Below are positions 1-60,854 of a DNA stretch of 60,854 nucleotides, piece by piece. Position 1 is the first letter of the stretch; each line of letters starts with the position of its first letter. Made by a program: the position numbers and the translations under genes. The stretch spans positions 1 to 60,854 of the forward strand of contig JBHHTW010000010.1 in the NCBI GenBank assembly GCA_046861385.1, read 5' to 3'. The notes below the pieces were generated by a model. That model was not told the DNA's origin and did not search any database. It was given only the letters and a program-made list of their open reading frames with translations. This stretch comes from Fidelibacterota bacterium. GTDB lineage: Bacteria; Fidelibacterota; Marinisomatia; Marinisomatales; TCS55.

Positions 1-76
1 GAATAGATTTTTTGATACCTTTTTGTGCACAGATTTCTACTAAATCATATATGTGCTGGGTATGCTTTATACTCAT
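1..76 (-). CDS. menD: Probable 5' end of MenD (SEPHCHC synthase), truncated by window edge
   Basis: Own translation from ATG at 76 (alternative ATG at 85 overlapping the menF stop): MSIKHTQHIYDLVEICAQKGIKKSI..., resembling MenD N-termini; directly downstream of menF. Confidence 0.55.
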   Translation of the reverse strand, partial: MSIKHTQHIYDLVEICAQKGIKKSI

Positions 77-81
77 AGTCT

Positions 82-1371
82 TCATTGTGTTTTCAATTTA
101 TTTGTCTCCGCGTTCTCCCCGCCTGCGTGCCTTCGGCGGACAGGTGTGTCTCTGTGGCTATTTCCATTCATTACATCCAGTAAGGTCTGGCACTTCAATG
201 CAGTCTCATCCCATTCTCTCTCCGGTATCGAATCATGGGTAATACCCGCTCCCGCATATAGAACCGTTCGGGTTCGTAGGATCTGCATGCATCTGAGATT
301 TACATAAAGACAAGATTGTCCATCCATATTGACAGGCCCCAAAAAGCCGCTGTAGAATTCACGCTTTAAATGTTCATTTGACAGAATAAATTCCACCGAA
401 GGTTTTTTGGGCTGACCACACACAGCAGATGTAGGATGAATCATGTGGAGCATCACGGTAGCCAATTCGGGAAAATGAACTTTATTTAAATCCACATTGT
501 ATTCAGTTTTCAAATGAATCATACTTCCAGCGCGAACAGTTCGGGGACCGGTTTCTACAAATTCCCGTAAACGGACTGTTTTGAACTGCTCAATGATATA
601 GCGGCTCACCATGGCTTGTTCTTCAATTTCTTTTTGGTTCCATGCTGCTTTCGATAAATCGGCATCTTCAGGAAACGGTTGTGTACCGGCCAAGGAAACG
701 GTTCGAAAATGTTCTGCCGATGATTCAATCAACAACTCCGGCGTCGCTCCCATCCAAGTGCCTCTTCCAGGTATGGAGAAGAAATTGACAAATACATCAG
801 GATAAGCTTTTTCCATTCGTTGAAATTGATCCAGCACATCAAAATGTTCTGATAACGGCACATCAAGCGTTCTGGCTGTTACAACCTTATCAAACTTTCC
901 ATTGTTAATAGCTTTTATTCCATCCTGTACCATCTGGATAAAATGGTTTTTTTTGCCGGAAATTTCTGTATCGGGTCGTGCATTCAGATGATAATGAACT
1001 GGATGATGATTTGGTTTTGTTTCATTCATAGAATTCCAAAAAGATTCCGGTACGGCATCGGAGATTGTTATGTCTGATTGCCCTTGTGAGAAAGTCACAT
1101 GCAGATTTGCTTTCAGGAAGAGCGTTTCATTTCCCTCCTTACTAACGAAAGGGCTAATTACAAATCCGGGAGGCGAGGATCGAAAATCAGTCCTGCCTTT
1201 TTTTGGTTCTGACAAAAAATCACAGAGAAAATGAACTGTATCATCATTAGGCAGCCGCCAAATTGCGATAGATGCTTTCTGCGCCATGGCAGAATTCCAA
1301 TATCCTCTTAACGATTGTCTGTTTGTTTGAAGGTTTTTAATAGGAATTTCCTTGCTTATTGAATGATTCAC
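82..1371 (-). CDS. menF: Isochorismate synthase (chorismate-binding MST family)
   Basis: Motifs KVVTAR, WMGATPELL, SLAGT, KEIEEQ, HPTSAVCGQP, REFYSGFLG, LYVNLRC, YAGAGI; likely GTG start at 1371 overlapping the menI stop (GTGA); men gene context. Confidence 0.88.
   Translation of the reverse strand: MNHSISKEIPIKNLQTNRQSLRGYWNSAMAQKASIAIWRLPNDDTVHFLCDFLSEPKKGRTDFRSSPPGFVISPFVSKEGNETLFLKANLHVTFSQGQSDITISDAVPESFWNSMNETKPNHHPVHYHLNARPDTEISGKKNHFIQMVQDGIKAINNGKFDKVVTARTLDVPLSEHFDVLDQFQRMEKAYPDVFVNFFSIPGRGTWMGATPELLIESSAEHFRTVSLAGTQPFPEDADLSKAAWNQKEIEEQAMVSRYIIEQFKTVRLREFVETGPRTVRAGSMIHLKTEYNVDLNKVHFPELATVMLHMIHPTSAVCGQPKKPSVEFILSNEHLKREFYSGFLGPVNMDGQSCLYVNLRCMQILRTRTVLYAGAGITHDSIPEREWDETALKCQTLLDVMNGNSHRDTPVRRRHAGGENAETNKLKTQ
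106..156. repeat. 51-bp dispersed repeat (CACAGAG-bounded, internal GCC-TTC-GGC hairpin), copy 1
   Basis: 49/51 identical to the reverse complement of 36493-36543. Confidence 0.9.
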
Positions 1372-1784
1372 TTCGCTTTCACTACTGCCAATGTTAATCG
1401 AGAGACACAAACCAATTGATCATCGTCATTGGTGATACGAATATCCCAAACATGAGTTCGTTTTCCAACATGAACTGGTAATGCAACTCCGTATACCCAT
1501 CCCGATCTTGCTGTTTTGATATGGTTTGCGTTGATTTCAGCCCCCACAACAAATACATCCGGATAATCTACATTTATGGTTCCGGCAATGCTCCCAAGCG
1601 TTTCAGCGAAGGCGACTGATGCACCGCCGTGAAGCGTTCCCATGAGTTGTTTTGTGCGGCCATCCACAGGCATTTTTCCCTCTACCTTTTCCTTTGACGC
1701 ATTTGTAATCACAATACCAAGATTTTCAGCAAGAGTATTCACCTCCGCGCTTTGGATTATTTGTAATAAGTCTTTTTCAGTCAT
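1368..1784 (-). CDS. menI: Hotdog-fold (PaaI/YdiI) thioesterase, probable DHNA-CoA thioesterase
   Basis: QLMGTLHGGASVAFAETLGS and EINANH motifs; between menG and menF. Confidence 0.8.
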   Translation of the reverse strand: MTEKDLLQIIQSAEVNTLAENLGIVITNASKEKVEGKMPVDGRTKQLMGTLHGGASVAFAETLGSIAGTINVDYPDVFVVGAEINANHIKTARSGWVYGVALPVHVGKRTHVWDIRITNDDDQLVCVSRLTLAVVKAK

Positions 1785-2532
1785 ATTTTTTCTTTCCTAT
1801 ATACAGGGTACAAACCCCAAACGTTAATGAAATTGCTCTACAGTCTACCAATCCGACAGATTCCATCAGTTTAATGAATTCAAGTTTTGTAGGGAAATTC
1901 AAAATAGAGTCCGCCAGGTATTCATACGCAGCTGGATTTTTTGTAAATAATCTGGCCAGCTTCGGAAGCATCCCATTAAGATAAAAATGGTAAATATTCT
2001 TCCACCATCCCGGCTCCGGAGTAGTCAATTCGAGGACCAGTACTTGTCCGCCCGGGACGACCACTCGTTGCATCTCTGACAGTGCTTTCACTTTATCTGG
2101 AATATTTCGAATTCCGAACGCCACAGCACTGACATCAAATGTATTATTTTCAAATTTTAAATCAGTTGCATCTCCCCAGATTAACCGAACCTGATCAGTT
2201 AAACCTAATTCAGTGACTTTTTCCAATCCTTTATCGACCATTTTCTGAACAAAATCCACCCCAACAACTTTGACATCAGAATAATGTTTTGCACAGTCCA
2301 ACGCCAAATCGCCTGTACCGGTGGCCACATCCAAAAAACGATGAGTATTAAAAAAATTCATTTCTTTTATGGTACGCTTTCGCCACGCTACATCTCGTCG
2401 ACCAGAGAGGAATCGATTCAAAAAATCATACTTATCTGTCACAGAAGTAAAAATATCTTTAACAATACCGATACGTTGATCATCAGTCATTTCCTTTACG
2501 GAAGGATATTCTTTATTTAGTATTTCATTCAC
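1777..2532 (-). CDS. menG: Demethylmenaquinone methyltransferase (UbiE/MenG)
   Basis: YDFLNRFLS, LDVATGTGD, AFGIRN, EMQRVVVPGG, AYEYLADSI motifs. Confidence 0.9.
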   Translation of the reverse strand: MNEILNKEYPSVKEMTDDQRIGIVKDIFTSVTDKYDFLNRFLSGRRDVAWRKRTIKEMNFFNTHRFLDVATGTGDLALDCAKHYSDVKVVGVDFVQKMVDKGLEKVTELGLTDQVRLIWGDATDLKFENNTFDVSAVAFGIRNIPDKVKALSEMQRVVVPGGQVLVLELTTPEPGWWKNIYHFYLNGMLPKLARLFTKNPAAYEYLADSILNFPTKLEFIKLMESVGLVDCRAISLTFGVCTLYIGKKKYD

Positions 2533-2538
2533 AGTTGT

Positions 2539-3153
2539 TTATGAAAATCCTTTTGTAAATAAATCTGATATTCCCTTCACCCAAGTCTTCGTGTCAAATC
2601 TATTCCTATTTCCTGTTTCAAGTGCTTCATGATAATCCTTTAAAAATCGATTCAATACAGCATCCAAAAAGAAAACAGCCTGGGCTTTATCCAATCCCTG
2701 ATTCAATTCGCCTCGGCTCATGGCATCTTGTATGATATTCCCCAAATAGTTATCCGACATGGTTTGCAATTCGTTAACTATAAGCTTTCTATTGGGAGAA
2801 TCACCGGAGTAAACCAGCCTGAAATAAATCCTGGCCAGTCGTGGATGTTCGGTAATGAATTGAATTCCAGCGCTAACAATTTTTGAAAGGCGAATTTCAA
2901 AGGAAAGGTCAGCCGTTTCATCCCTGACTTTTCGCAAATATCCCTTTACCTCTCCCAGCGCTAACTGGTAGATATGCAAATACAGGCTGCTCTTGGTTTT
3001 GAAATAATTGAATAATGATCCTTTTGAAATGCCTGCCTGTTCCACCACTTTATTCATTGATGCATTTCCATAATTTCTTTCAGCAAATTCTGAAATAGAT
3101 GCATTTACAATGCGCACTTGCTTTTCGATGGGTAGTTTTTCAAATGGTTTCAT
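2539..3153 (-). CDS. TetR/AcrR family transcriptional regulator
   Basis: N-terminal HTH ASMNKVVEQAGISKGSLFNYFKTK. Confidence 0.9.
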   Translation of the reverse strand: MKPFEKLPIEKQVRIVNASISEFAERNYGNASMNKVVEQAGISKGSLFNYFKTKSSLYLHIYQLALGEVKGYLRKVRDETADLSFEIRLSKIVSAGIQFITEHPRLARIYFRLVYSGDSPNRKLIVNELQTMSDNYLGNIIQDAMSRGELNQGLDKAQAVFFLDAVLNRFLKDYHEALETGNRNRFDTKTWVKGISDLFTKGFS

Positions 3154-3181
3154 GTTGTTTATCGAGACAAATACTGTATAA

Positions 3182-3195
3182 TGACCGGGTGGTCA
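3182..3195. promoter_or_regulatory. Candidate TetR operator TGACC-N4-GGTCA
   Basis: Inverted repeat tgacc-gggt-ggtca about 30 bp upstream of the tetR start in the divergent intergenic region. Confidence 0.5.
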
Positions 3196-3542
3196 AATTA
3201 GTTAATATTTTGGTAAAAAATAACATATTATATTTTGAAATTTTTATCATTTTAAAAAAAATTTCGCTGATTACCATTTACCATTCATATAATTACCCTG
3301 AATTTCAAATTAAATAATTTATATTGTTTACTTGCGAATAGTTTCCATGTGAATTATTGTATTGCTTTATTACCATAACAATATATAATTTAAATATTCC
3401 ATCACTTATTTCTTACTTTCTGTAATTAACTGAATGGTACATTTATCCATTCACCAATATTTGAAATGGTTATTCAAAAATTTGACAAAAGAAAATATGC
3501 GCTATCAAAAAAAATCAATATTAATAATTGTTCCATACATTT

Positions 3543-5561
3543 ATGAGCTATAATTATAAAAGTTTGTCAATAAATCAACTTTCCATAATTGGGGCAGGTC
3601 AGATAGGTCCGGACATTTGTCTACACTTTTCAAAAGTATTTTCAAAACATCATGTTGCCTTGATATTGGTAGATATCTCTGATGAGGCACTTAATAATGC
3701 AAAGACAAAAATAGAAAAGAAAATCCAAAGAGGCGTTGAATCCGGCGCGTTTAAGCCTGATATGGCTGAATCCATGAGAAACAGCATTACATATACCTCG
3801 GACTATCAAAAAATAGCCGGATCGGAAATTGTGTTGGAAGCTGCCACCGAAGATGAAAAAATAAAAAATGTTATCTTTGGACAGGTTGAAAAAATTTGTG
3901 ATGATCAATGTTTATTCTTATCAAACTCTTCCCACATGCGACCAGAGGTTATTTTCCAAAATATTGAGAATAAAAAACGCTGCCTGGTCACCCATTATTT
4001 TTTCCCGGCAGAACGTAATCCCATTGTTGAAATTATTCCCGGAGAAGCAACCGGCAAAAGTATTACAGATATACTGCTCGGTTTTTATGAAGCTATTGGG
4101 AAGGTTCCAATAAAAGTGAAAAGTTCTTACGGTTATGCAGTAGATCCTATTTTCGAAGGTCTGTGTCAAACTGCTATTTATTGTCTTGAAAAAGGCTATG
4201 GTACCGTTAAAGAAATTGATGCCGCCGCCCGGAAATCTCTCGGTTTGGGAGTCGGTCCTTTTACAGCTCTTGCTTTGACCGGTGGAAACCCCATTACAAA
4301 TCATGGATTGGACGAAATGGGCCATGAACTTATGCCGTGGTTCCGATCGCCAAAAGCTTTGCAGGACGCCGTCAATAATGACACATCCTGGGATATAGCA
4401 AAACAAGGTGAAATAATAGAAACTTCTCCTGAAAAGGAAGCTGTATTAGAAAAGCAATTCCTGGGTGCCTATTTTGCCCTGGTTTCTTATGTAATGGATA
4501 TTGGAATTTGCAATCTAAACGATTTGAATATGGCATGTGAAATTGCATTGGTTGTAAAAGCTCCTTTTACATTAATGAATACAATTGGACTTGACGATGC
4601 TTACGAAATTGTAGAAAAGTTTTGTGCTGAACACAAACGTTTTCCTATTCCAGAATCCCTTATAAATGCGAAAGCTGAAGGAAAATGGAAAACCTCGCAT
4701 CTGGTTAAATCAGTGAAAGATTGCGTTGCCATTTTCACTATACGCCGACCCAGCGTTTTAAATGCATTGAATCTTGATGTTATAGCTGATTTAGAAGCAG
4801 GGTTGGTTGAAACAGAAAGTGATGATTCTATCCTCGGATCAGTCATCACCGGTTTCGGAGTAAAGGCTTTTGTATCTGGAGCGGATATAAATATGCTTGC
4901 ATCCCTAAAAACTCCGGAAGAGGGCTACAATAATGCCAGGAGTTTCCAAGTGGTTTTTAGTAGAATTCAGAAACTGAAGAAACCGGTAATTTGTGCCATG
5001 AACGGATTCGCATTTGGTGGCGGGAATGAACTTGCCATTAGCTGCACCATGAGAATTTGCAAAAAAGGATTGCCCATATTGGCCTGCCAGCCGGAAGTAA
5101 ACCTTGGTTTTATTCCCGGCGCAGGAGGAACACAACGTCTACCGAGATTGATCGGTCTAGACATTGCTGCCGAAATATTACGCACCGGCCGCCCGATCTC
5201 TTCTTCAGAAGCATTCGACATTGGCCTCGTTGATAAAGAAGTAGATGGTGATCTGATTGGACAAGGAATTTCACTTGTAAATCAAATTGCAGAGGGTTCA
5301 TTACTTGTGAAACCCATGACTGAAACACCCATCGCCCTTGGCGAAGGGATTCCCGATATTGAATTGGGTCATTTAAGCCGGGCCATTGACACCATTTTGG
5401 TTGATACAATTTATAAAGGAGGCGAAATGACTCTGGAGGAAGGTCTGGAATTTGAAGCCAGGCAGTTTGGGAAATGTATGAAAACAAAAGATATGAAAAT
5501 CGGACTGAAAAATTTTATAGAGAACGGTCCGAAAGTGAAGGCTGATTTTATTCATGAATGA
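3543..5561 (+). CDS. 3-hydroxyacyl-CoA dehydrogenase / enoyl-CoA hydratase fusion (IaaP-like)
   Basis: N-terminal GAGQIG Rossmann, EAATE, SNSS; C-terminal crotonase AFVSGADI, GGGNELA, QPEVNLGFIPGAGGTQRLPRLIG; ATG at 3543 preferred over TTG 3528. Confidence 0.85.
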   Translation: MSYNYKSLSINQLSIIGAGQIGPDICLHFSKVFSKHHVALILVDISDEALNNAKTKIEKKIQRGVESGAFKPDMAESMRNSITYTSDYQKIAGSEIVLEAATEDEKIKNVIFGQVEKICDDQCLFLSNSSHMRPEVIFQNIENKKRCLVTHYFFPAERNPIVEIIPGEATGKSITDILLGFYEAIGKVPIKVKSSYGYAVDPIFEGLCQTAIYCLEKGYGTVKEIDAAARKSLGLGVGPFTALALTGGNPITNHGLDEMGHELMPWFRSPKALQDAVNNDTSWDIAKQGEIIETSPEKEAVLEKQFLGAYFALVSYVMDIGICNLNDLNMACEIALVVKAPFTLMNTIGLDDAYEIVEKFCAEHKRFPIPESLINAKAEGKWKTSHLVKSVKDCVAIFTIRRPSVLNALNLDVIADLEAGLVETESDDSILGSVITGFGVKAFVSGADINMLASLKTPEEGYNNARSFQVVFSRIQKLKKPVICAMNGFAFGGGNELAISCTMRICKKGLPILACQPEVNLGFIPGAGGTQRLPRLIGLDIAAEILRTGRPISSSEAFDIGLVDKEVDGDLIGQGISLVNQIAEGSLLVKPMTETPIALGEGIPDIELGHLSRAIDTILVDTIYKGGEMTLEEGLEFEARQFGKCMKTKDMKIGLKNFIENGPKVKADFIHE

Positions 5562-5578
5562 CAGGAACTGGATAAAAA

Positions 5579-7696
5579 ATGAAATATAAACTGGGCGTCG
5601 ACATTGGCGGGACATTTACGGACTTTTTCCTCGTATCCAGTACCGGCGAAGCCACCATGCACAAAACACTCTCTACCCCGGAAGATTCCTCCATTGGCTT
5701 TATGACTGGTATCAAGGAGCTGGCTGAAAAATTGTCTGCCAAAGAGGATCAATTCATTCGAAATATCGAAACCATTGTTCATGGAACAACTGTTGCCACC
5801 AATACATTGCTGACTTTAAAAGGAGCTAAAACAGCATTAATAACAACGACGGGATTTCGGGATGCGTTGGAAATGAGACGCGGCATCCGGGAAGAACAAT
5901 ATAATAACCATTACCAAAATGTAACACCCCTTGTCCCCCGATATCTGCGATTGACTCTGGATGAAAGAATTGATGCAGATGGAAATGAAACAACACCGGT
6001 GGATTTGTCACTATTAGATGTGATTATTGATCAGCTAAAAGCGGAATCGGTTGAATCGGTTGCTGTCTGTTTTATGAACTCCTATTTGAACAATTCCCAC
6101 GAAAAACAGGTAACCGAATATTTAAAAACACATTTAAAAGATATTTTTATTACCGCTTCTTATGAAGTACTACCTTCTATCCGATTTTATGAACGGATCA
6201 GTACAACGGTTGTAAATGCTTATATCGGTGTTGTAGTTGACAAATATATCGCCTCATTACTAGCCAAGTTAGAAGCTCTGAACTTTAAAGGTGGTTTTTC
6301 CATCATGCAGTCTAATGGTGGTGTCGTTTCGCCTGATATTGTTCGAAAAATTCCAGCGGTGACTGTTTTATCTGGTCCCGCAGCAGCACCCATTGCCGGT
6401 GCCTATTATGCCGACATACTTGGTTTCAACCATTGTATTACGATGGATATGGGTGGTACCAGTTTTGATGCCAGTATGGTGGTGAATGGTCAATGCGTTA
6501 CCAGCACCGATGGGGATATTAACCGCTATAGGATAGCACTCCCTTCATTGGACATTATTACTATTGGAGCCGGTGGTGGAAGCATTGGCTGGGTTGACAG
6601 CGGCGGACTGCTGAAGATGGGACCCCAAAGCGCAGGCTCATTGCCGGGACCTGTTTGCTATGATAGAAACGGAGAAGAACCTGCCTGTACTGATGCGGAT
6701 TTAATTTTGGGCTACCTTCATCCAAATTTTTTTGCCGGAGGTAAATATCCTCTCAATAAAGAGAAAGCTTCGAAAGAATTGGAGAAAAAGTTAGCTGTTC
6801 CACTAGATCTTTCGATAATGGAAACAGCCGCCGGTATGTACCGCGTAATCAATATGAATATGGCACAGGGTGTTCGTCAGGTATCGGTTGAGCGGGGTTA
6901 TGACCCCAGAGAATTTTTAATGATTGTTGCCGGTGGTGCCGGACCGATTCACGCTGGGGAGATATGTCGTGAATTGGAAATCCCCATGTTTGTTGTTCCC
7001 AATGTTGCTCCTATTTTCTGTGCGACAGGCATGTTATTAGGTGACCTAAAACATGATTATGTTCGATCATATATCACACGATTTTCGGATATTGATAAGA
7101 CGTTCTTCCTTAATTTATATCATGAAATGAAACAGGAAAGTTTTGATACACTGTCCAGGGAAGGAATTGATCAAGATAAAATAGAATTTATTCCCACCCT
7201 TGATTTGCGTTATGTTGGGCAATATCATGAGGTTCCTCTTCAGGTCGGAATGGGTGATATTTCTTCATTCAACCTGGATAATATTAAAAATGAATTTCAT
7301 AAAGAACACAATCGTCAATTTGGATACTCGTTAAAAGAAGAAGATACGGAATTGGAAATAATTAATGTTCGTTTACGGGCAATAGGTATAACTCAAAAGC
7401 CAAATAGTTTTGCGAAAATTGATAATTCTGAACCGATAAAAAACCCTGATTTTGCACTAAAACATCTCCGGAATTCTTATATTCCAGAATTGAATGATTT
7501 AAATGAGATTCCTGTCTATGACGGAGAAAAGCTAACGGGAAAATACACCATCGAAGGTCCTGCAATTATTGAACAAATCAATACTACCATTTTTCTTGGA
7601 AAAACTTACGATTGTGATACAGGAATTGGTGGTTCATTTATTGTTTATAACAAAGATAAATACCCCGATGGATTTGACATCATAAAGCACAATTAA
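5579..7696 (+). CDS. Hydantoinase A / oxoprolinase family ATP-binding subunit (IaaC/E-like)
   Basis: GVDIGGTFTD, HGTTVATN, SGPAAA, DMGGTSFD, GAGGGSIG, GPQSAG motifs. Confidence 0.9.
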   Translation: MKYKLGVDIGGTFTDFFLVSSTGEATMHKTLSTPEDSSIGFMTGIKELAEKLSAKEDQFIRNIETIVHGTTVATNTLLTLKGAKTALITTTGFRDALEMRRGIREEQYNNHYQNVTPLVPRYLRLTLDERIDADGNETTPVDLSLLDVIIDQLKAESVESVAVCFMNSYLNNSHEKQVTEYLKTHLKDIFITASYEVLPSIRFYERISTTVVNAYIGVVVDKYIASLLAKLEALNFKGGFSIMQSNGGVVSPDIVRKIPAVTVLSGPAAAPIAGAYYADILGFNHCITMDMGGTSFDASMVVNGQCVTSTDGDINRYRIALPSLDIITIGAGGGSIGWVDSGGLLKMGPQSAGSLPGPVCYDRNGEEPACTDADLILGYLHPNFFAGGKYPLNKEKASKELEKKLAVPLDLSIMETAAGMYRVINMNMAQGVRQVSVERGYDPREFLMIVAGGAGPIHAGEICRELEIPMFVVPNVAPIFCATGMLLGDLKHDYVRSYITRFSDIDKTFFLNLYHEMKQESFDTLSREGIDQDKIEFIPTLDLRYVGQYHEVPLQVGMGDISSFNLDNIKNEFHKEHNRQFGYSLKEEDTELEIINVRLRAIGITQKPNSFAKIDNSEPIKNPDFALKHLRNSYIPELNDLNEIPVYDGEKLTGKYTIEGPAIIEQINTTIFLGKTYDCDTGIGGSFIVYNKDKYPDGFDIIKHN

Positions 7697-7706
7697 TTGA
7701 ATTAAA

Positions 7707-9389
7707 ATGGTTAAAATAGATAAAATTCTCCTTTCGATTTTCCAGCGGACTTTCAAATCCATTACGGATGAAATGAGTATTTCATTAACCAAAACAACCC
7801 GATCTCCCATCTTATGCGAAGCGAAAGATTTTGTAACCGGATTATATGACGCAGAAGGCCAAATGCTGGAACAAACAGAGAATCTTCCCATCTTGTCCTT
7901 TTCCCTTGGCCCGGTATGTCGTGTTATATTAGAACAGTATGGGGATAATATTTTTCCCGGGGATGTTATTATCCATAATGATGTATTTTCTATGGGAAAT
8001 CAGAATAATGATGTGGCCATTTTTAAACCCATTTTTCACGAAAATACCCTCATTGGCTGGGCAGCCGCGAAAGGCCATCAGGCGGATATCGGCGGTGCAG
8101 TTCAGGGCGGGTACAATCCCAATGCGACAGAAGTCTGGCAAGAGGCGATTCGAATTCCAGCTGTCAAACTCTATGAAAATGGTGAATTGAGGGAAGATGT
8201 TTGGAATCTTATCTTTGCGAATATTCGTTTGACCATGGTTCAAGAAGATATTAAAGCGCAAATTGGCGCATGTACATTAGGTGAAAGACGTCTGGAAGCT
8301 CTAGTGAATAAATATGGAATCGAATCATTTAATGCCCATAAACAGGAATTATTTGATGCAACTGAAACAATGATGCGCGGTGAAATCGCTGCCATTCCCA
8401 ACGGTGTTTATCATGGTGACAGTATGGTGTTTTATGACGGGAAACATAAGGGATCAGAATTTACCGTTCGAGCAAAAATAACCGTTAAAGATGATTCAAT
8501 TTCGTTTGATTTTTCTGATTCGTCTCCCCAGACGAAAGGATTCGTAAACGGTACATATACATCCACTTGTTCTGCGATTACATTGACATTTCTTCAAATG
8601 GTCAATTCAGATATCCCCCACAACGAGGGTATGATAAAACCCTTGGAATACATTGTGCCAGAAGGAATTATTTTAAATGCTTCCTATCCGGCTGCAACCA
8701 CTTTTGGGAATCACTTATGCCCCCAGGTTGCAGATTCTATTGCCAAGGCGTTGAGCAAAGCCATTCCCGATAAAATCACAGCCGGTTGGAATCATTTACT
8801 CTGTTCATTATTTACAGGCAATCATCCAAAAACGAATGAAAAATATGTAGATATTTGTTTTCTTGGGCTTAAAGGTGGTTCAGGAGCATTGAACGGTTCT
8901 GACGGTTACGACCATATTGGAATGATTGATGCTTCCGGCGGTATATTGGACCAGGATTACGAAATGTTTGAACAGCAGACGCCACACACACTTTTACACC
9001 ACGAATATTTGCAAGACTCCGGAGGGCCAGGTCAATGGCGGGGCGGTTTGGGTGTAGTGACAAAAATCAAACTGGGTGGTGACGATACAACCATGGTGGT
9101 ATTTGGCGACGGGGATGTGAAACCACCCTATGGTTTATTTGGAGGTGAAACAAGTATTCTAAACAGTATATCTTTAACGTATCCTGATGGCAAGAAATTG
9201 GTTCCAATGAGTAAAGATATGATCGAAACTATTCCAAACGGAACGATTTACCGCCAAGTTGCCGGTGGTGGCGGTGGTTATGGAAAACCTGAAGATAGAG
9301 ATCCAAACGTTGTGAAAAATGATTTTTATAATGAAGTAGTATCCAAAGAACAAGCAGAAAAAATTTATAAAGTTCAAATAAAGGTTTAA
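7707..9389 (+). CDS. Hydantoinase B / oxoprolinase family subunit (IaaC/E-like)
   Basis: PGDVIIHND, HQADIGG, EVWQE, DSGGPGQWRGGLG, GGGGGYGKP motifs; paired with the A subunit. Confidence 0.9.
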   Translation: MVKIDKILLSIFQRTFKSITDEMSISLTKTTRSPILCEAKDFVTGLYDAEGQMLEQTENLPILSFSLGPVCRVILEQYGDNIFPGDVIIHNDVFSMGNQNNDVAIFKPIFHENTLIGWAAAKGHQADIGGAVQGGYNPNATEVWQEAIRIPAVKLYENGELREDVWNLIFANIRLTMVQEDIKAQIGACTLGERRLEALVNKYGIESFNAHKQELFDATETMMRGEIAAIPNGVYHGDSMVFYDGKHKGSEFTVRAKITVKDDSISFDFSDSSPQTKGFVNGTYTSTCSAITLTFLQMVNSDIPHNEGMIKPLEYIVPEGIILNASYPAATTFGNHLCPQVADSIAKALSKAIPDKITAGWNHLLCSLFTGNHPKTNEKYVDICFLGLKGGSGALNGSDGYDHIGMIDASGGILDQDYEMFEQQTPHTLLHHEYLQDSGGPGQWRGGLGVVTKIKLGGDDTTMVVFGDGDVKPPYGLFGGETSILNSISLTYPDGKKLVPMSKDMIETIPNGTIYRQVAGGGGGYGKPEDRDPNVVKNDFYNEVVSKEQAEKIYKVQIKV

Positions 9390-9390
9390 T

Positions 9391-9879
9391 ATGAGTTATA
9401 CAATAGAACAAAAATTTAGTGCTCTATGTAAAATTACCCGGGCATCTCATTTTGAATGGCGGGAGGCGTTTATAAAAATGTTTCCCAACATGGACTCAAA
9501 AGAAGCTGTTTTGAAATATTGGGAAATTGTTGGCCATGATACTGCCAAGGCATACCTAAAACGAATGGACAGTGCTAAGCCAGTCGCTCCTCAAATTGCT
9601 GAAATGATTGTCAACAGTTCGTTGGCTATGGGTGAGGATGCAGAAATGACAGAGGAAAATAGTGGGAATGTCCGGTTGGTTCATTCCGCGTGTCCTTGGT
9701 ATGACTGGCATAAAAAATATAATGCTCTTGAAGAAGACCAGCCCGGTTGTGACCGTTGGATGCAAACACTCGTGGATGATATCAATCAAAAACTTGGCAC
9801 CCATATTAAAGTCAAAACGATGAGTTCACTGCCAAACGGGAATGACAATTGCACGCGGATTTTTTCGGAGAAAAAATAA
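9391..9879 (+). CDS. Small Cys-motif protein, ATC-hydrolase/V4R-like fold, function unknown
   Basis: CPW...GCD...GNDNC pattern; translationally coupled between hydantoinase B and the acyl-CoA dehydrogenase. Confidence 0.65.
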   Translation: MSYTIEQKFSALCKITRASHFEWREAFIKMFPNMDSKEAVLKYWEIVGHDTAKAYLKRMDSAKPVAPQIAEMIVNSSLAMGEDAEMTEENSGNVRLVHSACPWYDWHKKYNALEEDQPGCDRWMQTLVDDINQKLGTHIKVKTMSSLPNGNDNCTRIFSEKK

Positions 9880-11006
9880 TGAATTTTTCATTGAATAATG
9901 ACCAGGAGCTAATTCAAAAAACTTTCAGGGATTTCGTTGAAAAGGAAGTGAAGCCCCAAGCAGAATCCATTGATAAAAATAAAACATTTCCTGTTGAATT
10001 ATTCAAAAAAGTCGGAGAGCTTGGATTTTTTGGGATGCGATATCCTGAGTTGGCAGGTGGAACCAATTTAGATACACTCTCTTACTGCCTGGCAGTCATC
10101 GAACTGGCAAAGGGTTCTTTATCCCTGGCTGCAGCCTGTACCATGCAATCTTTAATGGCTACCTATTTTCTATTTAAATATGGAGATGAAGAAGTCAGAG
10201 GCTTTTTCAATCAAGCTTTGAAAGGGGAGAAAATCGGCGGCATTTGCATGACAGAACCCAATGCCGGAAGCGATCTGAATAATATCCGAACCAAAGCAAA
10301 AGTCCTGGAGGATCATTTTTTGTTGACCGGTCAGAAAACCTGGGTCACTTCCGCACCGGTTGCTGATTTTTTCACTGTATTCGCCAAAACCGATAACCAT
10401 GAAAAATTATCTATATTTTTTGTTCCCATCCGTTTAGACGGTGTCCATATTGGCAAACCAATTGAAAAGTTAGGTGTACGTGGTTCTGTGACCAGTGAAG
10501 TGGCATTTGATGAAGTAAAACTACCGAAAAATTATTTGTTGGGGGAAATAGGCGGAGGAACTGATTGTCTTAAGGATATTTTAGCTGAAATACGAATTAT
10601 GACCGCTGCTTTGGCTGTCGGTGTTGCCACAGCCGCATTTGAAGCGGCAGTTGAATATGCTAAAACCAGGAAACAGTTTGGCAGACCAATTGGAAAGTTT
10701 CAGGCTATTCGGCTCAAGATTGCAGATATGGGTGTTCAGTTGGAAACCGCCAGACAATACGTTTTTTATGCTGCTGCTTTGAGCGACCAAGATTCCCCGA
10801 TGCAGAAAGAATCGATGATAGCAAAACTTTATGCCTCTGAATGTGCCAACTCCATTTGCGATACTGCTTCCAGAATTTTCGCCTCTTACGGTTATGCCAT
10901 GGAATATCCCATACAGCGTTATTTAAGAGATGCCCGATTTACGCTCATCGGCGGAGGCACATCGGAAATACTGGGTATCAACATTGGTCGAGAATTAGGT
11001 CTGTGA
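9879..11006 (+). CDS. Acyl-CoA dehydrogenase (IaaF-like, probably decarboxylating)
   Basis: CMTEPNAGSD, GQKTWVT, RKQFGRPIGKFQAI, YGYAMEYP, IGGGTSEI; ATG at 9879 overlaps the upstream stop. Confidence 0.88.
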   Translation: MNFSLNNDQELIQKTFRDFVEKEVKPQAESIDKNKTFPVELFKKVGELGFFGMRYPELAGGTNLDTLSYCLAVIELAKGSLSLAAACTMQSLMATYFLFKYGDEEVRGFFNQALKGEKIGGICMTEPNAGSDLNNIRTKAKVLEDHFLLTGQKTWVTSAPVADFFTVFAKTDNHEKLSIFFVPIRLDGVHIGKPIEKLGVRGSVTSEVAFDEVKLPKNYLLGEIGGGTDCLKDILAEIRIMTAALAVGVATAAFEAAVEYAKTRKQFGRPIGKFQAIRLKIADMGVQLETARQYVFYAAALSDQDSPMQKESMIAKLYASECANSICDTASRIFASYGYAMEYPIQRYLRDARFTLIGGGTSEILGINIGRELGL

Positions 11007-11028
11007 ACAATTATCAACAGGAGAAATA

Positions 11029-12237
11029 ATGCAATTCAATAACGCATACATTCCTTATGGCGGCTATTGGAGTACGCCATTTTGTAAATGGCAAGGTAGC
11101 TTTGCAAATCTTCACCCTCTGAAATTTGCTGCAGATGTCGCACGGAAATCTCTGAAAAAACGCAAAATTGATATAAACGAATTTAACGCACTCCATTTGG
11201 GAAATACTGTGCCGTCAAAATCCTGTTTCTATGGAGCCCCATGGGTTGCAGGAATGATTGGTGCGGAAGGTATTACTGGACCCATGATTGGACAGGCTTG
11301 TGCCACTTCTGCCAGAGTAATCGCCGGAGCTGCTTTTGAAATCGATTCTGAAAGTGAAAACGATCAATCAATATTATGTATTACAACAGATCGGACTTCG
11401 AATGGCCCACACATTGTTTACCCTAACCCCATGGGTCCCGGAGGAAGAGGATTAACGGAAGATTGGGTTTGGGATAATTTTAACCATGACCCTTTTGCTC
11501 GTAATGCCATGCTTCAAACAGCTGAAAATGTGGCGAAAGAAGCGGGGATTACCACAGAAGAACAACACGAAATTGCTCTTTTACGCTATGAACAATATCA
11601 GGATGCATTGGCCAATGACAATGCCTTTCATAAACGGTATATGGTTTCACCGGTAAATATAAATCCGACAGGACGCAAAACCATCGGTATTGTGGAGTCC
11701 GATGAAGGTATTTTTCCCACAACGGTCGATGGGCTGAATCAATTAAAGCCTATTTTACCCGGAGGAACCGTCACCTTTGGCGGACAGACCTTCCCCGCCG
11801 ATGGAAACGCAGGCATGGTTGTAACCTCTCAAGAAAAAGCGAAAGAAATGAGTTTAAACCGAACCATTTCTATCCAGTTGGTCAGCTTTGGGCAAGGCAG
11901 GGTTAAAAAAGGATTTATGCCGGCGGCAAATGTTCCGGCGGCAAAAAAGGCCATCTCCAATACCGGGATCAATATCTCTGACATAAAGGCCATTAAAACA
12001 CATAATCCGTTCGCAGTCAACGATATTTATTTTGCCAGGGAGATGGGTGTGGATAAAAAATCGATGAATAACTATGGTTCGTCACTTATCTGGGGCCATC
12101 CTCAAGGTCCTACGGGAATGCGTCTGGTCATTGAATTGGTGGAAGAATTGGTCCTTTTGGGTGGGGGTTACGGACTCTTTACAGGATGTGCCGCCGGCGA
12201 TACAGCAGCAGCGATTATTATCAAGGTGGATTCGTGA
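11029..12237 (+). CDS. Thiolase family protein (IaaA-like)
   Basis: QACATS catalytic Cys, HNPFAVND, GHPQGPTG, GCAAGD. Confidence 0.85.
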   Translation: MQFNNAYIPYGGYWSTPFCKWQGSFANLHPLKFAADVARKSLKKRKIDINEFNALHLGNTVPSKSCFYGAPWVAGMIGAEGITGPMIGQACATSARVIAGAAFEIDSESENDQSILCITTDRTSNGPHIVYPNPMGPGGRGLTEDWVWDNFNHDPFARNAMLQTAENVAKEAGITTEEQHEIALLRYEQYQDALANDNAFHKRYMVSPVNINPTGRKTIGIVESDEGIFPTTVDGLNQLKPILPGGTVTFGGQTFPADGNAGMVVTSQEKAKEMSLNRTISIQLVSFGQGRVKKGFMPAANVPAAKKAISNTGINISDIKAIKTHNPFAVNDIYFAREMGVDKKSMNNYGSSLIWGHPQGPTGMRLVIELVEELVLLGGGYGLFTGCAAGDTAAAIIIKVDS

Positions 12238-12267
12238 TAACAATTGAAGAAATGAAAAAATATATTA

Positions 12268-12299
12268 AACTTTGCGGGAGTTTGAAACTTCCGCAAAGT
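12268..12299. repeat. REP-like palindrome, dispersed copy of the RAYT-flanking repeat
   Basis: aactttgcgggagtttgaaacttccgcaaagt closely matches 37771-37802 and 38441-38471; intergenic. Confidence 0.85.
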
Positions 12300-12316
12300 G
12301 ATGAAAAATAAATCTA

Positions 12317-12715
12317 ATGAAAGTATTATTAGCAAAACCGGGACTGGACGGACATGATGTGGGCGTAAAAGTGCTGGCCCACGGAATTAAAGAAGCAGGA
12401 TTTACAGTGGTTTATTCCGGATTGAGAAAATCCATTGAAAATATTGTACAAAAAGCAATCGATGTCAAAGCGGATGTGATTGGTCTTTCAATTCTTTCCG
12501 GTACCCACTTGATCCTTTGCAGGAAAATGAAAGAAGTGATGGATGAAAAAGGAATAACCATTCCCTGGCTGGTGGGAGGCAATATTCCACACGGAGATGT
12601 AAAGCCGCTGTTAGGACTCGGAGCCATCGCCGCTTTTCCCACAGGAACCAAAGTGGATGGTGTGGTAAATTATTTAAAAAAACTGGATCATCAGCCCCAT
12701 GGAAAGATTAAATAA
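12317..12715 (+). CDS. Cobalamin-binding small subunit of acyl-CoA mutase (IaaG/H-like)
   Basis: KPGLDGHDVG (DxHxxG), IGLSILSG, VGG motifs. Confidence 0.9.
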   Translation: MKVLLAKPGLDGHDVGVKVLAHGIKEAGFTVVYSGLRKSIENIVQKAIDVKADVIGLSILSGTHLILCRKMKEVMDEKGITIPWLVGGNIPHGDVKPLLGLGAIAAFPTGTKVDGVVNYLKKLDHQPHGKIK

Positions 12716-12717
12716 CG

Positions 12718-14304
12718 ATGACTGATAAAAAAGTATTTCTGGAATCCGGGATTGAAGTAAAACCTCTCTATACCCAGGAAGATATTAAAGTTTCTGAAGC
12801 AAGTAAGAATATGCCCGGGCAATATCCTTTCACCCGGGGAATTCATCCGGGAATGTACCGGACCCGTCCATTCACCATTAGACAGTATGCCGGTTTTGCT
12901 TCTCCCGAAAAAACCAACGAACGGTTTAAGTTTTTAATTGAGAATGGTCAGACGGGATTAAATGTTGCATTTGATTTACCTACTCAATGCGGTCTCGATT
13001 CAGATGATCCCAGCTCTCTTGGAGAGGTGGGACGGGTAGGAATGGCCGTAGATACTCTCGATGATTTTGAGATTGCTTTTCAGGGGATTGATTTGGATAA
13101 AATTACCGTTTCCCTGACGATCAACGGTTCTGCCATTGTTCTCATGGCCATGTATTTTGCTTTGGCAGAAAAACGAGGTTACGACATCAATAAGCTAAGG
13201 GGTACAGCTCAGAATGATATTCTAAAGGAATTTATCGGTCGTGGTACCTGGATTTTTCCTGTCGATACTTCTGTTAAATTGGTAGTGGATACTGTTGAAT
13301 ATTGTGCACATCATGTTCCCAAATACAGCCCGGTCAGTATTTGCGGATACCATATCAGAGAATCAGGCGCCAACCCGATTCAGGAAATGGCCTATGCATT
13401 TTGTATCGCGAAAGCTTATACCGATGAAACATTAAAACGGGGAATTTCTATCGATGAATTCGCATCCCGACTTTCATTCAATTTCGATATTTATGGTAAT
13501 CTCTTTGAACAGATTGCCAAATTTCGTGGCGGGCGCCGTCTCTGGGCAAAAATTATCAGGGAGGGATATCATGCGAAAAATGATAAATCTTCCTGGCTAC
13601 GCATGATAGCAGGTGGTGGCGGCGGAGGGCTGACCAAAGAACAGCCGGAGAATAATATTATCCGCAGCGCATATTACGCGTTGATCAGCGCCCTTTCCGG
13701 AACCCAAACCATGGCTCTTTGTTCTTATGATGAAGCATATACAATTCCCACGGAAAAAGCTGCAGAACTTTCATTAAGAACCATGCAAATATTGATTCAT
13801 GAAATGGGAATTTGTGATACGGTGGATCCTTTGGGTGGCTCATATTACGTTGAAACGCTGACAGATCGGTTTGAAAAAGAGATTCAGGAAGAAATGAAAC
13901 TGGTAGACGAAATGGGCGGCATCATTGAATCTGTGGCCTCCGGAAAAATTCAGGAAAAAGTGTCTCAGCAGGCTTATGAACGGGAAACTGGAATTCAAAA
14001 CGGAACCATCCCAAAAGTTGGAGTAAATATTTTTCAAAAAGATGAAGATCCTAAACCTGTGGCATTTCATCCCTACAACGAAAAAGCGGCGAACGATCAA
14101 ATTGAAAAACTAAAACGAATCAAAGCGGATCGAAATGGAGAAAAAGTCCACTCTGCACTTGATGAACTAAAGAAAGATTGTTTACAAAATATAAATCTAA
14201 TGCCGGCAGTTATTGAAGCAGTTAAAGCCTATGCTACCGTCGGAGAAATTATCGGCGTTATGAAAGATGTTTATGGAGAATATGATGAACCAATTTTCTT
14301 TTAA
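12718..14304 (+). CDS. B12-dependent acyl-CoA mutase large subunit (methylmalonyl-CoA mutase family, IaaG/H-like)
   Basis: PGQYPFTRG, RQYAGF, AFDLPTQ, QNDILKEF, GYHIRE, DPLGGSYYVE; unusual IAGGGGGG segment. Confidence 0.9.
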   Translation: MTDKKVFLESGIEVKPLYTQEDIKVSEASKNMPGQYPFTRGIHPGMYRTRPFTIRQYAGFASPEKTNERFKFLIENGQTGLNVAFDLPTQCGLDSDDPSSLGEVGRVGMAVDTLDDFEIAFQGIDLDKITVSLTINGSAIVLMAMYFALAEKRGYDINKLRGTAQNDILKEFIGRGTWIFPVDTSVKLVVDTVEYCAHHVPKYSPVSICGYHIRESGANPIQEMAYAFCIAKAYTDETLKRGISIDEFASRLSFNFDIYGNLFEQIAKFRGGRRLWAKIIREGYHAKNDKSSWLRMIAGGGGGGLTKEQPENNIIRSAYYALISALSGTQTMALCSYDEAYTIPTEKAAELSLRTMQILIHEMGICDTVDPLGGSYYVETLTDRFEKEIQEEMKLVDEMGGIIESVASGKIQEKVSQQAYERETGIQNGTIPKVGVNIFQKDEDPKPVAFHPYNEKAANDQIEKLKRIKADRNGEKVHSALDELKKDCLQNINLMPAVIEAVKAYATVGEIIGVMKDVYGEYDEPIFF

Positions 14305-14373
14305 TTTTATGATGGTTCATTTTTTACCATTTATTTTAACCTGCAAGTATTGTAATAATTGAATCTTATTGAG

Positions 14374-14392
14374 TAGTATCACAATAGTATCA
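14374..14392 (+). promoter_or_regulatory. Candidate HicB operator (direct repeat TAGTATCA x2)
   Basis: TAGTATCA at 14374-14381 and 14385-14392 just upstream of hicA. Confidence 0.3.
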
Positions 14393-14398
14393 TAAATT

Positions 14399-14605
14399 AT
14401 GCCAAGGAAAATCCGGGAATTAATCAAAGAATTAAAAAAAGCAGGGTTTGTCGATCGGGGCGGAAGAGGCAGTCATCGGAATTTCAAACATAAGAATGGT
14501 GCCATTCTAACCATTTCTGGGAAATTGGGTTCGGATGCAAAACCATATCAGGAAAAATATGTTAAAATGAAAATTAGAGAATCAAAATATGAAAGAAAGC
14601 GATAG
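14399..14605 (+). CDS. hicA: HicA-family mRNA interferase toxin
   Basis: 68 aa basic protein with GFVDRGGRGSHRNFKH motif, overlapping a HicB-like gene. Confidence 0.85.
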   Translation: MPRKIRELIKELKKAGFVDRGGRGSHRNFKHKNGAILTISGKLGSDAKPYQEKYVKMKIRESKYERKR

Positions 14606-14918
14606 ATATTTAAAAATTGTTGAATGGTCTGAAGAAGACCAAAGTTACGTAGGGTCTGTACCCGGTTGGATAGGTCCCTGTTGCCATGGAAGCGATGAAG
14701 AAAAAGTCTATAAGGAATTATGCCGGATAGTAGATGAATGGATTGAGATCTACAAGGATGATAACCAAAAACTTCCACCACCCACAAACAAGCATTACTC
14801 AGGAAAATTCATTTTAAGAACAGGATCAGAAATGCATAAAGCATTGGCTGTTCGCGCAGTTTCTGAAGGGGAAAGCCTGAATAAATATGTAGTTAAGAAA
14901 TTAAAATCAATACTTTGA
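14589..14918 (+). CDS. hicB: HicB-family antitoxin (C-terminal RHH)
   Basis: WSEEDQSYVGSVP...HG N-domain; YSGKFILR...HKALAVRA...SLNKYV ribbon-helix-helix. Confidence 0.85.
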   Translation: MKESDRYLKIVEWSEEDQSYVGSVPGWIGPCCHGSDEEKVYKELCRIVDEWIEIYKDDNQKLPPPTNKHYSGKFILRTGSEMHKALAVRAVSEGESLNKYVVKKLKSIL

Positions 14919-15026
14919 TTCCTCTTGGTTCTGACCTTGTAATTATAATGACATCTCTTTTAGACAGATATAATATTTATACTGAAGGTAAAAAGTGATG
15001 AATAAAAAATTCTACGGGTTGAACTG

Positions 15027-15305
15027 ATGAAAAAAGAAATTATTAAATCGCTGACAAATGAGTTTAAATCTTATGTCAAATTTACAAATCAGGGCGTTGA
15101 GTTCTGGTTTGCCCGGGATTTACAGCATCTGCTGGGATATACCGAATGGCGGAATTTTAAAAAAGTAATTAATAAAGCAAAGACCGCCTGTGAGACGGTT
15201 GGTTACTTAATAATCGATCGTTATGTTGATACCAGCAAAACAATTTTCGATAGTCGAACCAGAGACTCATTTAGATTTAAAAGCGATATTTTTCGAGATG
15301 GCTAA
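15027..15305 (+). pseudogene. N-terminal fragment of DinD/BRO-like DNA-damage-inducible protein
   Basis: EFWFARDLQHLLGYTEWRNFKKVINKAKTAC is the DinD N-terminus; similarity ends near 15245 and the ORF runs out of frame into the next gene; far shorter than a full DinD. Confidence 0.7.
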
Positions 15306-16503
15306 ACAGAAAACAATTATAAGCCTCGAGCAGGCCCTAACTCTCCCTTATGCTACGCAACGGTTTGTCCAATTAGGTTGGCGGGTCATTCGAATAGAAT
15401 CTCCCGGTAAACCGGGGCAAAAAACCTCCGGAGATCCAAATCGATATATTGGTGAAGATACGGGAGAGGAAGATTTGCATGCCTATTACATCGCTCCGAA
15501 TGTGGGGAAAGAAGCAATCACAATTAACCTTCAGAAACCTGAAGGTCAAGCATTGCTAAAACGAATTATTCAAGAATTGAACGTCGATGTTTTTCTATGC
15601 AATACACTTCCGAAAAGATATAAACAGCTTGGGATTGATTACAATTTGTTGAATGAAGCAAACCCGTCTCTCATTTGGTGCGGCATTTCTGCATTGGGGC
15701 CTGATTATCCGGATCGTGCTGGATATGACCCGGCGTTGCAGGCAATGTTTGGCTACATGTCTCTTACCGGAGAGCCTGATCGTGACCCTATGTTATGCGG
15801 TTTGCCGATCATTGATTTGAAAGCCGGCGATGAAGCTTTTACTCAGGTCATCCTTGCCATGATGGAAAAGCAGGAAACAGGAAAAGGGAAACGGATTGAT
15901 ATTGCCATGGCTCAATGCGCCTCATCATGGTTAATAACCGCCCTGCCTCAACTGGAGTTTGTAGAAGATGAAGCAGATCTATTTACCCGGAGCGCAAATG
16001 AACATCGCAGTTTCGTACCATCCAATTGTTACCCGACAAAAGATGGATATGTGTATCTGGCCATCGGCAGCGATTCACAATGGGAAAAGCTAACAAAGAT
16101 CAATAGGTTTGACCACCTTACTGCAGACATTCGCCTTACTAATAATGGACGGAAAGCAGACAGAGAAAATATTTATCACGATATAAGAAAAGGTCTGGAG
16201 ACGTATACAACAAATGATTTTATAGATATTTGCCTGGAAAACAATTTGGCAGTAGCGCCGGTGAATACGGTTAAAGATGTTGCTCGTCTCGATTTAATCA
16301 AAAAAATAATGATAAAAACAACACTGCCTAACGGAATAAAAGCTAACCTGTTTCCTGCTCCGATGAATACTGAATATTTAGCAACAAAGAAGAATACACT
16401 TCCATGCGCCCCAAAACTGGGGGAACATAATTTATCCGTATTATCCGAAATTGGTCTTACGAATTCCGAAATTTCAAATTTAAATAGTAAAGGTATAATT
16501 TAA
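15223..16503 (+). CDS. Family III (CaiB/BaiF) CoA transferase (IaaL-like); start uncertain (15223 or 15298)
   Basis: VIRIESP, GDPNR, NVGKEAITINL, AGYDPALQAMFG, DLKAG, PSNCYPTKDG, APKLGEHN. Confidence 0.85.
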   Translation: MLIPAKQFSIVEPETHLDLKAIFFEMAKQKTIISLEQALTLPYATQRFVQLGWRVIRIESPGKPGQKTSGDPNRYIGEDTGEEDLHAYYIAPNVGKEAITINLQKPEGQALLKRIIQELNVDVFLCNTLPKRYKQLGIDYNLLNEANPSLIWCGISALGPDYPDRAGYDPALQAMFGYMSLTGEPDRDPMLCGLPIIDLKAGDEAFTQVILAMMEKQETGKGKRIDIAMAQCASSWLITALPQLEFVEDEADLFTRSANEHRSFVPSNCYPTKDGYVYLAIGSDSQWEKLTKINRFDHLTADIRLTNNGRKADRENIYHDIRKGLETYTTNDFIDICLENNLAVAPVNTVKDVARLDLIKKIMIKTTLPNGIKANLFPAPMNTEYLATKKNTLPCAPKLGEHNLSVLSEIGLTNSEISNLNSKGII

Positions 16504-16507
16504 CCAA

Positions 16508-19045
16508 ATGATGAAAGACAAAATTGAAGCACAAATAAAAGCGCCCGCCAACAGCCCATATATTTTGCAAGGCAATGCTGCTTTTGCATTGGGTGTTATC
16601 CATGCCGGTTACCATGCGGCAACGGGTTACGCAGGAACTCCCAGCACAGAAGTAATTGATAAAACACTGGCTTTTGCACAGGATTCCATGAAAGTCGGCT
16701 GGTCGGTAAATGAAGCGGTTGCAGTGTCAACAGGCGTTGGTCATGCCATTGCCGGATTTGACTCTTTAGTGACCATGAAAATTCCTGGTGTTTTTCAAGC
16801 GGCTGATGCTATTACAACCTCCGCATTTTTTAGTGGAAAGTCAGGAGCCCTTGTGATTTTCGCCGCAACAGATTATGCGCCTTCCAGCACCCAGCACGTG
16901 ATTGATCCACGATACTTTTTTGCATCAACACGGCTCCCTGTATTACAGCCACGCAACCATCAGGAAATGTATGATATTGCTCGAACGGCTGCAGATATGA
17001 GTAGAAATTATCATACGCCTGTGATTGTTCTGGCTTCTGGGATTCTTTCACATTCAGAGGCATTGATACGGACGAAGGAGTCCAGGATAATCGAACCAAT
17101 GGAATTGCCTGACACGCTCCACGAATGGATGCTTTTACCCAGTATCGCCAGAAAAAACTATAATAAAGCCACCCAAAAACGTATTCCTTCAATTCAGGTT
17201 TGGGCTGAAACGTCAGAACTCATTACCGAAACAACCGGAAAAGATGAATGGGGTATCATTGTCTGCGGAAATACGGAAGGGACTGTTCGGGAAGTTTTAA
17301 GCAGTTTGAATCTCGACCCATCCATTCTATCCATTGGAATTACAAATCCAATTCCCAAAAAACGTATCGGTCAGTTTGCTGAAAAAATTTCAAATAACAT
17401 TTTTGTAATTGAGGATGGCGATCGATATTTAGAAGAGAAAATTCGTCTTATGGGAATAGAGGCTATTGGTAAAAATGAGGGTAGCGTTTTAACTCTGTGG
17501 ACCCCTGAAGACGTGATTCAACTTTTATCAAAACAACTGGACTTACCTCCAATCCAAAAACCAAATACAATTGAATTGGAACCATTACCCAGGCCTCCCT
17601 CCATTTGTCCAGGGTGTTCTTATAAAGCATTCGCCTTATCCGTCGCCAAATTGAAAAAAAGAAAAAAGATTTATGCAGCCTTTGGCGATATAGGTTGTTC
17701 TACACTATTATTTTATAATAACGCATTGGATACTGTTTCATGCATGGGAGCATCCGATTCTATGCGGCAGGGCTTTGTATTATCAAGGCCGGAAATGGCT
17801 CATAAAGTAATTAGTGTGATTGGGGATTCAACAGAATGTCATTCAGGATTAGATGGAACTCGGAATGCAATTTTTCGAAATATACCTGGGGTAAAAGTTA
17901 TATTGGACAACTATAGCACCGCCATGACCGGCGGACAGCCATCGCCCAGTTCCAAGGCAAATTTAGAAGGCCGTCCAAACAATTTCAGCCTAAAGGAGGC
18001 TGTGGAAGCTGAAGGGGGACGTACAATCGTCGTGGATGCGTTTGATGTTAAAGGTGTTGATAATTCATTAAAAAAAGCACTGAAATTGGCTGAGGAAAAA
18101 ATATATACAACTCTAATTCTCGAAGGGGACTGCATCCACGATGTGGAGAGAAACAAATTGGAGCGCAATCTTGAATTCAATTATGATAATTGTAAGAATT
18201 GTGATTTATGCAACATTTGTCCAGGGATTGAAACAGATGATTCAAAGACACCCCATTTTACAAGCATGTGTTCAAACTGTTCTTCGAATAACCAAGTTTG
18301 TGTTCAGCGCTGCCCCTTTGATGCAATTTCTATTATTGCCGACAATGGAAAAAGTGAAAATGATTTTCAACATATTGACATACCCAAATTCACCGAACCT
18401 GTGGAAATTGATAAAAATAAACTACCGGAATCATTGAAAATTGCTATCAGGGGAATTGGCGGTCAGGGGAATATATTCTTTGGCAAAGTTTTATCCGAAG
18501 TGGCATTACGCACTCCTTATGCTGACGCCCACATTATTAAAGGAGATACGTTGGGAATGGCAAGGCTTGGCGGATCAGTTATCTCTACATTCAGCTGCGG
18601 GAATGCATACTCTCCCATCCTGGCGCCAAATTCTGCCGACGTATTAGTGGTTATGGAAGCGAGCGAAGTTCTCCGCCCCCGGTTTTTGGAATTGTTAAAA
18701 CCCAACGGATCCATCATTATGAACGAATATTCCGCTTTACCAATTAATGCTCATAAAGAAGAATATCCGGATATTGAATCTATTCGAAAAGTGTTGGATG
18801 GCTATAAGATAATAAGCGTCGACGCGAACCAAATTGCGATAGATATGAACGACAAGAGGGCCATGACTGCCAATGTAATTATTGTTGGATTACTATCAAC
18901 AATTGAACCGTTTAATCATATTCCCAGCGAAATCTGGCAAGCAGCCATATTGGAATTGTCTCCAAATAATTTGATCAAATCCATGAACCTAACAGCATAT
19001 AGCAAAGGGAGAAATTGGATTAATAAACAAACGGTTGCACTTTAA
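16508..19045 (+). CDS. iorAB: Indolepyruvate:ferredoxin oxidoreductase, fused alpha+beta (IorA-IorB)
   Basis: GNAAFALG, YAGTPSTE, NEAVA, RPPSICPGC, GDIGC, GDSTECHSG...DNYSTAMTGGQ (TPP), CxxCxxC ferredoxin, then IorB-like GIGGQG and GMARLGGSV. Confidence 0.85.
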   Translation: MMKDKIEAQIKAPANSPYILQGNAAFALGVIHAGYHAATGYAGTPSTEVIDKTLAFAQDSMKVGWSVNEAVAVSTGVGHAIAGFDSLVTMKIPGVFQAADAITTSAFFSGKSGALVIFAATDYAPSSTQHVIDPRYFFASTRLPVLQPRNHQEMYDIARTAADMSRNYHTPVIVLASGILSHSEALIRTKESRIIEPMELPDTLHEWMLLPSIARKNYNKATQKRIPSIQVWAETSELITETTGKDEWGIIVCGNTEGTVREVLSSLNLDPSILSIGITNPIPKKRIGQFAEKISNNIFVIEDGDRYLEEKIRLMGIEAIGKNEGSVLTLWTPEDVIQLLSKQLDLPPIQKPNTIELEPLPRPPSICPGCSYKAFALSVAKLKKRKKIYAAFGDIGCSTLLFYNNALDTVSCMGASDSMRQGFVLSRPEMAHKVISVIGDSTECHSGLDGTRNAIFRNIPGVKVILDNYSTAMTGGQPSPSSKANLEGRPNNFSLKEAVEAEGGRTIVVDAFDVKGVDNSLKKALKLAEEKIYTTLILEGDCIHDVERNKLERNLEFNYDNCKNCDLCNICPGIETDDSKTPHFTSMCSNCSSNNQVCVQRCPFDAISIIADNGKSENDFQHIDIPKFTEPVEIDKNKLPESLKIAIRGIGGQGNIFFGKVLSEVALRTPYADAHIIKGDTLGMARLGGSVISTFSCGNAYSPILAPNSADVLVVMEASEVLRPRFLELLKPNGSIIMNEYSALPINAHKEEYPDIESIRKVLDGYKIISVDANQIAIDMNDKRAMTANVIIVGLLSTIEPFNHIPSEIWQAAILELSPNNLIKSMNLTAYSKGRNWINKQTVAL

Positions 19046-19054
19046 TTAGTCATT

Positions 19055-19534
19055 ATGCAAACTGCTGACAACAAAATATCTTTTACTATTAACGGGAGAA
19101 AAGTGGAGCAAACCATTTCCTCCTCCATGCTCCTTATCGATTTTATTCGAGATGAACTGAAACTAAAAGGTACAAAACCAGGCTGCCTCGGCGGGGAGTG
19201 CGGTGCTTGTACGGTATTGGTTGACGGCATGGCGGTTAATTCTTGTCTCTATCTTGCCATAAACGCTGATGGAAAATCCGTTACTACCGTTGAAGGTCTT
19301 TCCTCTGGTAATGCATCTTTAGATATGGTTCAGCAATCCATGGTGGATCATGGAGCTGTCCAATGCGGATTTTGCACCCCCGGGATAGTCATGGCCATTA
19401 AATCATATAAAAATCAATGTGACCAGAATAATCATAAACCAGGCCGGGAAGAAATAAAGAAAAGTCTGGAAGGGAATATATGCCGCTGCACCGGTTATGT
19501 TAAAATTATTGATGCTGTTGAGGCGTTGTTCTAA
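19055..19534 (+). CDS. Xanthine-dehydrogenase-family 2Fe-2S subunit (IaaIJK-like complex)
   Basis: GCLGGECGACTV, QCGFCTPG, GNICRCTGY. Confidence 0.9.
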   Translation: MQTADNKISFTINGRKVEQTISSSMLLIDFIRDELKLKGTKPGCLGGECGACTVLVDGMAVNSCLYLAINADGKSVTTVEGLSSGNASLDMVQQSMVDHGAVQCGFCTPGIVMAIKSYKNQCDQNNHKPGREEIKKSLEGNICRCTGYVKIIDAVEALF

Positions 19535-19536
19535 AC

Positions 19537-21843
19537 ATGAATCAGGATAAAAAATTTACCGTTATCGGCAAACGCATTCCCAAAATCGACGCCAGAGACC
19601 GGGTCACAGGTAAATCGGTTTTTGGATATGATCTAGAATTACCGGGGATGCTCCACGGGGCTATTTTACATTCAAAATATCCTTCAGCAATTATTAAGTC
19701 CATCGATACTTCAAAAGCGAAGAAACTCGCTGGTGTTGAATGTATCATCACAGCAGACGATGTTGACACCAATAATCTCAACTATCTCCAGGATCATCCT
19801 GTTTTAAAAAATGAGGAAGTGAATTGTATTCGTGACGAAGTCGCTGCCGTGGCGGCTGTATCAAAAGAAATCGCCATGAAAGCACTGGAATTAATCGAAG
19901 TGACCTACGTTGAACGGAAAGGTGTTTTTGATCCTTTCGATGCGCTGAAAGATGATGCTCCTAAAATCAATAAATTCGGAAAGGGAAATACACGTCATCA
20001 AAATATTTCTGAATCATTTCATTATGAACACGGAGATTTAGAAAAAGAAAAGAAAAGAAGTACCTGTATTATCACCCGGCAATATGTTCTTCCAAAAGTG
20101 TCCCCCACATGCTTGTCTCCCAGTAGTATTACTGCAAGTTATTCTGTTGAAAACGATATCCTGACACTTCACAGTTCCACCCAGGTGCCCTTTTTATATC
20201 AAAGGGAAATATCTCACGTGCTTAAAATGGATCCGTCCAAAATCCGGGTGATTCAACCCATTATTGGTGGCGGATTTGGAACAAAACTGGATATCCATCC
20301 TTTTGAACCGATTTGCGCTCTTTTATCGATGAAAACCGGTAAACCGGTTCAAGTTTTATTTAGCAGAGAGGAAGAATTTCACCATTCTGCCATCCGGCAA
20401 TCCATGGTCATTGACTTAACAACCGGCGCAGACAAAAACGGACGATTTACTTTCAGGGAAGTAAAAGTGACCAAAGATAACGGAGCCTATACTTCCTGGG
20501 GAGCCAAAACTTCCTTTGTGATTATGCAGACATTTTCATCGTTATATCAGGTGCCCGCCTGCGTATACCATGCCGATGCCGTTTATACCAATAATGTTTT
20601 TGCCGGGTCAATCAGAGGGTTTGGTAATCCACAAGCGACCTTTGCCCTGGAAAGGAATATTGACTTAATGGCCGAAGAATTGGGAATGGACCGGACTGAA
20701 ATTCGATTAATAAACGCGAATTTTCCTGGAGAAATTTCTGGACAGGGTCTTGAATATCACTCTTGTGGTCACAAACCTGCCCTGGAAACAGTTATTAAAC
20801 AAAGCGGTTATTTGAATATACATCAGCAAAATGATTCAGGCAGATATAAAAGAGGGATTGGTTTTGCTTCCATGCTGCATGTGGGGGGTGGCGCCAAGAT
20901 TTACCGGTCTGACGGTTGTGGAACGACACTCAAACTAGACCCATATGGCTACCTGACCATTATTACAGGATCAAGTGAAATCGGACAAGGTTCGGAAACA
21001 GTATTGGCCATGATAGCAGCAGAAGAGTTGGGAATAGAATTAAATAAGATAAAAGTCATCAATACAGATACAAATGTGAAACCCTGGGATGTGGGTGTTC
21101 ATGCATCCAGAACCAGCTTTGTGGCCGGGAATTCAATATTGGGAGCCTTGAAAAAATTAAAAGAGAAACTGTTGAAAAAAGCGTCTCAGCTCCTAAATAC
21201 AACAAGCGATGATTTGGTATTTGAATCGGGCGAGATTAAATCGATAAAAACAAGTGATTCATTAAAGATTGATAAAATTGTTAGAGAGCTGCATTTTAAA
21301 CCTCCTCATGAATTATGTGAGGTTTCATATTTTTACGAACCGTCCAGTCAATTTCAAGATAAGAATTTCAAGGGTAATGTATCCGGCTGTTATGCGTTTG
21401 CTGCTCAGGCGGTGGAAGTTGAAGTGGATACATTAACCGGAAAAGTAGAAGTATTGCATGTACATGTGGGTCAGGATGTTGGGAAAGTCCTAAACCCCTT
21501 GGGGCTTGAAGGTCAGATAGAAGGTGGTGTTGTCATGGGGATGGGTTACGCTTTGACTGAAGAAATGATTTATAAAAACGGATATTTGCAAAATACTACT
21601 TTTCACGATTATAAGGTTCCGACTCCGCGAGACATCCCGGAGATTCATTTTTATCCGATTGAGACACATGAGAAAACGGGCCCCTATGGCGCGAAAGGCA
21701 TGGCAGAGGCTCCTCTGGTTCCGACTCCTGCGGCTATTGCAAATGCTGTATCTAATGTGTTGGGCGTTGAACTTAATTCACTCCCAATCACTCCAGAAAA
21801 AGTACTGAAAGCCATTTACGAAAAACAGTCTGGAAATAATTAA
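19537..21843 (+). CDS. Xanthine-dehydrogenase-family molybdopterin subunit (candidate indoleacetate 2-hydroxylase)
   Basis: STQ, IGGGFG, GSIRGFGNPQ, EIGQGSET, HASRT, QIEGG, GAKGMAE motifs. Confidence 0.88.
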   Translation: MNQDKKFTVIGKRIPKIDARDRVTGKSVFGYDLELPGMLHGAILHSKYPSAIIKSIDTSKAKKLAGVECIITADDVDTNNLNYLQDHPVLKNEEVNCIRDEVAAVAAVSKEIAMKALELIEVTYVERKGVFDPFDALKDDAPKINKFGKGNTRHQNISESFHYEHGDLEKEKKRSTCIITRQYVLPKVSPTCLSPSSITASYSVENDILTLHSSTQVPFLYQREISHVLKMDPSKIRVIQPIIGGGFGTKLDIHPFEPICALLSMKTGKPVQVLFSREEEFHHSAIRQSMVIDLTTGADKNGRFTFREVKVTKDNGAYTSWGAKTSFVIMQTFSSLYQVPACVYHADAVYTNNVFAGSIRGFGNPQATFALERNIDLMAEELGMDRTEIRLINANFPGEISGQGLEYHSCGHKPALETVIKQSGYLNIHQQNDSGRYKRGIGFASMLHVGGGAKIYRSDGCGTTLKLDPYGYLTIITGSSEIGQGSETVLAMIAAEELGIELNKIKVINTDTNVKPWDVGVHASRTSFVAGNSILGALKKLKEKLLKKASQLLNTTSDDLVFESGEIKSIKTSDSLKIDKIVRELHFKPPHELCEVSYFYEPSSQFQDKNFKGNVSGCYAFAAQAVEVEVDTLTGKVEVLHVHVGQDVGKVLNPLGLEGQIEGGVVMGMGYALTEEMIYKNGYLQNTTFHDYKVPTPRDIPEIHFYPIETHEKTGPYGAKGMAEAPLVPTPAAIANAVSNVLGVELNSLPITPEKVLKAIYEKQSGNN

Positions 21844-21846
21844 ACA

Positions 21847-22710
21847 ATGAATTTTCAAACGATTAGCCCACAAACCACTGATGAACTTTTAGAAATGATC
21901 AGACAGAATCAGGGAAAACATTTCAGGTTCGGTGCCGGATACACGGATTTGTTACCAGAACTACAATCAGAGATGGAAGATGGTTTAACCGTTATCAATC
22001 TTGCAAAATTAAAAGATGATTATTTTATATCAATCAATCTTTCGGAAGATGGAATCAGAATTGGCGCACTGACAACAATGTCCGACGTATTATCCAGTAA
22101 ACACCTCCAAAAATTCCCTGTCTTAATTGAAGCGGTTGAAAGTCTGGCATCTACCCAGATCAGGTCTGTAGCCACCGTTGGGGGGAATTTATGTACTGCT
22201 TCCCCGGCCGGAGATGTCTCTTGCGCTTTGATGGCTCTAAACACATCATGTGAAATATTGGACACAGATGGACAAATTAGAACCGTGCCGCTTACTCAAT
22301 TTTTTACCGGTGTGAAAACAACCACATTGAAAACGAATGAAATACTACGAGGCGTTTTAATTCCTCGTCAAGATTCTGGAAATAAAATTATTTCCGGATT
22401 TATCAAAATTGGAAACCGTAACTCTATGGAGATAGCGCTGGTTTCCCTAGCATATCATATAATGGTAGATAGAAATGGCGTTATTACAAAAGCTGGAGCA
22501 GCTGTGGGTTCTGTTGCAGAAACAATCAAATATACAGAATTGGCCTGTGAATTTTTATTGGGGAAAAAAATGGATCGATTGTCTGAAAAGGATAAACAAA
22601 CATTTGCTGATCATGTTTTGGAATATACAAATCCCATTTCTGATATCCGTGCATCTGCATGGTATCGTCGCAAGGTTCTATGGAATGTAACCAAAAGTAT
22701 TCTGGAATAA
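21847..22710 (+). CDS. Xanthine-dehydrogenase-family FAD subunit
   Basis: AGYTDL, QIRSVATVGGNLCTASPAGD, PISDIRASAWYR. Confidence 0.88.
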   Translation: MNFQTISPQTTDELLEMIRQNQGKHFRFGAGYTDLLPELQSEMEDGLTVINLAKLKDDYFISINLSEDGIRIGALTTMSDVLSSKHLQKFPVLIEAVESLASTQIRSVATVGGNLCTASPAGDVSCALMALNTSCEILDTDGQIRTVPLTQFFTGVKTTTLKTNEILRGVLIPRQDSGNKIISGFIKIGNRNSMEIALVSLAYHIMVDRNGVITKAGAAVGSVAETIKYTELACEFLLGKKMDRLSEKDKQTFADHVLEYTNPISDIRASAWYRRKVLWNVTKSILE

Positions 22711-22725
22711 ATATTATGGAAAAAT

Positions 22726-22767
22726 AACAATAAAAAAGGGAGAAAAAATTCTCCCTTTTTTATTGTT
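22726..22767. terminator. Bidirectional intrinsic terminator
   Basis: aacaataaaaaagggagaa-aaaa-ttctcccttttttattgtt, 19-bp perfect stem with A/T tails, between convergent genes. Confidence 0.9.
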
Positions 22768-22783
22768 TTGGTGTGATTGATTG

Positions 22784-24145
22784 TTATACTGTGGGCAATC
22801 CTTCCAGCGCTTTCAGGTTTTCGGTGACTTCTTCATCCGTCATGGCGTGGTCTTCGAGATTACCAGCAAGGAAATTGGAATAGGCGGACATGTCAAAGTA
22901 TCCATGACCTGATAGGTTAAACAGGATGACTTTTTCTTCTCCGGCTTCCCGAGCTTCGATTGCATGTTTCACAGCTCCATGAACTGCATGGCTGGATTCC
23001 GGTGCAGGAACAATTCCTTCGGTTTTTGCAAAGGTAATTGCCGATTCGAAACAATCGACTTGACCATACGCTTCTGCTTCAATTAACCCATCCTTTACCA
23101 ACTGGGATAAAAGGGGAGAATCGCCATGATATCTCAGCCCACCAGCGTGAATGGGTGGAGGTACAAATCCGTGTCCCAGTGTATACATAGGCGACAATGG
23201 TGTTAACTGTGCAGTATCGCCAAAATCATACCGGAATTCACCCTTGGTCAGGGTCGGACACGATGCCGGTTCAGTTGCAACAAAACGCGTATCTTTTCCA
23301 TTGATTTTGTCTCTCAAGAATGGGAATGCTAATCCGGCATAATTGGATCCGCCGCCGCAGCAACCAATAATAATATCGGGATATTCGCCGGCAATTTCCA
23401 TTTGTTTCATTGCTTCCTGTCCCACAACCGTTTGATGGAGGAGAACGTGGTTTAACACAGAACCGAGAGCATACCGGGTATCATCTCTCGTGGCTGCATC
23501 TTCAACTGCTTCGGATATTGCAATACCGAGACTACCTGGAGTGTCCGGCATTTTTTCTAGAATGGCTCTTCCGGCATTGGTGTCTGGTGAAGGACTGGCT
23601 ACGATCTGTGCTCCGTATGTTTCCATCAGTGCTTTACGGTACGGTTTCTGATCAAAACTGATCCGGACCATATATACTTTGACTTCCTGTCCAAACAGGT
23701 TCCCGGCAAAGGCCAGTGAACTTCCCCATTGTCCAGCACCCGTTTCAGTGGCAAGGCGCATAACGCCCTCTGCTTTATTAAAATATGCTTGAGCTACAGC
23801 GGAATTCGGCTTATGACTTCCGGTCGGACTGACACCTTCATATTTATAATATATTTTGGCAGGTGTATTTAATGCTTTTTCCAACCCGGTTGCGCGAATC
23901 AAAGGAGACGGTCTCCAAATTCTCAATGCCTCCAAGACCGGTTCCGGTATATCAACAAATCGATCCTGACACACTTCTTGAAGAATTAACCCCATAGGAA
24001 ATAAGGGGGCCAAATCATCAGGTCCGATGGGTTGACCGGTTCCTGGATGAAGAATCGGAGGTGGTTGGTTCGGCATGTCTGCTACAATATTATACCATTG
24101 TTTCGGTATATCTTGTTCAGATAATACAATTTTCTTTTGATTCAT
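22784..24145 (-). CDS. trpB2: Tryptophan synthase beta chain, type 2 (stand-alone TrpB2)
   Basis: [22 protein letters not shown] (PLP Lys), [34 protein letters not shown]; start at 24145 has AAAGGAAG RBS; no trpA nearby. Confidence 0.92.
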
Positions 24146-24389
24146 GTGACTTCCTTTCAGAGTAGTGGGAGGAGGATTACTATTAAAAAACCGGCGAGCC
24201 GATTTAAGAGTACGAGATATGAAATTGCCATTCATATTAAAAGAATATCCCGACATGAGGATACAATAATCAAGTATTTTTTTATTTAATGTGTTTTAGT
24301 AAAATGCCGTTGCGTTCCAGTCGTTATTACTTAAATAATACATGGTGCAGACAATCCACTAATTATAATCAAAAGAAAGACTAATCTAA

Positions 24390-25409
24390 ATGTTGAAGAA
24401 TAATATCAATACTGTTCGTCTAATGTCTAATGAGAATCCATTTGGTCCTTCGCCGAAAGCTCTAGAGGCAATTAATAAATACAGTAAAGACATTCATTGC
24501 TATCCAGGATGGTATCCTAAAAAATTAAAAGCAAAACTTGCATCAAAATACCAAGTATCTCCGGAAAATATTGCTGTCTCTGCAGGGTCCTATGAACTCA
24601 TAAATCTTATTACCCGGTTTTTAGTTGCGGGTGATGAGGAGATCCTTACCTTTGATAATACATTTATGGCTTATAGTTACAGTGCAAAGCGTAATGGAAG
24701 AAAATGTGTTATCGCAAATATGTCCGGCTTTGACTGCGATTTGAATGATCTCGTTCCCCTTTGCGGAAAGAAAACAAGGGTCATATTTATTGCCAATCCA
24801 AATAATCCGACAGGAACCATTGTTACTGCTAGTTCACTAAAAAAACTATTAAAAACGATATCCACTGATATTTTGGTTGTTGTAGATGAAGCCTATTTTG
24901 AGTATGTCTCTGATGAATCGTATCCAGACACTGTTTCACTCCAAAAAGAATTCCCAAACTTAATAACCCTCCGTACCTTTTCAAAAATATATGGATTAGC
25001 CGGAATCCGAATCGGATATGGAATAGCCAATGAGAAACTGGTTAAAATACTCGAAGGCAACCGACTTTTGCGCTCTATAAACTATTTAGCTGAAAAAGCA
25101 GCTGAAGCAGCAATAGATGATTTCGATTTTATAAACCAATCAGCAAAATATAATGAACTAGAACGTACTAATTTACAGAAAGAATTAACACAGCTTGGAT
25201 TTAATGTAATACCCTCACATGCAAATTTTTTATACCTGCCTTTTGAGAATAATGATAAAAAGAATAATGTATATGCACAATTAGCCGATCACGGGTTAAA
25301 GGTTTGTGATTTAGCAATTTTTGGACATGAAAAAGCTTTGCGAATCACTGTTGGAAAAAATGATGCCAATATTCGCATCATTAATTGTCTCGCTCAGATA
25401 AAAGAATAA
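24390..25409 (+). CDS. HisC-like class II PLP aminotransferase (candidate aromatic amino acid aminotransferase)
   Basis: SNENPFGPSP, NPNNPTG, DEAY, RTFSKIYGLAGIRIGY, LRITVG; a second paralog sits in the his operon. Confidence 0.85.
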   Translation: MLKNNINTVRLMSNENPFGPSPKALEAINKYSKDIHCYPGWYPKKLKAKLASKYQVSPENIAVSAGSYELINLITRFLVAGDEEILTFDNTFMAYSYSAKRNGRKCVIANMSGFDCDLNDLVPLCGKKTRVIFIANPNNPTGTIVTASSLKKLLKTISTDILVVVDEAYFEYVSDESYPDTVSLQKEFPNLITLRTFSKIYGLAGIRIGYGIANEKLVKILEGNRLLRSINYLAEKAAEAAIDDFDFINQSAKYNELERTNLQKELTQLGFNVIPSHANFLYLPFENNDKKNNVYAQLADHGLKVCDLAIFGHEKALRITVGKNDANIRIINCLAQIKE

Positions 25410-25757
25410 ATACAATCATTTAATAACTTTAGATATTTTGAAATAAGTATTTTTCATTTCCCCTTTTGCGGGCAAGTTATTTTATGTTTAATCATGAAAA
25501 ATACTAATTAATTTATTTTATCCAACTTGGGGAGTAAAATTCGCCCTGAAAACAAAGACTTGATCCCGTGATTTTTTCTAAAGCGGTAGTTTCCTTTAAT
25601 TCTTTCCTGCCCACCGGAACTGAAATCAGGGCAGTTACAGGTTAAGAAAAGTACTGTAGATAACTACTATCTATTTCTACACAACTTTTTGAAGATTGCA
25701 TTATACCCTTACACTAATTGTATTAAGATAGGTTTTGGAGAAATTTGTAAAATCCTT

Positions 25758-25807
25758 GCAAACTATATAGTTTGCTTGAATATAGTTCACATGTGAACTA
25801 TATTCAA
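25758..25807. promoter_or_regulatory. Tandem perfect palindromes (18 bp + 32 bp): candidate MarR operator overlapping a sigma70 promoter
   Basis: gcaaactatatagtttgc (25758-25775) and ttgaatatagttcacatgtgaactatattcaa (25776-25807); the latter contains TTGAAT-N17-TATATT. Confidence 0.75.
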
Positions 25808-25859
25808 TTATCGATAGTTATGATTATTAATTCTTTTACCCAAAAATTGTATTAAAGAG

Positions 25860-26315
25860 ATGAATATGAGTTATGATAACCCAGCGGGAACCATGGAAAA
25901 AACGACTGGATTTCTAATGTTTAGAACGGCAAGGGGAATGAAAAAATTGCTGGATACCCGATTGAGCGAATTCAACATCACCTCCTCCCAGGCAACGGTG
26001 TTAAATACCCTAAGTTATCAGGACGGCCAATCTCTGTCGGATATTGGGAAAAGTATTCACCTTGATAAACCGGCCATCACCGGTTTGGCTGACAGAATGG
26101 AAAAAGATGGATTGGTTGAACGGCGGCGAACATCTTCAGATCGAAGAATCATTCAGCTCTTTTTTACAGAAAAAGGAAAAAAACTCTTTCATCAGATCGA
26201 AAAGGTTATTGTGGACGTCGATAATGAACTGGTGGAAGCACTTAGGGAAAAAGAAATCGAATCGCTGCATTCAATGCTGCAACGAATATGGAATAAATCA
26301 AACGGACAACCATAA
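25860..26315 (+). CDS. MarR family transcriptional regulator
   Basis: ITSSQATVL, LDKPAITGLADRMEKDGLVERR, DRR, TEKG winged-helix motifs. Confidence 0.92.
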   Translation: MNMSYDNPAGTMEKTTGFLMFRTARGMKKLLDTRLSEFNITSSQATVLNTLSYQDGQSLSDIGKSIHLDKPAITGLADRMEKDGLVERRRTSSDRRIIQLFFTEKGKKLFHQIEKVIVDVDNELVEALREKEIESLHSMLQRIWNKSNGQP

Positions 26316-26357
26316 CAAAGCGCCAATGCGCTGTATAAAATAAAAAGGGTCTTCACT

Positions 26358-27524
26358 ATGACTGTAAACGTAATGGAAGAATGGAAAGGGAAATCTCTCG
26401 ATGATATTCTTTGGCTTTGTCAGGAAACAATCGAAGATGCAGACGTAATGACCGTCAAGCGCTGGAGAGAAGCCGGTGGAAAAGTGGTGGGTCATTTCCA
26501 GGTATATTTTCCGGAAGAAATTGTTCATGCTGCCGGCATGCTGCCGATGAAAATGTTTGGCGCTTCGGTGGAAACAAAAAATTCAGACAGTCATTTTGGT
26601 TCTTATCTCTGCTCAATTATGAAAACCTGTCTAGAACAGGTTCTCTCCGGTCGGGTGGAACTGGATATGTTTGTCACCCACCCCATTTGTGACGCTGCCC
26701 GAAACCTGGCGCCCATCTGGGGAAGAAATTTTGATTATCCATGCCAGATTCTTTATCTACCTCAAAACCCCAATTCCGGTTATTCTGTTCAATATTTAAA
26801 AGAAGAATACGAGAGAATTAAAGGAGTCATCGAAGGAGTAGCCGGAAGAAAAATCACCAACGAAAATTTAGAAAATTCTATTTCTGTTTTTAATAAGAAC
26901 CGGGCATTACTAAGGAAATTATATCAAATCAAAATGGATCAACCCTGGTTGGTTTCTATCAATGAGGCCTATGTGCTAATGGCCATTGGGGGATTAATTC
27001 CCCGGGAAGAGCATAACGAAATTCTGGAAGAAGTTCTCCCGATGATTGAAAAAAGAAAAAATAGGAAACAGGATCGGATCCGGGTAGTATTTGAGGGCGG
27101 TTTTTGCGAACAGCCACCATTGGATATGTTGAGAACCATTGGCCGTTCCTGCTATGTGGTGGATGATGATTTATTAATCGGCCTCCGGTATTTGCTGGAA
27201 GATGTTGAACCGAACGGAGACCCCTTAAAGGCCATGGCAGAAGCCTATATCCATCATTCCACTTACAGTCCGGTGCAGCACGATCTCCGAAAACCAAAAG
27301 AAAGAATGTTGAGGGAACGGGTTCAAAATGCAAAGGCTGAAGCTGTCATCATTACCGCAGCAAAAATGTGTGAACCTGGGCTGGAAGAACAAGTGACTTA
27401 CACCCAGGAGTTTGATAAAAATAATACACCATACTTCGTTAGTGAATTTGAAGAAAATATGACCAGTTTTGATCATTTGGAAATACAATTAGAGACATTC
27501 GTTGAAAATTTAATATTTGATTGA
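26358..27524 (+). CDS. bcrC: Class I benzoyl-CoA reductase subunit C (BcrC/BadD-like)
   Basis: [43 protein letters not shown]; synteny with had/oah/dch. Confidence 0.85.
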
Positions 27525-27532
27525 GGTAGATA

Positions 27533-28831
27533 ATGAATAAGTTAAAATCAAAGAATATTGTTGGTAGAGGAACCCGTGAAGGAGCATCTTTATTTAGAGA
27601 TTGGTTCCAGGCCTTGACCAAAAAAGCAGAAAAAGGTGAAACCGCCGCCTATGTATTTGTCATGGGCAGCATTGCGGAAATACTCCGTGTATTTGACCTT
27701 CCTATGGTTTTTCCGGAAATCCATTCGCTACAAACTGCTGTGAGGCATGTGGCGGATGATTACCTGAATATAGCGGAAGATTATGGCTATTCTCCTGATA
27801 TCTGCGGGTATGTGAAAGCAGACTTTGCCATGCAGATGCAAAATGGTAAACACCCCATGGGGCAAATTCCAAAACCGGGGATTGCCGTGCTAACCAATGC
27901 CTGCAACACCTATTTGAAATGGGGAGAAATCTGGGAAAGAATTTATGATATTCCCATGTTCTCGATTGATGTCCCTGCCACACGGCAAGCCGGAACCAGA
28001 TCCTGGCCGGGCGATGAACAGTTTGAACGGGAAAGAAAATACGTCAAAGCACAACTACTGGAATTGATTGAACTGTGTGAAAAAGTAACGGGAAAGAAAT
28101 TTGATATTGACCGCCTGAGGGAAATCCTGGGCCATGTGAATACCATGAGCCGAGGCTGGGAAAGGGTGTTGGAATTAAATCAAAGCAGGCCTTCCCTTTT
28201 CAATGCGCTCACTGACGGAACCGTCTATCTGGGAATGTCCAATGTATTCAGAGGAACAGCGGAAGGGGCCCGATTCTTTGATCGACTGGTTGAAGAAATG
28301 GAATATATGTCTGCCAATGGAATCGGAACGCTCACAGATGAAAAATACCGGTTGAGTTTTATTGGTGTTCCCTGTTACCCGATTTTTCGACGGTTTAATG
28401 AAATGTTTACTGAATGGGGAGGCTCCTTTGTCATGTCCACTTATTTATGGTTTGCCGCCGGCGGATCCAATTTGGGGTTTCAATATGACTTAAATAATCC
28501 CATTGATTCCCTTTCCGAAGGGGTTCTCATCAGCGTACGGGATGCTATGGATTCCATGTTTCATCCTGAATTGACCGTTCTGAAAAAAGCCAATGAGTTT
28601 AATATTGACGGTGTCGTGTACCACCCCATCAAGAGCTGTCGTACCACCTCAGCCGGGATGGCAGACAATCGTCGCTCACTCATGGAAAACAGCGATCTGC
28701 CCAGCCTGTTCATTGAATCGGACATGATGGACTCACGGGTAGTCGGTGAAGCACAAATGAAAAATCGTATTGACGCCTTTTTTGAGGGATTGGCATCCCG
28801 AAAAACAAGGGCCGCAACGGTAGGAGTTTAA
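27533..28831 (+). CDS. bcrB: Class I benzoyl-CoA reductase subunit B (BcrB/BadE-like)
   Basis: [39 protein letters not shown] motifs. Confidence 0.85.
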
Positions 28832-28832
28832 T

Positions 28833-29642
28833 ATGGCATTAGCAGCAGGAGTGGACGTGGGATCCACACAAACAAAATCGGTTATTATTAATGAAGATCT
28901 GAAAATTGTGGGCCGTTCCTTGATTGACACCGGCGCCAATGTCATCAAGGCAGCAGAAAAAGCCTATCTGGAGGCATTGACTGACAGCAATCGGCGGGAA
29001 GAAGAAGTCGCGTATGTCATCGGAACCGGTTACGGAAGGTATAAAGTGACTTTTGGAGACACCCAGGTAACGGAAATCAGCTGTCACGGGCGAGGGGCCG
29101 TTCACATGTTCCCCAGCACCCGGACCGTTTTGGATATGGGAGGACAGGATACGAAAGCCATTGCCGTTAGTGAAACGGGAGAAATTATTGATTTTTGCAT
29201 GAATGATAAGTGCGCTGCCGGAACCGGCCGCTTTCTCGGAGCAGCATCCATGGCCCTGGATATTCCCCTAAACGAATTGGGGCCCACTGCCCTCCGATCT
29301 CAAAAACCAGTGAAAATCAGTACCACCTGTACCGTTTTTGCTGAAACTGAAGTATTATCTTGGTTGGGAAAGGGGAAAAAAATAGAGGACATTCTCCTGG
29401 GAGTACACAAGTCCATTTCATCTCGGTCCATCTCTTTGCTAAGACGGGTTGGTCTGAATGAACATATCACCTTTACCGGAGGAGTTGCCAAAAATATTGG
29501 TATGGTAGAAGTTCTCAATGAGAATCTGGAGATGAAAATGAACGTCAGTGAGGAATCTCACTACATGGGTGCCCTCGGGGCGGCCTTGTTTGCCATGGAC
29601 CACATTCAGGAAAGCCGGTTGCCGGCAGGAGGCCAAGCATGA
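28833..29642 (+). CDS. bcrA: Benzoyl-CoA reductase ATP-binding activase subunit (BcrA/BzdQ-like, short form)
   Basis: [45 protein letters not shown]; symbol partly by synteny. Confidence 0.75.
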
Positions 29643-30445
29643 AAAATTATGTTATCGGAGTAGACGTGGGGTCTACCTACACAAAAGCCGTCATTCTGAC
29701 GCCCAACAAAGAGCTGGTGGGTAAAGCCATGGTTCCCACCGGATTTAAGCTGGATAAAGCATCTGAAAATGTCTACGATCAAATCCTAAAAGATTCCGGC
29801 GTATCGAAAGATGAAATCGGCTATGCCATTTCCACCGGATACGGTCGCCATATGGTTCCATACAGGGATATTACCGTGACCGACTTAACGGCCACTGCCC
29901 GGGGATCAAACTATTTGTTTCCCGGAACACGAACGGTACTGGATATTGGCGGGCAGACCATGAAAGCCAGCCGCCTGGACGAAAGAGTAAAAGTGAAGTC
30001 CTTTCGTCTGAACGATAAGTGCGCCGCCGGAACCGGGGCTTTTCTGGAAAAAACAGCCCGGTATATGGGGTTTGAAACAGAGGAAATCGGACCGCTCGTT
30101 CAGACATCCAAAGATGAAGTTCCCATCTCCGGTGTGTGTGCCGTCTTTGCCGAATCAGAAGTCATTAATCAGCTATCTTTAGGTTCAGCACCGGCGGATA
30201 TTATGCACGGCGCCATGTCTTCACTGGTCAAGCGTGCCATTCAATTATTAAAGCGGGTGAAAATGGAATCACAGATTACACTCACCGGTGGCATTATGCG
30301 TTTTAAAACCATGGTGGATGTTTTGACGGTAAATGTTCCTGTCAAAATCAACGTCCCTGACGGTGAAATGGTTCAATTTACCACAGCCCTCGGTGCCGCC
30401 ACGCTGGCCCTTCAGCGACTGGATAAAGTTAGGGCATCTGCATGA
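29639..30445 (+). CDS. bcrD: Benzoyl-CoA reductase second ATP-binding activase subunit (BcrD/BzdP-like)
   Basis: [34 protein letters not shown]; overlaps previous gene; symbol by synteny. Confidence 0.7.
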
Positions 30446-30705
30446 GCGAACTCTGCGGAATATCATCATCTCCCAAAGATGAAGAATTGATGGCAGAAGG
30501 GTGGGTAAAACAATTCACCTGTGGTGAGCCAAGATTATCCGAATCCTGTGAATTATTTGAATCCATGGGCAGAGAGGTACACCTGGAAAAAATGAGAAAG
30601 GAAGATCAACCCATGGGGGCTGAATGTGACCTGTGCTTCATAACTTGTGGCGATGATATGATGACCATTTGGACCCGGGTAAAACAGGAGAGCCCAGCCA
30701 AATGA
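30442..30705 (+). CDS. Small hypothetical protein with CxxC, coupled to bcr genes
   Basis: ATGA overlap with the upstream stop; EGW...EPRLSE...EVHLE...CDLC...IWTR pattern. Confidence 0.7.
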   Translation: MSELCGISSSPKDEELMAEGWVKQFTCGEPRLSESCELFESMGREVHLEKMRKEDQPMGAECDLCFITCGDDMMTIWTRVKQESPAK

Positions 30706-30748
30706 TTCATGAATTGACAGGGACTTTTTATGAACAGGAGTTGGCTCC

Positions 30749-32467
30749 ATGATACAACGCCCGATTCATTCCAGCTCAATTCCTTTACCTGATTATGCCC
30801 AAAACCTGGCCGTGCTGTTAAAAAATAATGCTGAACAGTTTTCTGATAATCCCATTTATCAGGAAGTGAATAACCAATCCTATGTGCCGTTGAAATGGAA
30901 TTTGTTTTATCAACGGTTACGATCCATTCAATCCTGGCTCCTCGATCATGGATTTCAGCCCGGCGACCGGATGGCTATTTTATCCAGAAATTGCCAAAAA
31001 ATGCTGGAGTTGGAGCTGGCTGTCATGTCCATGGGAGCCGTATCTGTGCCAATATTTTCAGGATATCCTCCCCGCCAGGCCAACCAGCTTCTTCAATTTT
31101 GCAACCCAACCATGGTGGCGGTTGATGATTTGAATCAACTTCAAAAAATCGAATCGCCGGATCAATTCAGCCATATCATCACCTTTTCATCTGTCGAAAA
31201 GAACACCCTATCCAATCTGTTTCATGTTGATACATTAACCTCGGCTCATCCCTTGACGGAAATTGTAGGATCAACTGTTCCCCCGGAGACTGTTTCTTTG
31301 ATGATGTACACTTCCGGAACCATGGGAATACCGAAATGTGTTCAATTGACCCATCAAAATATCCTGTCCCAGCAGGCGGCTATGAAAGCATTATGGGATT
31401 TAAATAGTCAGGATCGTTTTTTGTCTTATTTGCCCTGGCATCACAGTTTTGGGGGTATCTTTGAAAAGTATGCCGCCATTGTTAATGGCGCCCTATTGTC
31501 CTTGGAACACGGATACGGAAAAAATATTGATATATTGCTGGAAAACTGGGATAAGGTTCGCCCAACTGTCTTTTTCAGTGTTCCCCGTATTTACCAGGCA
31601 ATTGCCACGCGCATAATCCAGGATAAAGAAATAGAAAAAATGATTTTTCATCCTGAATTGCGGTTTATTTTCACCGCTGCCGCTCCCCTGCCAAAAAACA
31701 TTGCCGATCTTTTTGACGACCATGGAATTCCGGTGGTGGAAGGTTGGGGACTCACCGAGACTTCTCCCTGTTGTACTGTCACGGATCCCACCATTCCGCG
31801 GGAGCCGGGGGTAGTGGGAAAACCCATTCCAGGAGTATTTGTTAAAATAGATGAAAATGGTGAAATACTGGTTCAGGGTCCCAATGTGATGACCGGCTAC
31901 TACCGTAATCCGGAAGCAACCAAAAAGGTAATGAAAGAAGACGGGTGGTTTTGTACCGGCGATGTGGGTGAATATACGGAATCCGGGTTGAAACTGGTTT
32001 CCCGTAAGGACAGGATTTTTAAGTTAGTCAATGGCGAAAAAGTGGTCCCAACGGAGATTGAAAATATTATTGCCAAAGACTGTGCTTACCTGGCCCACGC
32101 CTTTGTCACCGGAAACGGACGGGATTATCCGGTGGTTCTGCTCTTTCCCAATAAGAATTTATTTTCCCAAAAACCCGATGAATCTCTCCTGCTGACGAAT
32201 TGTCAATGTCCCTCAGGAATGGAGGATTATGTTCAATGTCTGACCAAATGTCTTAATAAATGGAATCAATCCATCGATGCGAAATTTTCCAGATATAAAA
32301 AAGCCATGTTGATCGATTATGAACTCAGTATTGAAAATGAAGAGTTAACGCCGTCCATGAAACTGTCACCCAACCGGGTGGGGAACATTTTTAAAGCCAG
32401 GATTGAATCTCTTTATGAAAATGAAGATATTGATTCTGAAGAAGTTTATGTTATTAATTTGGAATAA
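30749..32467 (+). CDS. AMP-forming acyl-CoA synthetase (long-chain-ligase-like clade)
   Basis: YTSGTMGIPK, YLPWHH, EGWGLTETSP, GWFCTGDVG, RKDRIFKLVNGEKV, ELTPSMK; AGGAG RBS. Confidence 0.9.
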   Translation: MIQRPIHSSSIPLPDYAQNLAVLLKNNAEQFSDNPIYQEVNNQSYVPLKWNLFYQRLRSIQSWLLDHGFQPGDRMAILSRNCQKMLELELAVMSMGAVSVPIFSGYPPRQANQLLQFCNPTMVAVDDLNQLQKIESPDQFSHIITFSSVEKNTLSNLFHVDTLTSAHPLTEIVGSTVPPETVSLMMYTSGTMGIPKCVQLTHQNILSQQAAMKALWDLNSQDRFLSYLPWHHSFGGIFEKYAAIVNGALLSLEHGYGKNIDILLENWDKVRPTVFFSVPRIYQAIATRIIQDKEIEKMIFHPELRFIFTAAAPLPKNIADLFDDHGIPVVEGWGLTETSPCCTVTDPTIPREPGVVGKPIPGVFVKIDENGEILVQGPNVMTGYYRNPEATKKVMKEDGWFCTGDVGEYTESGLKLVSRKDRIFKLVNGEKVVPTEIENIIAKDCAYLAHAFVTGNGRDYPVVLLFPNKNLFSQKPDESLLLTNCQCPSGMEDYVQCLTKCLNKWNQSIDAKFSRYKKAMLIDYELSIENEELTPSMKLSPNRVGNIFKARIESLYENEDIDSEEVYVINLE

Positions 32468-32470
32468 GAA

Positions 32471-33670
32471 ATGGCTCAACTAAAATCACAATTATTACTT
32501 AAAGGAGTATTAAAAGATTATTTTACCGGCATGAAATCTCCCGTTGCCTGGTGTACCAGCGCCGGACCTGCAGAAATTTTGCGGGCTCTGGGATTTGACG
32601 TTTATTTTCCTGAGAATCATGGTGCATTATTGGGCGCTTCCCGAGCGGCTGAAAAATACATCCCCCGGGCCCATCAGGAAGGATACGACGGCGAAATATG
32701 TTCTTATTTAACAGCGGACATCGGGGCGTGGCTGATGAAAGAAACGCCCCTGACAAAAATTTATGGACTAAAATCTGTTCCAACGCCTGATTTGATTGTA
32801 TTTAACACCAACCAATGCCGGGAGGTGGCAGAATGGTTTAATTTCTTTGGACGACAGTACCAATGCCCGGTTGTCGGCATTTTTCCACCCAGATATCTGG
32901 AAGAAGTCACCCCGGCAGATGTGGATAATGTGGTGGAGCAATTAAAAAAGCTCATCACCGTCGGAGAGGAAATTATCGGATCCACCCTGGACCCGGCTAA
33001 ACTATCGAAAACAGTTGAATTGAGTTTTGAAGGATCCCGCCTTTGGAAAAAAGTACTGGAAACAGCGATTCATTCACCATCGCCTCTGACCTTTTTCGAC
33101 GGGTGTATATTAATGGCACCCATTGTCGTTCTCAGGGGCACAGAAATTTGTGTTGATTTCTATAAAGAAACACTGGCAGAATTAAATGATTTAGTTAAAA
33201 AGAACAACGGGGCCGTCCCAAATGAGCAGGTACGAATTTATTGGGAAGGGATGCCCGTTTGGGGGCGATTAAGATCCCTGTCTAAACTGTTTGCTGAAAA
33301 CCAGACATCTGTGGTGGCTTCCACCTATTGCAATAGTTGGGTATTTGATGACTTCGATCCTCAAAAGCCCCTGGAATCCATGGCTTATGCCTATACACAG
33401 ATTTTTATCAATCGGGGAGAAAATACCAAGCTGGAAATGATGAAGAACCTCATGGAAACGTTTCAGGTAGATGGCGTTGTCTTTCATGATTCCAAAACAT
33501 GTTTTAATAACGCAAACAGTCGTTTTGGATTACCCGGGCGAGTGAAAGAGTCTACCGGGAAAGATACTATTTCATTTGATGGCGATTTAGTAGATCTGAG
33601 ATTTTATTCTGACGGTCAAACCAAGACTAAACTTGAAACCTTTATTGAACAGTTAAAGTTTAAAAAATAA
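32471..33670 (+). CDS. 2-hydroxyacyl-CoA dehydratase family subunit (HgdA/FldB/BcrB paralog)
   Basis: FPENHGA, ICSY, NQC, HDSKTC, DGDLVD, TKLETFIEQL. Confidence 0.85.
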   Translation: MAQLKSQLLLKGVLKDYFTGMKSPVAWCTSAGPAEILRALGFDVYFPENHGALLGASRAAEKYIPRAHQEGYDGEICSYLTADIGAWLMKETPLTKIYGLKSVPTPDLIVFNTNQCREVAEWFNFFGRQYQCPVVGIFPPRYLEEVTPADVDNVVEQLKKLITVGEEIIGSTLDPAKLSKTVELSFEGSRLWKKVLETAIHSPSPLTFFDGCILMAPIVVLRGTEICVDFYKETLAELNDLVKKNNGAVPNEQVRIYWEGMPVWGRLRSLSKLFAENQTSVVASTYCNSWVFDDFDPQKPLESMAYAYTQIFINRGENTKLEMMKNLMETFQVDGVVFHDSKTCFNNANSRFGLPGRVKESTGKDTISFDGDLVDLRFYSDGQTKTKLETFIEQLKFKK

Positions 33671-34645
33671 ATGATCGATCATCCGAATAAGTCAAATAAA
33701 TCTGACCTGCCGTTAACCTTGGGTATCATTGGGGCAGGACCAGTGGGTCTCACCTTAGCCGCCCACCTGATTGAGGCAGGGAGTCAGGTGATCCTTTGCG
33801 ATATTGATACAGAAAAAATGGACGTGATAAAAAAGTCCGGAATTCACTTAACTCACACCATTCAAAAACAAGTGAACGCGGATCATGTTTGTTATTCCAT
33901 TGATGAACTGGAAGTTTTTCATCTGGACTTGGCAATCATATCGGTGAAAACGACCGCATTACCGATGGTGATTAAGCAGTTATCTAAAATAGATAATGGA
34001 CACATGTATGTCATGTGTGCTCAAAACGGCATCGATAACGAATTGATCGCTGCTGAAAAATTTGGTAAAGATAAAACATTAAGAATGGTCATTAATTACG
34101 CCGGTGGTATGAAAACACCGAATACAGTGGATATTACATTCTTCAATCCACCCAATTATGTGGCTCCCCTGAAAGAAGAAGGAAAACCTATTGCTGAAAA
34201 AGTGTGTATTTTTTTGAATTCAGTTAACTTGAATACTGATATTTGTGGATCAAATGAAATTCAGAATCACGTCTGGGAAAAAGCAATATTGAATGCAGCA
34301 TTGAGTGGTCTTTGCGCTATATCGCGCCGTACCATGAAAGAAGTGATGAGTTTTCCTGAAACAGTCGATATTATTACGGGGCTTATTGACGAATCTATTC
34401 AAGTTGCAAAAAAAGAAAATATCGAAATAAGAGACGGATTTCGTAATGATGGTATTGGCTACTTAAAAAACGCCGGTCATCATAAGCCATCCATGTTGAT
34501 TGACGTTGAGAATGGAGTAAAAACCGAAATTGATCAATTGAACGGTAAAATCGTGGAATATGGTAAAAAACATGGTTTAAGAACACCATTGAATCAAGCC
34601 GTTACAGCGTTAATTCATTTGCAGGAACGAGCAGAAAATGGGTAA
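33671..34645 (+). CDS. Ketopantoate-reductase (PanE/ApbA) family 2-oxoacid reductase
   Basis: GAGPVG, SVK, QNG, WEKAILNA, HKPSMLID, TEIDQLNG. Confidence 0.85.
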   Translation: MIDHPNKSNKSDLPLTLGIIGAGPVGLTLAAHLIEAGSQVILCDIDTEKMDVIKKSGIHLTHTIQKQVNADHVCYSIDELEVFHLDLAIISVKTTALPMVIKQLSKIDNGHMYVMCAQNGIDNELIAAEKFGKDKTLRMVINYAGGMKTPNTVDITFFNPPNYVAPLKEEGKPIAEKVCIFLNSVNLNTDICGSNEIQNHVWEKAILNAALSGLCAISRRTMKEVMSFPETVDIITGLIDESIQVAKKENIEIRDGFRNDGIGYLKNAGHHKPSMLIDVENGVKTEIDQLNGKIVEYGKKHGLRTPLNQAVTALIHLQERAENG

Positions 34646-35399
34646 TCATTATCTCGGGATTGACCTTGGCTCCTCTTACACAAAATTTGCAGTAATAGAT
34701 AATTCCACCAACCTTGTGTTTAATAATGTGATTCCAACATTGAGCCGGAATAAAGACATGTTCAAAAACCAATTGGATGATATTTATAATCAGTTTTCTA
34801 TCAGACGGATATGTACCACCGGATACGGACGTGATACATTTGAAGGTGACCTCAAAAAAACAGAACTCATTTGTGCTTCCGCCGGAGTTTCAGCATTGTT
34901 CCATGAACATAAATGCATCATTGACATTGGCGGTGAAGATATCAAGATCATTGAAAGCGGTCCTGGTGGAGAAGTAATCAACTTTTATATGAATGATAAG
35001 TGTTCTGCCGGGACAGGAACTTTCATTACAGAAATCGCAGAAAAAGCTGAATTAGAAATTGGTGAAATGAGCGATCTCGCCAAAATATCCTCAGGTTCTA
35101 AAATAATAAACAGTTTCTGTACTGTTTTTGCCAAATCAGAAATCCTGGGATGGAAGTTCAACGATATTCCCATTGAGGAAATAGCAAAAGGAATTTACCT
35201 GTCAATTGTATCACGATTACGAAAATTACCTGTTAAAACCAATATTCCCATCATTTTAAGTGGTGGCGTGATTGCATATCATCCTTATCTGAAGGACTTA
35301 TTATCTGAAGAATTTTTAACTGATGTGATTATTCCATCTAATCCCCAGTACATGGTTGCATTGGGGGCTTCAATTTTGGCAATGAAATATGAAGCATAA
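34638..35399 (+). CDS. CoA-substrate-specific activase (HgdC/FldI family)
   Basis: GIDLGSS, TGYGR, DIGGED, MNDKCSAGTG, CTVFAKSE, ALGA. Confidence 0.88.
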   Translation: MGNHYLGIDLGSSYTKFAVIDNSTNLVFNNVIPTLSRNKDMFKNQLDDIYNQFSIRRICTTGYGRDTFEGDLKKTELICASAGVSALFHEHKCIIDIGGEDIKIIESGPGGEVINFYMNDKCSAGTGTFITEIAEKAELEIGEMSDLAKISSGSKIINSFCTVFAKSEILGWKFNDIPIEEIAKGIYLSIVSRLRKLPVKTNIPIILSGGVIAYHPYLKDLLSEEFLTDVIIPSNPQYMVALGASILAMKYEA

Positions 35400-35426
35400 G
35401 AAATATTTTTTCAGGAGTTTTCAGGA

Positions 35427-36485
35427 ATGAATAAAATCCAAGCTTGGCAAATGATCGAAAAAGATCACCCTTTTGAAAAAGTGGAATTGCCAATATCCGA
35501 ACTGAAAAATGACTGTGCAATAGTTGAAGTTTCCGGGTGCGGTGTGTGCCACACAGATTTGAGTTTCTGGCATTATGGCGTTCCAACACGTCACGAACTT
35601 CCTCTTGTTTTAGGTCATGAAATCAGTGGGATGGTCATTGATGGCCCAGCTCATTTAGTGGAAAAACCAGTGATTATCCCGGCAGTAATGCCCTGCGGAG
35701 AATGTGACTTATGCCTAGCCGGAAGAAGTAATATTTGTCAAAAACAACAGATGCCCGGGAATGATTTCCATGGCGGTTTTGCTAGCCATGTGGTAACCCC
35801 TGCCAGGTATTTGGCGGAAGTTTTAGATGAAGCTTTGCTTAATCATACTTTAGCAGAGCTTGCTGTTATTGCCGATGCCGTATCCACTCCTTATCAAGTC
35901 ATGGTGAAAAGCAAAATTCAAGAAGGTGACTTTGCAGTAATCATTGGTGTAGGCGGTGTGGGCATTTATGCGGCTCAACTGGCAAATATTTTTGGTGGGA
36001 ATGTTTTGGCGTTGGATATTTCTCAGGAAAAACTGGATCAGCTTCAACTGGTGGGGATTAATCAAACAATAAATATTTCCGGTTTGGACGTGCGCGAAAT
36101 TAAATCGGCTGTTAAAGAAAAATGCCGGGAAATGGGTGCCCCTTCTACCCGATGGAAGATTTATGAAATGTCCGGTACAAAACAGGGACAGGAATTGGCC
36201 TTTGCCCTGCTGGGAATCGCCAGTACTTTATCAATCGTTGGATTTACTATGGATAAATTGGATGTTCGATTAAGTAACCTCATGGCATTTGATGCAAATA
36301 TTATTGGTACGTGGGGGTGTAAACCTGAACTTTATGCAGATGTCCTAAAACTGGTTTCTGAAGACAAATTAAAAATAAAACCATTTTCAGAAACATTTCC
36401 CATGTCACAAATCAATGAAATATTTCAACAAACATTAGAACATAAATTGAGTAAACGATCTGTGATGATACCGGATTTTGAATAA
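35427..36485 (+). CDS. had: 6-hydroxycyclohex-1-ene-1-carbonyl-CoA dehydrogenase
   Basis: Zn-ADH GCGVCHTDL, GHEISG, PAVMPCGECDLC, QQMPGNDFHGGFASH, RLSNLMAFDA, WGC; adjacent to oah. Confidence 0.9.
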   Translation: MNKIQAWQMIEKDHPFEKVELPISELKNDCAIVEVSGCGVCHTDLSFWHYGVPTRHELPLVLGHEISGMVIDGPAHLVEKPVIIPAVMPCGECDLCLAGRSNICQKQQMPGNDFHGGFASHVVTPARYLAEVLDEALLNHTLAELAVIADAVSTPYQVMVKSKIQEGDFAVIIGVGGVGIYAAQLANIFGGNVLALDISQEKLDQLQLVGINQTINISGLDVREIKSAVKEKCREMGAPSTRWKIYEMSGTKQGQELAFALLGIASTLSIVGFTMDKLDVRLSNLMAFDANIIGTWGCKPELYADVLKLVSEDKLKIKPFSETFPMSQINEIFQQTLEHKLSKRSVMIPDFE

Positions 36486-36492
36486 ATTTTGA

Positions 36493-36543
36493 CACAGAGA
36501 CACACCTGTCCGCCGAAGGCACGCAGGCGGGGAGAACACAGAG
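36493..36543. repeat. 51-bp dispersed repeat, copy 2
   Basis: cacagagacacacctgtccgccgaaggcacgcaggcggggagaacacagag; inverted copy of 106-156. Confidence 0.9.
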
Positions 36544-36638
36544 GAAGAAATATGGAAAACTGTTTTTTTAGGGATTCTACCCGCTGGTAGGAGATTAGAG
36601 TTGTTGTGTCTTGACGACAAGAAATAAGGAGAAAAAAT

Positions 36639-37724
36639 ATGAGTAAAAATTTAGTAAACCACAATTTAGTAGATATTGATTATAAAGAAATTATCTATGA
36701 GTTACGTCCATGTTTTGATAATGAAGGGAATGCGGTTGATGGATTAAACAATGCATGGATTTTTCTAAATAATCCAATCCAGTACAATTCTTACACAACC
36801 GCTGCTGTGAAAGAAATTATACTTGCTTTTCGTGAAGCTTCAAATGATCGTAGTGTCGTCGCTGTTATTTTTTCAGCTGTTGGCAATAAAGCATTCTGTA
36901 CCGGGGGAAATACAAAAGAATATGCAGAGTATTATTCAGGCAAACCCCTGGAATACAAGCAATACATGCGATTATTTAATGACATGATCACCACCATTTT
37001 GCATTGCGACAAACCGGTCATTTGCCGAGTGAACGGCATGCGGATCGCCGGCGGACAGGAAATCGGAATGGCCTGTGACTTTTCCATCGCCAGCGATTTG
37101 GCCGTCTTTGGACAGGCAGGACCTAAACATGGCAGCGCCCCTGATGGAGGCAGCACGGATTTTCTCCATCTCTACGTGGGAATCGAACGAGCCATGCTGA
37201 GCGGCGTCCTGTGTGAAATGTGGACGGCCTACGAAGCGAAGAATTTTGGGTTGATCACCGATGCGATTCCTGTGTTGAAAATCAACGGTGAATTCGTGCA
37301 AAACCCTCTGTTAATCACCGATAGATGGGTCAATGATTCCGGTGAAGTTGTTTTCGGTAAAAAGAAATCCGGAGATGAATACAAAGCAGGTAAAAAGTTA
37401 CTGATGAATGGAGAAATTGATCTATCGCCGTTGGATGATGCTGTGAATGAAATGGCCACAAAAATGATGTACCTTATGCCGGAATGCACCAGCAAAACTT
37501 TGAACAGTCTTCGTAAAAAGAAACTGGAACATTGGGATCAAAATAGTCAAACCAATCGAGATTGGTTGGCACAAAACATGGTAACAGAAGCGCGGGCTGG
37601 ATTCAGGGCGTTTAACGAAGGCCCAAAAGGAAACCGTGAAGTGGACTTTATCAAACTTCGTCAAATGCTGGCTGAAGGGCATCCCTGGGATGATGAATTG
37701 GTAGAAGCGATATTACCTAAATAA
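36639..37724 (+). CDS. oah: 6-oxocyclohex-1-ene-1-carbonyl-CoA hydrolase (Oah/BamA)
   Basis: QYNSYTT, AFCTGGNTKEYAEYY, RVNGMRIAGGQEIGMACDF, QAGPKHGSAPDGGSTDFL, GFRAFNEG. Confidence 0.95.
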   Translation: MSKNLVNHNLVDIDYKEIIYELRPCFDNEGNAVDGLNNAWIFLNNPIQYNSYTTAAVKEIILAFREASNDRSVVAVIFSAVGNKAFCTGGNTKEYAEYYSGKPLEYKQYMRLFNDMITTILHCDKPVICRVNGMRIAGGQEIGMACDFSIASDLAVFGQAGPKHGSAPDGGSTDFLHLYVGIERAMLSGVLCEMWTAYEAKNFGLITDAIPVLKINGEFVQNPLLITDRWVNDSGEVVFGKKKSGDEYKAGKKLLMNGEIDLSPLDDAVNEMATKMMYLMPECTSKTLNSLRKKKLEHWDQNSQTNRDWLAQNMVTEARAGFRAFNEGPKGNREVDFIKLRQMLAEGHPWDDELVEAILPK

Positions 37725-37770
37725 GGTGTTGCCACAGAGACGCAGAGAAAAAATGAATATAATGAACTAC

Positions 37771-37802
37771 ACTTTGCGAAAGTTTTCAACTTCCGCAAAG
37801 TT
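37771..37802. repeat. REP palindrome upstream of RAYT
   Basis: actttgcgaaagtt-ttc-aacttccgcaaagt hairpin; 37772-37802 is the exact reverse complement of 38441-38471. Confidence 0.9.
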
Positions 37803-37820
37803 CTTTTTTAGAGATAAACC

Positions 37821-38384
37821 ATGACATTTATTCAAGGACATTATTATCATATCTACAACCGGGGATGCAATAAAGAAAAGATTTTTTTCTGTGAAAACAA
37901 TTACTATTATTTACTAAAGAAAATGAAAACTTCTTTTCAAGATTATGGTGCGAATGTGATTGCATATTGCCTGATGCCGAATCACTACCATTTTCTTGCG
38001 CAGCAAATAACGGGAATGAAATTTTCAAAGTGGCTGCGCAAAATATTTAATGGTTATTCTCAAGCCATCAATAAACAGAAAAATCGAACCGGTACATTAT
38101 TTGAAGGCCGCCCTAAACATATTTTGATCGATAAGGAAGAATATTTGGATCATTTGATGTGGTATATTCACACCAATCCTGTTTCTGCTAATATAGTTGC
38201 CAAACCGGAACAATGGAAATTTTCAAATTATCTGGAGTGTATTGGAAAACGGGATGGATTAATGTTTGATAAGGACTTTATACATCAAAGATATGGTTCA
38301 TTCCATGAATACGAAAAATTTATCAATGAATATGAAGGAAACCAATTATTAGAAATGGGAATGGGAGAATATCTTTTTGATTAA
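37821..38384 (+). mobile_element. REP-associated tyrosine transposase (RAYT, Y1 HUH family)
   Basis: YYHIYNRG, AYCLMPNHYHFL (HUH), RTGTLFEGR, YIHTNPV, WKFSNY; flanked by inverted REP palindromes. Confidence 0.9.
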
Positions 38385-38440
38385 GGAAATCCATTTGGAC
38401 GATAGAGATAAAATTCAAATTTGCAGAGTTTTCAAAACAA

Positions 38441-38471
38441 AACTTTGCGGAAGTTGAAAACTTTCGCAAAG
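38441..38471. repeat. REP palindrome downstream of RAYT
   Basis: aactttgcggaagttgaaaactttcgcaaag, perfect 31-bp inverted copy of the upstream REP. Confidence 0.9.
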
Positions 38472-38531
38472 CTAGAAAACTAATGAGAAAAATATTACAA
38501 ATAAATATTTCCTGGCGAATAAAGGAATTGT

Positions 38532-39299
38532 ATGAATAAAATAATTAAAGAAGAACTATTTGACGGCCAGGTTATTCGCTTTACGCTCAATGCCCCCAAG
38601 GCAAATGTTCTGGATGCAGAAATGATGGAACAACTACAATCTGGACTTGGAGAAATTAGTACCAATGTAAAACTTATTCAATTGACAGGTACGGGAGAAC
38701 ATTTCAGTTTTGGCGCATCCGTCACTGAACATACCAAAGAAAATGCACCTAAAATGCTTCGACAGTTTCACAGTCTTTTTAAAACAATGATTAATTTATC
38801 TATACCGACGATGGCAATGGTATCCGGCCAATGTCTTGGCGGGGGATTGGAGTTAGCCATTTTCTGCAATTTCCTGTTTCTAGATGAAACGGCGCGTATG
38901 GGACAACCGGAAATTATGTTGGGTGTTTTCGCTCCGCCCGCATCCCTGATTCTACCAATGAAAGTAGGACAGGCAAAAGCCGATGATCTGCTTCTCACCG
39001 GCAGAAGTATGAAACCAAAAGAAGTGATGTCATCAGGTTTGGGGACACAGTTGTTTGAAGACAACCAGTCCATGATTAAAGGGGCAGATTCGTGGGTGGA
39101 AAAACACATCTTACCCAAAAGTGCATCATCATTACGGTTTTCAAATAGTGCAGCACGGACTATTTTTCATGAAACCCTAAAAGAAAAATTGGACAAACTT
39201 GCAGAATTTTATACAAACGAATTGATGGAAACCCGCGATGCTAATGAAGGAATTAACTCTTTTCTTGAGAAGCGAAAGCCCCGGTGGAAAAATAAATAA
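38532..39299 (+). CDS. dch: Cyclohexa-1,5-diene-1-carbonyl-CoA hydratase
   Basis: PKANVLD, HFSFGASVTEH, GQCLGGGLE, GQPEIMLGVFAP; benzoyl-CoA pathway context. Confidence 0.88.
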   Translation: MNKIIKEELFDGQVIRFTLNAPKANVLDAEMMEQLQSGLGEISTNVKLIQLTGTGEHFSFGASVTEHTKENAPKMLRQFHSLFKTMINLSIPTMAMVSGQCLGGGLELAIFCNFLFLDETARMGQPEIMLGVFAPPASLILPMKVGQAKADDLLLTGRSMKPKEVMSSGLGTQLFEDNQSMIKGADSWVEKHILPKSASSLRFSNSAARTIFHETLKEKLDKLAEFYTNELMETRDANEGINSFLEKRKPRWKNK

Positions 39300-39318
39300 C
39301 CAAATACAGGATCATTCA

Positions 39319-40068
39319 ATGAAAAAACGACTTGATGGAAAAATTGCCCTGGTAACAGGAGGAAGTTCCGGTATCGGAACAGCCATTGTTCACAGTCTGG
39401 CAAAGGAAGGAGCCCATGTAGCTTTCACTTACCACAGCAATAAAGAAGGGGCGAAAACGGTTCTTTCCGATATAAAATCAATGGGAGTGGAAGGGGTCTA
39501 TTTTCAAGCAGATATGGCTGATTTTTCCAACGCTCAGGAAGTAACGGATCAAGTAACTGATCAATATGGAACTCTGGACATTTTAGTGAATAACGCCGGG
39601 GCCAATCAAGACAAAGTCATTTGGAAAATGACTGAAACGATGTGGGACGAAGTGATCGACACTGACTTGAAAGGTGTTTTTAATTACATTCGTGCTGCTT
39701 CACCTAATTTTAGAGAACAGAAATCAGGGCGAATAATAACAGTTTCTTCGATTAATGCTCTCCGTGGGAAATTTGGTCAATCAAATTATGCAGCTGCCAA
39801 GGCCGGGGTTATTGGCTTATCTAAAAGTGTTGCCAAGGAATTGGGGAGATCAAATGTGACAGTCAATGTTGTTTGCCCGGGTCTTATTGCCACAAAGATG
39901 ATTCAAAATATGCCCGATGATTTTAAACAAAAAGCCATGGAAGAAATTGTTCTGGGTCGAATTGGCACTCCAGAGGACATTGCAGAATTGGTGACATTTT
40001 TAGCCGGTGACAGCGCCAGACACATTACAGGCGAAGTAATCAAAGTAGATGGGGGTCAATACATATAA
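39319..40068 (+). CDS. SDR oxidoreductase (FabG-like; candidate 3-hydroxypimeloyl-CoA dehydrogenase)
   Basis: TGGSSGIG, NNAG, YAAAK, VDGG; ATG at 39319. Confidence 0.85.
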   Translation: MKKRLDGKIALVTGGSSGIGTAIVHSLAKEGAHVAFTYHSNKEGAKTVLSDIKSMGVEGVYFQADMADFSNAQEVTDQVTDQYGTLDILVNNAGANQDKVIWKMTETMWDEVIDTDLKGVFNYIRAASPNFREQKSGRIITVSSINALRGKFGQSNYAAAKAGVIGLSKSVAKELGRSNVTVNVVCPGLIATKMIQNMPDDFKQKAMEEIVLGRIGTPEDIAELVTFLAGDSARHITGEVIKVDGGQYI

Positions 40069-41210
40069 TGGCAAAAGCATTTTTAATCGATGGCTGTCGT
40101 TCACCCATTGGCCGGGGACATCCTGAAAAAGGCATCTTTTCAGCCATTCGGGCAGATGAATTATGTGTTCAAGTATTACAATCACTTATTGAAAGAACAA
40201 AACTTAATCCTGAATTGATTGATGATTTCTATCTCGGATGTGTGGGACAGCATTTGGAGCAGGGGAAAAATTTAGCCCGGCTTACCGTATTACTGGCCGG
40301 ATTACCCAATACCATTCCCGGGGCCACTATCAATCGCCTTTGTGCATCCAGTCTCACTGCTTTGCAAATGGCTTCGGATAGTATTAAAACAGAAACCAAT
40401 AATCAATTGCTTGTTGGCGGTGTGGAACATCTGGGTCATGTCCCCATGACAGCTGCCTTAAACTATCATCCCGATCTGTTTAAGGGATACGATCTTCACT
40501 GGACCAATATGGGACTGACAGCAGAAAAATTATCGGAAGATTTCCAAATCAGTAAACAAAAGCAGGATTTGTTTACCATTGAATCCAATCAGCGGTATTT
40601 CGCTGCGAAAGAAGCTGGTTTTCTGGATAAAGAAGTGGTTTCTATTACCCTACCCGATGGCCAGACCGTTGTAGATGACCAGGAACCGCGATTATCATCA
40701 CTGGAATCCCTGGGGAAACTGCGAACGGTATTCAAAGAAAACGGTACCATTACCGCCGCCAACAGTTCCGGAATATCCGATGGGGCGTGTATGGCATGGG
40801 TCGGCAATCAATCTGTCGTTGATCAAGTTGATGAAAATCCTCTGGCCGAAATCGGCCCCACTGTTAATGTGGGTCTTGACCCGGAGACCATGGGACTAGG
40901 ACCTGTTTTTGCCATAAAGAAATTATTAAATAAGACGGGATTAGCTTTAGATGATATCGGTTTATTTGAGATTAATGAAGCATTCGCCGTTCAGGTGTTG
41001 GCCTGCAGAGATGAATTGGGAATCGACCCCAAAAAACTGAATATTCACGGCGGAGCCGTTGCCCTGGGCCATCCTCTTGGAATGTCCGGGCTGAGAATTG
41101 CCGTGACGCTGGCCCACAGCATGATTGAAAAAAATGTACCATATGGTATTGCATCGCTTTGTGTTGGCCACGGTCAGGGTGTTGCCATGCTGCTGAAACG
41201 AAATCCATGA
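40068..41210 (+). CDS. Acetyl-CoA C-acyltransferase (candidate 3-oxopimeloyl-CoA thiolase)
   Basis: NRLCASS, EINEAFA, GHPLG, LCVGHGQG. Confidence 0.9.
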   Translation: MAKAFLIDGCRSPIGRGHPEKGIFSAIRADELCVQVLQSLIERTKLNPELIDDFYLGCVGQHLEQGKNLARLTVLLAGLPNTIPGATINRLCASSLTALQMASDSIKTETNNQLLVGGVEHLGHVPMTAALNYHPDLFKGYDLHWTNMGLTAEKLSEDFQISKQKQDLFTIESNQRYFAAKEAGFLDKEVVSITLPDGQTVVDDQEPRLSSLESLGKLRTVFKENGTITAANSSGISDGACMAWVGNQSVVDQVDENPLAEIGPTVNVGLDPETMGLGPVFAIKKLLNKTGLALDDIGLFEINEAFAVQVLACRDELGIDPKKLNIHGGAVALGHPLGMSGLRIAVTLAHSMIEKNVPYGIASLCVGHGQGVAMLLKRNP

Positions 41211-41265
41211 GATAATGATCTATATTCCTGGAAATCAACGAAATTGATAAATAAATCTGAATACG

Positions 41266-41739
41266 ATGAATTCGGTTAAAATTGAGTTAACTATTAACGG
41301 TTTTAGACGATCTGTGCTGGTGGATCCCCATGAAACCATTTTGGACACATTACGGAACCGATTCCATTTAACCGGGACGAAAAAATGCTGCGATGAAGGA
41401 ACCTGTGGCAGCTGTACCATTCACTTGGATGGCAAACCGGTTTTGGGATGTTTAACACCTACGTTTCGGTGTGTCGGAAAACAAATTGTAACGATTGAAG
41501 GAATCAGTGTAGGAAAGGAATTGCATCCCGTCCAAAAACATCTGGTGAAGGATGGCGGCCTCCAGTGTGGTTTCTGTACTCCTGGAGTGGTCATGACCGC
41601 TGTCCCATATTTAGAAGAAAATCCCAATCCTTCCGTGGATGAAATTAAAGAAAGCCTTTCGGGTAATTTATGCCGATGTACCGGTTATAAAAAAATTATT
41701 GAAGCGGTGAAAGATGCGGCAGAGGAAATGAATCCATGA
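41266..41739 (+). CDS. hcrC: 4-hydroxybenzoyl-CoA reductase gamma (2Fe-2S) subunit
   Basis: CDEGTCGSC, QCGFCTPG, GNLCRCTGY; hcrCAB order. Confidence 0.8.
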   Translation: MNSVKIELTINGFRRSVLVDPHETILDTLRNRFHLTGTKKCCDEGTCGSCTIHLDGKPVLGCLTPTFRCVGKQIVTIEGISVGKELHPVQKHLVKDGGLQCGFCTPGVVMTAVPYLEENPNPSVDEIKESLSGNLCRCTGYKKIIEAVKDAAEEMNP

Positions 41740-44018
41740 GCGGCCCCATCGGAAAACCGACTCCTTACATTGATGCGGTCCAGAAGGTGACCGGGCAGGC
41801 CATGTATACCGACGATTTCCAATTTCCAAATATGCTTTATGTTGGCCTCCTTCGCAGTCCCTACTCCCATGCGAGGATAAAAAATATTGATACCTCAGCC
41901 ATAGCGAATGATCCTTCCGTTGCTGCTGTCGTTGTCGGACAAGATTTACCCGTCTCTTTTGGTGTTCTTCCCATTAGTCCGGATGAAAATGCCATCGCCG
42001 TGGAAAAGGTTCGCTATATCGGGGAAATCGTTGCCGCTGTTGCGGCTGAAACCATTGAGGATGCGAGAGAATCAATCAAAAAAATCAAGGTCGAATACGA
42101 ACCCATTCGCTCTTTTCTCGAGCCGGAAGATTCTCTGGAAGTATGCGATCCGGATGAACAGATTCACAGCCATTCAAAAAATAATAAAAATATTCATAAA
42201 ACAGCAGAACTCCGTTTTAATCACCCCGAAGAAGAAATTGAGTCAGCCCAATACGTCCGCAAAGAAAAATTCAAATTTGCCGGTGTCACCCATGCTTTCA
42301 CCGAGCCCCATTCAACCATCGCCATTTGGAATAGAGACGAAACACTCACCGTAATCAGCGCCACCCAGGTACCTCATTATCTCCATAAAAATTTGGCGAA
42401 AGTGCTGGGTCTTCCCATGCATACGGTTCAGGTAAAAAAACCGGCACTGGGCGGAGGTTTTGGGGGAAAAAGCGACCCATTTGCCCATGAAATCATTACT
42501 GCTTATTTATCGAAAAGAACAAAACGCCCTGTAAAATGCACTTTTTCCCGGGAAGAAGTTTTTTTGGCAAACCATGGGAGGCACCCTACCGAAATTGACA
42601 TGGCCGTCAGCTGCAGTCCCGATGGAAAAATCACCGCTCTGGATACAGATGTAATTATCGATGGCGGCGCCTACGGCAGTTTTGGGGTCGTGACTTCATA
42701 CTATAACGGTGTCTTATTGCAAGGCCCTTATCGAATAGATAAACTGGGATTTAGGACACGGCGGGTCTATACCAATAAACCTCAATGTGGTGCCATGAGG
42801 GGACATGGTGCCGTCAATCCACGGTATGCAGTGGAGGTGGTATTGGATATACTTGCCCATGATTTGAATATGGATCCCTGTGATTTACGGCTGAAAAATT
42901 TTCTGCCTGATAATACCATTACCGTGGGACAATTACGGATTACCAGTAACGGTATTCGGGAATGTTTGGAAACAGTGCGTAAAAAATCCGGCTGGGACCA
43001 GCGGCATGGGAAATTGCCTTATGGCAGAGGATTAGGTGTGGGTTGTGGATTTTTTATCAGTGGGAGCGCTCTTCCCATCATTTGGAATCGTTATCCTCAA
43101 ACGGTGGTTCACGCCAAACTGGATTTTGACGGCCGGATTGTGATGTTCAGCGGTGCCAGCGATATTGGTCAGGGAAGTGATACGATGCTGGTCCAAATTG
43201 CTGCGGAAGAATTGGGTATTTCCATGAACCGCGTTCAGGTGGAAGTGGCAGACACAAAAATCACCCCAATGGATTTGGGAAGCTATTCCAGCCGGGTCAC
43301 TTTTATGGTGGGAAACGCAGCAAAACAGGCTGTTGAAAATATCCGTCTGGAAATGGTTAAAGCCATCTCCAGGGAAAAAGGAGTTCCGTCTGAGGAAATA
43401 TTTTTTAGAAATGAAACCATATACACAAAGAATAATGATTGGACGATTTCCTGGGACGAAGGTGTTGAAATGGCCTTGGCAGGCCGGGGAGCCATTGTAG
43501 AAAGCGGATTTTATATTTCACCCAAGATGGGAGGTAATTTTAAAGGGGCCGGGGCCGGATTAAGCCCTGCCTATAGTTTTGGGGCCTTTATTTCTGAAGT
43601 CATGGTTCAGCCTGATACAGGAAAAGTGCAGGTCGAAAAAATATGGGCCGCCCATGATTGTGGCAAAGCATTAAATCCACTGGCAGTGGAAGGACAAATT
43701 GAGGGCAGCATCCATATGGGGTTGGGTCAGGTCCTTTCTGAAGATATGCGGTATGTCAAAGGACAAATTATGAACCCTAATTTTTTTGATTATCGAATCC
43801 CCACCAGCCTGGATACACCGGAAATGGACGTGACCATTATTGAATCAAATGATCAAGAAGGACCCTATGGTGCCAAAGAAGCAGGCGAAGGACCAATTCA
43901 TCCTGTCCTGCCTTCCATTGGAAACGCTATTTTCGACGCCGTTGGAATCCGAATGACGGCATTACCCATTACACCGGATAAAATATTGGCAAAGTTGAAG
44001 GAAAAGAATAAATCATGA
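41736..44018 (+). CDS. hcrA: 4-hydroxybenzoyl-CoA reductase alpha (molybdopterin) subunit
   Basis: FGVLPI..E..IAVEKVRY, TQVPHY, CGAMRGHG, FFISG, DIGQGS, GSYSSRVTFMVGNA, GAKEAGEG match HcrA-type sequences. Confidence 0.82.
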   Translation: MSGPIGKPTPYIDAVQKVTGQAMYTDDFQFPNMLYVGLLRSPYSHARIKNIDTSAIANDPSVAAVVVGQDLPVSFGVLPISPDENAIAVEKVRYIGEIVAAVAAETIEDARESIKKIKVEYEPIRSFLEPEDSLEVCDPDEQIHSHSKNNKNIHKTAELRFNHPEEEIESAQYVRKEKFKFAGVTHAFTEPHSTIAIWNRDETLTVISATQVPHYLHKNLAKVLGLPMHTVQVKKPALGGGFGGKSDPFAHEIITAYLSKRTKRPVKCTFSREEVFLANHGRHPTEIDMAVSCSPDGKITALDTDVIIDGGAYGSFGVVTSYYNGVLLQGPYRIDKLGFRTRRVYTNKPQCGAMRGHGAVNPRYAVEVVLDILAHDLNMDPCDLRLKNFLPDNTITVGQLRITSNGIRECLETVRKKSGWDQRHGKLPYGRGLGVGCGFFISGSALPIIWNRYPQTVVHAKLDFDGRIVMFSGASDIGQGSDTMLVQIAAEELGISMNRVQVEVADTKITPMDLGSYSSRVTFMVGNAAKQAVENIRLEMVKAISREKGVPSEEIFFRNETIYTKNNDWTISWDEGVEMALAGRGAIVESGFYISPKMGGNFKGAGAGLSPAYSFGAFISEVMVQPDTGKVQVEKIWAAHDCGKALNPLAVEGQIEGSIHMGLGQVLSEDMRYVKGQIMNPNFFDYRIPTSLDTPEMDVTIIESNDQEGPYGAKEAGEGPIHPVLPSIGNAIFDAVGIRMTALPITPDKILAKLKEKNKS

Positions 44019-44941
44019 GTCAATATTTTCGTCCGGCTACTATTAATGAGGCCTTATCCATTGCGTCTGAACAAAAAGGAAAATACACCTATTTTAGCGG
44101 CGGGACTGATTTACAAATTTATCGTAAACAAATGCTTCTGGAAAATGAAACTATTATTGATTTGAACGATATTGTAAACTCTGATTTAATCCATAAAAAT
44201 GGTGATTCCCTTGTCATCAGCGCATTTACTTCCCTTCAAGACATTATTTCATCACCATTAGTTCAGAAACACGTTCCTCTTCTGGCGGAAGCTGCTTTAT
44301 CTGTTGCCACGCCTGTCATTAGGAAAACCGCTACCATTGGAGGAAATTTATTAGTCAATAACCGGTGTACATTTTATAATCAATCACAAGAATGGAGAAA
44401 TTCCATTGGCTCCTGTATGCGGGATGTGGGTGAAATCTGCCAGGTGACCGGGGGAAAAAATAAATGTTTTTCCAGAAACGTATCCGATACGGCTCCTTCA
44501 TTAATCGCGTTGAATGCTGTGGTTACTATTTATAATCAAATGGGGAATAAAGAAACTCCGGTGTTGAATCTATATGCGCCGGACGGAATTCATTTTCACG
44601 ATGGGTTGGAACAAGATGCCATTCTGACTAAGATAACTATTCCCATCCGTCCTCAAAAAACCTGGTTTAAAAAACTCCGCTTGAGAAAAGCGGTGGACTT
44701 TACTTCACTCACCGTTGCAGCGGCTGTTGACAGTTCAAATATGGCGCGGGTTTGCTTGAACGGCATATCCATGTCACCCATCCTGATTGAAAAGTCTCTT
44801 AAAGAACTCACACTGGATCAATTGATCCGCACAGCCAGAAAAAACTGTAAAACAGTAGACAATGATCTCATTCCGTTGAAATATCGTCGGGAAATGATCG
44901 ATGTCTTTTTAAAAGAGTGGTGGGATTCTATTCCAGAATAA
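44015..44941 (+). CDS. hcrB: 4-hydroxybenzoyl-CoA reductase beta (FAD/4Fe-4S) subunit
   Basis: GGTDL; HcrB-type four-Cys insert RCTFYNQSQEWR...C...C...C; LRLRKAVDF. Confidence 0.82.
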   Translation: MSQYFRPATINEALSIASEQKGKYTYFSGGTDLQIYRKQMLLENETIIDLNDIVNSDLIHKNGDSLVISAFTSLQDIISSPLVQKHVPLLAEAALSVATPVIRKTATIGGNLLVNNRCTFYNQSQEWRNSIGSCMRDVGEICQVTGGKNKCFSRNVSDTAPSLIALNAVVTIYNQMGNKETPVLNLYAPDGIHFHDGLEQDAILTKITIPIRPQKTWFKKLRLRKAVDFTSLTVAAAVDSSNMARVCLNGISMSPILIEKSLKELTLDQLIRTARKNCKTVDNDLIPLKYRREMIDVFLKEWWDSIPE

Positions 44942-44998
44942 TAATCATTTTATTGTTTTGTTCGTAACGGAATATTTCCGAACGTCCAAATCAGAACA

Positions 44999-46159
44999 AT
45001 GTTAAAAAAACTTACATTTCTTACAGCCGGTGAATCCCATGGTCGGGGTTTACTGGGAATCCTGGATGGCTGTCCGGCCGGATTGAAGATAACGGAAGAT
45101 TATATCGGTAAAGAATTAATCCGGCGTCAAATGGGTCATGGCCGCGGTGGCCGAATGAAAATTGAAGCAGACAGGGCTGAAATTTGGTGCGGTGTCAGAC
45201 ATGGTCAGACCATTGGCGCTCCTGTGGGGCTTCTTATTCATAATAAAGACTGGGAAAACTGGACCCTGAAAATGTCTGTGGCTCCGGTGGAAAAAACGGT
45301 GAAAAAGGTAACCCTTCCCCGCCCCGGACATGCTGATCTGGCCGGTATTCAAAAATATGGATTTGATGATATTCGAAATGTCCTGGAAAGGTCTTCCGCC
45401 AGGGAAACCACCATGCGGGTTGCCCTAGGATCCATATGCAGAAAATTGTTGGAAGAAGTGGGAATTACTGTGGGAAGCCGGGTCATTCAAATCCACCATA
45501 TCAAAGATGAATCACCTATCCACACCCATATGACACCCGATGAACTCAATGCGGCTGCAGATGCTTCTCCGGTTCGCTGCCTGGATAAATCAGCAGAAGC
45601 AGCCATGATCAATATGATTGATGAAGCAAAAAAGAATGGAGATTCAGTGGGAGGAATGTTCGAAGTGATTGCCTTTGGATTGCCCTATGGATTGGGTACC
45701 CATACCCAATGGAATAAGAAACTACAGGCCAGGATCAGCGGATTAATGATGAGTATTAATGCATTCAAAGGGGTTGAAATTGGAAGCGGTTTTTCCAGTG
45801 GCGAACAATTTGGCAGCGATGTTCATGATGAAATCGGTTGGGATGGCAAACAATATATCCGTTATTCAAATAACGCCGGAGGGATTGAAGGAGGCATGAG
45901 CAATGGTCAGCCTATTTATCTCAGGATGGTAATGAAACCAATTCCCACATTAATAAAGCCCCTTCGATCCGTTGATATTGAAACAAAGAAAAATAAAGAC
46001 GCTCATAAAGAACGGACCGATGCATGTGCGGTCCCGGCAGCATCCATTATTGCTGAAAGTATGCTCTGTTTCTGTCTTGCAGATGCCCTGCTGGAAAAAT
46101 TCGGTGGCGATTCCATGGAACAGTTGATCGCACATATGAACGCCACAGCAAAATATTAA
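44999..46159 (+). CDS. aroC: Chorismate synthase
   Basis: TAGESHG, PRPGHADL, LERSSARET, NNAGGIEGG, MKPIPTL. Confidence 0.97.
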   Translation: MLKKLTFLTAGESHGRGLLGILDGCPAGLKITEDYIGKELIRRQMGHGRGGRMKIEADRAEIWCGVRHGQTIGAPVGLLIHNKDWENWTLKMSVAPVEKTVKKVTLPRPGHADLAGIQKYGFDDIRNVLERSSARETTMRVALGSICRKLLEEVGITVGSRVIQIHHIKDESPIHTHMTPDELNAAADASPVRCLDKSAEAAMINMIDEAKKNGDSVGGMFEVIAFGLPYGLGTHTQWNKKLQARISGLMMSINAFKGVEIGSGFSSGEQFGSDVHDEIGWDGKQYIRYSNNAGGIEGGMSNGQPIYLRMVMKPIPTLIKPLRSVDIETKKNKDAHKERTDACAVPAASIIAESMLCFCLADALLEKFGGDSMEQLIAHMNATAKY

Positions 46160-46237
46160 AACATTATAAAATGTTCATGTGTTTATGTTTTTGTGTTTAT
46201 TTGCTCACCACTATTCTTCAGTTCTAAACTTGAACAT

Positions 46238-46750
46238 ATGAACGTTGGAAATATTTACTTAATTGGCATGATGGGATCGGGAAAGACGACTGTGGGTAAA
46301 CTGTTAGCTGATAAATTGCAAACCGCTTTTATTGACTTAGATGAAATGATAGAAACAAATACCCAAAAGACTGTGCGTGACATATTCGAACAAAATGGTG
46401 AATTACATTTTCGGAAATTGGAATCTGAAACGTTGGTTAATGTAAACCAGAAGAATTCAGTCGTTGCCTGCGGTGGCGGAATCGTTCTGAAAAAGTCTAA
46501 TCGGTCATTCATGCGGTTAACAGGAAAGGTTGTTTTTTTAAATTCATCGATTGATGAGTTGGTTAATCGACTGAAGACAGCTCCGGATCGTCCTTTACTG
46601 AAAGGAGGCCAAGTGAAAGAAAAAATGAACAACATCTGGATAGAACGAAAAAAATATTATAAAGAGACTGCCCATATTACCATAAATGTAGATGGTCAAA
46701 CACCCAAACAAATCACTGAATTAATTATCAAAAGTGGCTATGTTCTATAA
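46238..46750 (+). CDS. aroK: Shikimate kinase
   Basis: GMMGSGKTT, DLD, GELHFR, CGGG, RPLL; ATG at 46238. Confidence 0.95.
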   Translation: MNVGNIYLIGMMGSGKTTVGKLLADKLQTAFIDLDEMIETNTQKTVRDIFEQNGELHFRKLESETLVNVNQKNSVVACGGGIVLKKSNRSFMRLTGKVVFLNSSIDELVNRLKTAPDRPLLKGGQVKEKMNNIWIERKKYYKETAHITINVDGQTPKQITELIIKSGYVL

Positions 46751-46776
46751 ACTTACTGAATTAGACATAATAAAAA

Positions 46777-46931
46777 TATTCAACACCTACGGCGTTGTCG
46801 AACTATTATGATTGGATGTTATAGACATTTGACTCCTAACGGAGTCTATAAATATGAATGGAATCCTGTAGGGATTATATGTCTATAAAGGCACTGAACA
46901 CGGCAAACACGAACTCCATCGGAGTTCAATA
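46777..46931. repeat. Symmetric four-hairpin intergenic repeat (REPIN/BIME-like)
   Basis: Short hairpins at 46781-46797, 46831-46846, 46862-46876 and 46911-46927 arranged as two nested inverted pairs; ttatagacat/atgtctataa perfect inverted arms. Confidence 0.7.
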
Positions 46932-46994
46932 AGGTGGTGTAAACAGCATGCAAATCATTTTATCTTTAAAACATAGCCTCAACAGTCTGAACCG

Positions 46995-48065
46995 ATGAAA
47001 ACAATCCAAGTAAATCTTGACACGCGCTCCTACCCTATCCATATAGAATCCGGACTCATAAAACAGATTTCGACTATTTTGAGCGAGAGAAACCAAGGAC
47101 AAAAATGGGTTATTATTTCACAAAAAGGCATTTTATCCCGTTATGGGACTACGTTGAACGAATTATTATACAATCAAGGATTTGACGCAATTATTCTTGA
47201 GGTCACGACAGGAGAAAAAGCAAAAAGTTTTTCTGAATATCAAAAATTAATATCCCGCATGGTAGCCTCAGGGTGTGACAGGTCAACAACGATTCTTGCC
47301 CTTGGGGGAGGCGTCACCGGTGATTTAGCAGGATTTACTGCCGCAACCTTTATGCGGGGGATTGATTATTATCATATACCCACAACGTTACTTGCCATGG
47401 TGGATTCTTCGATTGGAGGTAAAACAGGAATCAACATTCCTGAAGGGAAAAATTTAGTCGGTTCTATTTATCAACCGAAGGGTGTTTTAATCGATCCGGA
47501 TATGCTCCATTCGCTTCCGGGTAAAGAAAAAGTATCCGGTTTGGGTGAAATCATAAAATATGGCGCAATTTATGATAAAGAATTTTTGATAAATATCTCT
47601 GAGTGGTTGAATCAACCTGACTCATTTCCATTTGAAAAAGCCATCATTCGCTCCTGCCAGATTAAGGCAGATATTGTGGTACAGGATGAACGGGAAGATG
47701 GTTTAAGACGGATTTTGAATTTCGGCCACACAATTGGCCATGCTTTAGAAGCTTATCTGGGATACGGAAAAATCCGCCACGGAGAAGCGGTCTCCCTGGG
47801 CATGGTGTGTGCCGGATGGATTTCCAATCAGTTGGGTCTGTTATCATCGGACGGATATACCCAATTAAAAGAAACCATTCAAAAACTACCGTTGCCTTTG
47901 ATTCAAGATTTAAATAATGAGCACGTTCTTTCCTATGTCAAAAATGATAAGAAAACTGTTTCAGGGAAACTGCATTTTGTTGTCTTGAATGAATTAGGCT
48001 CTGCAAAAACAACCGATGGCGTGTCTGATGATTTAATCATTGAATCGTTAAAGGAAATTCAATGA
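46995..48065 (+). CDS. aroB: 3-dehydroquinate synthase
   Basis: [53 protein letters not shown]. Confidence 0.97.
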
Positions 48066-48496
48066 GAATACTGATTATTAATGGACCAAATCTAAATTTA
48101 CTTGGAAAACGTGAACCTGATATTTACGGTTCTGAAACATTATCTGATATTGAATCCTGGTTGGCTGCTACACAGGAAGCAAGTTCACATGATATTGAAT
48201 GGTTTCAGTCCAATCATGAAGGTAAAATCATCGATCGAATTCACGAAGCGATGGAAAATGTTGAAGGAATTATAATAAACCCCGGTGCTTTTACTCACTA
48301 TTCATACGCCATTCGAGATGCGATTGCTTCCTCAAATATTCCTACAGTAGAAGTTCATTTAAGTGATATAGAAGACAGAGAGGCTTTCAGGAAGGTTTCC
48401 GTGATAAAAGATGTATGCATTGATCAGGTTAAAGGGTTGGGGAAAAAAGGTTATTTAAAGGGTTTAAATTTACTGATTCAATTACTTCAAAAATAA
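48062..48496 (+). CDS. aroQ: Type II 3-dehydroquinate dehydratase
   Basis: [38 protein letters not shown]. Confidence 0.97.
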
Positions 48497-48565
48497 AAAA
48501 AACAGATTTATTGATATTTTCATTTGCTCCGTTTTCTACTTAATCTCTACCTTCCCGGTCACATT

Positions 48566-48640
48566 ATGAACATGCGACGCCGACCTAACCATCATCATCG
48601 CCCCTTTACTCAAAGAGGAAGGTCAGGCCGAGCTACATAA
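48566..48640 (+). CDS. hisL: Attenuator leader peptide MNMRRRPNHHHRPFTQRGRSGRAT
   Basis: 24-codon ORF with three tandem His codons (cat cat cat), followed by a terminator and then hisG. Confidence 0.8.
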   Translation: MNMRRRPNHHHRPFTQRGRSGRAT

Positions 48641-48663
48641 TTTTTTAACAAAATATTAAATTC

Positions 48664-48701
48664 AAAAAAGCTCCCCGGCTTTCCCGGGGGGCTTTTTTTT
48701 T
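48664..48701 (+). terminator. Attenuator terminator upstream of hisG
   Basis: aaaaaagctccccgg-ctttc-ccggggggc followed by nine T. Confidence 0.88.
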
Positions 48702-48716
48702 ACATAAAGGTCACAC

Positions 48717-49592
48717 ATGGACAAACAATTAAAAATGGGTTTACCGAAAGGCAGCTTGCAGGAAACAACACTGAAACTGTTGAAAAAAGCAGGGTGGAAT
48801 TTCACTTTATCAAGCAGAGCATATAAGCCCTATTGCGACGATCCGGATTTAGAAGCATGGCTTATCCGGGCACAAGAAATGTCGGTATATGTTGAACAAG
48901 GCGTTTTTGATATGGGCATCACAGGCAAAGATTGGATTGAAGAAAATGAATCGGATGTTGTGGAGGTCTGTGAATTAATATATGCAAAATCCTACATGCG
49001 CCCGGTTCGTTGGGTATTAGCCGTTCCGGAAAAAAGTTCGATTCAATCTGTGAAAGATCTGGAAGGGAAACGAATCAGCACCGAAGTTATCAATATAACA
49101 AAAAAATATTTGTCGAAAAATAAAGTAGACGCTTACGTTGAATTTTCCTGGGGGGCTACAGAAATAAAGCCAGGCATTCTAGTGGATGCCATTGTGGAAG
49201 TTACGGAAACAGGTTCATCCTTAAGAGCAAACAACCTCCGGATTGTGGAAACAGTAATGGAATCAAGCACCCGGTTAATTGCCAATAAGGATTCATATCG
49301 TGATCCATGGAAAAAAATGAAAATTGAAAATATTGCCAGACTGCTCCAAAGCAGTATTATGGCCACAGCCAGAGTCGGGTTAAAAATGAATGTCACCGAT
49401 CAAAACCTGGAATCATTATTGTCTGTCCTCCCTGCCATGAAAAAACCAACCATCAGTCAATTAACCAATGGTTCGGGAGTGGCTGTAGAAATAATCGTGG
49501 AAGAAAAAATTGTACGGGATTTTATTCCATTGTTGATCGAAAGCGGAGCAACAGATATTATTGAATATCCTTTAAACAAAGTGATTCCCTGA
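48717..49592 (+). CDS. hisG: ATP phosphoribosyltransferase (long form)
   Basis: [36 protein letters not shown]-terminal ACT-like domain. Confidence 0.95.
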
Positions 49593-50863
49593 TGATGCAA
49601 TTCCTGGAAAACAAATCGATACTTCTGTCCCGGTTGAATAATGGGCGTTTTCTTGCTCAATCAGAATACAATCGTGTGGAAAATATTATTGCATCCGTTC
49701 AGGATGATGGCGACAAAGGTTTAAGAAAATTTACTCTGGAATTTGATGGAATTTCCTTAAAAAATATTCAGGTACCTGAAAAAATCTTGTTAGAAAATAG
49801 TGTATTAAAAAACAAAGATTTACATGAAGCCATCACACAAGCGGCAGAAAATATTCGATTATTCCATGAAAAACAAATGCCTTCAGGTTTTCATCTCACT
49901 CAACCGGATGGAACGCATGTTACTTTCAACTGGAGACCAATCGGCCGGGTGGGTATTTATATTCCCGGGGGGAATTATCCATTATTGTCCACAGTACTCA
50001 TGAATGTCATCCCGGCACAAGTCGCTGGTGTAAAAGAAATCATTGTGTGCACGCCGCCACAGAAGAACGGAAGCCCTGACCCGGCAATTCTAAATGTGTG
50101 TGAGTTATTAGGCATTAATGAAATTTACCAAGTTGGTGGCGCTCAGGCCATTGCGGCCATGGCGCTAGGCACACAATCCATTCCGAAAGTGGATAAAATT
50201 ACCGGTCCGGGAAATCGATATGTCAATGCAGCCAAATATCTTCTCTCCAACCGTGTTGGCATAGATATGATTGCCGGGCCAACAGAGTTAATTGTGGTAG
50301 CTGATGAAACCGCCAATCCGAATTTTATTGCCGCCGATCTTATTTCCCAGGCAGAACATGATGTGGATGCGATGACATTATTATTGTGTCCTGATCAAAC
50401 AATTATTAACAACACGATGAATAAAATAGAATGTTTACTGAAACAGACAGATACCAAAATGATGGCAGAAAAATCCTTGAGAAATAATGGATTTATTTTA
50501 AAAACAGAATCCATCAATGAATGTATTTCCATTTCCAATCAGATCGCTCCAGAACATCTATCCCTTCACTTAAACAATCCGGAAAAAGTTCAACACCAAT
50601 TCATTGCAGGTGTCATATTTCTTGGTCAACAAACGCCTGTGGCCTGGGGAGATTACTGGGCAGGGCCGAACCATACACTCCCGACTTCCGGGACAGCTAC
50701 CTTTAGAGGACTACTAACTGTATTTGATTTTCTTGTTCCATTTTCTACCATTGAAGCAAATATTTCCAGAGAAAACAAGGGTCATGTTATTTCTATGGCG
50801 AATGGGGAGGGCCTTTCAGGCCATGCCTTATCGGTCAAAACCAGGGGGATGAATCATGATTGA
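49592..50863 (+). CDS. hisD: Histidinol dehydrogenase
   Basis: GIYIPGG, GGAQAIAA, GPGNRYV, IDMIAGPTE, SQAEHD, APEHL, GPNHTLPT. Confidence 0.95.
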   Translation: MMQFLENKSILLSRLNNGRFLAQSEYNRVENIIASVQDDGDKGLRKFTLEFDGISLKNIQVPEKILLENSVLKNKDLHEAITQAAENIRLFHEKQMPSGFHLTQPDGTHVTFNWRPIGRVGIYIPGGNYPLLSTVLMNVIPAQVAGVKEIIVCTPPQKNGSPDPAILNVCELLGINEIYQVGGAQAIAAMALGTQSIPKVDKITGPGNRYVNAAKYLLSNRVGIDMIAGPTELIVVADETANPNFIAADLISQAEHDVDAMTLLLCPDQTIINNTMNKIECLLKQTDTKMMAEKSLRNNGFILKTESINECISISNQIAPEHLSLHLNNPEKVQHQFIAGVIFLGQQTPVAWGDYWAGPNHTLPTSGTATFRGLLTVFDFLVPFSTIEANISRENKGHVISMANGEGLSGHALSVKTRGMNHD

Positions 50864-51908
50864 AAAATGGATAAAACAGGATATATTGAAACAACAGCCC
50901 TATTCCGTTAAAATGGTTGATCACAAAATTAAACTAAACCAGAATGAATCACCCTGGGATTGGCCTGATGACATTAAAAAAGTGATTACAGATCGCCTTT
51001 TCTCCGTGGAATGGAATCGGTATCCTAGTCTCAATCCAGAACGCCTTAGGGCAACCATAGCGTCTTATCACTCCCTGTCTGCCAATCAGGTATTGATTGG
51101 TAATGGTTCCAACGAAATTCTTCAAGCGATTATGAATGCAACCATTCTGCCGGGTGATTATGTTTGTACTCTGTCACCAACTTTCACTATCTATCGGATA
51201 TTGGCAGAGCAAAGAGGCGGCCGAATCATCTCTTCATTTTTATCTTCCTCTTTTGAGGTAGACAGTACAGATTTGCTGGCCAAATCATCTAAATCAAGAT
51301 TAACCATTATTTGTAATCCGAATTCACCCACCGGAACGTTTTATCCACTTTCATCGATAGAAATGTTGTTAAAAAACACACCGGGATTGGTTGTAATCGA
51401 TGAAGCTTACGCCGATTTTTCAGGAAAAACGGTCATGGATTTCTTATCTCTTTATCCCAACCTAATTATCACCCGGACTTTTTCGAAAGCATTTGCCCTG
51501 GCAGGATTCAGGGTTGGGTATGGGTTGATGGCACCGGATTTAGCGATTGAAATACAAAAATGCTTACTTCCTTTTCATTTCGATATACCTTCCATGGTTG
51601 CCCTGGAAACCATATTAGATTATCCCGGGCTGGTTCGAAAAAGGGTAACTAAAATCATTAAAGAAAGAGACAGGCTGATTACGGAATTAAACTTAATCGA
51701 AGGTATTTCTGCCTTGGGTTCACACACCAATTTTTTCCTGTTAAAATCAACCCACGGCGCGGAGAAAATATTTGAATTTCTGGCAAATAAAAGTATCCTG
51801 ATCCGAGATGTTTCCTCCTATCCCGGGCTGGAAGCCATGGTGAGAATTACAGTCGGAACCCCCGATGAAAATAATACTTTAATCCGGGCTTTTCAGGAAA
51901 TGTCATGA
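50856..51908 (+). CDS. hisC: Histidinol-phosphate aminotransferase
   Basis: KLNQNESP, NRYP, GNGSNE, PNSPTG, DEAY, RTFSKAFALAGFRVG; his operon position. Confidence 0.92.
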   Translation: MIEKWIKQDILKQQPYSVKMVDHKIKLNQNESPWDWPDDIKKVITDRLFSVEWNRYPSLNPERLRATIASYHSLSANQVLIGNGSNEILQAIMNATILPGDYVCTLSPTFTIYRILAEQRGGRIISSFLSSSFEVDSTDLLAKSSKSRLTIICNPNSPTGTFYPLSSIEMLLKNTPGLVVIDEAYADFSGKTVMDFLSLYPNLIITRTFSKAFALAGFRVGYGLMAPDLAIEIQKCLLPFHFDIPSMVALETILDYPGLVRKRVTKIIKERDRLITELNLIEGISALGSHTNFFLLKSTHGAEKIFEFLANKSILIRDVSSYPGLEAMVRITVGTPDENNTLIRAFQEMS

Positions 51909-52711
51909 AGTACGATGGTTTTATCTTTGATATTGATGGTGTATTACTGGATACAAGTCAATCTTTTACTCAAGCCGTATTGCTGGCAGTTAAAACAGCA
52001 ACCGGATCCGGGTTATTTAATGAAAAACATATTGTACAATTAAAAGGTATTCCCGGGTTTAATAACGATTGGGATGTGGCAGTTGCCGGAGCAATTTGGA
52101 CCGGGAAAAGCGATGGTGAATCTTTCAATGATTTTATTCACAAGCTGGAACAATATCATGGCGGCACTGAAGCACTACAGAGTTTGGCGCCTTCTGATTA
52201 CAAAATATTTAAGGAGCCTGTTCCCCGACTAGTGATGGAAGCCTACGGTGGAACCAGTGCCTGCCAGACTCTTTATGGGTTTGAACCCCAGACAATCCTG
52301 GTTGAAGGGATGTGGAAAAATGAAATTTCTTTTGTATCCCCGGAAATGATCTATCCTTATTTACCTGTTTCCGGTATTGTATCAGGCAGGAACAGAACTG
52401 AAATGGAACTGGCATTTAAAATCCTTGGCTGGGAATTACCCTGGGAGCGGGTGGCTTTTTCAGATATCCCTGCGTTTAATAAACCCAATCCAGCATATCT
52501 GGTTCGTATCATGAACAGAATGAATTGTCAATATCCTGTCTTTCTGGGGGATTCTAGAGATGATTTGGAATTGGTAAAAAACTATATTAATCAAACAGGA
52601 AATCCAATGGACTTTTGCTGCGTGGGAATTCAACATGGGATTAAGGAGTTTAGTCTCAGGGTTAACCATATTTCTGAATTTTTCAATAACGTTGGGCAAT
52701 ATCATGGTTGA
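51905..52711 (+). CDS. HAD-superfamily hydrolase, candidate histidinol-phosphatase
   Basis: FDIDGV, FNNDWD, KPNP, GDSRDD motifs; between hisC and monofunctional hisB. Confidence 0.75.
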   Translation: MKYDGFIFDIDGVLLDTSQSFTQAVLLAVKTATGSGLFNEKHIVQLKGIPGFNNDWDVAVAGAIWTGKSDGESFNDFIHKLEQYHGGTEALQSLAPSDYKIFKEPVPRLVMEAYGGTSACQTLYGFEPQTILVEGMWKNEISFVSPEMIYPYLPVSGIVSGRNRTEMELAFKILGWELPWERVAFSDIPAFNKPNPAYLVRIMNRMNCQYPVFLGDSRDDLELVKNYINQTGNPMDFCCVGIQHGIKEFSLRVNHISEFFNNVGQYHG

Positions 52712-53276
52712 GTTTTCAAGAAAAACAAATGAGACCAGTATTCAATTATCGCTGAATATTTATGGAGAAAAGAATATTAACGTCAAAACAGGCATCGGTT
52801 TTTTTGATCATATGATTACATCAATGGCATTTTGGGCCGGATGGGACTTAACCCTGAGATGTCAGGGAGATCTTGAAATTGACACCCATCATACAGTGGA
52901 AGATGTTGGACTTTCTTTGGGAAAGGCTTTTCATACCATGTGGTTTAAACATCAAAATATCGTCCGGATCGCCCATGCTTTTTGTCCGCTGGACGATGCA
53001 TTGACACGGGTAGTCGTTGATGTGTGCAATCGCCCATACAGTACATTTGATGCAACATTCAATGTTGAAAAAGTCGGTGCTTTTGAAACGGCGATGACAG
53101 GACATTTTTTCAGATCATTTGCACAGGAAGGGCGCATTACCCAGCACATACGGGTCCTCCACGGACACAATGCTCACCATATGATTGAAACCATATTTAA
53201 AGGATTAGGATTGGCGTTAAAAAGGGCCTGTACGTTAACAGACGTGGGAACCCAGTCAACAAAAGGATATTTATGA
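52704..53276 (+). CDS. hisB: Imidazoleglycerol-phosphate dehydratase (monofunctional)
   Basis: RKTNET, TGIGFFDHM, DTHHTVED, NAHHMIE, STKG; ATG at 52704. Confidence 0.95.
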   Translation: MVEFSRKTNETSIQLSLNIYGEKNINVKTGIGFFDHMITSMAFWAGWDLTLRCQGDLEIDTHHTVEDVGLSLGKAFHTMWFKHQNIVRIAHAFCPLDDALTRVVVDVCNRPYSTFDATFNVEKVGAFETAMTGHFFRSFAQEGRITQHIRVLHGHNAHHMIETIFKGLGLALKRACTLTDVGTQSTKGYL

Positions 53277-53869
53277 TTGGAATCATTGATTACGGAATAG
53301 GAAATATCGGATCTCTGACCAATGCATTCCGGCGGTTAAATATATCCTGCCTCGTTTCCGGGAATTCAAAGGAATTGAATCAATGTGACCAATTGGTTTT
53401 GCCCGGGGTCGGTGCTTTTCGGCCAGCCATGAATATGTTATCCACTCTCCGGTTGGGTCCGTTCATTTACACTTGGGGAATGGAGGGAAAACCCATCTTA
53501 GGCATATGTCTGGGAATGCAGCTTCTTTTTTCAGAAAGTATGGAAAATGGTCTTACGTCTGGATTGGATATTATTCCTGGCACCGTTTCTCCACTCATTG
53601 GAGGTAAGAGAAAAATTCATATCGGATGGAATCAGGTAAAACCAACACAAAATTATTCCCGATTCCAGACGCCGGGATATGCATATTTTGTTCATTCATT
53701 CATTTGCAGGCCGGCTGAAGAATCCCATATTATTGCCGAAACAGAATATGGGAGCATTTTCCCCAGCATGGTTCAAAAAGGAAATGTGATAGGTGTTCAG
53801 TTTCACCCGGAAAAATCACAGGAATTCGGAATGGAAATATTGAGGAGGTTTTCCGTTGAATTCATTTAG
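53273..53869 (+). CDS. hisH: IGP synthase glutaminase subunit
   Basis: DYGIGN, LPGVGAF, GICLGMQ, HIGWN, YFVHS, QFHPEKS. Confidence 0.96.
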   Translation: MIGIIDYGIGNIGSLTNAFRRLNISCLVSGNSKELNQCDQLVLPGVGAFRPAMNMLSTLRLGPFIYTWGMEGKPILGICLGMQLLFSESMENGLTSGLDIIPGTVSPLIGGKRKIHIGWNQVKPTQNYSRFQTPGYAYFVHSFICRPAEESHIIAETEYGSIFPSMVQKGNVIGVQFHPEKSQEFGMEILRRFSVEFI

Positions 53870-54578
53870 AGTCATTCCGGCAATTGATATTATGGGAGGA
53901 AAATGTGTTCGTCTCACTCAAGGCAGTTATTCGCGAAAAACGATTTACAAAACGGATCCAGAAACGGTGGCCAAACAATTTTTAGATAATGGATTCGATT
54001 TCGTTCATGTCGTTGATTTGGATGGAGCAAAAACGGGGAAACCGGTGAATTTGATATCCGTTGAAAAAATTTCCGCCACCGGGATTACCATTGAGTTGGG
54101 CGGTGGACTCCGAAATCAAGACCATTTAATGCAGGCAATGGATGCGGGAGCATCCGACTTAATCATCGGAACAAAACTCCTGGATTTGGAAACAGTCATA
54201 TCTGATTGGATTACAATGTTTCCCGGCCACCTTATTGCCGGAATTGATGCAAAAAATGGAATGGTTGCTGTGCAGGGATGGGAAAAAAAATCAATTATTA
54301 CTGCGATAGAATTAATAAAAAAAATAGAAGAGATGGGATTTTCAAAATTGATATACACCGATATTGAAAAGGATGGTGTTCTGGCCGGACCGAATATTAA
54401 AGAAATAAAAAAAATAGCCAACGCCACATCCATCCCTCTTATTGCCTCCGGCGGGGTGAGTTCAATGGAAGATATTGAAAAAATAAAATCCATTTCAAAT
54501 CAAAACATTCGTGGCGTGATTGTTGGGAAAGCTATTTACGAAAATAAATTATCGTTGGCGGCATTAAGATCATGCTGA
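53856..54578 (+). CDS. hisA: ProFAR isomerase
   Basis: PAIDIMGGKCVRLTQG, HVVDLDGA, GGGLR, TDIEKDG, ASGG; TTG start. Confidence 0.95.
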   Translation: MNSFRVIPAIDIMGGKCVRLTQGSYSRKTIYKTDPETVAKQFLDNGFDFVHVVDLDGAKTGKPVNLISVEKISATGITIELGGGLRNQDHLMQAMDAGASDLIIGTKLLDLETVISDWITMFPGHLIAGIDAKNGMVAVQGWEKKSIITAIELIKKIEEMGFSKLIYTDIEKDGVLAGPNIKEIKKIANATSIPLIASGGVSSMEDIEKIKSISNQNIRGVIVGKAIYENKLSLAALRSC

Positions 54579-55342
54579 CCAAACGAATCATTCCCTGTCT
54601 GGATATTAAGGATGGAGCGGTAGTGAAGGGAGTTCATTTTCGTCACCTTACCCAAGAAGGGGATCCGATTGAACTGGCATCAAAATACTCTGATGATGGT
54701 GCCGATGAACTGGTTTTTCTTGATATTACTGCTTCTTTGGAATCACGGAAGCATGTGGTTGATTTGGTCCGGGAAGTATCTAAATCCGTTTTTATTCCAT
54801 TGACCGTTGGAGGAGGAATCCGGACATTAAAAGATATTTCAGAATTGTTGGATGCAGGGGCAGATAAAGTGTCGATCAATTCAGCCGCTCTCAATAATCC
54901 TGATCTCTTGAGCAATGTTTCCGGAAAATTCGGTTCCCAGTGTATCGTGCTTGCTGTCGATGTAAAATTCGACAAACATCAATGGACCGTCTTTTCCCAT
55001 GGCGGAACCAGGAGAACCAATCAAGAAGCCATCCTTTGGACCAAAGAGGGTGAAGACAGAGGTGTTGGAGAAATATTACTAACCAGCATGGACGCAGATG
55101 GAACACAAGGGGGAATTGATCTGGAAATAACACGCAATGTCAGTCGACAAATTTCTATTCCGGTCATTGCTTCCGGAGGAATCGGCCGGTTGGAGCATTT
55201 TAAAGAAGCATTTGAAACAGGTGAAGCAGATGCGGTTCTGGCTGCTTCTGTCTTTCACCGTAACAAATTTTCATTAACACAGGTAAAAGCATATTTAAAA
55301 CAAAACGGATTCATCATCCGGGAACCAGGGAGATATCAGTGA
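54572..55342 (+). CDS. hisF: IGP synthase cyclase subunit
   Basis: MLTKRIIPCLD, GADELVFLDI, VGGGI, ADKVSINS, TSMDADGT, IASGG. Confidence 0.97.
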   Translation: MLTKRIIPCLDIKDGAVVKGVHFRHLTQEGDPIELASKYSDDGADELVFLDITASLESRKHVVDLVREVSKSVFIPLTVGGGIRTLKDISELLDAGADKVSINSAALNNPDLLSNVSGKFGSQCIVLAVDVKFDKHQWTVFSHGGTRRTNQEAILWTKEGEDRGVGEILLTSMDADGTQGGIDLEITRNVSRQISIPVIASGGIGRLEHFKEAFETGEADAVLAASVFHRNKFSLTQVKAYLKQNGFIIREPGRYQ

Positions 55343-55728
55343 AAACGATTGAGGAAACCGATGAATTGAAATTAGATTTTCGAAAATTAAAACAAATTGG
55401 AATGATTGAGGAAAATGTCATTCCTGTGGTCGTTCAAAATGTTCAAACAGACGAAGTTGTTATGGTGGCTTATGTCAATCAAATGGCGTTGGATTTTACT
55501 TTAAAAAACCATCTGGCTACTTTTTGGAGCACTTCCCGGAATGAACTTTGGGTCAAAGGAGCCAGTTCAGGAGACGGGTTGGAAGTGGTGGGCGTTCGGG
55601 TCAATTGCGATCAGAACTCCCTGTTATACCGTGTCCGGCTATCAAAAAAGAATGCCTGTCACACCCACAGACCCTCGTGTTATTATCGAAAAATTAAATT
55701 AAACAAACTGGAGTATATTCATGAATAA
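55339..55728 (+). CDS. hisI: Phosphoribosyl-AMP cyclohydrolase (no HisE domain)
   Basis: [34 protein letters not shown]...SCYY. Confidence 0.9.
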
Positions 55729-56974
55729 AAAAGTTGTTCTGGCTTACAGCGGCGGATTAGATACGTCTGTTATTTTGAAGTGGCTGGCCAATAAAGGATA
55801 CGAAGTTATTTGCTTTATCGGAAATGTGGGGCAAAAAGAAGATTTCTCGACAGTGGAGAAAAAAGCACTTTCCACCGGTGCATCCTCCGTATATACGGAG
55901 GATCTTCAAACAGAATTTGTCACCGATTATATTTTTCCTGCTTTAAAAGGGAATGCCCTTTACGAAGGCCGGTATTTGCTGGGAACATCCCTGGCCAGAC
56001 CTTTACTGGCCAAAAAACAAATTGATATCGCTGCCCGGGAAGGTGCGGGGTACGTTTCCCACGGATCAACGGGAAAAGGAAATGATCAGGTTCGATTTGA
56101 ATTGGCCTATTATGCCCTGAATCCGGAAATTAAGGTGATCGCTCCGTGGAAAGATCCGGAGTTTTTAGACCAGTTCAAAGGTCGAACCGATATGATTCAT
56201 TACGCCAAAAAATGGAACATTGAAATAACCGCATCAAAAAAACGGCCCTATAGTGAAGATGAAAACTTAATGCACATCAGTCACGAAGCAGGCGTATTAG
56301 AAGATCCTGCGCTCCGGGCAAATGATGATGTATTCACGATTTCCAATACAGTCCAAAATACTCCTGACAGGGAGACATTAATTGAGATTCAATTTGAAAA
56401 CGGGGTTCCTGTCCTGGTAAAAAATCTATCAGATGGGACTCAAAAAACTGATCCATTGGATTTATTTTTATACCTGAATAAATTGGGTGGAGAAAACGCC
56501 ATTGGTCAATTGGATATGGTGGAAAATCGCTATATCGGCATTAAATCCAGAGGAATATATGAGACGCCTGGGGGAACCATATTATGGGCTGCACACCGGG
56601 ATCTGGAAGGCATTAGTATGGATAAAGAAGTCATGCATCTCAGAGATATGCTTATCCCAAAATTTTCTGAGTTAATTTATAATGGTTTCTGGTTTTCCCC
56701 GGAAATGGACTTTATTATGAGCGCATTTAATAAAAGTCAGGAAGCCATTAATGGAACGGTTCGTATGGCACTTTATAAAGGGAATATGATTCCTGCCGGA
56801 AGAGAATCCGCCACTTCTCTGTATGACCAGAATTTATCCAGTATGGATATTGAAGGAGGTTTTAATGCCATGGACTCTAAAGGGTTTATTAACATTAATG
56901 CCATTCGGTTGAAAGCGCACCATATTGTGCTTCATAACAATAAACCTTATCGCTGGCGGAAAGTGAATTCATGA
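55721..56974 (+). CDS. argG: Argininosuccinate synthase
   Basis: [60 protein letters not shown]. Confidence 0.97.
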
Positions 56975-58158
56975 AGAAACTATGGGATAAAGGCTATGAT
57001 TTAGATCAGGCTATTGAAGCATTTACGGTCGGAAATGATTTCCAATTAGACCAGTCATTGGTTTATTATGATTGCCTGGCATCAATCGCCCATGTAAACA
57101 TGCTGGAGAAAATGGATATATTGACTTCCGAAGAAAAAATAAATCTTGTTCAAACATTAAACCATATTATTGATTTGAACCGTACTGGAAAATTTGAAAT
57201 TAAACCGGCGCAGGAAGATTGCCACACAGCCATTGAAATGTTTCTGATTGAATCATTGGGTGAAACTGGCAAAAAAATCCATACCGCCAGATCTAGAAAT
57301 GACCAGGTGTTGACTGCCCTGAGACTTTATTACAAAGACCAGTTAGAGAATGTTCGACAGTTGATTAAACAATTGAAAGGAGCAATCAATAAATTTATCA
57401 TTCAATATGGAAATATCCTCTATCCCGGTTACACGCATATGAGAAAAGCCATGCCCTCCTCTTTCCATTTATGGGGAAACAGCATTATTGATTCCATGTC
57501 TGATAACCTTCAGATATTAAATGCCATTTATACGCTCATCGATCAATCTCCCCTGGGAACAGCGGCCGGTTATGGGGTTCCTCTGGACATTGATCGAAAA
57601 TCTACAGCCGACGAACTGGCCTTTTCCCGTATTCAGGAGAATCCCATATATACCCAGAATAGCCGGGGGAAATTTGAAAAATCCATTTTGCATATATTAT
57701 CTCAAATTATGCTCGATTTAAACCGGATTGCTTCAGATTTAATTTTATTCAGTATGGAAGAATTCGGATACGTTGAATTACCGGATGAATTCTGTACAGG
57801 AAGTTCCATTATGCCCCAGAAAAAAAATCCGGATGTATTGGAACTCCTGAGAGCAAAATACCATGTAGTTGCTTCATACGAGTTTCAGTTATCCGGACTG
57901 GTCTCTGACCTTATTTCCGGCTATAACAGGGATGTACAATTAACAAAGGAACCGGTGATGAATAGTTTTTCAATCGTGACGGCCAGCCTGGGTATCACCC
58001 AAATCCTATTTCAATCCCTGAAGGTCAATAAGGATAAATGCCAGGAAGGGATGACGGATGAATTATTTGCCACCGAACGGGTCTATCAACTGGTTAAAAA
58101 AGGTATGCCTTTTCGGGAAGCTTATCAGAAAGTAGCCAAATCAATCAAAAAAAGTTGA
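56971..58158 (+). CDS. argH: Argininosuccinate lyase (short, 395 aa)
   Basis: [46 protein letters not shown]. Confidence 0.93.
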
Positions 58159-59303
58159 TGAAACGGACCTTATCTCCATTAAACCGAATAGTCGTCAAAA
58201 TCGGCAGTTCAAGTCTTTGCCATGAAAATGGGAAAATCAACCCTATTTTTATTAAGACCCTGTCAAGCGATATTGCATATTTGATTGACCGGGGGATACA
58301 GGTCGTTTTGGTATCCAGCGGTGCCGTTGCTTCCGGTCGCCATTTGTTAAATGAAAATGGATCCTCCATCGAAAATAAACAAGCAGCAGCAGCAATAGGA
58401 CAACCCTTGCTTCTTGCGGCATTCCGCCAGTTTTTCGAAGCGCATAAAATAAAAACGGCACAAGTACTATTAACCCATAATGATTTGCAAGACAGATCCA
58501 GATATCTCAGCGCCCGAAATACGTTGGAAATATTGTTGATACACGGAATTATACCCATTATTAATGAAAATGATACTGTCAGTACTGAAGAAATTCAATT
58601 CAGTGACAATGATTTTCTGGCTGCATTATGTACCAATTTGGTCAGTGCCGATCTCTTTATCATTCTATCCAATATTGAGGGAATTGGCAGGGAAGATCCA
58701 TCTGTAAATCCCAACACTTCCATATACAAAACGTTGACTGTTCATGAATTGGAGGAGTTGAAAAAACAATTCCCCCATCAAAAAAGTGGAGGAATCAGCC
58801 GGGGAGGAATTTTCACCAAACTGGAAGCACCCATCATGGCCGCCCAATATGGCGTTCCCACTATTATTGCCAATAGCAGGGCTGAGTCCATTCTACAACG
58901 AATCGTCAATGGAGAAGATATCGGGACCTACGTGAAACCTGTAGAAACAAATCTCAATTCAAAAAAGGCTTATATTGCCCATGCCATAAAGCCGAAGGCA
59001 AAAATTATTATCGATGAAGGAGCGGCCTACGCCATCCAAACTAACAAGGCCAGTCTGCTGCCCTCCGGAATCCAAAAAACAGAAGGAAATTTCCAAAGAG
59101 GAGACGGCGTCCTCTGTTGCCTGTCCAATGGTACGGAAATAGCCCGGGGTATTGTGGAGTACGATCGGAGTGAAATTGATCAAATTTCCGGAAAACAATC
59201 CAGGGAAATTGAGTCCATTCTAGGATTTCAACGCCGCCGGGGAATCATCCATCGGGATAATATGGTTATAACCAAAGGAATCACCTCACATGAATTTAAA
59301 TAA
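58158..59303 (+). CDS. proB: Glutamate 5-kinase with PUA domain
   Basis: VKIGSS, VSSGAV, QAAAAIGQ, NENDTV, DND, GGIFTK, SLLPSGI, IHRDN. Confidence 0.96.
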   Translation: MKRTLSPLNRIVVKIGSSSLCHENGKINPIFIKTLSSDIAYLIDRGIQVVLVSSGAVASGRHLLNENGSSIENKQAAAAIGQPLLLAAFRQFFEAHKIKTAQVLLTHNDLQDRSRYLSARNTLEILLIHGIIPIINENDTVSTEEIQFSDNDFLAALCTNLVSADLFIILSNIEGIGREDPSVNPNTSIYKTLTVHELEELKKQFPHQKSGGISRGGIFTKLEAPIMAAQYGVPTIIANSRAESILQRIVNGEDIGTYVKPVETNLNSKKAYIAHAIKPKAKIIIDEGAAYAIQTNKASLLPSGIQKTEGNFQRGDGVLCCLSNGTEIARGIVEYDRSEIDQISGKQSREIESILGFQRRRGIIHRDNMVITKGITSHEFK

Positions 59304-60531
59304 AATCGGAGAAGAAATAAAAAGAGCCAGCCTTCACCTGCCAATGGTGACGACAAAACAAAAACAAGTTATTTTACGGGAAATGGCAGAAGAAATAATC
59401 GCCAACAAAAATACCATTCAGGAAGAAAACAATAAAGATATTCGTCGGGCACAATCAAATGGCTTATCATCAGCTATGATTGATCGCCTTCGTTTGACTG
59501 GTACCCGAATTTCCGGGATGGCAGAAAGTATCAGAGAAGTTGCAGAACTTCCTGATCCGGTTGGAGAAATAACGGAAGATTACTACAGACCCAATGGGCT
59601 TAGAGTTCAACGCAGAAGAATTCCATTGGGAGTCATTGGTGTGATATATGAATCAAGACCCAACGTTACGGTTGAAGCGGCTTCCCTGTGTTTTTATGCT
59701 GGCAATGGCTTGTTGCTCAGAGGAGGATCGGAAGCGTTTCATTCGAATCAGATATTGGTGGAGATATTAAAATCAGTATTAAAAAATCGTGGCTTGGAAA
59801 ATATAATCGATATGGTTCCTTCAACCGATAGAGCCAATGTGGATAAAATGGCAAAAATGAATGATGTACTTGATGTTATTATCCCCAGGGGAGGAGAAGG
59901 ACTGATACGGCATATTTATAAAGTAGCCACGGTTCCCGTCATTGCACATTATAAAGGGAATTGTCATATGTTTGTGGATGCGTCTGCAGAGGTTGATCAC
60001 GCCAGAGCAATTGTAATGAATGGCAAGGTTCAGCGCCCGGGAGTGTGTAATGCCCTGGAAACGTTACTCATTCATCAGGACATCGCTGATTCTTTCCTGC
60101 CCGAAATGTTGGATGAACTAATAACTGCCGGTGTAGAAATAAGGGGGTGCAAACAAACACAAAAATATTCTGATAATATTAAACCAGCGTCAGATATAGA
60201 TTATGATACGGAATTCCTTAATCTCATTTTAGCAGTAAAAGTAGTAGAAAATATACAAGAAGCCATTGATCATATTCATCATTACGGCAGTAATCATACA
60301 GAAGGAATTGTCAGCCGGGATCCACAATCCATCGATCAATTTATTCAGGCCCTGGACAGTTCAGCTATTATGGTGAATGCTTCCACACGTTTTAACGATG
60401 GCGGTCAATTGGGTCTGGGAGCTGAAATTGGAATCAGTACGACCAAATTGCATTCTTTCGGTCCCATGGGGCTTCGGGAACTGACGACCACAAAGTTCGT
60501 CGTAACCGGGGATGGCCAGGTTCGAGAGTAA
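59290..60531 (+). CDS. proA: Gamma-glutamyl phosphate reductase
   Basis: PLGVIGVIYESRPNVT, LRGGSEA, IPRGG, CNALETLL, NASTRF, AEIGIST, GPMGL. Confidence 0.97.
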   Translation: MNLNKIGEEIKRASLHLPMVTTKQKQVILREMAEEIIANKNTIQEENNKDIRRAQSNGLSSAMIDRLRLTGTRISGMAESIREVAELPDPVGEITEDYYRPNGLRVQRRRIPLGVIGVIYESRPNVTVEAASLCFYAGNGLLLRGGSEAFHSNQILVEILKSVLKNRGLENIIDMVPSTDRANVDKMAKMNDVLDVIIPRGGEGLIRHIYKVATVPVIAHYKGNCHMFVDASAEVDHARAIVMNGKVQRPGVCNALETLLIHQDIADSFLPEMLDELITAGVEIRGCKQTQKYSDNIKPASDIDYDTEFLNLILAVKVVENIQEAIDHIHHYGSNHTEGIVSRDPQSIDQFIQALDSSAIMVNASTRFNDGGQLGLGAEIGISTTKLHSFGPMGLRELTTTKFVVTGDGQVRE

Positions 60532-60607
60532 TGAAACAAGAACAATTCACAAACAAGGGCGGAGGCATTCCAATCACATTTGTACAAAACGTTTGATTAA
60601 GGTCAGG

Positions 60608-60669
60608 CAATTACCCCGTTATTTATGGCGGGGACGGTATAGATACAATAATTGGGGCTTTAGCCCAAT
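60608..60669. repeat. REP-like hairpin doublet downstream of proA
   Basis: ccccgttatttatggcgggg and attggggctttagcccaat imperfect hairpins; may also act as terminators. Confidence 0.5.
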
Positions 60670-60751
60670 CATAATAGGTAATCCCTCAGCGACAGGGGCA
60701 GGTTAAAAGCGAAAAAACAATACTTAATCTCCCTGGTTTTGCTAACCGAAG

Positions 60752-60818
60752 GAGATTGCCGCACTCCACTGCCCTCCTGCGCTGCGCTTCGGCGGACAAG
60801 CGTTCCATTCGCAATGAC
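60752..60818. repeat. GAGATTGC...GCAATGAC-type intergenic repeat carrying a nested CTTCGGCGGACA hairpin
   Basis: gagattgccgc...cgcaatgac bounds; inner cttcggcggaca is identical to the core of the repeats at 106-156 and 36493-36543. Confidence 0.55.
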
Positions 60819-60854
60819 AGATATTTTTATCGGGGTGAAGTTTACAATCCCGTA

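What the first reader, a model, noticed from the sequence alone, without database searches (positions are those of the whole stretch)
3543..22710. Near-complete anaerobic indole-3-acetate (iaa-type) degradation operon in a non-model AT-rich bacterium
Seen: one strand carries HAD/crotonase fusion, hydantoinase A+B, acyl-CoA dehydrogenase, thiolase, split B12 mutase, family III CoA transferase and a three-subunit Mo hydroxylase. Established: this is the enzyme set of the iaa pathway of Aromatoleum aromaticum/Azoarcus evansii (IAA to 2-oxo-IAA to (2-aminophenyl)succinate, CoA ester, mutase to (2-aminobenzyl)malonyl-CoA, decarboxylating oxidation, beta-oxidation to 2-aminobenzoyl-CoA). Inference: same chemistry here, in a lineage that does not look betaproteobacterial. 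Automated annotation would scatter these as generic genes.
Basis: partly seen in the sequence, partly recalled or inferred. Interest (0 to 1): 0.85.

Follow-up and report, generated by a model that had tools for sequence, protein, structure and literature searches.

The report
Tryptophan/auxin breakdown operon, iaa-type
This is a real gene cluster of the known oxygen-independent "iaa" type for breaking down indoleacetate, found here in a marine Marinimicrobia-like bacterium, where it seems to start from tryptophan and not from free plant hormone, and where it feeds directly into genes for reducing the aromatic ring.

Summary

The acyl-CoA dehydrogenase has the GGG motif that a paper gives as the hallmark of benzylmalonyl-CoA dehydrogenase IaaF. 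All five paralogues in the same genome keep the catalytic Glu. The module recurs in 80 fetched loci from many phyla. The proteobacterial loci show the iaaB-C-E-F-GH-IJK-L order.

The iaa-type reading therefore holds. No named Aromatoleum protein could be fetched for a direct test.

Differences from the described operon:
- No IaaB-type ligase or binding protein is present.
- An IOR-type enzyme takes that place. It occurs in 41 of 80 loci, the ligase in 6, and never both.
- A TrpB2 gene, an extra aminotransferase, a benzoyl-CoA-reductase-like operon and Had/Oah/Dch follow.

My reading is oxygen-independent tryptophan catabolism via indoleacetyl-CoA to 2-aminobenzoyl-CoA, followed by ring reduction.

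iaa operons outside Betaproteobacteria are already in print, and this scan noted the Bacteroidota version on other DNA. Interest is moderate.

The parts
2539..3153 (-). TetR-family regulator, divergent from the operon
   Evidence: Pfam TetR_N. A homologue at 53-78% identity holds the same place in congeners.
3543..5561 (+). 3-hydroxyacyl-CoA dehydrogenase / enoyl-CoA hydratase fusion (beta-oxidation of 2-aminocinnamoyl-CoA, inferred)
   Evidence: Pfam 3HCDH_N 18-198 and ECH_1 398-591. ATG at 3543. Homologues found in 25 source sequences (the window plus 24 loci).
5579..7696 (+). Hydantoinase-like ATP-dependent hydrolase, large subunit (IaaC-like)
   Evidence: Pfam Hydantoinase_A 295.9 bits. 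705 aa against 707 aa for IaaC (PMC8453981). Caprolactamase alpha 657 bits, under the 1000 cut-off.
7707..9389 (+). Hydantoinase-like hydrolase, small subunit (IaaE-like)
   Evidence: Pfam Hydantoinase_B 488 bits. 560 aa against 564 aa for IaaE.
9391..9879 (+). Small ATC_hydrolase-family protein. It sits where most relatives have a RidA-family gene. Role unknown.
   Evidence: Pfam 25.8 bits, below the cut-off. Atlas score 0.95 to ATC_hydrolase clusters. Invariant H98, C101, C120, C154 in 8 sequences. Model pLDDT 89 with Bet3/H-NOX-like matches, TM about 0.55.
9879..11006 (+). IaaF-type (benzylmalonyl-CoA dehydrogenase-like) acyl-CoA dehydrogenase
   Evidence: GGG in place of YEG. Clade of 66 GGG proteins with 99 SH-aLRT support in a quick tree. 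Homologues are 375 aa.
11029..12237 (+). Divergent thiolase (release of acetyl-CoA, giving 2-aminobenzoyl-CoA; inferred)
   Evidence: Pfam Thiolase_N/C. Homologues at 52-58% identity in the ligase-type proteobacterial loci.
12317..14304 (+). Split B12-dependent acyl-CoA mutase: small subunit 12317-12715, large subunit 12718-14304 (IaaGH-like)
   Evidence: Pfam B12-binding and MM_CoA_mutase. MCM equivalog 520 bits, under the 876 cut-off. Keeps the Tyr and Arg aligned with those of MCM. Two other mutase paralogues in the genome are 43% identical.
14399..14918 (+). hicA (14399-14605) / hicB (14589-14918) toxin-antitoxin pair inserted in the operon. Not part of the pathway.
   Evidence: ORFs. Pfam HicB. 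Absent at this place in congeners.
15223..16503 (+). Family III CoA-transferase (IaaL-like)
   Evidence: Pfam CoA_transf_3 225.8 bits. Homologues found in 40 source sequences (the window plus 39 loci).
16508..19045 (+). Fused IOR alpha+beta 2-oxoacid:ferredoxin oxidoreductase. Proposed entry enzyme: indolepyruvate to indoleacetyl-CoA.
   Evidence: NCBIfam IOR_alpha 362 bits and IOR_beta 95 bits, both under their cut-offs. TPP domain and two Cys clusters at 562-571 and 588-602. Present at 57-90% identity in 8 loci. IOR-type and ligase genes are mutually exclusive across the loci.
19055..22710 (+). Three-subunit Mo-cofactor hydroxylase: 2Fe-2S, MoCo and FAD subunits (ring C2 hydroxylation, inferred)
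   Evidence: Pfam Fer2_2, MoCoBD_1/2, FAD_binding_5. Under the cut-offs of XdhA and 4-hydroxybenzoyl-CoA reductase.
22784..24145 (-). TrpB2-class tryptophan synthase beta-like PLP enzyme (indole + serine to tryptophan, inferred)
   Evidence: NF009057 738 bits, over the 366 cut-off. PDB TrpB2 chains 409-456 bits against 131 bits for TrpB1. Lies in-operon in 13 loci.
24390..25409 (+). Extra HisC-family aminotransferase (tryptophan to indolepyruvate, inferred)
   Evidence: Pfam Aminotran_1_2. 31% identical to the HisC of the his operon at 50856-51908. Kept at 83% identity in a congener.
25860..30445 (+). MarR regulator plus a four-gene class-I benzoyl-CoA-reductase-like operon (C, B, A, D order)
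   Evidence: Pfam HGD-D x2 and BcrAD_BadFG x2. Best NCBIfam hits are BcrC/B/A/D, all under their cut-offs. Kept at 87-91% identity in a congener.
35427..39299 (+). Had, Oah and Dch of the dearomatised-ring pathway, interrupted by an IS200-type transposase (37821-38384)
   Evidence: TIGR03201 436 bits, over 339. TIGR03200 559 bits, over 464. TIGR03189 233 bits, under 292. Y1_Tnp.

Best explanation
Window 3543-22710 is an iaa-type catabolic operon in a small (2.4 Mb, 39% GC) Marinimicrobia-like genome. Its core converts an indole-3-acetyl unit to 2-aminobenzoyl-CoA by the chemistry proposed for Aromatoleum. The proposed steps are:
1. The Mo hydroxylase oxidises C2 of the pyrrole ring.
2. The two-subunit hydantoinase-like enzyme opens the lactam at the cost of ATP, giving (2-aminophenyl)succinate.
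3. The family III transferase sets the CoA ester.
4. The B12 mutase rearranges it to (2-aminobenzyl)malonyl-CoA.
5. The GGG-type dehydrogenase oxidises and decarboxylates it to 2-aminocinnamoyl-CoA.
6. The dehydrogenase/hydratase fusion and the thiolase release acetyl-CoA.

This cluster differs from the Aromatoleum operon at its entry. I propose that the substrate is tryptophan, not imported auxin. The adjacent extra aminotransferase would make indolepyruvate. The in-operon fused IOR would then turn it directly into indoleacetyl-CoA, replacing the IaaB ligase and the IaaM binding protein.

The product would go to the neighbouring benzoyl-CoA-reductase-like enzyme and to Dch/Had/Oah.

Basis of each part:
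- Shown here: gene content, motif, synteny and distribution.
- Shown in print, for Aromatoleum only: the activities of IaaB, IaaL and IaaF.
- Inferred: every activity of the window's own proteins, and the tryptophan entry.
For: Core enzymes:
- All core enzyme families are present in one strand-consistent block.
- The dehydrogenase has GGG where acyl-CoA dehydrogenases have YEG. PMC8360864 (discussion read) gives this as common to all IaaF-subclass members and ties it to decarboxylation in place of proton abstraction.
- 67 of the 69 dehydrogenases in this similarity cluster have GGG. One exception is a second paralogue and one is truncated. The 5 paralogues in the window's genome have YEG x3, GEG and WEG.
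- The 66 full-length GGG proteins form one clade (99 SH-aLRT, quick tree).
- Generic dehydrogenases on plasmids reach at most 41.7% identity. Cluster-linked ones reach 54-90%.
- HydA and HydB are 705 and 560 aa, against 707 and 564 aa for IaaC and IaaE.
- The mutase keeps the Tyr and Arg that align with the MCM pair, whereas HCM has Ile and Gln there. It is a third paralogue beside two others at 43% identity.
- Rival family cut-offs are not reached.

Synteny:
- Proteobacterial loci L078 and L079 read ligase-HydA-HydB-ACAD-B12-mutase-Mo x3-transferase. This is the alphabetical iaaB..L order (gene list).

Entry by IOR:
- An IOR/POR-type gene is present in 41 of 80 loci, the cluster-type ligase in 6 of 80, and both in 0 of 80.
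- The window's genome has no ligase homologue above 28.6% identity.
- PMC8360864 Fig. 1 legend starts the pathway from indoleacetyl-CoA, which is the product expected of IOR.

Coupling to ring reduction:
- BCR-like genes and Had/Oah lie within 15 kb.
- The order is kept in congeners.
- Oah scores over its cut-off in 5 of 5 Bacteroidota genomes that carry the operon, against 0 of 14 control genomes. BcrB-like genes lie on the same contigs.
Against: - No characterised Iaa protein sequence could be brought in, so orthology rests on a motif, sizes, gene order and a paper's description, not on reciprocal hits.
- IOR_alpha and IOR_beta scores are well under the curated cut-offs (362 against 651 bits; 95 against 206 bits). 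The 2-oxoacid it uses is therefore unknown. It could instead supply reduced ferredoxin.
- The aminotransferase is not conserved next to the operon outside this lineage.
- The 41/6/0 pattern counts related genomes, not independent events. 33 of the 80 loci show neither gene, and many of them are cut by contig ends.
- The BCR-like subunits are all below the NCBIfam cut-offs.
- PMC8360864 says strict anaerobes carry an ETF paralogue beside iaaF. None is in this window. The two ETF pairs are on other contigs.
- The genome also has a haem-copper oxidase, so the label 'anaerobic' is not established for the organism.
- Nothing here shows expression or activity.
Confidence: 0.6

Rival explanations
1. 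It is the canonical auxin pathway. Free indoleacetate is taken up and degraded. Activation and transport are encoded elsewhere or done by the 572-aa AMP-ligase at 30749-32467. The IOR only regenerates reduced ferredoxin for the ATP-dependent ring reductase.
For: - The core enzyme set and the GGG motif fit equally well.
- An AMP-binding ligase lies 8 kb downstream. It is the best match in the genome, though weak at 28.6%, to the cluster-type ligase.
- In known class I reductase systems a 2-oxoacid:ferredoxin oxidoreductase regenerates the electron donor (recalled, not checked here).
Against: - The IOR-type gene lies inside the operon, between the transferase and the Mo hydroxylase. It occurs in 41 of 80 loci and never together with the cluster-type ligase.
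- No solute-binding protein or transporter domain was found among the 55 ORFs scanned.
- The downstream ligase belongs to the long-chain/FadD-like group by NCBIfam. It heads a different gene trio.
Confidence: 0.2
2. The same enzyme families act on another substrate: a different lactam or aryl-succinate type compound. Examples are another 3-substituted indole or oxindole, or a product of another arylpyruvate. The resemblance to iaa would then be one of chemistry, not of substrate.
For: - No substrate is shown for any protein here.
- All NCBIfam hits are under the equivalog cut-offs.
- IOR-family enzymes accept several arylpyruvates (recalled).
Against: - According to PMC8360864, the GGG dehydrogenase subclass is found only in operons with other iaa genes.
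- A TrpB2-class enzyme, whose known substrate is indole, lies in-operon in 13 loci and next to the operon here.
- The need for both a ring hydroxylase and a lactam hydrolase fits an indole ring.
Confidence: 0.15
3. The genes are unrelated housekeeping genes that lie together by chance.
For: None beyond the generic names that automatic annotation gives them.
Against: - The same gene set is conserved across 80 loci of at least seven phyla.
- Each gene has separate housekeeping paralogues elsewhere in the genome.
Confidence: 0.01

Closest known systems
iaa gene cluster (iaaABCDEFGHIJKLMPQR) of Aromatoleum aromaticum EbN1 / Aromatoleum evansii KB740: anaerobic indoleacetate degradation to 2-aminobenzoyl-CoA
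   Same: - Hydantoinase-like IaaC/E-sized pair.
- GGG-type IaaF-like dehydrogenase.
- Split B12 mutase.
- Family III CoA-transferase.
- Three-subunit Mo hydroxylase.
- Hydratase/dehydrogenase fusion and thiolase.
   Different: - No IaaB-type ligase, no IaaM binding protein and no GntR-type regulator. TetR and MarR regulators are present instead.
- A fused IOR sits in the operon.
- TrpB2 and an extra aminotransferase are adjacent.
- An ATC_hydrolase-family ORF follows HydB.
- The gene order differs: the thiolase lies between the dehydrogenase and the mutase, and the transferase comes before the Mo enzyme.
- The ring-reduction genes are directly attached.
- The list of Aromatoleum enzyme types beyond B, C/E, F, GH, L and M is recalled from the 2012 paper's abstract. 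That paper was not held.
Predicted iaa operons of strict anaerobes and archaea (Desulfatiglans anilini, other sulfate reducers, strain NaphS2, Desulfocarbo indianensis, Ferroglobus placidus, Thermoplasmatales), as cited in PMC8360864
   Same: iaaF orthologues with the GGG motif in operons with other iaa genes, outside the Betaproteobacteria.
   Different: - Those operons are said to include a dedicated non-bifurcating ETF paralogue. The window has none; its genome's two ETF pairs are on contigs C25 and C78.
- Whether those operons carry IOR genes could not be checked. Schuhle et al. 2016 was not seen.
- A paper on F. placidus growing on tryptophan is only recalled and was not found in the library.
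Bacteroidota / FCB-type version of the cluster
   Same: - HydA/HydB, GGG dehydrogenase, B12 mutase, transferase, IOR-type enzyme and Mo hydroxylase.
- TrpB2 in 13 loci.
- Oah and BcrB-like genes in the same genomes.
   Different: - Most FCB loci have a RidA-family gene (found in 36 loci) where the window has the ATC_hydrolase-family gene.
- They have a DUF35-like OB-fold protein plus an SCP-x-type thiolase (found in 29 loci each) where the window has the proteobacterial-type thiolase.
- They often have a 1133-aa IOR fused to a pyridine-nucleotide-disulphide oxidoreductase plus a separate gamma subunit, in place of the 845-aa fusion.
ATP-dependent lactamases and carboxylases of the hydantoinase/oxoprolinase family (caprolactamase CapAB, acetophenone carboxylase)
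   Same: Two-subunit Hydantoinase_A/B architecture. Caprolactamase is the best-scoring curated family (657 and 391 bits).
   Different: The scores are far under the equivalog cut-offs (1000). Acetophenone carboxylase scores are lower still (377 and 114 bits against 1500).
Methylmalonyl-CoA mutase and 2-hydroxyisobutyryl-CoA mutase
   Same: Same fold and the split large/small subunit layout of HCM. The best solved match is HcmA 4r3u at 497 bits; human MCM gives 421 bits. The window protein keeps the Tyr and Arg that align with the MCM pair. That this pair binds the substrate carboxylate is recalled.
   Different: It is below the MCM equivalog cut-off (520 against 876 bits). It is only 43% identical to the genome's two other mutase genes.

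Membership tests
iaa (anaerobic indoleacetate) gene cluster, Aromatoleum type | IaaF-subclass acyl-CoA dehydrogenase: GGG replaces the catalytic YEG motif (criterion from PMC8360864, discussion) | tested here: met
   The window protein reads ...LIGGGTSE.... 67 of 69 cluster members have GGG, and the 5 own-genome paralogues keep the Glu.
iaa (anaerobic indoleacetate) gene cluster, Aromatoleum type | Heteromeric hydantoinase-like hydrolase IaaC/IaaE (707 and 564 aa) | tested here: met
   Hydantoinase_A and Hydantoinase_B, 705 and 560 aa (sizes from PMC8453981 Table 1). This tests domains and sizes only.
iaa (anaerobic indoleacetate) gene cluster, Aromatoleum type | Split B12-dependent mutase (IaaGH) for a dicarboxylyl-CoA | tested here: met
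   B12-binding plus MM_CoA_mutase genes. The Tyr and Arg aligned with the MCM pair are kept. No IaaGH-specific marker is known to me.
iaa (anaerobic indoleacetate) gene cluster, Aromatoleum type | Family III CoA-transferase (IaaL) | tested here: met
   CoA_transf_3 at 225.8 bits. Domain level only.
iaa (anaerobic indoleacetate) gene cluster, Aromatoleum type | Three-subunit Mo-cofactor dehydrogenase of the xanthine oxidase family, a hydratase/dehydrogenase fusion and a thiolase | tested here: met
   Pfam domains. That these belong to the Aromatoleum set is recalled from the 2012 abstract, and is supported by the gene order of loci L078 and L079.
iaa (anaerobic indoleacetate) gene cluster, Aromatoleum type | Indoleacetate-CoA ligase IaaB in the cluster | tested here: not met
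   No homologue of the cluster-type ligase at 35% identity or more in the window or its genome; the best is 28.6%. The query was the ligase of locus L073, not IaaB itself.
iaa (anaerobic indoleacetate) gene cluster, Aromatoleum type | Periplasmic binding protein IaaM / uptake genes in the cluster | tested here: not met
   None of the 55 ORFs scanned against Pfam shows a solute-binding or transporter domain. The rest of the genome was not searched.
iaa (anaerobic indoleacetate) gene cluster, Aromatoleum type | Orthology to the characterised A. aromaticum proteins (reciprocal best hits, joint tree) | not testable with these tools
   No named Aromatoleum or Ferroglobus sequence could be obtained.
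iaa (anaerobic indoleacetate) gene cluster, Aromatoleum type | Activity on pathway intermediates; induction by indoleacetate | not testable with these tools
   Needs enzyme assays or cultures.
Indolepyruvate:ferredoxin oxidoreductase (IOR) | Scores over the curated cut-offs of IOR_alpha (650.9) and IOR_beta (205.8); TPP and Fe-S sites | tested here: inconclusive
   362.2 and 94.6 bits: the best families but under their cut-offs. A TPP domain and two Cys clusters are present. No solved relative at E 1e-5.
TrpB2-class tryptophan synthase beta-like enzymes | Score over the cut-off of NF009057; closer to solved TrpB2 than to TrpB1; PLP lysine motif | tested here: met
   738.3 bits against a 366 cut-off. 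409-456 bits to TrpB2 chains against 131 bits to TrpB1. A ...GSHKPN... stretch is present.
Class I (ATP-dependent) benzoyl-CoA reductase | Two HGD-D-type subunits plus two different BcrAD-type ATPase subunits in one operon | tested here: met
   Genes at 26358-30445 in C-B-A-D order.
Class I (ATP-dependent) benzoyl-CoA reductase | Scores over the NCBIfam equivalog cut-offs for BcrC/B/A/D or BzdN/O/P/Q | tested here: not met
   266, 196, 221 and 139 bits against cut-offs of 421, 487, 578 and 313. It works like a BCR by layout and by its Had/Oah neighbours, but membership is open.
Dearomatised-ring pathway (Had, Oah, Dch) | Scores over the cut-offs of TIGR03201, TIGR03200 and TIGR03189 | tested here: met
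   Had 436.5 over 338.65 and Oah 559 over 464.45. Dch at 232.9 is under 292.5.
Methylmalonyl-CoA mutase proper | Score over the equivalog cut-off of NF006944 (876) | tested here: not met
   520.2 bits.

The most novel reading that the evidence does not exclude
The IOR-type form of this cluster, common in Bacteroidota, Marinimicrobia and their kin, may be an oxygen-independent route for mineralising both tryptophan and free indole. The proposed steps are:
1. The cluster-linked TrpB2 condenses indole with serine or phosphoserine to give tryptophan.
2. An aminotransferase makes indolepyruvate.
3. The IOR makes indoleacetyl-CoA.
4. The iaa core makes 2-aminobenzoyl-CoA.
5. A divergent ATP-dependent reductase dearomatises it.

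This would give TrpB2 a catabolic role. It would also give abundant marine and groundwater heterotrophs a way to remove indole and tryptophan without oxygenases. Several of these organisms lack tryptophan synthase alpha.
Probability: 0.2. Interest if true: 0.7.

Novelty: new variant of a known kind. Interest (0 to 1): 0.5.

Why it matters
The iaa pathway has been studied in two denitrifying Betaproteobacteria and is framed as auxin degradation. Here the same core module turns up in a Marinimicrobia-like genome.

In most of these the ligase is replaced by an IOR-type enzyme, and the cluster is tied to ring-reduction genes. If the tryptophan reading is right, the main ecological role of this pathway is oxygen-independent catabolism of an amino acid, and perhaps of indole, in oceans, sediments and aquifers. 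It would not be removal of a plant hormone.

The reading is directly testable with four recombinant enzymes and labelled substrates. The practical gain for annotation is a simple marker: the GGG dehydrogenase next to a hydantoinase A/B pair and a split mutase.

Tried and rejected
- Named anchor for orthology. The 2012 paper (PMC3370604) is not held. A homologue search with the proteobacterial dehydrogenase of L078 listed 120 proteins, none from a named isolate. A plasmid search gave only generic dehydrogenases at 41.7% identity or less. No Aromatoleum or Ferroglobus sequence could be compared.
- Literature. Six searches found no paper in the held library that describes this cluster in Marinimicrobia or Bacteroidota, or an IOR-linked iaa cluster. 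The 2020 review of indoleacetate catabolism, Schuhle et al. 2016 and a recalled F. placidus amino-acid paper are not held, so prior description cannot be excluded.
- Expression. No RNA holder was listed for window 9391-19045. The only holders are four runs of one sample labelled hydrothermal vent metagenome, probably the source.
- Promoter and terminator scans of 2400-22300 were at chance level: 56 sites against 55.7 expected, and 20 against 18.3. No inverted repeat was found in the TetR-operon spacer.
- Solved structures. There is none for the IOR fusion at E 1e-5.
- Small ORF 9391-9879. The fold search gave only moderate matches to Bet3/TRAPP and H-NOX domains (TM 0.45-0.57, identity 7-15%). 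This is a lead towards a small-ligand-binding fold, not a function.
- Tree. Only the quick tree finished; the careful search did not. Outgroup branches are very long, so I use only the clade of GGG proteins.
- Considered and dropped. A biosynthetic or reverse role for the cluster in these tryptophan-auxotroph-like genomes: the IaaF reaction is described as irreversible.
- Considered and dropped. Tryptophanase as the entry step: the best Beta_elim_lyase match in the genome is only 40 bits.

Full report
**What is in the sequence**

The ORF lists and Pfam and NCBIfam scans show a run of + strand genes from 3528/3543 to 22710:
- a 3-hydroxyacyl-CoA dehydrogenase/enoyl-CoA hydratase fusion;
- Hydantoinase_A (705 aa) and Hydantoinase_B (560 aa);
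- a 162-aa ATC_hydrolase-family ORF;
- an acyl-CoA dehydrogenase (true start ATG 9879, 375 aa like its homologues);
- a divergent thiolase;
- the small and large subunits of a B12 mutase;
- an inserted hicA/hicB pair;
- a family III CoA-transferase;
- an 845-aa fusion of IOR alpha and beta subunits, with a TPP domain and two Cys clusters;
- the 2Fe-2S, MoCo and FAD subunits of a Mo hydroxylase.

The IOR fusion, the small ORF and hicAB were missed.

**Surroundings**

- A TetR gene lies divergently upstream.
- Downstream come a TrpB2-class gene on the minus strand (738 bits against a cut-off of 366) and a second HisC-family aminotransferase.
- Next are a MarR gene and four genes laid out like a class I benzoyl-CoA reductase. 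All four are under the curated cut-offs.
- Then an AMP-ligase, followed by a lone HGD-D protein with an ApbA-type reductase and an activase.
- Then Had and Oah (both over their cut-offs), an IS200-type transposase, Dch, an SDR and a thiolase.
- Last is a second Mo enzyme close to 4-hydroxybenzoyl-CoA reductase (837 bits against 995).
- After 45 kb the contig turns to shikimate, histidine and arginine biosynthesis.

**The organism**

- The window is a whole contig of a 2.43-Mb, 104-contig, 38.9% GC genome, rated 97.85% complete.
- The nearest named loci come from Marinimicrobia/Neomarinimicrobiota MAGs. Their dehydrogenases are 79-85% identical and the gene order is the same.
- In a sample of 301 genomes of its phylum, the dehydrogenase was found in 10, the window's own included. 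All 10 are in one order, and they include 3 of 5 other members of its genus.
- Congeners keep the whole order from TetR to BcrD, without hicAB.
- The genome has a haem-copper oxidase and two ETF pairs on other contigs.
- It has no match to tryptophan synthase alpha or to indoleglycerol-phosphate synthase and no second TrpB.

**Is it iaa-type?**

Papers I could read give this picture:
- The cluster is iaaABCDEFGHIJKLMPQR (PMC9613470, passages).
- IaaB is a CoA ligase and IaaM a binding protein.
- IaaL is phenylsuccinyl-CoA transferase, IaaGH the mutase, and IaaF benzylmalonyl-CoA dehydrogenase (PMC8360864, introduction and discussion part 1).
- IaaC/E are a 707/564-aa hydantoinase-like hydrolase for 2-oxo-indoleacetate (PMC8453981, passages).

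The sharpest test available is the IaaF motif. The paper says all IaaF-subclass members have GGG where other acyl-CoA dehydrogenases have YEG or a close variant that retains the Glu.
- The window protein has GGG.
- So do 67 of the 69 members of its similarity cluster. One exception is a second paralogue in L019 and one is a truncated gene.
- The five other acyl-CoA dehydrogenases of the same genome read YEG (three), GEG and WEG.
- In a quick ML tree the 66 full-length GGG proteins form one clade (99 SH-aLRT) apart from those paralogues. The careful search did not finish.

By curated cut-offs that test is not met:

| Rival family | Score (bits) | Cut-off (bits) |
|---|---|---|
| Caprolactamase, alpha / beta | 657 / 391 | 1000 |
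| Acetophenone carboxylase | 377 / 114 | 1500 |
| XdhA | 527 | 780 |
| 4-hydroxybenzoyl-CoA reductase alpha | 567 | 995 |
| MCM equivalog | 520 | 876 |

The mutase keeps the Tyr and Arg that align with the MCM pair, where hydroxyisobutyryl-CoA mutase has Ile and Gln. That the pair binds the carboxylate is recalled. This fits a dicarboxylyl-CoA substrate but does not separate the enzyme from MCM. The genome has two other mutase genes at 43% identity.

**Comparative evidence**

Of these, 509 encode a relative, and 80 loci were kept.
- tblastn of the window's proteins and clustering of all ORFs show two layouts.
- Proteobacterial loci such as L078 and L079 read thiolase, ligase, HydA, HydB, dehydrogenase, B12, mutase, three Mo subunits, transferase. 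This is the iaaB to iaaL order.
- Loci of Bacteroidota and allied phyla read: hydratase/dehydrogenase fusion, sometimes TrpB2, HydA, HydB, a RidA-family gene (found in 36 loci) or the ATC_hydrolase-family gene, dehydrogenase, a DUF35-like OB-fold protein and an SCP-x-type thiolase (found in 29 loci each), B12, mutase, transferase, an IOR-type enzyme, and then the Mo subunits where the flank reaches them.
- The window mixes the two layouts. It has the proteobacterial-type thiolase and the 845-aa IOR fusion.

**The entry step**

- An IOR/POR-type gene lies in 41 of the 80 loci, the cluster-type AMP-ligase in 6, and both in none.
- 33 loci show neither. Many of these are cut by contig ends.
- These are related genomes, so the pattern is suggestive and not a statistical test.
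- The window's genome has no homologue of that ligase above 28.6% identity.
- No binding-protein or transporter domain is among the 55 ORFs scanned.
- PMC8360864 draws the pathway as starting from indoleacetyl-CoA, and IOR makes exactly that compound from indolepyruvate (established function of the family). The simplest reading is therefore that this variant takes its substrate from tryptophan, through the adjacent extra aminotransferase.
- The IOR scores are well under the curated cut-offs, so its 2-oxoacid is not settled. A role as ferredoxin reducer for the ring reductase is the main alternative.

**TrpB2**

- The gene next to the operon belongs to the TrpB2 class: 409-456 bits to solved TrpB2 chains, against 131 bits to TrpB1.
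- Homologues at 60-66% identity lie inside the operon, on the same strand, in 13 loci.
- Tryptophan synthase alpha was found over its cut-off in only 1 of 5 such Bacteroidota genomes (their completeness is unknown). It was not found in the window's genome.
- A catabolic role, funnelling indole into tryptophan and on into this pathway, is possible but untested. I keep it as the most novel reading.

**Link to ring reduction**

- In the window and its congeners the BCR-like operon follows within 4 kb.
- All 5 Bacteroidota genomes tested carry Oah over its cut-off. None of the 14 control genomes does.
- BcrB-like genes at 33-35% identity lie on the same contigs.
- The end product is therefore very likely an aryl-CoA that is dearomatised reductively, as expected for 2-aminobenzoyl-CoA.

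**What is already known**

- PMC8360864 states that iaa operons occur in Desulfatiglans anilini, other sulfate reducers and Ferroglobus placidus. It lists IaaF orthologues from R. palustris, NaphS2, Desulfocarbo and Thermoplasmatales.
- One source already names homologues at 74-75% identity 'benzylmalonyl-CoA dehydrogenase' (4 of the 120 listed).
- This scan has noted the Bacteroidota version on other DNA and read it as starting from tryptophan (e1-686267). It has also noted the carboxylate-binding residues of an IaaG-like mutase (e1-3382129). I reached the same readings from my own calls before seeing these notes.
- No paper in the held library describes the cluster in Marinimicrobia or Bacteroidota, or the swap of IOR for ligase. 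The papers most likely to do so are not held.

**Verdict**

This is a real, conserved, iaa-type operon: a variant of a known pathway in a new lineage. The substrate is more likely tryptophan-derived indolepyruvate than free auxin, and the novelty is less than claimed. I give the combined reading 0.6, free auxin 0.2 and another substrate 0.15. Interest is 0.5.

Noticed in passing
window 14399-14918: A hicA (68 aa) / hicB (109 aa) toxin-antitoxin pair is inserted between the mutase and the CoA-transferase. It is followed by a 92-aa ORF that overlaps the start of the transferase. The pair is absent at this place in congeners and in L001.
   Followed up: partly
window 32471-35399; loci L002, L004, L005, L006, L007, L018, L021, L042, L057: A lone HGD-D-family protein, an ApbA/PanE-type reductase and a BcrAD-type activase form a trio. 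In 9 Bacteroidota loci the reductase and the activase are fused (615 aa) and sit at the head of the iaa-like operon. The trio could be an ATP-driven reductase or dehydratase of unknown substrate that is tied to this pathway.
   Followed up: partly
window 9391-9879 and the same position in the loci: The slot between HydB and the dehydrogenase holds either a RidA-family gene (found in 36 loci) or an ATC_hydrolase-family gene (the window plus 7 loci). This looks like non-homologous replacement. The window protein has invariant His/Cys residues and a Bet3/H-NOX-like predicted fold.
   Followed up: partly
whole genome G000: The genome is rated 97.85% complete but has no match to tryptophan synthase alpha or indoleglycerol-phosphate synthase, and no second TrpB. 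The TrpB2 next to the operon is its only tryptophan-synthase-like gene.
   Followed up: partly
window 41266-44941: A second three-subunit Mo enzyme is close to 4-hydroxybenzoyl-CoA reductase (alpha subunit 837 bits against a cut-off of 995). Its FAD subunit carries an insert. This hints that tyrosine-derived 4-hydroxybenzoyl-CoA is also handled by this island.
   Followed up: no
window 37821-38384: An IS200/Y1-type transposase gene lies between Oah and Dch.
   Followed up: no
G000 contig C56 (about 1400-22200) and C101: Further Mo-hydroxylase subunit sets and IOR-like genes lie on other contigs of the same genome. They may form a second N-heterocycle or aromatic catabolic island.
   Followed up: no
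L048 (Candidatus Competibacteraceae MAG): A gammaproteobacterial MAG carries the Bacteroidota-type layout. Its dehydrogenase is 68% identical to the window's and nests among Bacteroidota and Ignavibacteria in the quick tree. This suggests lateral transfer or a binning error.
   Followed up: no
G001-G005 (genomes of L018, L019, L021, L043, L056): All five Bacteroidota genomes with the operon carry Oah over its curated cut-off, with BcrB-like genes on the same contig. ATP-dependent ring reduction may therefore be more common in Bacteroidota than I would have expected from recall (not checked in the literature).
   Followed up: partly

Follow-up and report, generated by a model that had tools for sequence, protein, structure and literature searches.

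A fused indolepyruvate-type oxidoreductase conserved within iaa-like gene clusters of uncultured bacteria

Comparison of gene neighborhoods indicates that a fused indolepyruvate-type oxidoreductase (IOR) is a conserved, integral part of an iaa-like gene cluster in uncultured bacteria. In the window analyzed here, a stretch of 60,854 nucleotides, the respective gene is located between those for a family III CoA-transferase and a Mo hydroxylase. Our preferred reading, to which we assign a probability of about 0.55, is that this enzyme converts tryptophan-derived indolepyruvate to indoleacetyl-CoA, standing in for IaaB at the entry of an iaa-type pathway. The relevant features of the window are the following.

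3528..5561, + strand: 3-hydroxyacyl-CoA dehydrogenase/enoyl-CoA hydratase fusion (Pfam 3HCDH_N, 3HCDH, ECH_1)
5579..9389, + strand: pair of hydantoinase A-like (5579-7696) and hydantoinase B-like (7707-9389) genes (Pfam Hydantoinase_A/B)
9391..9879, + strand: small ATC_hydrolase-like ORF (PF14196, a weak match of 25.8 bits, below the Pfam cut-off of 28.1)
9849..11006, + strand: IaaF-type acyl-CoA dehydrogenase, benzylmalonyl-CoA dehydrogenase-like, with GGG motif (likely start 9879)
11029..12237, + strand: thiolase (Pfam Thiolase_N/C)
12317..14304, + strand: B12-binding small subunit (12317-12715) and methylmalonyl-CoA-mutase-like large subunit (12718-14304)
14399..15305, + strand: insertion with HicA (14399-14605), HicB (14589-14918) and a truncated Bro-N ORF (15027-15305)
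15298..16503, + strand: family III CoA-transferase, IaaL-like by position (PF02515, 226 bits; longest ORF from 15223)
16508..19045, + strand: fused IorA-IorB 2-oxoacid:ferredoxin oxidoreductase (open 845-aa ORF; Pfam, NCBIfam)
19055..22710, + strand: XDH-family Mo hydroxylase with 2Fe-2S (19055-19534), MoCo (19537-21843) and FAD (21847-22710) subunits
22784..24256, - strand: TrpB2-type TrpB-like PLP enzyme (NF009057, 738 bits, above the cut-off of 366)
24390..25409, + strand: HisC-family aminotransferase paralogue (TIGR01141, 299 bits)
25860..26315, + strand: MarR-family regulator (Pfam MarR)
26358..30445, + strand: BcrCBAD-like class I benzoyl-CoA reductase-type genes (HGD-D twice, BcrAD_BadFG twice)
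30749-32467, 32471-33670, 33671-34645 and 34638-35399, + strand: FadD-like AMP-forming ligase, HGD-D protein, ApbA/PanE-like reductase and activase, respectively

The iaa-like cluster

The locus shares with the iaa operon of Aromatoleum aromaticum and Azoarcus evansii an IaaF-type acyl-CoA dehydrogenase with the GGG motif, a two-subunit B12 mutase, a family III CoA-transferase, a hydantoinase A/B-like pair, an XDH-family Mo enzyme, a dehydrogenase/hydratase fusion and a thiolase, all encoded in one cluster; for the mutase, the transferase, the hydantoinase-like pair and the Mo enzyme, these are matches at the family level. The GGG motif of the dehydrogenase indicates that the cluster is truly of the iaa type. 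In the sequence LIGGGTSEI, GGG replaces YEG at residues 366-368 of the 385-aa ORF, the substitution by which the IaaF subclass is defined in the pathway paper (PMC8360864), and the motif is invariant in all five aligned orthologues. The mutase matches Pfam B12-binding and MM_CoA_mutase (632.6 bits) and scores above the NCBIfam cut-offs of TIGR00640 and TIGR00641. The hydantoinase-like pair scores 657 bits against CapA and 391 bits against CapB, both below the NCBIfam cut-off of 1000, and would be a caprolactamase-like ATP-dependent lactam hydrolase responsible for ring opening. The small ORF that follows is conserved at 63-80% identity in Marinimicrobia-type relatives. The dehydrogenase/hydratase fusion, predicted to act in beta-oxidation of 2-aminocinnamoyl-CoA, keeps its position in relatives.

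The preliminary description treated these genes as one operon. The packing is indeed tight, with gaps of 9, 2 and 3 nt (ORF coordinates) between the IOR gene and the Mo small subunit and then between the successive Mo subunits (Pfam Fer2_2, MoCoBD_1/2 and FAD_binding_5), but the gene row is not unbroken: an insertion of about 1 kb with HicA, HicB and Bro-N genes (PF07927, 42.1 bits; PF05534; PF02498, 27.5 bits over profile positions 5-47 of 96) separates the mutase from the transferase. The insertion is missing from L001 and L028, where mutase and transferase genes abut, and the order of mutase followed by transferase is seen in relatives. The transferase gene itself stands, but its start is probably at 15298 (MAKQK...) rather than at the earlier proposed 15223, given that the Pfam match covers the long ORF only from residue 30 onward and the short one from residue 5, and that the proteins in relatives are approximately 401-406 aa long. 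The transferase stop codon (TAA, 16501-16503) is followed by four nucleotides (CCAA) and the ATG of the IOR gene at 16508, in agreement with the 4-nt spacing and the single 845-aa polypeptide previously described.

Unlike the Aromatoleum operon, the present one lacks an IaaB-type ligase and a binding protein, contains an IOR-type oxidoreductase between the transferase and the Mo enzyme, is flanked by aminotransferase, TrpB2 and Bcr-type genes, and comes from an uncultured Marinimicrobia-type bacterium. Both absences had been proposed before and are borne out for 3528-22710 (Pfam, NCBIfam): no AMP-binding or PaaK-type (IaaB-type) ligase is found among the ORFs of this segment, and no solute-binding (IaaM-type) or transporter family among the window ORFs scanned by profile search. 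The Bcr-type genes, located 3.6 kb downstream (Pfam), have benz_CoA_red C, B, A and D as their top NCBIfam matches, each below the cut-off. The HGD-ApbA-activase trio lies immediately upstream of the iaa-like genes in five other loci (L039, L040, L041, L070 and L088), with a ligase homologue retained in L070; at the edge of L071, the activase is found without the rest of the trio.

The fused enzyme

The 845-aa protein combines POR_N (residues 29-198), TPP_enzyme_C (394-526) and POR gamma (651-835; PF01558, 73.6 bits against a cut-off of 27.4) domains. Its residues 19-607 cover positions 4-595 of the 595-position IOR_alpha model of NCBIfam, the best model for the IorA-type core (the next model type scores about 105 bits), and residues 644-835 match IOR_beta; neither curated equivalog cut-off is reached (362.2 vs 650.9 bits for IOR_alpha and 94.6 vs 205.8 bits for IOR_beta). 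Fourteen cysteines (367, 370, 397, 412, 542, 562, 565, 568, 571, 588, 591, 598, 602 and 697), which we take to be ligands of iron-sulfur clusters and to include two ferredoxin-type motifs, are invariant in all 29 distinct fused sequences. Judging by domain content and cofactor ligands, the protein appears to be a complete IOR-type enzyme; enzymes of this family convert arylpyruvates to arylacetyl-CoA. The full-length alignment with IorA and IorB, the TPP domain, the conserved cysteines and the gamma domain are shared with the IorAB (TIGR03336/TIGR03334) of anaerobic archaea and bacteria. In contrast to the two-subunit enzymes, IorA and IorB form a single chain here, and its scores fall far short of the curated cut-offs. 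Its gene belongs to a cluster for aromatic-ring degradation and not to a fermentation context, with no acyl-CoA synthetase partner seen beside it.

An assembly error does not explain the fusion, considering that 119 of the 120 listed homologues, with 61-100% identity, belong to the same length class of 830-858 aa; by sequence comparison, the fused IOR is a large natural family. Its members are named only '2-oxoacid:acceptor oxidoreductase family protein' by NCBI, and a structure search found no close solved structure. The fused protein is the sole IOR detected in the genome, which is 97.9% complete.

Conservation of the oxidoreductase and distribution of ligases

Loci related to the present cluster were retrieved through the IaaF-like gene (54-90% identity), independently of IOR; they are close relatives, classical Aromatoleum-type clusters being outside the sample. 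Among the 23 loci that contain the transferase gene and at least 1.5 kb of sequence downstream of it, an IOR-type gene comes straight after the transferase in 21, namely fused IOR in 14 and, in 7, another IorA fusion with IorB as a gene of its own behind it (near-duplicates among the loci are L030/L035 and L037/L038); the next gene in the remaining two encodes a Mo subunit and an aminotransferase, respectively. Overall, 24 loci have fused IOR immediately behind the transferase. By sequence, the IOR-type genes of the sister loci are of two unrelated architectures, the second of which scores 588.3 bits against IOR_alpha (L074), and in one cluster (L052) the oxidoreductase is of a third, PorA/PorC type; the two architectures of the sister clusters other than the fused one both include a GltD-like NAD(P)H module. 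Of the 151 genomes sampled within the phylum, two have both fused IOR and the iaa-type HydB, and the rest have neither. Seven further genomes contain fused IOR with no detected iaa-type HydB.

The proposal that IOR replaces the ligase turns out to be only partly true. The presence of IOR in the cluster is conserved, but in six related contigs a PaaK-like ligase gene precedes the cluster by about 1 kb, and all four of these that are long enough to show it also contain the fused IOR, so that the anticorrelation of ligase and IOR suggested as a check fails in the nearest lineage. These ligases are 76-82% identical to the only PaaK-like ligase of the present genome, which is located on contig C68 behind phenylphosphate synthase/carboxylase-type genes; the FadD-like ligase (572 aa) lies in the window itself, 8 kb downstream. 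Among 10 other genomes with the cluster and fused IOR, a PaaK-family match is absent in five and weak and partial in one more, and orthologues of the FadD-like ligase are found in six; four of the genomes without a full PaaK match lack these orthologues as well. Absences from metagenome-assembled genomes such as these, which may be incomplete, weigh little.

The ligase candidates are compatible with another reading, which we consider unlikely, namely that the oxidoreductase acts on aromatic or branched-chain 2-oxoacids in general, or reduces ferredoxin as a helper of the Bcr-type reductase, rather than catalyzing a step of the pathway, which would then be entered through an IAA ligase. As the sole IOR-type gene of the genome, it might also serve phenylalanine and tyrosine; the proximity of the Bcr-type genes and the seven genomes with fused IOR but no detected HydB point in the same direction. 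In Thauera aromatica, the 2-oxoglutarate:ferredoxin oxidoreductase KorAB is encoded with the bcr genes and regenerates the electron donor. The present enzyme resembles KorAB as a 2-oxoacid oxidoreductase that is encoded among anaerobic aromatic genes and would yield reduced ferredoxin; unlike that helper, it is of the IOR type and fixed inside peripheral pathway genes, between the transferase and the Mo hydroxylase across lineages, and not beside bcr. In the phylum sample, moreover, it is never found apart from the iaa-type cluster, the NAD(P)H-linked versions in sister clusters would be useless to a ferredoxin-dependent reductase, and both ligase types are missing from several cluster-bearing genomes. 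The suggestion that IOR provides low-potential electrons for the ring reductases accordingly fits the fused architecture but is not a conserved property.

Tryptophan as the likely substrate and the proposed route

Gene context makes tryptophan, as suggested in the preliminary description, a more likely physiological substrate than external auxin, considering the HisC-like aminotransferase and TrpB2 by or within the clusters, the absence of the binding protein, and the tryptophanase beside fused IORs outside iaa clusters. The HisC paralogue, a candidate tryptophan/aromatic aminotransferase, is only 31% identical to the HisC of the his operon (50856-51908). Both it and TrpB2 are syntenic in L001, L002 and L004; in L040, L041 and L088, TrpB2 is within the operon on the + strand, and in L103 an aminotransferase of another class follows the transferase. 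Outside iaa clusters, fused IORs adjoin TnaA (above the cut-off), RidA, glutamate dehydrogenase, aminotransferases and peptidases.

Under the preferred reading, the adjacent HisC-family aminotransferase would convert tryptophan, the pool of which may be topped up by TrpB2 from indole and serine, to indole-3-pyruvate, and the fused IOR would oxidatively decarboxylate the latter, giving indoleacetyl-CoA, CO2 and reduced ferredoxin, from which the ring reductase may benefit as well. At the thioester level, the Mo hydroxylase and the hydantoinase-like lactam hydrolase would then produce (2-aminophenyl)succinyl-CoA, on which the family III transferase would move CoA to the other carboxyl. The B12 mutase would form (2-aminobenzyl)malonyl-CoA, the IaaF-type dehydrogenase 2-aminocinnamoyl-CoA, and beta-oxidation 2-aminobenzoyl-CoA for the neighboring Bcr-type genes. 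Both the ATP-consuming ligase and auxin uptake would be dispensable. The substitution of IOR for IaaB is suggested by the identity of the product: in PMC8360864, the Aromatoleum pathway begins with IaaB forming indoleacetyl-CoA, the first named intermediate.

An alternative that we regard as improbable has the oxidoreductase acting later, in the manner of 2-oxoglutarate:ferredoxin oxidoreductase, on a ring-opened 2-oxoacid: the Mo hydroxylase and the hydantoinase-like enzyme would turn free indolepyruvate into 4-(2-aminophenyl)-2-oxoglutarate, which would directly yield (2-aminophenyl)succinyl-CoA to be isomerized by the transferase for the mutase. Free IAA was reportedly hydroxylated by cell extracts in the work of Ebenau-Jehle in 2012, which agrees with hydroxylation of a free acid and fits a purely thioester-level route less well. 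Furthermore, the IOR gene adjoins that of the transferase handling arylsuccinyl-CoA, the regio-isomer formed would match that of the IAA-CoA route, so that the transferase is still required, and the fused enzyme is a divergent IOR with scores under the curated cut-offs. Strict arylpyruvate specificity is not implied either, as three unrelated architectures, one of them PorA/PorC-like, serve in this role in sister clusters. Against this scheme, the closest fused IORs that are not part of iaa clusters are in ordinary amino-acid catabolic contexts, by tryptophanase and aminotransferases, the Mo and hydantoinase-like enzymes would need substrates unlike those assumed for their Aromatoleum counterparts, and no such intermediate is proposed in the accessible text of PMC8360864. 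Its broader form seems doubtful: the oxidoreductase would here be an 'aryl-2-oxoglutarate' enzyme and not an indolepyruvate enzyme, and the pathway, proceeding through free acids up to (2-aminophenyl)succinyl-CoA, would have arisen at least three times with unrelated oxidoreductases and, via TrpB2, would also supply the missing anaerobic indole route.

Least probable is the CoA-recycling loop of the preliminary description, in which IOR-made indoleacetyl-CoA passes its CoA on to (2-aminophenyl)succinate, leaving free IAA for the Mo hydroxylase: the 4-nt, translationally close spacing of transferase and IOR, the extract data said to show free IAA as a hydroxylase substrate and the intermolecular transfer known for family III transferases, together with the succinate exchange of IaaL, favor it, but it adds a step and explains nothing beyond the direct route. 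In the consulted part of PMC8360864, IaaL is described as moving CoA intramolecularly on phenylsuccinyl-CoA and as exchanging it with succinate/succinyl-CoA, the latter being the only intermolecular activity named there, and IAA-CoA is placed on the main path and not named as a donor, so that the loop finds no support in that text.

With indoleacetyl-CoA formation by IOR as the preferred entry, the system represents a variant of the anaerobic iaa pathway that is new in this entry, the pathway itself being already known. A similar idea may already exist for the archaeon Ferroglobus placidus, for which Aklujkar et al. are said to have predicted in 2014 a route from tryptophan through an aminotransferase and IOR to aryl-CoA and, via iaa-like genes, to 2-aminobenzoyl-CoA; the outline is the same, but the IOR genes are reportedly separate there and fused here. 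Most likely, the cluster enables these uncultured bacteria to use tryptophan itself as fuel and to do so with no CoA ligase that consumes ATP.

The fused oxidoreductase and its gene cluster

The 845-aa protein, encoded by an uninterrupted reading frame of 845 codons (16508-19045), contains the Pfam domains POR_N and TPP_enzyme_C and a POR gamma domain. Residues 19-607 cover the whole NCBIfam model IOR_alpha and residues 644-835 match IOR_beta; because both scores are far below the NCBI curated cut-offs (362.2 bits vs 650.9 and 94.6 vs 205.8, respectively), the protein is, on sequence grounds, a divergent member of the indolepyruvate oxidoreductase (IOR) branch. A sequence search of the PDB yielded weak matches to other oxidoreductase subunits only. 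The IorA-IorB fusion is natural, since the homologs share a length class (119 of the 120 best listed are 830-858 aa long, with 61-100% identity, and come from several candidate phyla) and cysteines are invariant at 14 positions in 29 distinct fused sequences, including two ferredoxin-type groups (562-571 and 588-602). The host genome is 2.43 Mb in size and 97.9% complete, and relatives of the window proteins carry the labels Candidatus Marinimicrobia or Neomarinimicrobiota.

Genes of the cluster that encodes the fused IOR
within 3528-14304, +: 3-hydroxyacyl-CoA dehydrogenase/enoyl-CoA hydratase fusion
within 3528-14304, +: hydantoinase A/B-like pair (top NCBIfam matches, below cut-off, are caprolactamase subunits)
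within 3528-14304, +: small ATC_hydrolase-like ORF
within 3528-14304, +: acyl-CoA dehydrogenase, IaaF-like, with the motif LIGGGTSEI
within 3528-14304, +: thiolase
within 3528-14304, +: B12 mutase, two subunits
14399-15305: HicA (14399-14605), HicB and a truncated Bro-N ORF, an insertion of about 1 kb before the transferase
directly 5' of the fused IOR: family III CoA-transferase (start more likely 15298 than 15223)
16508-19045, +: fused IOR, 845 aa, between the transferase and the Mo enzyme
directly 3' of the fused IOR: xanthine-dehydrogenase-family enzyme (2Fe-2S, MoCo and FAD subunits)

The genes for the transferase, IOR and the 2Fe-2S, MoCo and FAD subunits are separated by 4, 9, 2 and 3 nt. 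The preliminary description of a single fused ORF right after the transferase, in an operon with neither a CoA ligase nor a binding protein, is confirmed: family searches among the ORFs of 3528-22710 found neither. In the window acyl-CoA dehydrogenase, LIGGGTSEI takes the place of the usual YEG motif; according to PMC8360864, GGG distinguishes the IaaF (benzylmalonyl-CoA dehydrogenase) subclass, whose genes always occur in indoleacetate clusters. The cluster is thus genuinely of the iaa type, that is, it resembles the anaerobic indoleacetate operon of Aromatoleum. A scan of 14200-16600 found fewer promoter-like sites than in shuffled sequences, and terminator-like sites on the minus strand only. 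For 12718-21843, no RNA data set was among those listed; the four matching DNA sets all represent one hydrothermal-vent sample, possibly the source.

The mutase/transferase junction, which in the window holds the HicAB genes and the truncated Bro-N ORF, is an insertion hot spot. Among the loci fetched from relatives (L-numbers), the junction of L002 is occupied by a type III restriction-modification island of 5.5 kb that includes a Bro-N protein (3307-8786), and that of L009 by a DNA methylase (4344-5105). In a further variant of the cluster, the same interval in L009, L056, L067 and L094 encodes an old-yellow-enzyme-type flavoprotein (Oxidored_FMN and Pyr_redox_2, about 675 aa) and a 2x[4Fe-4S] ferredoxin, with a glyoxalase-fold protein as well in L067 and L094; L063 has the ferredoxin only.

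Oxidoreductases in related loci

Among 21 loci fetched through the fused IOR, ten show the transferase immediately upstream of IOR amid other iaa-type genes (L001-L007, L009, L012 and L015), seven lack iaa-type surroundings despite ample flanks (L010, L011, L016, L017, L018, L020 and L021), and the remaining four are too short or partial. The iaa-type HydB was not found in the genomes of those seven loci or of L013, in a search in which two positive controls matched. In a quick maximum-likelihood tree, the seven non-iaa fused IORs form one clade (SH-aLRT 99) apart from 21 cluster-linked rows; the root lies on a very long outgroup branch, hence no evolutionary direction is drawn.

The second set of loci was independent of IOR: an alignment of the IaaF-like protein served as the query, and of 344 relatives the best 80 were kept. 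Counts refer to the 23 loci with a transferase and at least 1.5 kb downstream; L030/L035 and L037/L038 are near-duplicates, and L028 repeats L001. Within this sample, the transferase is followed by the fused IOR in 14 of 23 loci (gaps of 8-165 nt), by a different IorA of 1120-1141 aa and then a separate IorB in 7/23, by the Mo small subunit in one (L046) and by an aminotransferase in one (L103); an IOR-type gene occupies this slot in 21/23. Both the fused IOR (at least 81% identity) and the iaa-type HydB (at least 90%) are rare in the phylum: among 151 genomes sampled, they were found in the same two, which belong to one genus, and in no other; the other HydB matches are paralogs with 30-31% identity. 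A tblastn search of plasmids with the IaaF-like protein retrieved generic acyl-CoA dehydrogenases only (at most 42% identity).

The longer IorA (L074:13543-17512, also L042, L050, L073, L083, L095 and L098) scores 588 bits on IOR_alpha, is 26-28% identical to the window protein and is fused to a GltD/NfnB-like module (Fer4_20, Pyr_redox_2 and Fer4), a composition that suggests an NAD(P)-linked indolepyruvate oxidoreductase. The third type follows the thiolase in L052 (13415-16878) and consists of a PorC-like gamma domain joined to a GltD-like module (752 aa) and a PorA-like alpha subunit, on a contig that stops before any beta subunit could show. Taken together, these loci show that different oxidoreductases have been repeatedly recruited to the same slot of iaa-type clusters.

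The proposal that IOR supplies reduced ferredoxin to ring reductases fits the fused IOR and the nearby Bcr-type genes but is not a conserved feature, because sister clusters carry GltD-like fusions. The region 26358-44941 encodes a full anaerobic benzoyl-CoA toolkit: BcrCBAD-like genes, Dch-like, Had (436.5 vs 338.65) and Oah (559 vs 464.45), the latter two above the NCBIfam cut-offs, together with an SDR, a thiolase and a second Mo enzyme whose best match, 4-hydroxybenzoyl-CoA reductase, is below the cut-off (836.9 vs 994.55). The ORF after the Bcr-type genes, where a ferredoxin might be expected (orf87, 30442-30705), has no family match. An IS200-like transposase (Y1_Tnp, 37821-38384) lies between the Oah-like and Dch-like genes.

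CoA ligases in genomes with iaa-type clusters

The window genome has a single PaaK-family gene (224 bits vs a cut-off of 646), located on another contig, C68. There, 9014-18108 encodes an IclR regulator, phenylphosphate-synthase-like genes, UPF0261, PAC_bac and UbiX, followed by the PaaK-like ligase, and also a phenylphosphate carboxylase beta subunit scoring 475.4 (NCBIfam cut-off 468.95). The Marinimicrobia-type genome thus has a carboxylation cluster of the phenol type. The ligase is more likely a hydroxybenzoate ligase. In L030, L031, L032, L034, L035 and L065, its orthologs (76-82% identity) precede the iaa-type genes by about 1 kb, with a HAD hydrolase alone in between and, in the two loci scanned (L030 and L034), the same UbiX-side neighbors as on C68. 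The fused IOR is present in all four of these six contigs that reach far enough, so that ligase and IOR can occur together in this lineage, and the PaaK-like protein may also activate indoleacetate (IAA). Accordingly, strict replacement of the ligase by IOR, as originally proposed, is not borne out.

The FadD-like ligase at 30749-32467 heads a module, extending to 35399, with a single HGD-D protein, an ApbA/PanE-like reductase and an activase, perhaps for an aryl-lactyl-CoA dehydratase route or for processing of 2-aminobenzoyl-CoA. The part following the ligase immediately precedes the iaa-type genes in L039, L040, L041, L070 and L088, and the activase alone is seen at the contig edge of L071. 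The ligase homolog is retained in L070 (48% identity), and in L040 its place is taken by an ATP-grasp_5 (ADP-forming synthetase-like) ORF. Among ten other genomes with the cluster and the fused IOR, whose assemblies may be incomplete, five have no PaaK-family match (E 1e-10) and one a weak partial match only, whereas four have no ortholog of the FadD-like ligase (E 1e-40); these absences count against a ligase requirement.

Tryptophan as the predicted substrate and a proposed route

Downstream of the cluster are genes for a TrpB2-type enzyme (22784-24256, minus strand; 738 bits vs a cut-off of 366) and for a HisC-family aminotransferase that shares just 31% identity with the his-operon HisC of the window; both genes are syntenic in L001, L002 and L004. 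In L040 (8189-9532), L041 and L088, the TrpB2 gene is part of the operon and is flanked by HydB and the IaaF-like gene; the enzyme may channel indole into the pathway by way of tryptophan. A HisC-like gene directly follows IOR in L013, and the aminotransferase after the transferase in L103 is of a different class. The seven non-iaa fused-IOR loci have amino-acid catabolic neighbors: IOR in L011 is directly followed by tryptophanase (834.6 vs a curated cut-off of 750) and then by RidA, a TetR regulator and glutamate dehydrogenase; L010 has a beta-eliminating lyase together with an aminotransferase, L017 has RidA, and L018 and L021 have peptidases and a flavodoxin. These surroundings and the lack of an uptake binding protein all point, as context rather than proof, to tryptophan and not auxin, in agreement with the preliminary description.

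The IOR enzymes make indoleacetyl-CoA from indolepyruvate. Because this product is the first thioester of the pathway, which in Aromatoleum starts with the conversion of indoleacetate to indoleacetyl-CoA by the ligase IaaB (PMC8360864), the simplest reading is that the fused IOR would stand in for IaaB and feed indoleacetyl-CoA directly into the pathway. A thioester inherited from the side-chain carboxyl would end on the carboxyl farther from the aryl-bearing carbon, whereas the methylmalonyl-CoA-mutase-type rearrangement to benzylmalonyl-CoA would need CoA on the other one. On this chemical reasoning, the intramolecular transferase next to IOR would still be essential because CoA must shift between carboxyls; according to PMC8360864, the Aromatoleum transferase IaaL moves CoA intramolecularly within phenylsuccinyl-CoA and is also able to exchange it with succinate.

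It is unlikely, although compatible with the variety of recruited oxidoreductases, that the substrate is an arylated 2-oxoglutarate formed by ring opening, which the enzyme would convert directly to arylsuccinyl-CoA; the same isomer would result, but the Mo and hydantoinase-like enzymes would require altered substrates. The interpretation in the preliminary description is partly supported, namely for IOR as pathway entry and tryptophan as substrate. The accompanying suggestion that indoleacetyl-CoA donates CoA to (2-aminophenyl)succinate with release of free IAA is quite improbable, as it explains nothing beyond the direct route and finds no support in the available portion of PMC8360864.

Several features seem new: the family of single-chain IORs, its constant position between transferase and Mo enzyme in different lineages, the use of three unrelated oxidoreductase architectures by iaa-type clusters, and a TrpB2 that travels with the cluster; none of these was found in the open full-text literature searched, nor was any paper linking IOR to iaa-type clusters. 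Priority for the tryptophan route itself is uncertain, since Aklujkar and colleagues reportedly predicted in 2014 that IOR feeds an iaa-like route for tryptophan in Ferroglobus placidus.

The anaerobic indoleacetate pathway has so far been treated as auxin degradation that starts with an ATP-consuming ligase. The same core genes, joined by an oxidoreductase and an aminotransferase, are widespread among uncultured anaerobes; Marinimicrobia-type and Bacteroidota-type lineages are among those that carry them in marine, lake and vent metagenomes. Concrete enzymes can now be named for assay, and the need for the CoA-transferase receives a testable explanation. The main natural role of the pathway may be the complete anaerobic oxidation of protein-derived tryptophan; if so, activation would come free via oxidative decarboxylation, with reducing power gained and no ATP spent.

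Follow-up and report, generated by a model that had tools for sequence, protein, structure and literature searches.

Gene content of the accessory island

The window, i.e. the whole stretch of 60,854 nucleotides analysed here, belongs to a genome that is 97.85% complete and probably represents a Marinimicrobia MAG. It harbours an accessory island (3528-44941) with men genes on one side (left flank, 82..3153, minus strand: menF-like, thioesterase, UbiE-type methyltransferase and TetR) and aro genes on the other (right flank, 44999..48496, plus strand: aroC, aroK, aroB and aroQ). Within the island, an iaa-like cluster (3528-22710) is followed by the genes for TrpB2, a stand-alone tryptophan synthase beta-like PLP enzyme, and an aminotransferase (AT), and then by MarR and bcr-like genes; the families of the neighbouring genes thus bear out the initial annotation, which had placed trpB2 and the aminotransferase between an iaa-like and a bcr cluster.

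The iaa-type core (3528..16503, plus strand), assigned by family-level matches, comprises genes for FadB-like, hydantoinase A/B-like and thiolase-like proteins, a small ATC-hydrolase-like ORF, an IaaF-type acyl-CoA dehydrogenase, the small and large subunits of a B12-dependent mutase and a family III CoA-transferase, as well as a HicAB insertion. The acyl-CoA dehydrogenase contains LIGGGTSEIL at residues 366-375 (GGG at 368), and thereby GGG instead of YEG, which is described as the signature of the IaaF subclass (PMC8360864). The same GGG motif is present in the acyl-CoA dehydrogenases of a Deferrisomatales MAG (G405), a Burkholderiales MAG (G408) and 7 metagenome loci. Adjacent to the core are located a fused IOR alpha+beta-like 2-oxoacid:ferredoxin oxidoreductase (16508..19045, plus strand), a candidate for the conversion of indolepyruvate to indoleacetyl-CoA, and a three-subunit Mo hydroxylase (2Fe-2S, MoCo and FAD; 19055..22710, plus strand), a candidate for C2 hydroxylation of the indole ring. 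The alpha part of the fused IOR matches TIGR03336 with 362 bits (cut-off 650.9; residues 19-607) and its beta part the IorB models with 98.7 bits (cut-off 238; residues 642-839). Hydantoinase-like pair, B12 mutase pair, family III CoA-transferase and Mo hydroxylase are all united in one cluster at the family level; the equivalog cut-offs for caprolactamase, IOR and 4-HBCR are not reached by the island proteins. No gene for an IaaB-type indoleacetate-CoA ligase was detected within 3528-25409, and the sole acyl-CoA ligase (30749-32467) is part of the bcr module, which another genome of the phylum (G281) carries without iaa genes.

The bcr module (25860..44941, plus strand; profile matches) encodes in its first part MarR, bcr-like CBAD, the acyl-CoA ligase, HadB-like and PanE-like proteins and an activase, followed by had, oah, a REP transposase, dch, an SDR, a thiolase and a 4-HBCR-like Mo enzyme; the window contains two Mo hydroxylase sets.

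TrpB2, aminotransferase and the region between them

The longest ORF at 22784..24256 (minus strand, 490 aa) is, by its profile matches, a member of the TrpB2 family: it scores 738.3 bits against NF009057 (cut-off 366) and 648.5 bits against TIGR01415 (cut-off 518.85), as opposed to 139 bits against canonical trpB (TIGR00263), which is under the cut-off of 392.45. The first 37 codons are probably noncoding, since stop codons occur there in the relatives G242, G347 and G207; the true start is probably the ATG near 24145, which is preceded by a ribosome-binding site (GAAAGGAAG) and yields a protein of 453 aa. The nearest solved chains are 6hul_B, 4qys_B and 6hte_B (409-456 bits), and the 6hul_B alignment (456 bits) covers TrpB2 residues 9-426 of 453, including an aligned GSHK motif with the lysine that we take to be the PLP-binding residue. 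The protein shares family and stand-alone status with the Thermotoga/Sulfolobus type represented by 6hul, 4qys and 6hte, no trpA having been found here, and differs in residing inside a catabolic island with which it was gained or lost. Characterised TrpB2 enzymes are described as high-affinity scavengers.

Profile searches of the window revealed no trp genes besides TrpB2, confirming the earlier view of a stand-alone trpB2 without trpA or other trp genes; both ORFs also lie at the positions given earlier. In the host genome (97.85% complete), TrpB2 is the only TrpB-family match; no trpA, trpC/IGPS, trpD or canonical trpB turned up there, nor did a tryptophanase (best match 40 bits).

The AT gene (24390..25409, plus strand, 339 aa) codes for a HisC-family paralogue and candidate tryptophan:2-oxoacid aminotransferase. 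It matches Pfam Aminotran_1_2 with 184 bits and TIGR01141 (hisC) with 299.2 bits (cut-off 276.55), the latter match beginning at model position 21. Although above the hisC cut-off, the gene lies outside the his operon, which carries a separate hisC (50856-51908; TIGR01141, 311.6 bits) with a product merely 31% identical to AT, so that its designation as a second HisC-like aminotransferase proved correct. In 12/12 island sequences (window and 11 orthologues) a Cys replaces the conserved Arg located 13 residues before the RITVG Arg. This Arg is retained in the HisC of the window and in the solved HisC-family chains 3get, 4r2n and 3ffh, and is presumably the phosphate ligand in E. coli HisC. Moreover, an N-terminal arm of about 16 residues is missing in 12/12 island orthologues, leaving AT devoid of two features of bona fide HisC.

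TrpB2 and AT are transcribed divergently from a putative control region (24146..24389) containing a block conserved in an alignment of 11 orthologous regions. In the island-bearing relatives this block is TTGATT-N17-GAATAT-like and reads as a predicted TrpB2 promoter; in a sigma-70 promoter scan, the number of sites was not above that in shuffled sequences. The stretch ACAATAATCAAGTATTT from the block occurs a single time in the window, and no second copy of the conserved 17-mer of this intergenic region was found there at <=3 mismatches, so that the idea of a shared operator within the window was rejected. Rfam elements were detected neither at gathering scores anywhere in the window nor at E <= 1 in 24050-26000, no Trp leader was found ahead of TrpB2, and the fold of the TrpB2 leader alignment, the rows of which are badly trimmed, amounts to -1.69 kcal/mol. 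A terminator-like hairpin with a 19-bp stem (22726..22767, reported on the minus strand) fills the gap between the end of the iaa operon (22710) and that of TrpB2 (22784). TrpB2 is monocistronic and convergent with the iaa operon; their location on opposite strands, the hairpin between them and the separate promoter-like block exclude co-transcription.

Gain, loss and recurrence of the gene set

Comparison of island sites within the phylum revealed an empty site in G063, where TetR directly adjoins aroC, and a site in G281, of the same genus, occupied by MarR-bcr...Mo2 without iaa genes, TrpB2 and AT. In the window and 8 relatives, iaa genes, TrpB2 and AT are added as one block, and the empty and bcr-only sites mark them as one unit of gain and loss. 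The fused IOR occurs in 11 of the 401 genomes sampled from the phylum; TrpB2 is present in 9 of these 11, each time in window-type synteny, versus 104 of the other 390. In family f1, TrpB2 and fused IOR are each found in 7/65 genomes, and these seven are identical. G260 (83% complete) possesses iaa core and IOR on an 8.9-kb contig ending at IOR, and G193 a 54%-identical IOR without iaa neighbours. The expected co-localisation of both genes with iaa clusters that contain ior was mostly borne out, for TrpB2 in 9/11 genomes and in other phyla as detailed below, but does not extend to L125 and L126, where TrpB2 is replaced by a transglutaminase-like gene and AT is retained, nor to G217 and G290, where an 89%-identical TrpB2 (beside men genes in G217) is kept in the absence of iaa and bcr genes. 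The latter two cases indicate that TrpB2 is useful by itself. Neither TrpB2 nor AT lies in the visible stretch of L128 and L129. Tryptophan auxotrophy does not explain the presence of TrpB2, since 44 of the 62 non-island f1 genomes lack both trpA and TrpB2 and one island host (G240) does possess trpA; trpA is present in 0/8 island-bearing f1 genomes.

In the TrpB2 tree, IOR/iaa-linked members fall into at least four separate clades. That of the island branches from within the Marinimicrobia TrpB2s and, by this position, looks to have been recruited locally rather than brought in with the iaa genes.

Beyond the phylum, TrpB2 of the Deferrisomatales MAG (G405) is separated by 4 bases from IorA::GltD-IorB, with Mo hydroxylase, CoA-transferase, GGG-type acyl-CoA dehydrogenase, mutase and hydantoinase on the same contig, while that of the Burkholderiales MAG (G408) lies between hydAB and the iaa core; both genomes possess canonical TrpB1 elsewhere besides the cluster TrpB2. 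Across the phylum of G405, an IOR-family gene was found at 12/20 TrpB2 loci of genomes with hydB (hydantoinase) versus 4/40 of hydB-negative ones (Fisher p = 8e-5, the related genomes not being independent); the remaining 8/20 are without visible IOR, some of their contigs being short. The order TrpB2 - non-orthologous AT - IOR occurs in this phylum at 4/60 loci (L154, L174, L195, L198), three of which (L174, L195, L198) belong to hydB-negative genomes; these aminotransferases are 22-24% identical to the AT of the window. In L154, L011 and L007, IorA is fused to, or located beside, NAD(P)-linked modules. At high-GC loci, genes were placed by tblastn coordinates together with ORF lists. L045 was rejected as an iaa locus, the sole basis of this false positive being two Mo hydroxylases. 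Among the 80 closest TrpB2 loci from across the phyla, most have neighbours that are unrelated or belong to a trp operon.

Proposed route, alternatives and implications

The gene set suggests a route in which TrpB2 would condense indole with L-serine (or O-phosphoserine) to L-tryptophan, AT would convert tryptophan and a 2-oxoacid to indole-3-pyruvate, and IOR would form indoleacetyl-CoA and CO2 from indolepyruvate and CoA, standing in for the IaaB ligase step of Aromatoleum. Mo-dependent C2 hydroxylation, ATP-dependent lactam opening and CoA transfer could then be followed by the B12 mutase, the IaaF-type decarboxylating dehydrogenase and beta-oxidation to 2-aminobenzoyl-CoA, the ring of which the bcr/dch/had/oah module would dearomatise. 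In terms of carbon balance, the serine carbons and indole C2 would yield acetyl-CoA and 2 CO2; with its carbons recovered, serine would act as a recyclable handle activating C3 of indole. All substrates and the direction of flux are assigned here by inference from gene families.

The later steps resemble the iaa cluster of Aromatoleum (A. aromaticum EbN1 / A. evansii), the genes of which were reportedly listed in 2012 (Ebenau-Jehle) and addressed in later work (Schuhle 2016, 2021). Compared with that list at the family level, both have in common the hydantoinase-like pair, B12 mutase, family III CoA-transferase, Mo hydroxylase, FadB-like and thiolase-like proteins. The IaaF-subclass GGG dehydrogenase, too, is present in both (motif: PMC8360864), and 2-aminobenzoyl-CoA is reported as end product of the anaerobic indoleacetate pathway (PMC9613470). 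Unlike the Aromatoleum cluster, the iaa module of the island has no IaaB-type ligase and instead fused IOR, HisC-type AT and TrpB2; it further differs in its Marinimicrobia host and in being joined with a bcr module in one island.

The reading we favour, if by a modest measure, has TrpB2, the HisC-type AT and the fused IOR acting together as the entry branch of the accessory island, which would serve to break down indolic compounds without oxygen. It is consistent with the gain of the genes as a block, the co-occurrence with IOR, the recruitment in distant lineages, the bias of 12/20 versus 4/40 loci and the spread over at least four TrpB2 clades, as well as with non-orthologous aminotransferases standing between TrpB2 and IOR, an AT without two of the HisC features, no Trp leader or Rfam element found ahead of TrpB2, and no tryptophanase detected. 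The sequence of indole, tryptophan and indoleacetyl-CoA put forward in the initial annotation thus gains from co-inheritance, recurrence and the altered AT, and loses from a TrpB2 that is monocistronic and can be lost or kept separately. Counting against this entry branch are the convergent orientation of TrpB2 with its own promoter-like block, the single-copy motif, the variants L125/L126 and L128/L129, the solitary copies in G217/G290, the 8/20 loci without IOR, the mostly different neighbours of the 80 closest TrpB2 loci and the description of characterised TrpB2 enzymes as high-affinity scavengers; further, the documented anaerobic route for indole opens with C2 hydroxylation, and the island possesses Mo hydroxylases and a lactamase-like enzyme.

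Several of these points would equally suit plain indole salvage, in which TrpB2 makes tryptophan for protein as an island passenger or by niche co-selection, and AT and IOR channel tryptophan from outside into the iaa pathway. Such salvage agrees with a host genome in which no trpA, IGPS, trpD or canonical trpB was found, with the lack of trpA in all eight island-bearing f1 genomes, with monocistronic TrpB2 being kept without iaa genes (G217, G290) and dispensable in L125/L126, and with the term 'indole-scavenging' used for TrpB2 (PMC2700814), the accepted role of which is reported as indole salvage for biosynthesis (PMC2700814; PMC1854888). It fits poorly, however, with the 44/62 non-island f1 genomes that lack trpA and also TrpB2, with the trpA-positive island host G240, with canonical TrpB1 next to a cluster TrpB2 in G405 and G408, with the mere 4 bases between TrpB2 and IorA in G405 and with the island TrpB2 lacking a Trp-sensing leader; a tryptophan-making gene tied to tryptophan-destroying enzymes would be sensible mainly as an entry to degradation. 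As co-localisation was mostly positive, plain salvage is weakened, but with TrpB2 monocistronic, absent from some variants and kept alone in others it stays the main alternative, though an unlikely one.

A tryptophan-making trio, in which TrpB2 captures indole while a reductive IOR and AT turn indoleacetyl-CoA into tryptophan, would account for the trios of hydB-negative genomes (L174, L195, L198), and IOR-dependent aryl-acid assimilation does occur in methanogens; it appears improbable to a high degree, because the genes concerned sit among IaaF-type catabolic genes in G405, in G408 and in the window and, judging from redox potentials, the NAD(P)-linked IorA modules (L154, L011, L007) should suit oxidative decarboxylation better. 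Similarly slight is the prospect that the Mo hydroxylases convert indole via oxindole to isatin, the lactamase-like enzyme forms (2-aminophenyl)glyoxylate and the IOR-like enzyme 2-aminobenzoyl-CoA, with TrpB2 and AT being unrelated. IOR shares its superfamily with phenylglyoxylate oxidoreductases, in line with this option. The two Mo hydroxylase sets, the hydantoinase-like pair and an IOR under the curated cut-offs would agree with such a sequence, as would oxindole, isatin and anthranilate as reported anaerobic intermediates (PMC6221969); but B12 mutase, IaaF-type GGG dehydrogenase, FadB and thiolase would be unneeded, yet are present and conserved, and the recurrence of TrpB2 and aminotransferases beside IOR would be left unexplained. 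The oxindole/isatin/anthranilate route shares with the favoured entry via tryptophan the substrate, independence of oxygen and convergence on anthranilate or 2-aminobenzoyl-CoA (PMC6221969), and differs in opening with C2 hydroxylation of free indole instead of C3 alkylation by serine.

Among known systems, bifidobacteria are reported to turn external indole into indole-3-lactate via TrpB (PMC11085991, PMC12672768), employing the beta chain of tryptophan synthase along with an aromatic lactate dehydrogenase (PMC12672768). There, too, the beta chain traps free indole and tryptophan is passed onward; in contrast to the route proposed here, the accounts available describe excretion of indolelactate, without ring cleavage or energy-yielding mineralisation, and iaa, bcr and IOR genes go unmentioned in the accessible portions of both reports (PMC11085991, PMC12672768). 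No publication linking anaerobic degradation of indole with TrpB or TrpB2 was found in a literature search, and a 2018 review of indole states, in its accessible part, that the functional genes by which microbial communities transform indole were unaddressed (PMC6221969).

A more general claim, which we put forward tentatively and at somewhat below even chances, is that of a widespread, hitherto unrecognised oxygen-free indole route opening with C3 alkylation by serine, in which Marinimicrobia, Desulfobacterota-like lineages and Burkholderiales each assembled on their own a TrpB2-AT-IOR module feeding iaa-type ring opening, making TrpB2 a catabolic entry enzyme in many anaerobes. The physiological role of TrpB2 has so far been 'indole salvage'. 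If the proposed route holds true, a biosynthetic enzyme would have been recruited as the opening step of a degradative pathway, and serine-dependent activation of indole would represent a new logic for the oxygen-free attack on an N-heterocycle. Degradation of aromatic rings would be assigned to Marinimicrobia, a lineage seldom tied to benzoyl-CoA reductase in the literature as far as accessible, and the gene set could serve for tracking the turnover of indole and tryptophan in oxygen-poor waters, sediments and digesters.

Gene order and the catabolic island

The genome (G000; 2.43 Mb, 104 contigs, 97.85 % complete), of which the window is the whole contig end G000:C73, has its closest loci of the stand-alone tryptophan synthase β-like enzyme TrpB2 in genomes labelled Candidatus Neomarinimicrobiota. 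Genes for a menF-like protein, a thioesterase, a UbiE-type methyltransferase and TetR (82–3153, minus strand) are followed by a plus-strand block of indoleacetate-type (iaa) genes (3528–22710) coding for FadB-like, hydantoinase A/B-like, small ORF, acyl-CoA dehydrogenase (ACAD) and thiolase-like products, the small and large B12 mutase subunits, a family III CoA-transferase (CoAT), a fused putative indolepyruvate:ferredoxin oxidoreductase α+β (IOR; 16508–19045) and a three-subunit Mo hydroxylase. TrpB2 (22784–24256, minus) and a HisC-family aminotransferase (AT; 24390–25409, plus) precede the benzoyl-CoA reductase-like (bcr) module, which comprises from 25860 MarR, bcr-like CBAD, ligase, HadB-like, PanE-like, activase, had and oah genes, and subsequently, up to 44941, REP transposase, dch, SDR, thiolase and 4-HBCR-like Mo enzyme genes; aroCKBQ, a his operon with its own hisC, argGH and proBA lie beyond. 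The initial annotation, which had placed trpB2 and a divergent second HisC-like aminotransferase between iaa-like and bcr clusters, was correct in every particular.

Genes for a HicA toxin (68 aa), a HicB antitoxin (109 aa) and a Bro-N fragment (14399–15305) occupy a 918-bp gap between mutase large subunit and CoA-transferase in the window; since these two genes abut in relatives (e.g., locus L122), the insertion into the iaa operon is regarded as recent. In the bcr module, a REP-associated tyrosine transposase gene (37821–38384; 72 bits versus a cut-off of 80) is located between oah and dch. A second Mo enzyme (41266–44941), most like 4-hydroxybenzoyl-CoA reductase (α-subunit 837 bits versus a cut-off of 994), ends the module and might, speculatively, act on a substituted benzoyl-CoA, e.g., 2-aminobenzoyl-CoA.

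The whole 41-kb catabolic region (3528–44941) represents an island between TetR-men and aroC. The site is empty in G063 of the same family (L109), where TetR directly adjoins aroC, and holds MarR-bcr...Mo2 (~27 kb) and no iaa genes, TrpB2 or AT in G281 of the same genus (L110/L111). The order Mo hydroxylase, TrpB2 (minus), AT (plus), MarR, bcr is shared, as far as the contigs reach, by the window, G123, G198, G242, G169, G204, G207, G347 (two contigs) and G240. Empty site, bcr-only site and conserved order together mark 3528–25409 (iaa, TrpB2 and AT) as one presence/absence unit separate from bcr. Among the 401 genomes of the phylum sample, TrpB2 was detected in 113 and fused IOR in 11, nine of which possess TrpB2; of the 65 genomes of family f1, seven have TrpB2 and the same seven have fused IOR. 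The IOR-positive genomes without TrpB2 are G260 (83 % complete, contig stops at IOR) and G193 (IOR 54 % identical, no iaa neighbours). The 73 %-complete MAG G347 harbours two diverged TrpB2-AT-Mo hydroxylase copies (contigs C23 and C17; L089, L090) and two IOR copies, contigs C45 and C54 being named together with C23 and C17; this doubling reflects either real duplication or two strains in one bin.

TrpB2, aminotransferase and tryptophan synthesis

In profile searches, TrpB2 passed both curated TrpB2 models and failed the canonical trpB model, and almost its entire sequence aligns with solved TrpB2-type chains. The first 37 annotated codons probably represent 5' leader; relatives contain stop codons within this stretch, and a ribosome-binding site is present ahead of the ATG near 24145, with an invariant TTGATT-N17-GAATAT-like block a short distance upstream. 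A terminator-like hairpin (19-bp stem) separates TrpB2 from the convergent iaa operon, and TrpB2 is therefore considered monocistronic.

AT passes TIGR01141, with an identity of only 31 % to HisC of the window's his operon; among solved structures, the second-best match is a 'putative phenylalanine aminotransferase'. Each of the 12 island orthologues compared lacks the N-terminal arm and has a Cys in place of the Arg of the window's HisC and of three solved family members, a residue which we take to be a ligand of the phosphate group of histidinol phosphate.

TrpB2 is the sole TrpB-family match in G000, in which neither trpA, IGPS and trpD nor tryptophanase were found; a TrpE-like fragment on another contig (231 bits) remains below cut-off. 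Judged from gene content, tryptophan auxotrophy seems common in the f1 lineage: trpA exceeds the cut-off in 18 of 70 f1 genomes (52 without), and in none of the eight island carriers of f1. Auxotrophy does not explain the TrpB2 pattern, however, because 44 of the 62 f1 genomes without the island lack trpA and likewise TrpB2, and the island carrier G240 possesses trpA.

Linkage beyond the island

Counter-examples to linkage of TrpB2 and iaa genes exist. In the phylum, 11 of 20 TrpB2 loci examined lie outside the island context, including those of G217 and G290 (89 % identical to TrpB2 of the window). In G217 (L088; C46, 9310–13759), TrpB2 is located immediately upstream of the TetR, UbiE, thioesterase and menF genes that border the island in the window, and iaa and bcr genes are absent. 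The arrangement resembles the outcome of an excision of the iaa operon; the locus seems to be either a remnant of the island or the ancestral site. In two Cytophagales loci (L041, L047), a thioesterase and a menF-like gene lie ≤4 kb from TrpB2. An IOR-based metagenome scan yielded 13 loci, eight of which show the junction after the Mo hydroxylase: TrpB2 and AT are present in L122, L123, L124 and L132; L125 and L126 have AT, with a 241-aa transglutaminase-like gene filling the TrpB2 slot; and neither TrpB2 nor AT is visible in the rearranged L128 and L129. TrpB2 is thus accessory to the module, AT being the more constant part. The transglutaminase-like gene (L125, 16204–16929; also L126) takes precisely the position of TrpB2, on the same strand, and the island variant is syntenic in other respects.

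In a FastTree phylogeny of 126 TrpB2 rows, rows linked to IOR or iaa genes are distributed over four or more distinct clades (that of the Marinimicrobia island, one of 8 Deferrisomatales-like rows, one of 16 rows, and the Burkholderiales row); the 13 changes counted on the tree are an overstatement, as 'other'-labelled rows include short island contigs. Nesting of the island clade inside other Marinimicrobia TrpB2s seems to indicate recruitment of a resident-type enzyme.

Of the closest 80 TrpB2 loci across all genomes, most have unrelated neighbours or belong to trp operons; L007, L010, L011 and L042 are conspicuous. In G405 (Deferrisomatales label; source of L011), a single 48.7-kb contig encodes IorB, an IorA::GltD fusion, TrpB2 (stop-to-start gap to the fusion, 4 bases), VWA, XdhC, MoxR and a Mo hydroxylase on one side, and, diverging, CoAT, ACAD, mutase small and large subunits, hydantoinases A and B, plus a second Mo hydroxylase. 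In G408 (Burkholderiales label; source of L042), TrpB2 is flanked by hydAB and a CoAT, Mo hydroxylase, mutase, ACAD, ligase and thiolase block. GGG takes the place of the YEG of most family members in the ACADs from the window, G405, G408 and seven metagenome loci; this replacement is described as signature of the IaaF subclass (PMC8360864). Canonical TrpB1 is encoded elsewhere in the genomes G405, G406 and G408.

As control, 301 genomes of the phylum of G405 were sampled. An iaa-type hydantoinase B (hydB) is present in 30, 27 of which possess TrpB2 (206 of 301 overall). An IOR-family gene occurs in 12 of 20 TrpB2 loci (from 29 TrpB2 places) of hydB-positive versus 4 of the 40 best-scoring places of hydB-negative genomes (Fisher p = 8e-5, with kin not independent and several contigs short); in the latter genomes, TrpB2 is mostly accompanied by trpB1 and a trpE-like gene. 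In L154, L174, L195 and L198, a class I aminotransferase is directly flanked by TrpB2 and IOR (56–93 % identity among themselves, 22–24 % to AT), and L154 has NuoE-like and NuoF-like genes there as well. That aminotransferases of two unrelated families occupy this position speaks for functional need rather than shared descent. L154 (G594:C55, 694–10717, minus) comprises six same-strand genes for TrpB2, class I aminotransferase, NuoE-like, NuoF-like, Fe-S/GcvH-like and IorA::GltD-like fusion (1171 aa) proteins, a candidate compact indole-to-indoleacetyl-CoA module with NAD(P)-linked electron outlet.

A putative entry route for indole

The most economical reading, for which we infer every substrate assignment, places three steps ahead of the iaa reactions: indole would be converted to tryptophan by TrpB2, tryptophan to indolepyruvate by AT, and the latter to indoleacetyl-CoA by IOR. 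In the Aromatoleum pathway, indoleacetyl-CoA is the initial thioester and is formed by the ligase IaaB (PMC8360864). By our own bookkeeping on the published scheme, tryptophan (C11) would yield CO2 (IOR), CO2 (IaaF), acetyl-CoA and 2-aminobenzoyl-CoA. The AT and IOR steps are considered likely as proposed; towards a catabolic role of TrpB2 we lean slightly.

Both iaa chemistry and TrpB2 as indole scavenger are already known, and in Bifidobacterium, capture of indole by TrpB with further conversion is described (PMC11085991, PMC12672768). The oxindole route is the only one described in the available part of a 2018 review (PMC6221969), and our literature search retrieved no proposal of TrpB or TrpB2 as entry to anaerobic indole mineralisation. 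Entry of indole via TrpB2, as it would operate here, is directly testable and hence of high interest.

Follow-up and report, generated by a model that had tools for sequence, protein, structure and literature searches.

A four-gene module in a benzoyl-CoA operon may encode a 2-oxoacid to enoyl-CoA route with a single-subunit radical dehydratase

Introduction

What might a CoA ligase, a lone 2-hydroxyacyl-CoA dehydratase-family protein, a ketopantoate-reductase-like enzyme and an ATP-dependent activase contribute to the breakdown of aromatic rings? Genes for these four proteins, here called LIG, HGDX, PANE and ACTV, lie side by side in a bacterial DNA stretch of 60,854 nucleotides (the window), with bcrCBAD-like genes upstream and had and oah downstream (Table 1). 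We consider it probable that these four genes by themselves encode the conversion of a 2-oxoacid into an enoyl-CoA that feeds the benzoyl-CoA pathway, with substrates deduced from genomic context.

Related chemistry is known from clostridia. The (R)-2-hydroxyisocaproyl-CoA dehydratase HadBC of Clostridioides difficile (PDB 3o3m/3o3n/3o3o) works with the activator HadI, the CoA-transferase HadA and the dehydrogenase LdhA. The Fld system of Clostridium sporogenes comprises the phenyllactate dehydratase FldABC, a heterotrimer of FldBC and the CoA-transferase FldA, together with the initiator FldI and FldH, and leads to arylpropionates. Fld is also cited in PMC13416013. To our knowledge, every 2-hydroxyacyl-CoA dehydratase characterised so far is an alpha-beta heterodimer, and a working alpha2 enzyme would be without precedent. 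Nor do we know of any laboratory demonstration yet of a route from aromatic amino acids via a one-subunit dehydratase.

Results

The four ORFs of the module exactly fill positions 30749-35399 of the plus strand, separated by 3 nt, by 0 nt and then by an 8-nt overlap, and had starts 27 nt downstream of ACTV. Pfam and NCBIfam profiles agree with the ORFs on the tight coupling of a CoA ligase, a dehydratase-family subunit, a PanE-like reductase and an HgdC-type activase between bcr and had, as was originally predicted from the sequence.

Table 1. Features of the module and its surroundings, with window coordinates and supporting matches.
Feature	Coordinates	Strand	Evidence
HisC-family class I/II aminotransferase	24390..25409	+	Aminotran_1_2 6.1e-54 (Pfam); TIGR01141 hisC 299.2 bits > 276.55
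MarR-family regulator, directly upstream of operon	25860..26315	+	MarR 1.9e-16 (Pfam)
bcrC-like	26358-27524	+	
bcrB-like	27533-28831	+	
bcrA-like	28833-29642	+	
bcrD-like	29639-30445	+	
87-aa Cys-rich ORF between bcrD and LIG	30442..30705	+	ORF list
LIG, AMP-forming acyl-CoA ligase, FadD11/PRK12582-like	30749-32467	+	572 aa; AMP-binding 1.1e-64, AMP-binding_C_3 1e-12 (Pfam)
HGDX, HadB-alpha-like HGD-D protein	32471-33670	+	399 aa; HGD-D 2.4e-58 (Pfam)
PANE, PanE/ApbA (ketopantoate-reductase)-family NAD(P)H oxidoreductase	33671-34645	+	324 aa; ApbA_C 6.1e-32, ApbA 1.8e-18 (Pfam)
ACTV, HgdC/HadI-type ATP-dependent activase	34638-35399	+	253 aa; BcrAD_BadFG 8.9e-33 (Pfam)
had (ring-cleaving steps, benzoyl-CoA pathway)	35427-36485	+	TIGR03201 436.5 > 338.65
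oah (ring-cleaving steps, benzoyl-CoA pathway)	36639-37724	+	TIGR03200 559 > 464.45
dch-like enoyl-CoA hydratase	38532-39299	+	TIGR03189 232.9 < 292.5
FabG-like SDR	39238-40068	+	
thiolase	40068-41210	+	TIGR01930 398 > 240.55
4-hydroxybenzoyl-CoA reductase-like Mo enzyme, gamma/alpha/beta	41266..44941	+	TIGR03193 158.6, TIGR03194 836.9 (cut-off 994.55), TIGR03195 194.2

The bcr-like genes, two with HGD-D and two with BcrAD_BadFG domains (Pfam), represent a divergent class I benzoyl-CoA reductase (BCR) that falls below the equivalog cut-offs (TIGR02263 266.5 versus 421.15; TIGR02260 195.8 versus 486.55). The small ORF that follows them has no Pfam family at E<=1 and possibly codes for an Fe-S protein; tblastn places it at the equivalent position in eight close loci (56-83% identity), with weak matches there in three Thermoplasmata loci.

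HGDX is a catalytic alpha-type subunit resembling HadB alpha, as judged by profile, sequence, predicted fold and motifs. The best NCBIfam score is to HadB alpha (199.6 bits, equivalog cut-off 750), followed by BcrB (141.6), BzdO (84.1) and the double-cubane family (57.8). Against PDB sequences it matches HadB alpha (8.1e-44), MbdO (1.6e-22) and BzdO (6.7e-21), and no beta/N-type chain at E<=0.01. Its structure model (pLDDT 90.4) superimposes on HadB alpha (3o3m_A) with a TM score of 0.90 and on BzdO/MbdO with 0.86-0.88, compared with 0.75-0.79 for DCCP and 0.71-0.73 for beta/N subunits. Three cysteines (C77, C116 and C344) align with the cluster ligands of HadB and MbdO and are invariant in 58 sequences, and HGDX and HadB have W-x-T-S and P-E-N motifs in common. 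HGDX is about 25% identical to HadB and 27% identical to the window's own BcrB. Its E48 aligns with Glu65 of BzdO, which is catalytic in that enzyme (PMC11971306). HGDX also carries C28 and C287, and the alignment of C287 with a DCCP cluster cysteine hints at a cofactor that may differ from that of HadB; this residue is replaced by T or A in relatives at 32% and 46% identity.

Is there a beta subunit elsewhere? A whole-genome search of the 2.43 Mb assembly (97.85% complete) yielded only three PF06050 genes, namely the BcrC-like, the BcrB-like and HGDX, and thus no beta-type partner apart from BcrB and BcrC; activase-family genes likewise number three. The claim of a single dehydratase-family subunit therefore holds genome-wide. 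The suspicion that this subunit pairs with itself is supported by modeling, in which a predicted HGDX homodimer reaches an ipSAE of 0.83 against 0.00 for the best control, with at least 92% contact agreement between runs and a partner pLDDT of at least 93. Among proteins of solved structure, 20 of the 30 same-chain pairs attain the ipSAE mark applied, as does 1 of the 23 single chains, and the model may have passed HGDX by remembering HadBC, BzdNO or homodimeric DCCP.

All NCBIfam matches of LIG lie far below cut-off (best 226.7 versus 777), the best names are fatty-acid ligases with no near characterised relative, and the best PDB match is an oxalate-CoA ligase (126.5 bits). From context we propose that LIG is a 2-hydroxyacid (aryllactate)-CoA ligase. 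A canonical benzoate-CoA ligase was not found in the genome, and LIG could therefore instead be the aromatic-acid ligase of the cluster. PANE exceeds the TIGR00745 cut-off (164.8 versus 141.35 bits; NCBIfam) and is the sole strong ApbA gene in the genome. Among solved structures it comes closest to KPR-family enzymes of the Enterococcus type (90 bits, versus 24.5 bits for E. coli PanE). Because panB was not found in this 97.85% complete genome, PANE does not appear to be needed for pantothenate and a ketopantoate role is unlikely; we propose, again from context, an (R)-2-hydroxyacid-forming 2-oxoacid (arylpyruvate) reductase. ACTV scores 166.2 against a TIGR00241 cut-off of 125.4 (NCBIfam), its C122 and C161 are invariant in 62 aligned activases, and its G-x-D-x-G motif and K16 are at least 93% conserved.

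The module recurs with enough regularity to indicate that its grouping is more than chance. In all 23 close loci (HGDX identity >=65%) HGDX and PANE occur together, and LIG adjoins HGDX in 22, the single miss being a locus (L022) that begins inside HGDX. ACTV is a separate gene in 19 of these loci and is fused in frame to PANE in the other four (L005, L008, L010 and L014). Upstream BCR genes can be seen in 20 loci and a downstream had in 19, and each miss falls at a contig or locus end. A MarR homologue occupies the equivalent place in 16 of the 23. LIG also adjoins HGDX in L050, L068, G083 and G015. A survey of 201 genomes from the phylum found oah in 22 and HGDX in 22, with 20 genomes carrying both. 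Failure of the four genes to co-occur elsewhere had been named in advance as a refutation, and this refutation fails.

More distant relatives of HGDX (50-55% identity, 57 loci) retain part of this arrangement. An activase is adjacent in 55, whereas another HGD-D gene lies within 8 kb in only three. An ADP-forming acyl-CoA synthetase is encoded within 5 kb in 31, and either this enzyme or an AMP ligase in 38, which identifies the CoA-activation step as a case of non-orthologous displacement. IorA (14/57), PaaK (13/57) and PanE (25-27/57) mark the context of these relatives as aromatic, the typical order being had-iorA-iorB-paaK-panE-activase-HGDX-ACD-fadD-thiolase. With PanE nearby in so limited a number of loci, members of the HGDX family evidently do not always require the reductase as a partner.

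Discussion

On balance we favor a pathway in which arylpyruvate is converted via aryllactate and aryllactyl-CoA to arylacrylyl-CoA, with subsequent beta-oxidation to benzoyl-CoA; the substrates and the direction of flux are taken from context. PANE would use NAD(P)H to reduce phenyl-, 4-hydroxyphenyl- or perhaps indolylpyruvate to the (R)-aryllactate, and LIG would spend ATP to form the CoA thioester, replacing the CoA-transferase of the clostridial systems. An ACTV homodimer with a bridging [4Fe-4S] cluster ligated by C122 and C161 could then deliver a single low-potential electron, driven by ATP, to an HGDX homodimer holding a three-cysteine [4Fe-4S] cluster (C77, C116 and C344). By analogy to HadBC/HadI and FldBC/FldI, HGDX presumably removes water by a ketyl-radical mechanism, giving cinnamoyl- or 4-coumaroyl-CoA. 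The hydratase, dehydrogenase and thiolase of the operon might shorten the side chain to yield acetyl-CoA and benzoyl- or 4-hydroxybenzoyl-CoA, on which the Hcr-like enzyme, BCR, Dch, Had and Oah would act. If this reading is right, aromatic amino acids probably feed anaerobic ring breakdown via the module.

In the Had system, HadB alpha is the nearest relative of HGDX; the three-cysteine site, both motifs and a dedicated TIGR00241 activase are shared, and the proposed logic of 2-oxoacid, (R)-2-hydroxyacid, CoA ester and enoyl-CoA is the same. However, the module lacks a HadC-type beta subunit, with a homodimer predicted in its place; it has an AMP-forming ligase rather than a CoA-transferase, and PANE is of the KPR family rather than the D-2-hydroxyacid-dehydrogenase (2HADH) family. 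HGDX is also far from HadB in both identity and equivalog score, and it resides in an oxidative benzoyl-CoA operon, whereas Had belongs to the reductive Stickland branch. With Fld, compared here by description, the module would share the step from aryllactyl-CoA to arylacrylyl-CoA and ATP-dependent activation, but has one subunit type and a ligase, with onward beta-oxidation to benzoyl-CoA proposed. The module looks like a one-subunit, stripped-down version of the clostridial phenyllactate radical dehydratase, which is oxygen-sensitive in clostridia.

A similar gene triad exists in a cultured organism. A 2016 report on the sulfate reducer Desulfococcus multivorans (PMC5109826) gives three genes the predicted functions of a phenylpyruvate reductase, a phenyllactate dehydratase alpha subunit and an activator. 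The organism shows growth on phenyllactate, degradation of phenylpyruvate, phenyllactate and cinnamate via benzoyl-CoA, and a lack of PadB and PadEFGHI. Two adjacent gene clusters reportedly encode proteins formed specifically with phenylacetate and phenylpyruvate; the paper names a TRAP uptake system, a CoA ligase, Hbd5, a hydratase, a thiolase and IorA3B3 but not the triad. The authors write of 'conversion of phenyllactate to phenylpyruvate' and do not propose a cinnamoyl-CoA route. The triad matches L045-type loci in its three-gene, alpha-only architecture and its sizes (416, 269 and 319 aa), and like them it lies beside iorAB and CoA ligases; by length, order and annotation, Dmul_24850 is a putative member of the HGDX family. 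Unlike the window, D. multivorans has a class II (Bam) reductase, and its triad is known by annotation. This annotation and the lack of panB lend further support to the originally predicted logic of 2-oxoacid reductase, CoA ligase and activated radical dehydratase, which is also favored by gene co-occurrence, likeness to HadB alpha, the missing beta partner and the predicted homodimer; its aromatic substrates stand as context-based proposals.

The same enzymes and chemistry might instead serve a non-aromatic 2-hydroxyacid such as 2-hydroxyglutarate (giving glutaconyl-CoA), 2-hydroxyisocaproate or lactate, an alternative we regard as unlikely. It includes a variant in which 2-hydroxyglutarate/glutaconyl-CoA links the glutaryl-CoA end of the pathway with 2-oxoglutarate, possibly in reverse. 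The closest characterised relative of HGDX is indeed an aliphatic 2-hydroxyisocaproyl-CoA dehydratase, Thermoplasmata relatives sit beside general beta-oxidation genes with no benzoyl-CoA gene in view, and no glutaryl-CoA dehydrogenase scored above cut-off among the ACADs tested. Six Proteobacteria loci have KorAB-like genes after HGDX, and the ADP-forming synthetases near many distant relatives are readily reversible. But an AMP-forming ligase favors the direction from acid to CoA ester, IorAB and PaaK abound in the distant loci, and the close subfamily is found in BCR/had/oah operons wherever flanks are visible, as is also reflected by the tie to oah in 20 of 22 genomes. Reported induction of D. 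multivorans gene clusters by phenylpyruvate and phenylacetate (PMC5109826) likewise argues for aromatic substrates.

Two further alternatives assign HGDX to reduction rather than dehydration. It is quite unlikely, in our estimation, that HGDX and ACTV form an ATP-driven homodimeric reductase, DCCP-like or BCR-like, that would remove or reduce a substituent carried by a benzoyl-CoA analogue, perhaps an ortho-/meta-hydroxy or amino group such as that of 2-aminobenzoyl-CoA from the indoleacetate-like cluster 8-27 kb upstream, with LIG as aromatic-acid ligase and PANE acting on a ring ketone or alcohol. In common with DCCP/DCCP-R (PDB 6eno, 7yyl), HGDX is a predicted homodimer that would be served by a homodimeric activase, both C287 and C344 align directly with DCCP cysteines, and spacing comparison finds five of the seven positions of the DCCP cysteine motif given in PMC7317905. 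Seven Proteobacteria/Acidobacteria loci place HGDX after a 4-hydroxybenzoyl-CoA-reductase-like Mo enzyme with no PanE, and the lack of a canonical benzoate-CoA ligase fits as well. Yet the motif is incomplete, one cysteine of the distal sub-cluster set being absent and C287 lost in more distant relatives, and similarity to DCCP is weak (E 1e-4; NF040772 57.8 bits versus a cut-off of 350). HadB is closer than any reductase by sequence and fold, and DCCP channels are described in that paper as too narrow for CoA esters. Having one activase gene is the pattern of dehydratases, even though DCCP-R is a homodimer too, and PanE and CoA-ligase partners better suit entry of 2-oxo/2-hydroxyacids. The other alternative, raised with the original prediction, is that HGDX replaces BcrB alongside BcrC, and ACTV replaces BcrAD, to create a second reductase specificity. 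HGDX is the same subunit type as the catalytic subunits of class I BCR (BcrB, BzdO and MbdO; PDB 8s02, 9g87), with the same three-cysteine [4Fe-4S] site and with E48 at the position of catalytic Glu65 (PMC11971306). Within the close subfamily it is always next to BCR, the genome encodes no HGD-D proteins besides it other than BcrC and BcrB, and in G083 a divergent HGD-D gene directly follows bcrD with no separate activase seen. However, HGDX scores below every BCR equivalog cut-off, shares little identity with the window's BcrB, lacks a dedicated N/C-type partner and is accompanied by one ATPase gene where BCR has two. Module identity is 58-89% across loci whose neighboring BcrC/BcrB match those of the window at either 70-96% or only about 30% identity (the BCR of L009 is the canonical Thauera type), and an interface shared with two such divergent reductases is therefore unlikely. 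Furthermore, 54 of the 57 distant loci have no BCR gene and no other HGD-D gene, and PANE and LIG would be left unexplained. We consequently disfavor this arrangement as highly improbable.

Returning to the arylpyruvate route, the genes around the module could supply both its entry and its exit. The hydratase, SDR and thiolase might serve arylacrylyl-CoA beta-oxidation, the conversion of 3-hydroxypimelyl-CoA, or both. It counts against the proposed route that a single dch-like hydratase is encoded in the cluster and that the 3-hydroxypimelyl-CoA steps account for the SDR and thiolase just as well. The Mo enzyme implies 4-hydroxybenzoyl-CoA as an intermediate. At the head of the cluster, the HisC-family gene is, from its context, a candidate Phe/Tyr:2-oxoglutarate aminotransferase; a second hisC, at 50856, lies within a his operon, and an aminotransferase homologue occupies the equivalent place in L001, L004 and L014.

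A conserved four-gene module within benzoyl-CoA operons

The module belongs to a known kind of system, a radical 2-hydroxyacyl-CoA dehydratase with its activase, and represents an uncharacterised variant noticed so far only as annotation. In this variant, an alpha-only subunit (predicted to be alpha2) is accompanied by a CoA ligase in the place of a transferase and by a ketopantoate reductase (KPR)-family enzyme that is at times fused to the activase, and the whole is seated in oxidative benzoyl-CoA operons. ORF calling recovers the four genes exactly where the original prediction had placed them: an AMP-forming CoA ligase (LIG), an HGD-D protein (HGDX), a PanE/ApbA-family reductase (PANE) and an HgdC-type activase (ACTV), separated by 3 nt (LIG/HGDX) and 0 nt (HGDX/PANE) and ending with an 8-nt overlap (PANE/ACTV).

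These genes are part of a long plus-strand gene run. Upstream of them, Pfam and NCBIfam searches identify a HisC-family aminotransferase, a MarR regulator and four genes resembling those of class I benzoyl-CoA reductase (BCR). Downstream lie had and oah, which encode ring-cleaving steps of the benzoyl-CoA pathway, and beyond oah are a REP-associated transposase, a dch-like hydratase, an SDR, a thiolase and a Mo enzyme resembling 4-hydroxybenzoyl-CoA reductase. Predicted promoters (48 versus 43.5 +/- 8.1 in shuffled sequences) and terminators (18 versus 17.8 +/- 4.1) show no excess in the interval 24000-42000, and therefore no internal signals can be claimed there. A look for RNA sequencing runs covering 29600-36600 listed none.

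Coordinates of the module, its neighbours and selected features elsewhere (L, homologous loci; G, genomes, with G000 that of the window; C, contigs; paired values are bit score and cut-off)
Feature	Position	Strand	Evidence or content
LIG, 572 aa	30749-32467	+	AMP-binding and AMP-binding_C_3 (Pfam)
HGDX, 399 aa	32471-33670	+	HGD-D, PF06050, 2.4e-58 (Pfam)
PANE, 324 aa	33671-34645	+	ApbA PF02558 and ApbA_C PF08546; TIGR00745 164.8 > 141.35
ACTV, 253 aa	34638-35399	+	BcrAD_BadFG (Pfam); TIGR00241 166.2 > 125.4
had	3' of module	+	TIGR03201 436.5 > 338.65 (NCBIfam)
oah	3' of module	+	TIGR03200 559 > 464.45 (NCBIfam)
87-aa Cys-rich ORF	30442-30705	+	Between bcrD and LIG; six Cys including CX2CX3C near the C-terminus
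bcrCBAD-like genes	26358-30445	+	C 266.5 < 421.15; B 195.8 < 486.55
REP-associated tyrosine transposase (IS200/Y1)	37821-38384	+	Between oah and dch-like gene; NF047646 72.3 < 80
SDR ORF, as listed	39238-40068	+	Pfam domains from residue 35
Gene set with HCDH/ECH fusion	3528-22710	+
Aromatic amino-acid lyase family gene	G000:C80:122841-124211	+	PF00221, 575.8 bits; 517-aa frame
PanE-activase fusion	L005:2286-3995
PanE-activase fusion	L008:3281-5035
PanE-activase fusion	L010:8131-9984
PanE-activase fusion	L014:9197-10918
Activase-HGDX-ACD core and neighbours	L058:11403-13920	+	Proteobacteria MAG
Variant module of G083	L091 (C55), 9000-13207	-	bcrD, HGD-D gene, LIG, PANE, had

The module in close relatives and across the phylum

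A scan of one genome per species returned 414 stretches encoding an HGDX relative, the best 80 of which were kept. Among these best 80 of 414, a close group of 23 loci (L001-L023; the gene is split in L016, and L022 is a 3.3-kb contig) exhibits at least 65% identity. HGDX is followed by PANE in all 23 loci, LIG precedes HGDX in 22 (the exception, L022, begins inside HGDX), and ACTV is separate in 19 and fused to PANE in four. The association of the four genes supposed by the original prediction thus holds well beyond the window. The fusions, carried by four related MAGs, are in-frame single ORFs of 569-617 aa with ApbA and ApbA_C at the N-terminal side and BcrAD_BadFG at the C-terminal side. 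BCR genes lie upstream in 20 of the 23 close loci and had downstream in 19; wherever they are missing, the contig or the locus stops.

The BCR beside the module is of two kinds, one like the divergent type of the window (70-96% identical, seven loci) and one about 30% identical to it (13 loci), and throughout both the module retains 58-89% identity. Within the second kind, L009 carries at the same position a canonical Thauera-type BCR (TIGR02263 427 > 421.15; TIGR02260 616.5 > 486.55). All four BCR-like genes of the window fall under both the Thauera-type and the Bzd-type equivalog cut-offs and so represent a divergent BCR type; their BcrA-like subunit has only 269 aa and no N-terminal extension. 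The titles of the close-group MAGs name Marinimicrobia/Fidelibacterota, Calditrichota, Zixiibacteriota, Bacteroidetes, Lentisphaeria and an 'Alphaproteobacteria' bin, labels that can be wrong.

In a sample of 201 Fidelibacterota genomes, whose kin are not independent, oah (E<=1e-60) and HGDX (E<=1e-80) each occur in 22. Twenty genomes have both, two have oah only (G148, G083) and two HGDX only (G164, G015). That 20 of the 22 sampled oah genomes carry the module suggests that these bacteria may use their benzoyl-CoA pathway chiefly for aromatics derived from protein, in sea water and sediments poor in oxygen. G083 has a variant module with an HGD-D gene 32% identical to HGDX, LIG (63%) and PANE (47%) between bcrD and had; no separate activase gene is present in it, and BcrAD may serve its divergent HGD-D protein instead. 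In G015, HGDX (46%), ACTV and LIG (40%) stand beside an Oah-like gene. These two arrangements indicate that LIG travels with the HGD-D gene despite altered order and partners. HGDX and LIG were not found in G148 with the queries used, and its contig ends inside had.

HGDX is a catalytic-type subunit nearest to HadB

By profile, PDB sequence and fold, HGDX is of the catalytic (alpha or 'O') subunit type and lies nearest to HadB of the C. difficile 2-hydroxyisocaproyl-CoA dehydratase, HadBC. Its NCBIfam scores are 199.6 bits for HadB alpha (NF052455, cut-off 750), 141.6 for BcrB (TIGR02260, 486.55), 84.1 for BzdO (TIGR03191, 448.6) and 57.8 for the double-cubane cluster protein, DCCP (NF040772, 350), all of them below the respective cut-offs. 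Searches of PDB sequences give E values of 8.1e-44 for HadB alpha, 1.6e-22 for MbdO, 6.7e-21 for BzdO and 1.1e-4 for DCCP, with no beta- or N-type chain at E<=0.01. The AlphaFold model (pLDDT 90.4) matches HadB alpha with a TM-score of 0.90, BCR catalytic subunits with 0.86-0.88, DCCP with 0.75-0.79 and beta/N subunits with 0.71-0.73 (HadC beta, 0.71).

An alignment of 58 HGDX-family sequences shows four invariant cysteines (C77, C116, C287 and C344) and a fifth, C28, that is conserved in at least 90%. The residues C77, C116 and C344 align with cysteines of HadB, MbdO and BzdO, and so match the three that hold the substrate-binding [4Fe-4S] cluster; their BzdO counterparts, Cys95, Cys128 and Cys380, bind the catalytic [4Fe-4S]-OH2 cluster according to the available part of the source (PMC11971306). 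Glu48 likewise aligns with BzdO Glu65, and the W-x-T-S and P-E-N motifs are common to HGDX and HadB. Of the seven-Cys DCCP motif, as given in the portion of the report at hand (PMC7317905), HGDX matches only five positions by spacing, with five conserved cysteines. C287 aligns with a DCCP cysteine and had suggested that HGDX keeps a second Fe-S sub-cluster; this idea is weakened by the presence of T or A in relatives at 32% and 46% identity, and we place little weight on the residue. BzdO His131 and Trp46 were rejected as BCR markers, being absent also from the BcrB-like protein of the window and the canonical BcrB of L009.

A single subunit predicted to pair with itself

The original prediction of one dehydratase-family subunit agrees with the lack of a second HGD-D gene in the module. 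No beta subunit of the HadC/HgdB/FldC type was found in the 2.43-Mb assembly (97.85% complete), which encodes three PF06050 proteins (BcrC-like, BcrB-like and HGDX) and three of the activase family. When two HGDX copies were folded with a 58-row alignment, the homodimer reached an ipSAE of 0.83 versus 0.00 for the best control, a value that may reflect memory of solved relatives. Of proteins whose solved structures are pairs of one chain, 20 of 30 attain this mark, as against 1 of 23 whose structures are single chains. Contact agreement among runs is at least 92%, partner pLDDT is at least 93, and the predicted interface would comprise residues 70-76, 113-124, 136-157, 316-318 and 340-356, beside the cluster cysteines. 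Because like complexes have been solved (HadBC, BzdNO and the homodimeric DCCP), the result may come from likeness alone.

Reductase, activase and ligase

The cluster-bridging pair C122 and C161 of ACTV is invariant among 62 aligned activases. PANE is seated in a catabolic operon. No other gene in the genome matches the ApbA family strongly; of two weak matches, one is GpsA. No panB match (PF02548) was found in this genome, with the control positive in 11 of 14 named genomes, and hence a ketopantoate role for PANE would be without substrate supply. The nearest solved relatives of PANE are Enterococcus-type KPR-family proteins (2ew2, 90.4 bits; 3wfi, 79.2 bits), and E. coli PanE scores 24.5 bits. 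We take 3wfi to be a D-mandelate dehydrogenase, and PanE of Lactococcus is a D-2-hydroxyacid dehydrogenase.

No CoA-transferase of the HadA/FldA/GctAB type is present in the module, where an AMP ligase precedes HGDX. This ligase, LIG, has no near characterised relative in NCBIfam, the PDB or the ESM Atlas (generic AMP-binding clusters, no structure model). The other AMP-binding genes of the genome comprise Acs, an acetoacetate-CoA ligase, two FadD11-like ligases, a large multidomain protein and a distant PaaK-like gene, and no canonical benzoate-CoA ligase was seen among them. This admits two readings: LIG may itself be an aromatic-acid ligase, or the cell may obtain benzoyl-CoA solely from internal sources, namely this module together with the indoleacetate-like cluster. 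A second PanE-plus-ligase pair on contig C39 was rejected, as its 'PanE-like' match, beside a FadD11-like ligase, is GpsA.

The wider HGDX family

A wider set of 57 loci at 50-55% identity, again from the best 80 of 414, was cleared by hand of spurious antisense ORFs that greedy longest-ORF picking produces in high-GC loci. It includes Thermoplasmata, Desulfobacterales, Desulfuromonadales, Elusimicrobia, Myxococcales, Gemmatimonadaceae, Gammaproteobacteria and others. An activase adjoins HGDX in 55 of the 57, and another HGD-D gene occurs within 8 kb in three. A PanE-family gene lies within 4-5 kb in 25-27, an ADP-forming acyl-CoA synthetase (ACD) within 5 kb in 31, and either this synthetase or an AMP ligase is found in 38; an acetyl-CoA-hydrolase/transferase-family gene accompanies four. 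Further partners are IorA (14/57), PaaK (13/57) and a thiol1-type thiolase 50-57% identical to that at 11029-12237 of the window (7/57). The typical deltaproteobacterial order is had (TIGR03201 470 > 338.65), iorA (TIGR03336 760 > 650.9), iorB, paaK, panE, activase, HGDX, ACD, a fadD-like gene and thiolase. The enzyme adjoining HGDX is thus CoA-activating but of varying family, as expected if it supplies the HGDX substrate. L058 has, behind its activase-HGDX-ACD core, genes for a class II aldolase and a tannase/feruloyl-esterase (PF07519, 2.3e-146), a hint that part of the family may act on plant phenolics.

A candidate aryllactyl-CoA route and its alternatives

We consider it probable that the module carries arylpyruvate through aryllactyl-CoA and arylacrylyl-CoA to benzoyl-CoA, a route for which we infer all substrates and the mechanism, whereas the gene layout, its recurrence and the family assignments are shown directly. 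The aminotransferase would provide arylpyruvate, PANE would reduce it to (R)-aryllactate and LIG would form the CoA ester. ACTV would spend ATP to prime an HGDX dimer with one electron, and HGDX would then eliminate water via ketyl-radical intermediates to yield arylacrylyl-CoA. This product would be converted to benzoyl- or 4-hydroxybenzoyl-CoA plus acetyl-CoA by the combined action of a hydratase, a dehydrogenase and a thiolase, from where Hcr, BCR, Dch, Had and Oah would take over.

The same enzymes might instead act on a non-aromatic 2-hydroxyacid; given the recurrent company of BCR and had, we regard this as unlikely. Slightly harder to credit is an ATP-driven reductase made of HGDX and ACTV. 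This reading is kept alive by six Proteobacteria loci among the best 80 of 414, in which an Hcr-like Mo enzyme, HGDX, an activase and KorAB-like genes occur without PanE; HGDX itself sides with HadB. That HGDX swaps for BcrB appears very improbable. HGDX scores below the cut-offs of the BCR B/O equivalogs, ACTV is a single gene versus the two different ATPase subunits of BCR, and HGDX relatives occur without BCR genes.

A broader proposal is offered tentatively, as something possible but short of likely: HGDX would add a third architecture to the radical enzymes of the BCR/2-hydroxyacyl-CoA-dehydratase family, namely an alpha2 homodimer acting on CoA esters with a cofactor between those of double-cubane proteins and HadB/BzdO, and would form with ACTV, PANE and LIG a widespread 'aryllactyl-CoA route' from Phe/Tyr(/Trp) to benzoyl-CoA. 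An alpha-only dehydratase would show that the reaction can do without the beta subunit and its [4Fe-5S] cluster and, as a homodimer acting on CoA esters, would take a place between DCCP and the heterodimeric HAD/BCR enzymes.

A conserved set making cinnamoyl-CoA from phenylpyruvate would be a testable answer to the gap between phenylpyruvate or phenylacetate and benzoyl-CoA in strict anaerobes without PadBCD/PadEFGHI. According to the accessible part of one report, Desulfococcus multivorans is without PadB and PadEFGHI and grew on phenyllactate, the way in which it proceeds to benzoyl-CoA is described as unclear, and proteins of two adjacent gene clusters formed specifically with phenylacetate and phenylpyruvate (PMC5109826). 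The Table S1 order begins with iorA3, iorB3 and an ACT-domain protein and ends with fadD4 and a further AMP ligase, with a 680-aa HCDH/ECH fusion and a 396-aa thiolase nearby; likened by gene order and annotation, the architecture is the same as that of L045-type homologous loci (PMC5109826). For another sulfate reducer, the portion at hand of a second source puts forward, purely as a hypothesis, that a phenyllactyl-CoA dehydratase acts on the way to benzoyl-CoA, and it notes a 'singular' FldB-like gene (PMC13416013). In the available parts of the literature we found no experimental account of an alpha-only dehydratase or of an aryllactyl-CoA route to benzoyl-CoA; the only traces found were the annotation of PMC5109826 and the hypothesis of PMC13416013.

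If the aryllactyl-CoA route is true, it would explain how phenylpyruvate becomes benzoyl-CoA in Desulfococcus, Desulfobacula and many uncultured lineages without PadBCD and PadEFGHI. The benzoyl carbonyl would then derive from phenylalanine C3, not C2, and marine Marinimicrobia would be anaerobic consumers of aromatic amino acids.

Other features of the window and its genome

The 87-aa ORF overlaps the bcrD stop codon, ends 43 nt 5' of LIG and matches no Pfam family at E<=1. By tblastn, it recurs at the same position in eight close loci (56-83% identity) and, weakly (38-50%), in three Thermoplasmata loci, and it may encode a small Fe-S electron carrier. A 68% identical copy of the REP-associated transposase likewise follows oah in L007. 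As listed, the SDR ORF shares 62 nt with the 3' end of the dch-like gene; its translation probably begins at a later start codon.

The set at 3528-22710 encodes an HCDH/ECH fusion, hydantoinase A and B, a small ATC-hydrolase-like ORF, an acyl-CoA dehydrogenase, a thiolase, the small and large subunits of a B12-dependent mutase, a family III CoA-transferase, a fused IOR-like 2-oxoacid oxidoreductase and a three-subunit Mo hydroxylase. No ligase lies within this cluster, and the distant PaaK-like gene is on contig C68. We take the set to resemble the anaerobic indoleacetate (iaa) cluster of Aromatoleum/Azoarcus, with 2-aminobenzoyl-CoA as endpoint. The genome also has a single aromatic amino-acid lyase family gene, on contig C80, a candidate histidine or phenylalanine/tyrosine ammonia-lyase, which, if it encodes a PAL or TAL, would offer a second way to cinnamate or coumarate.
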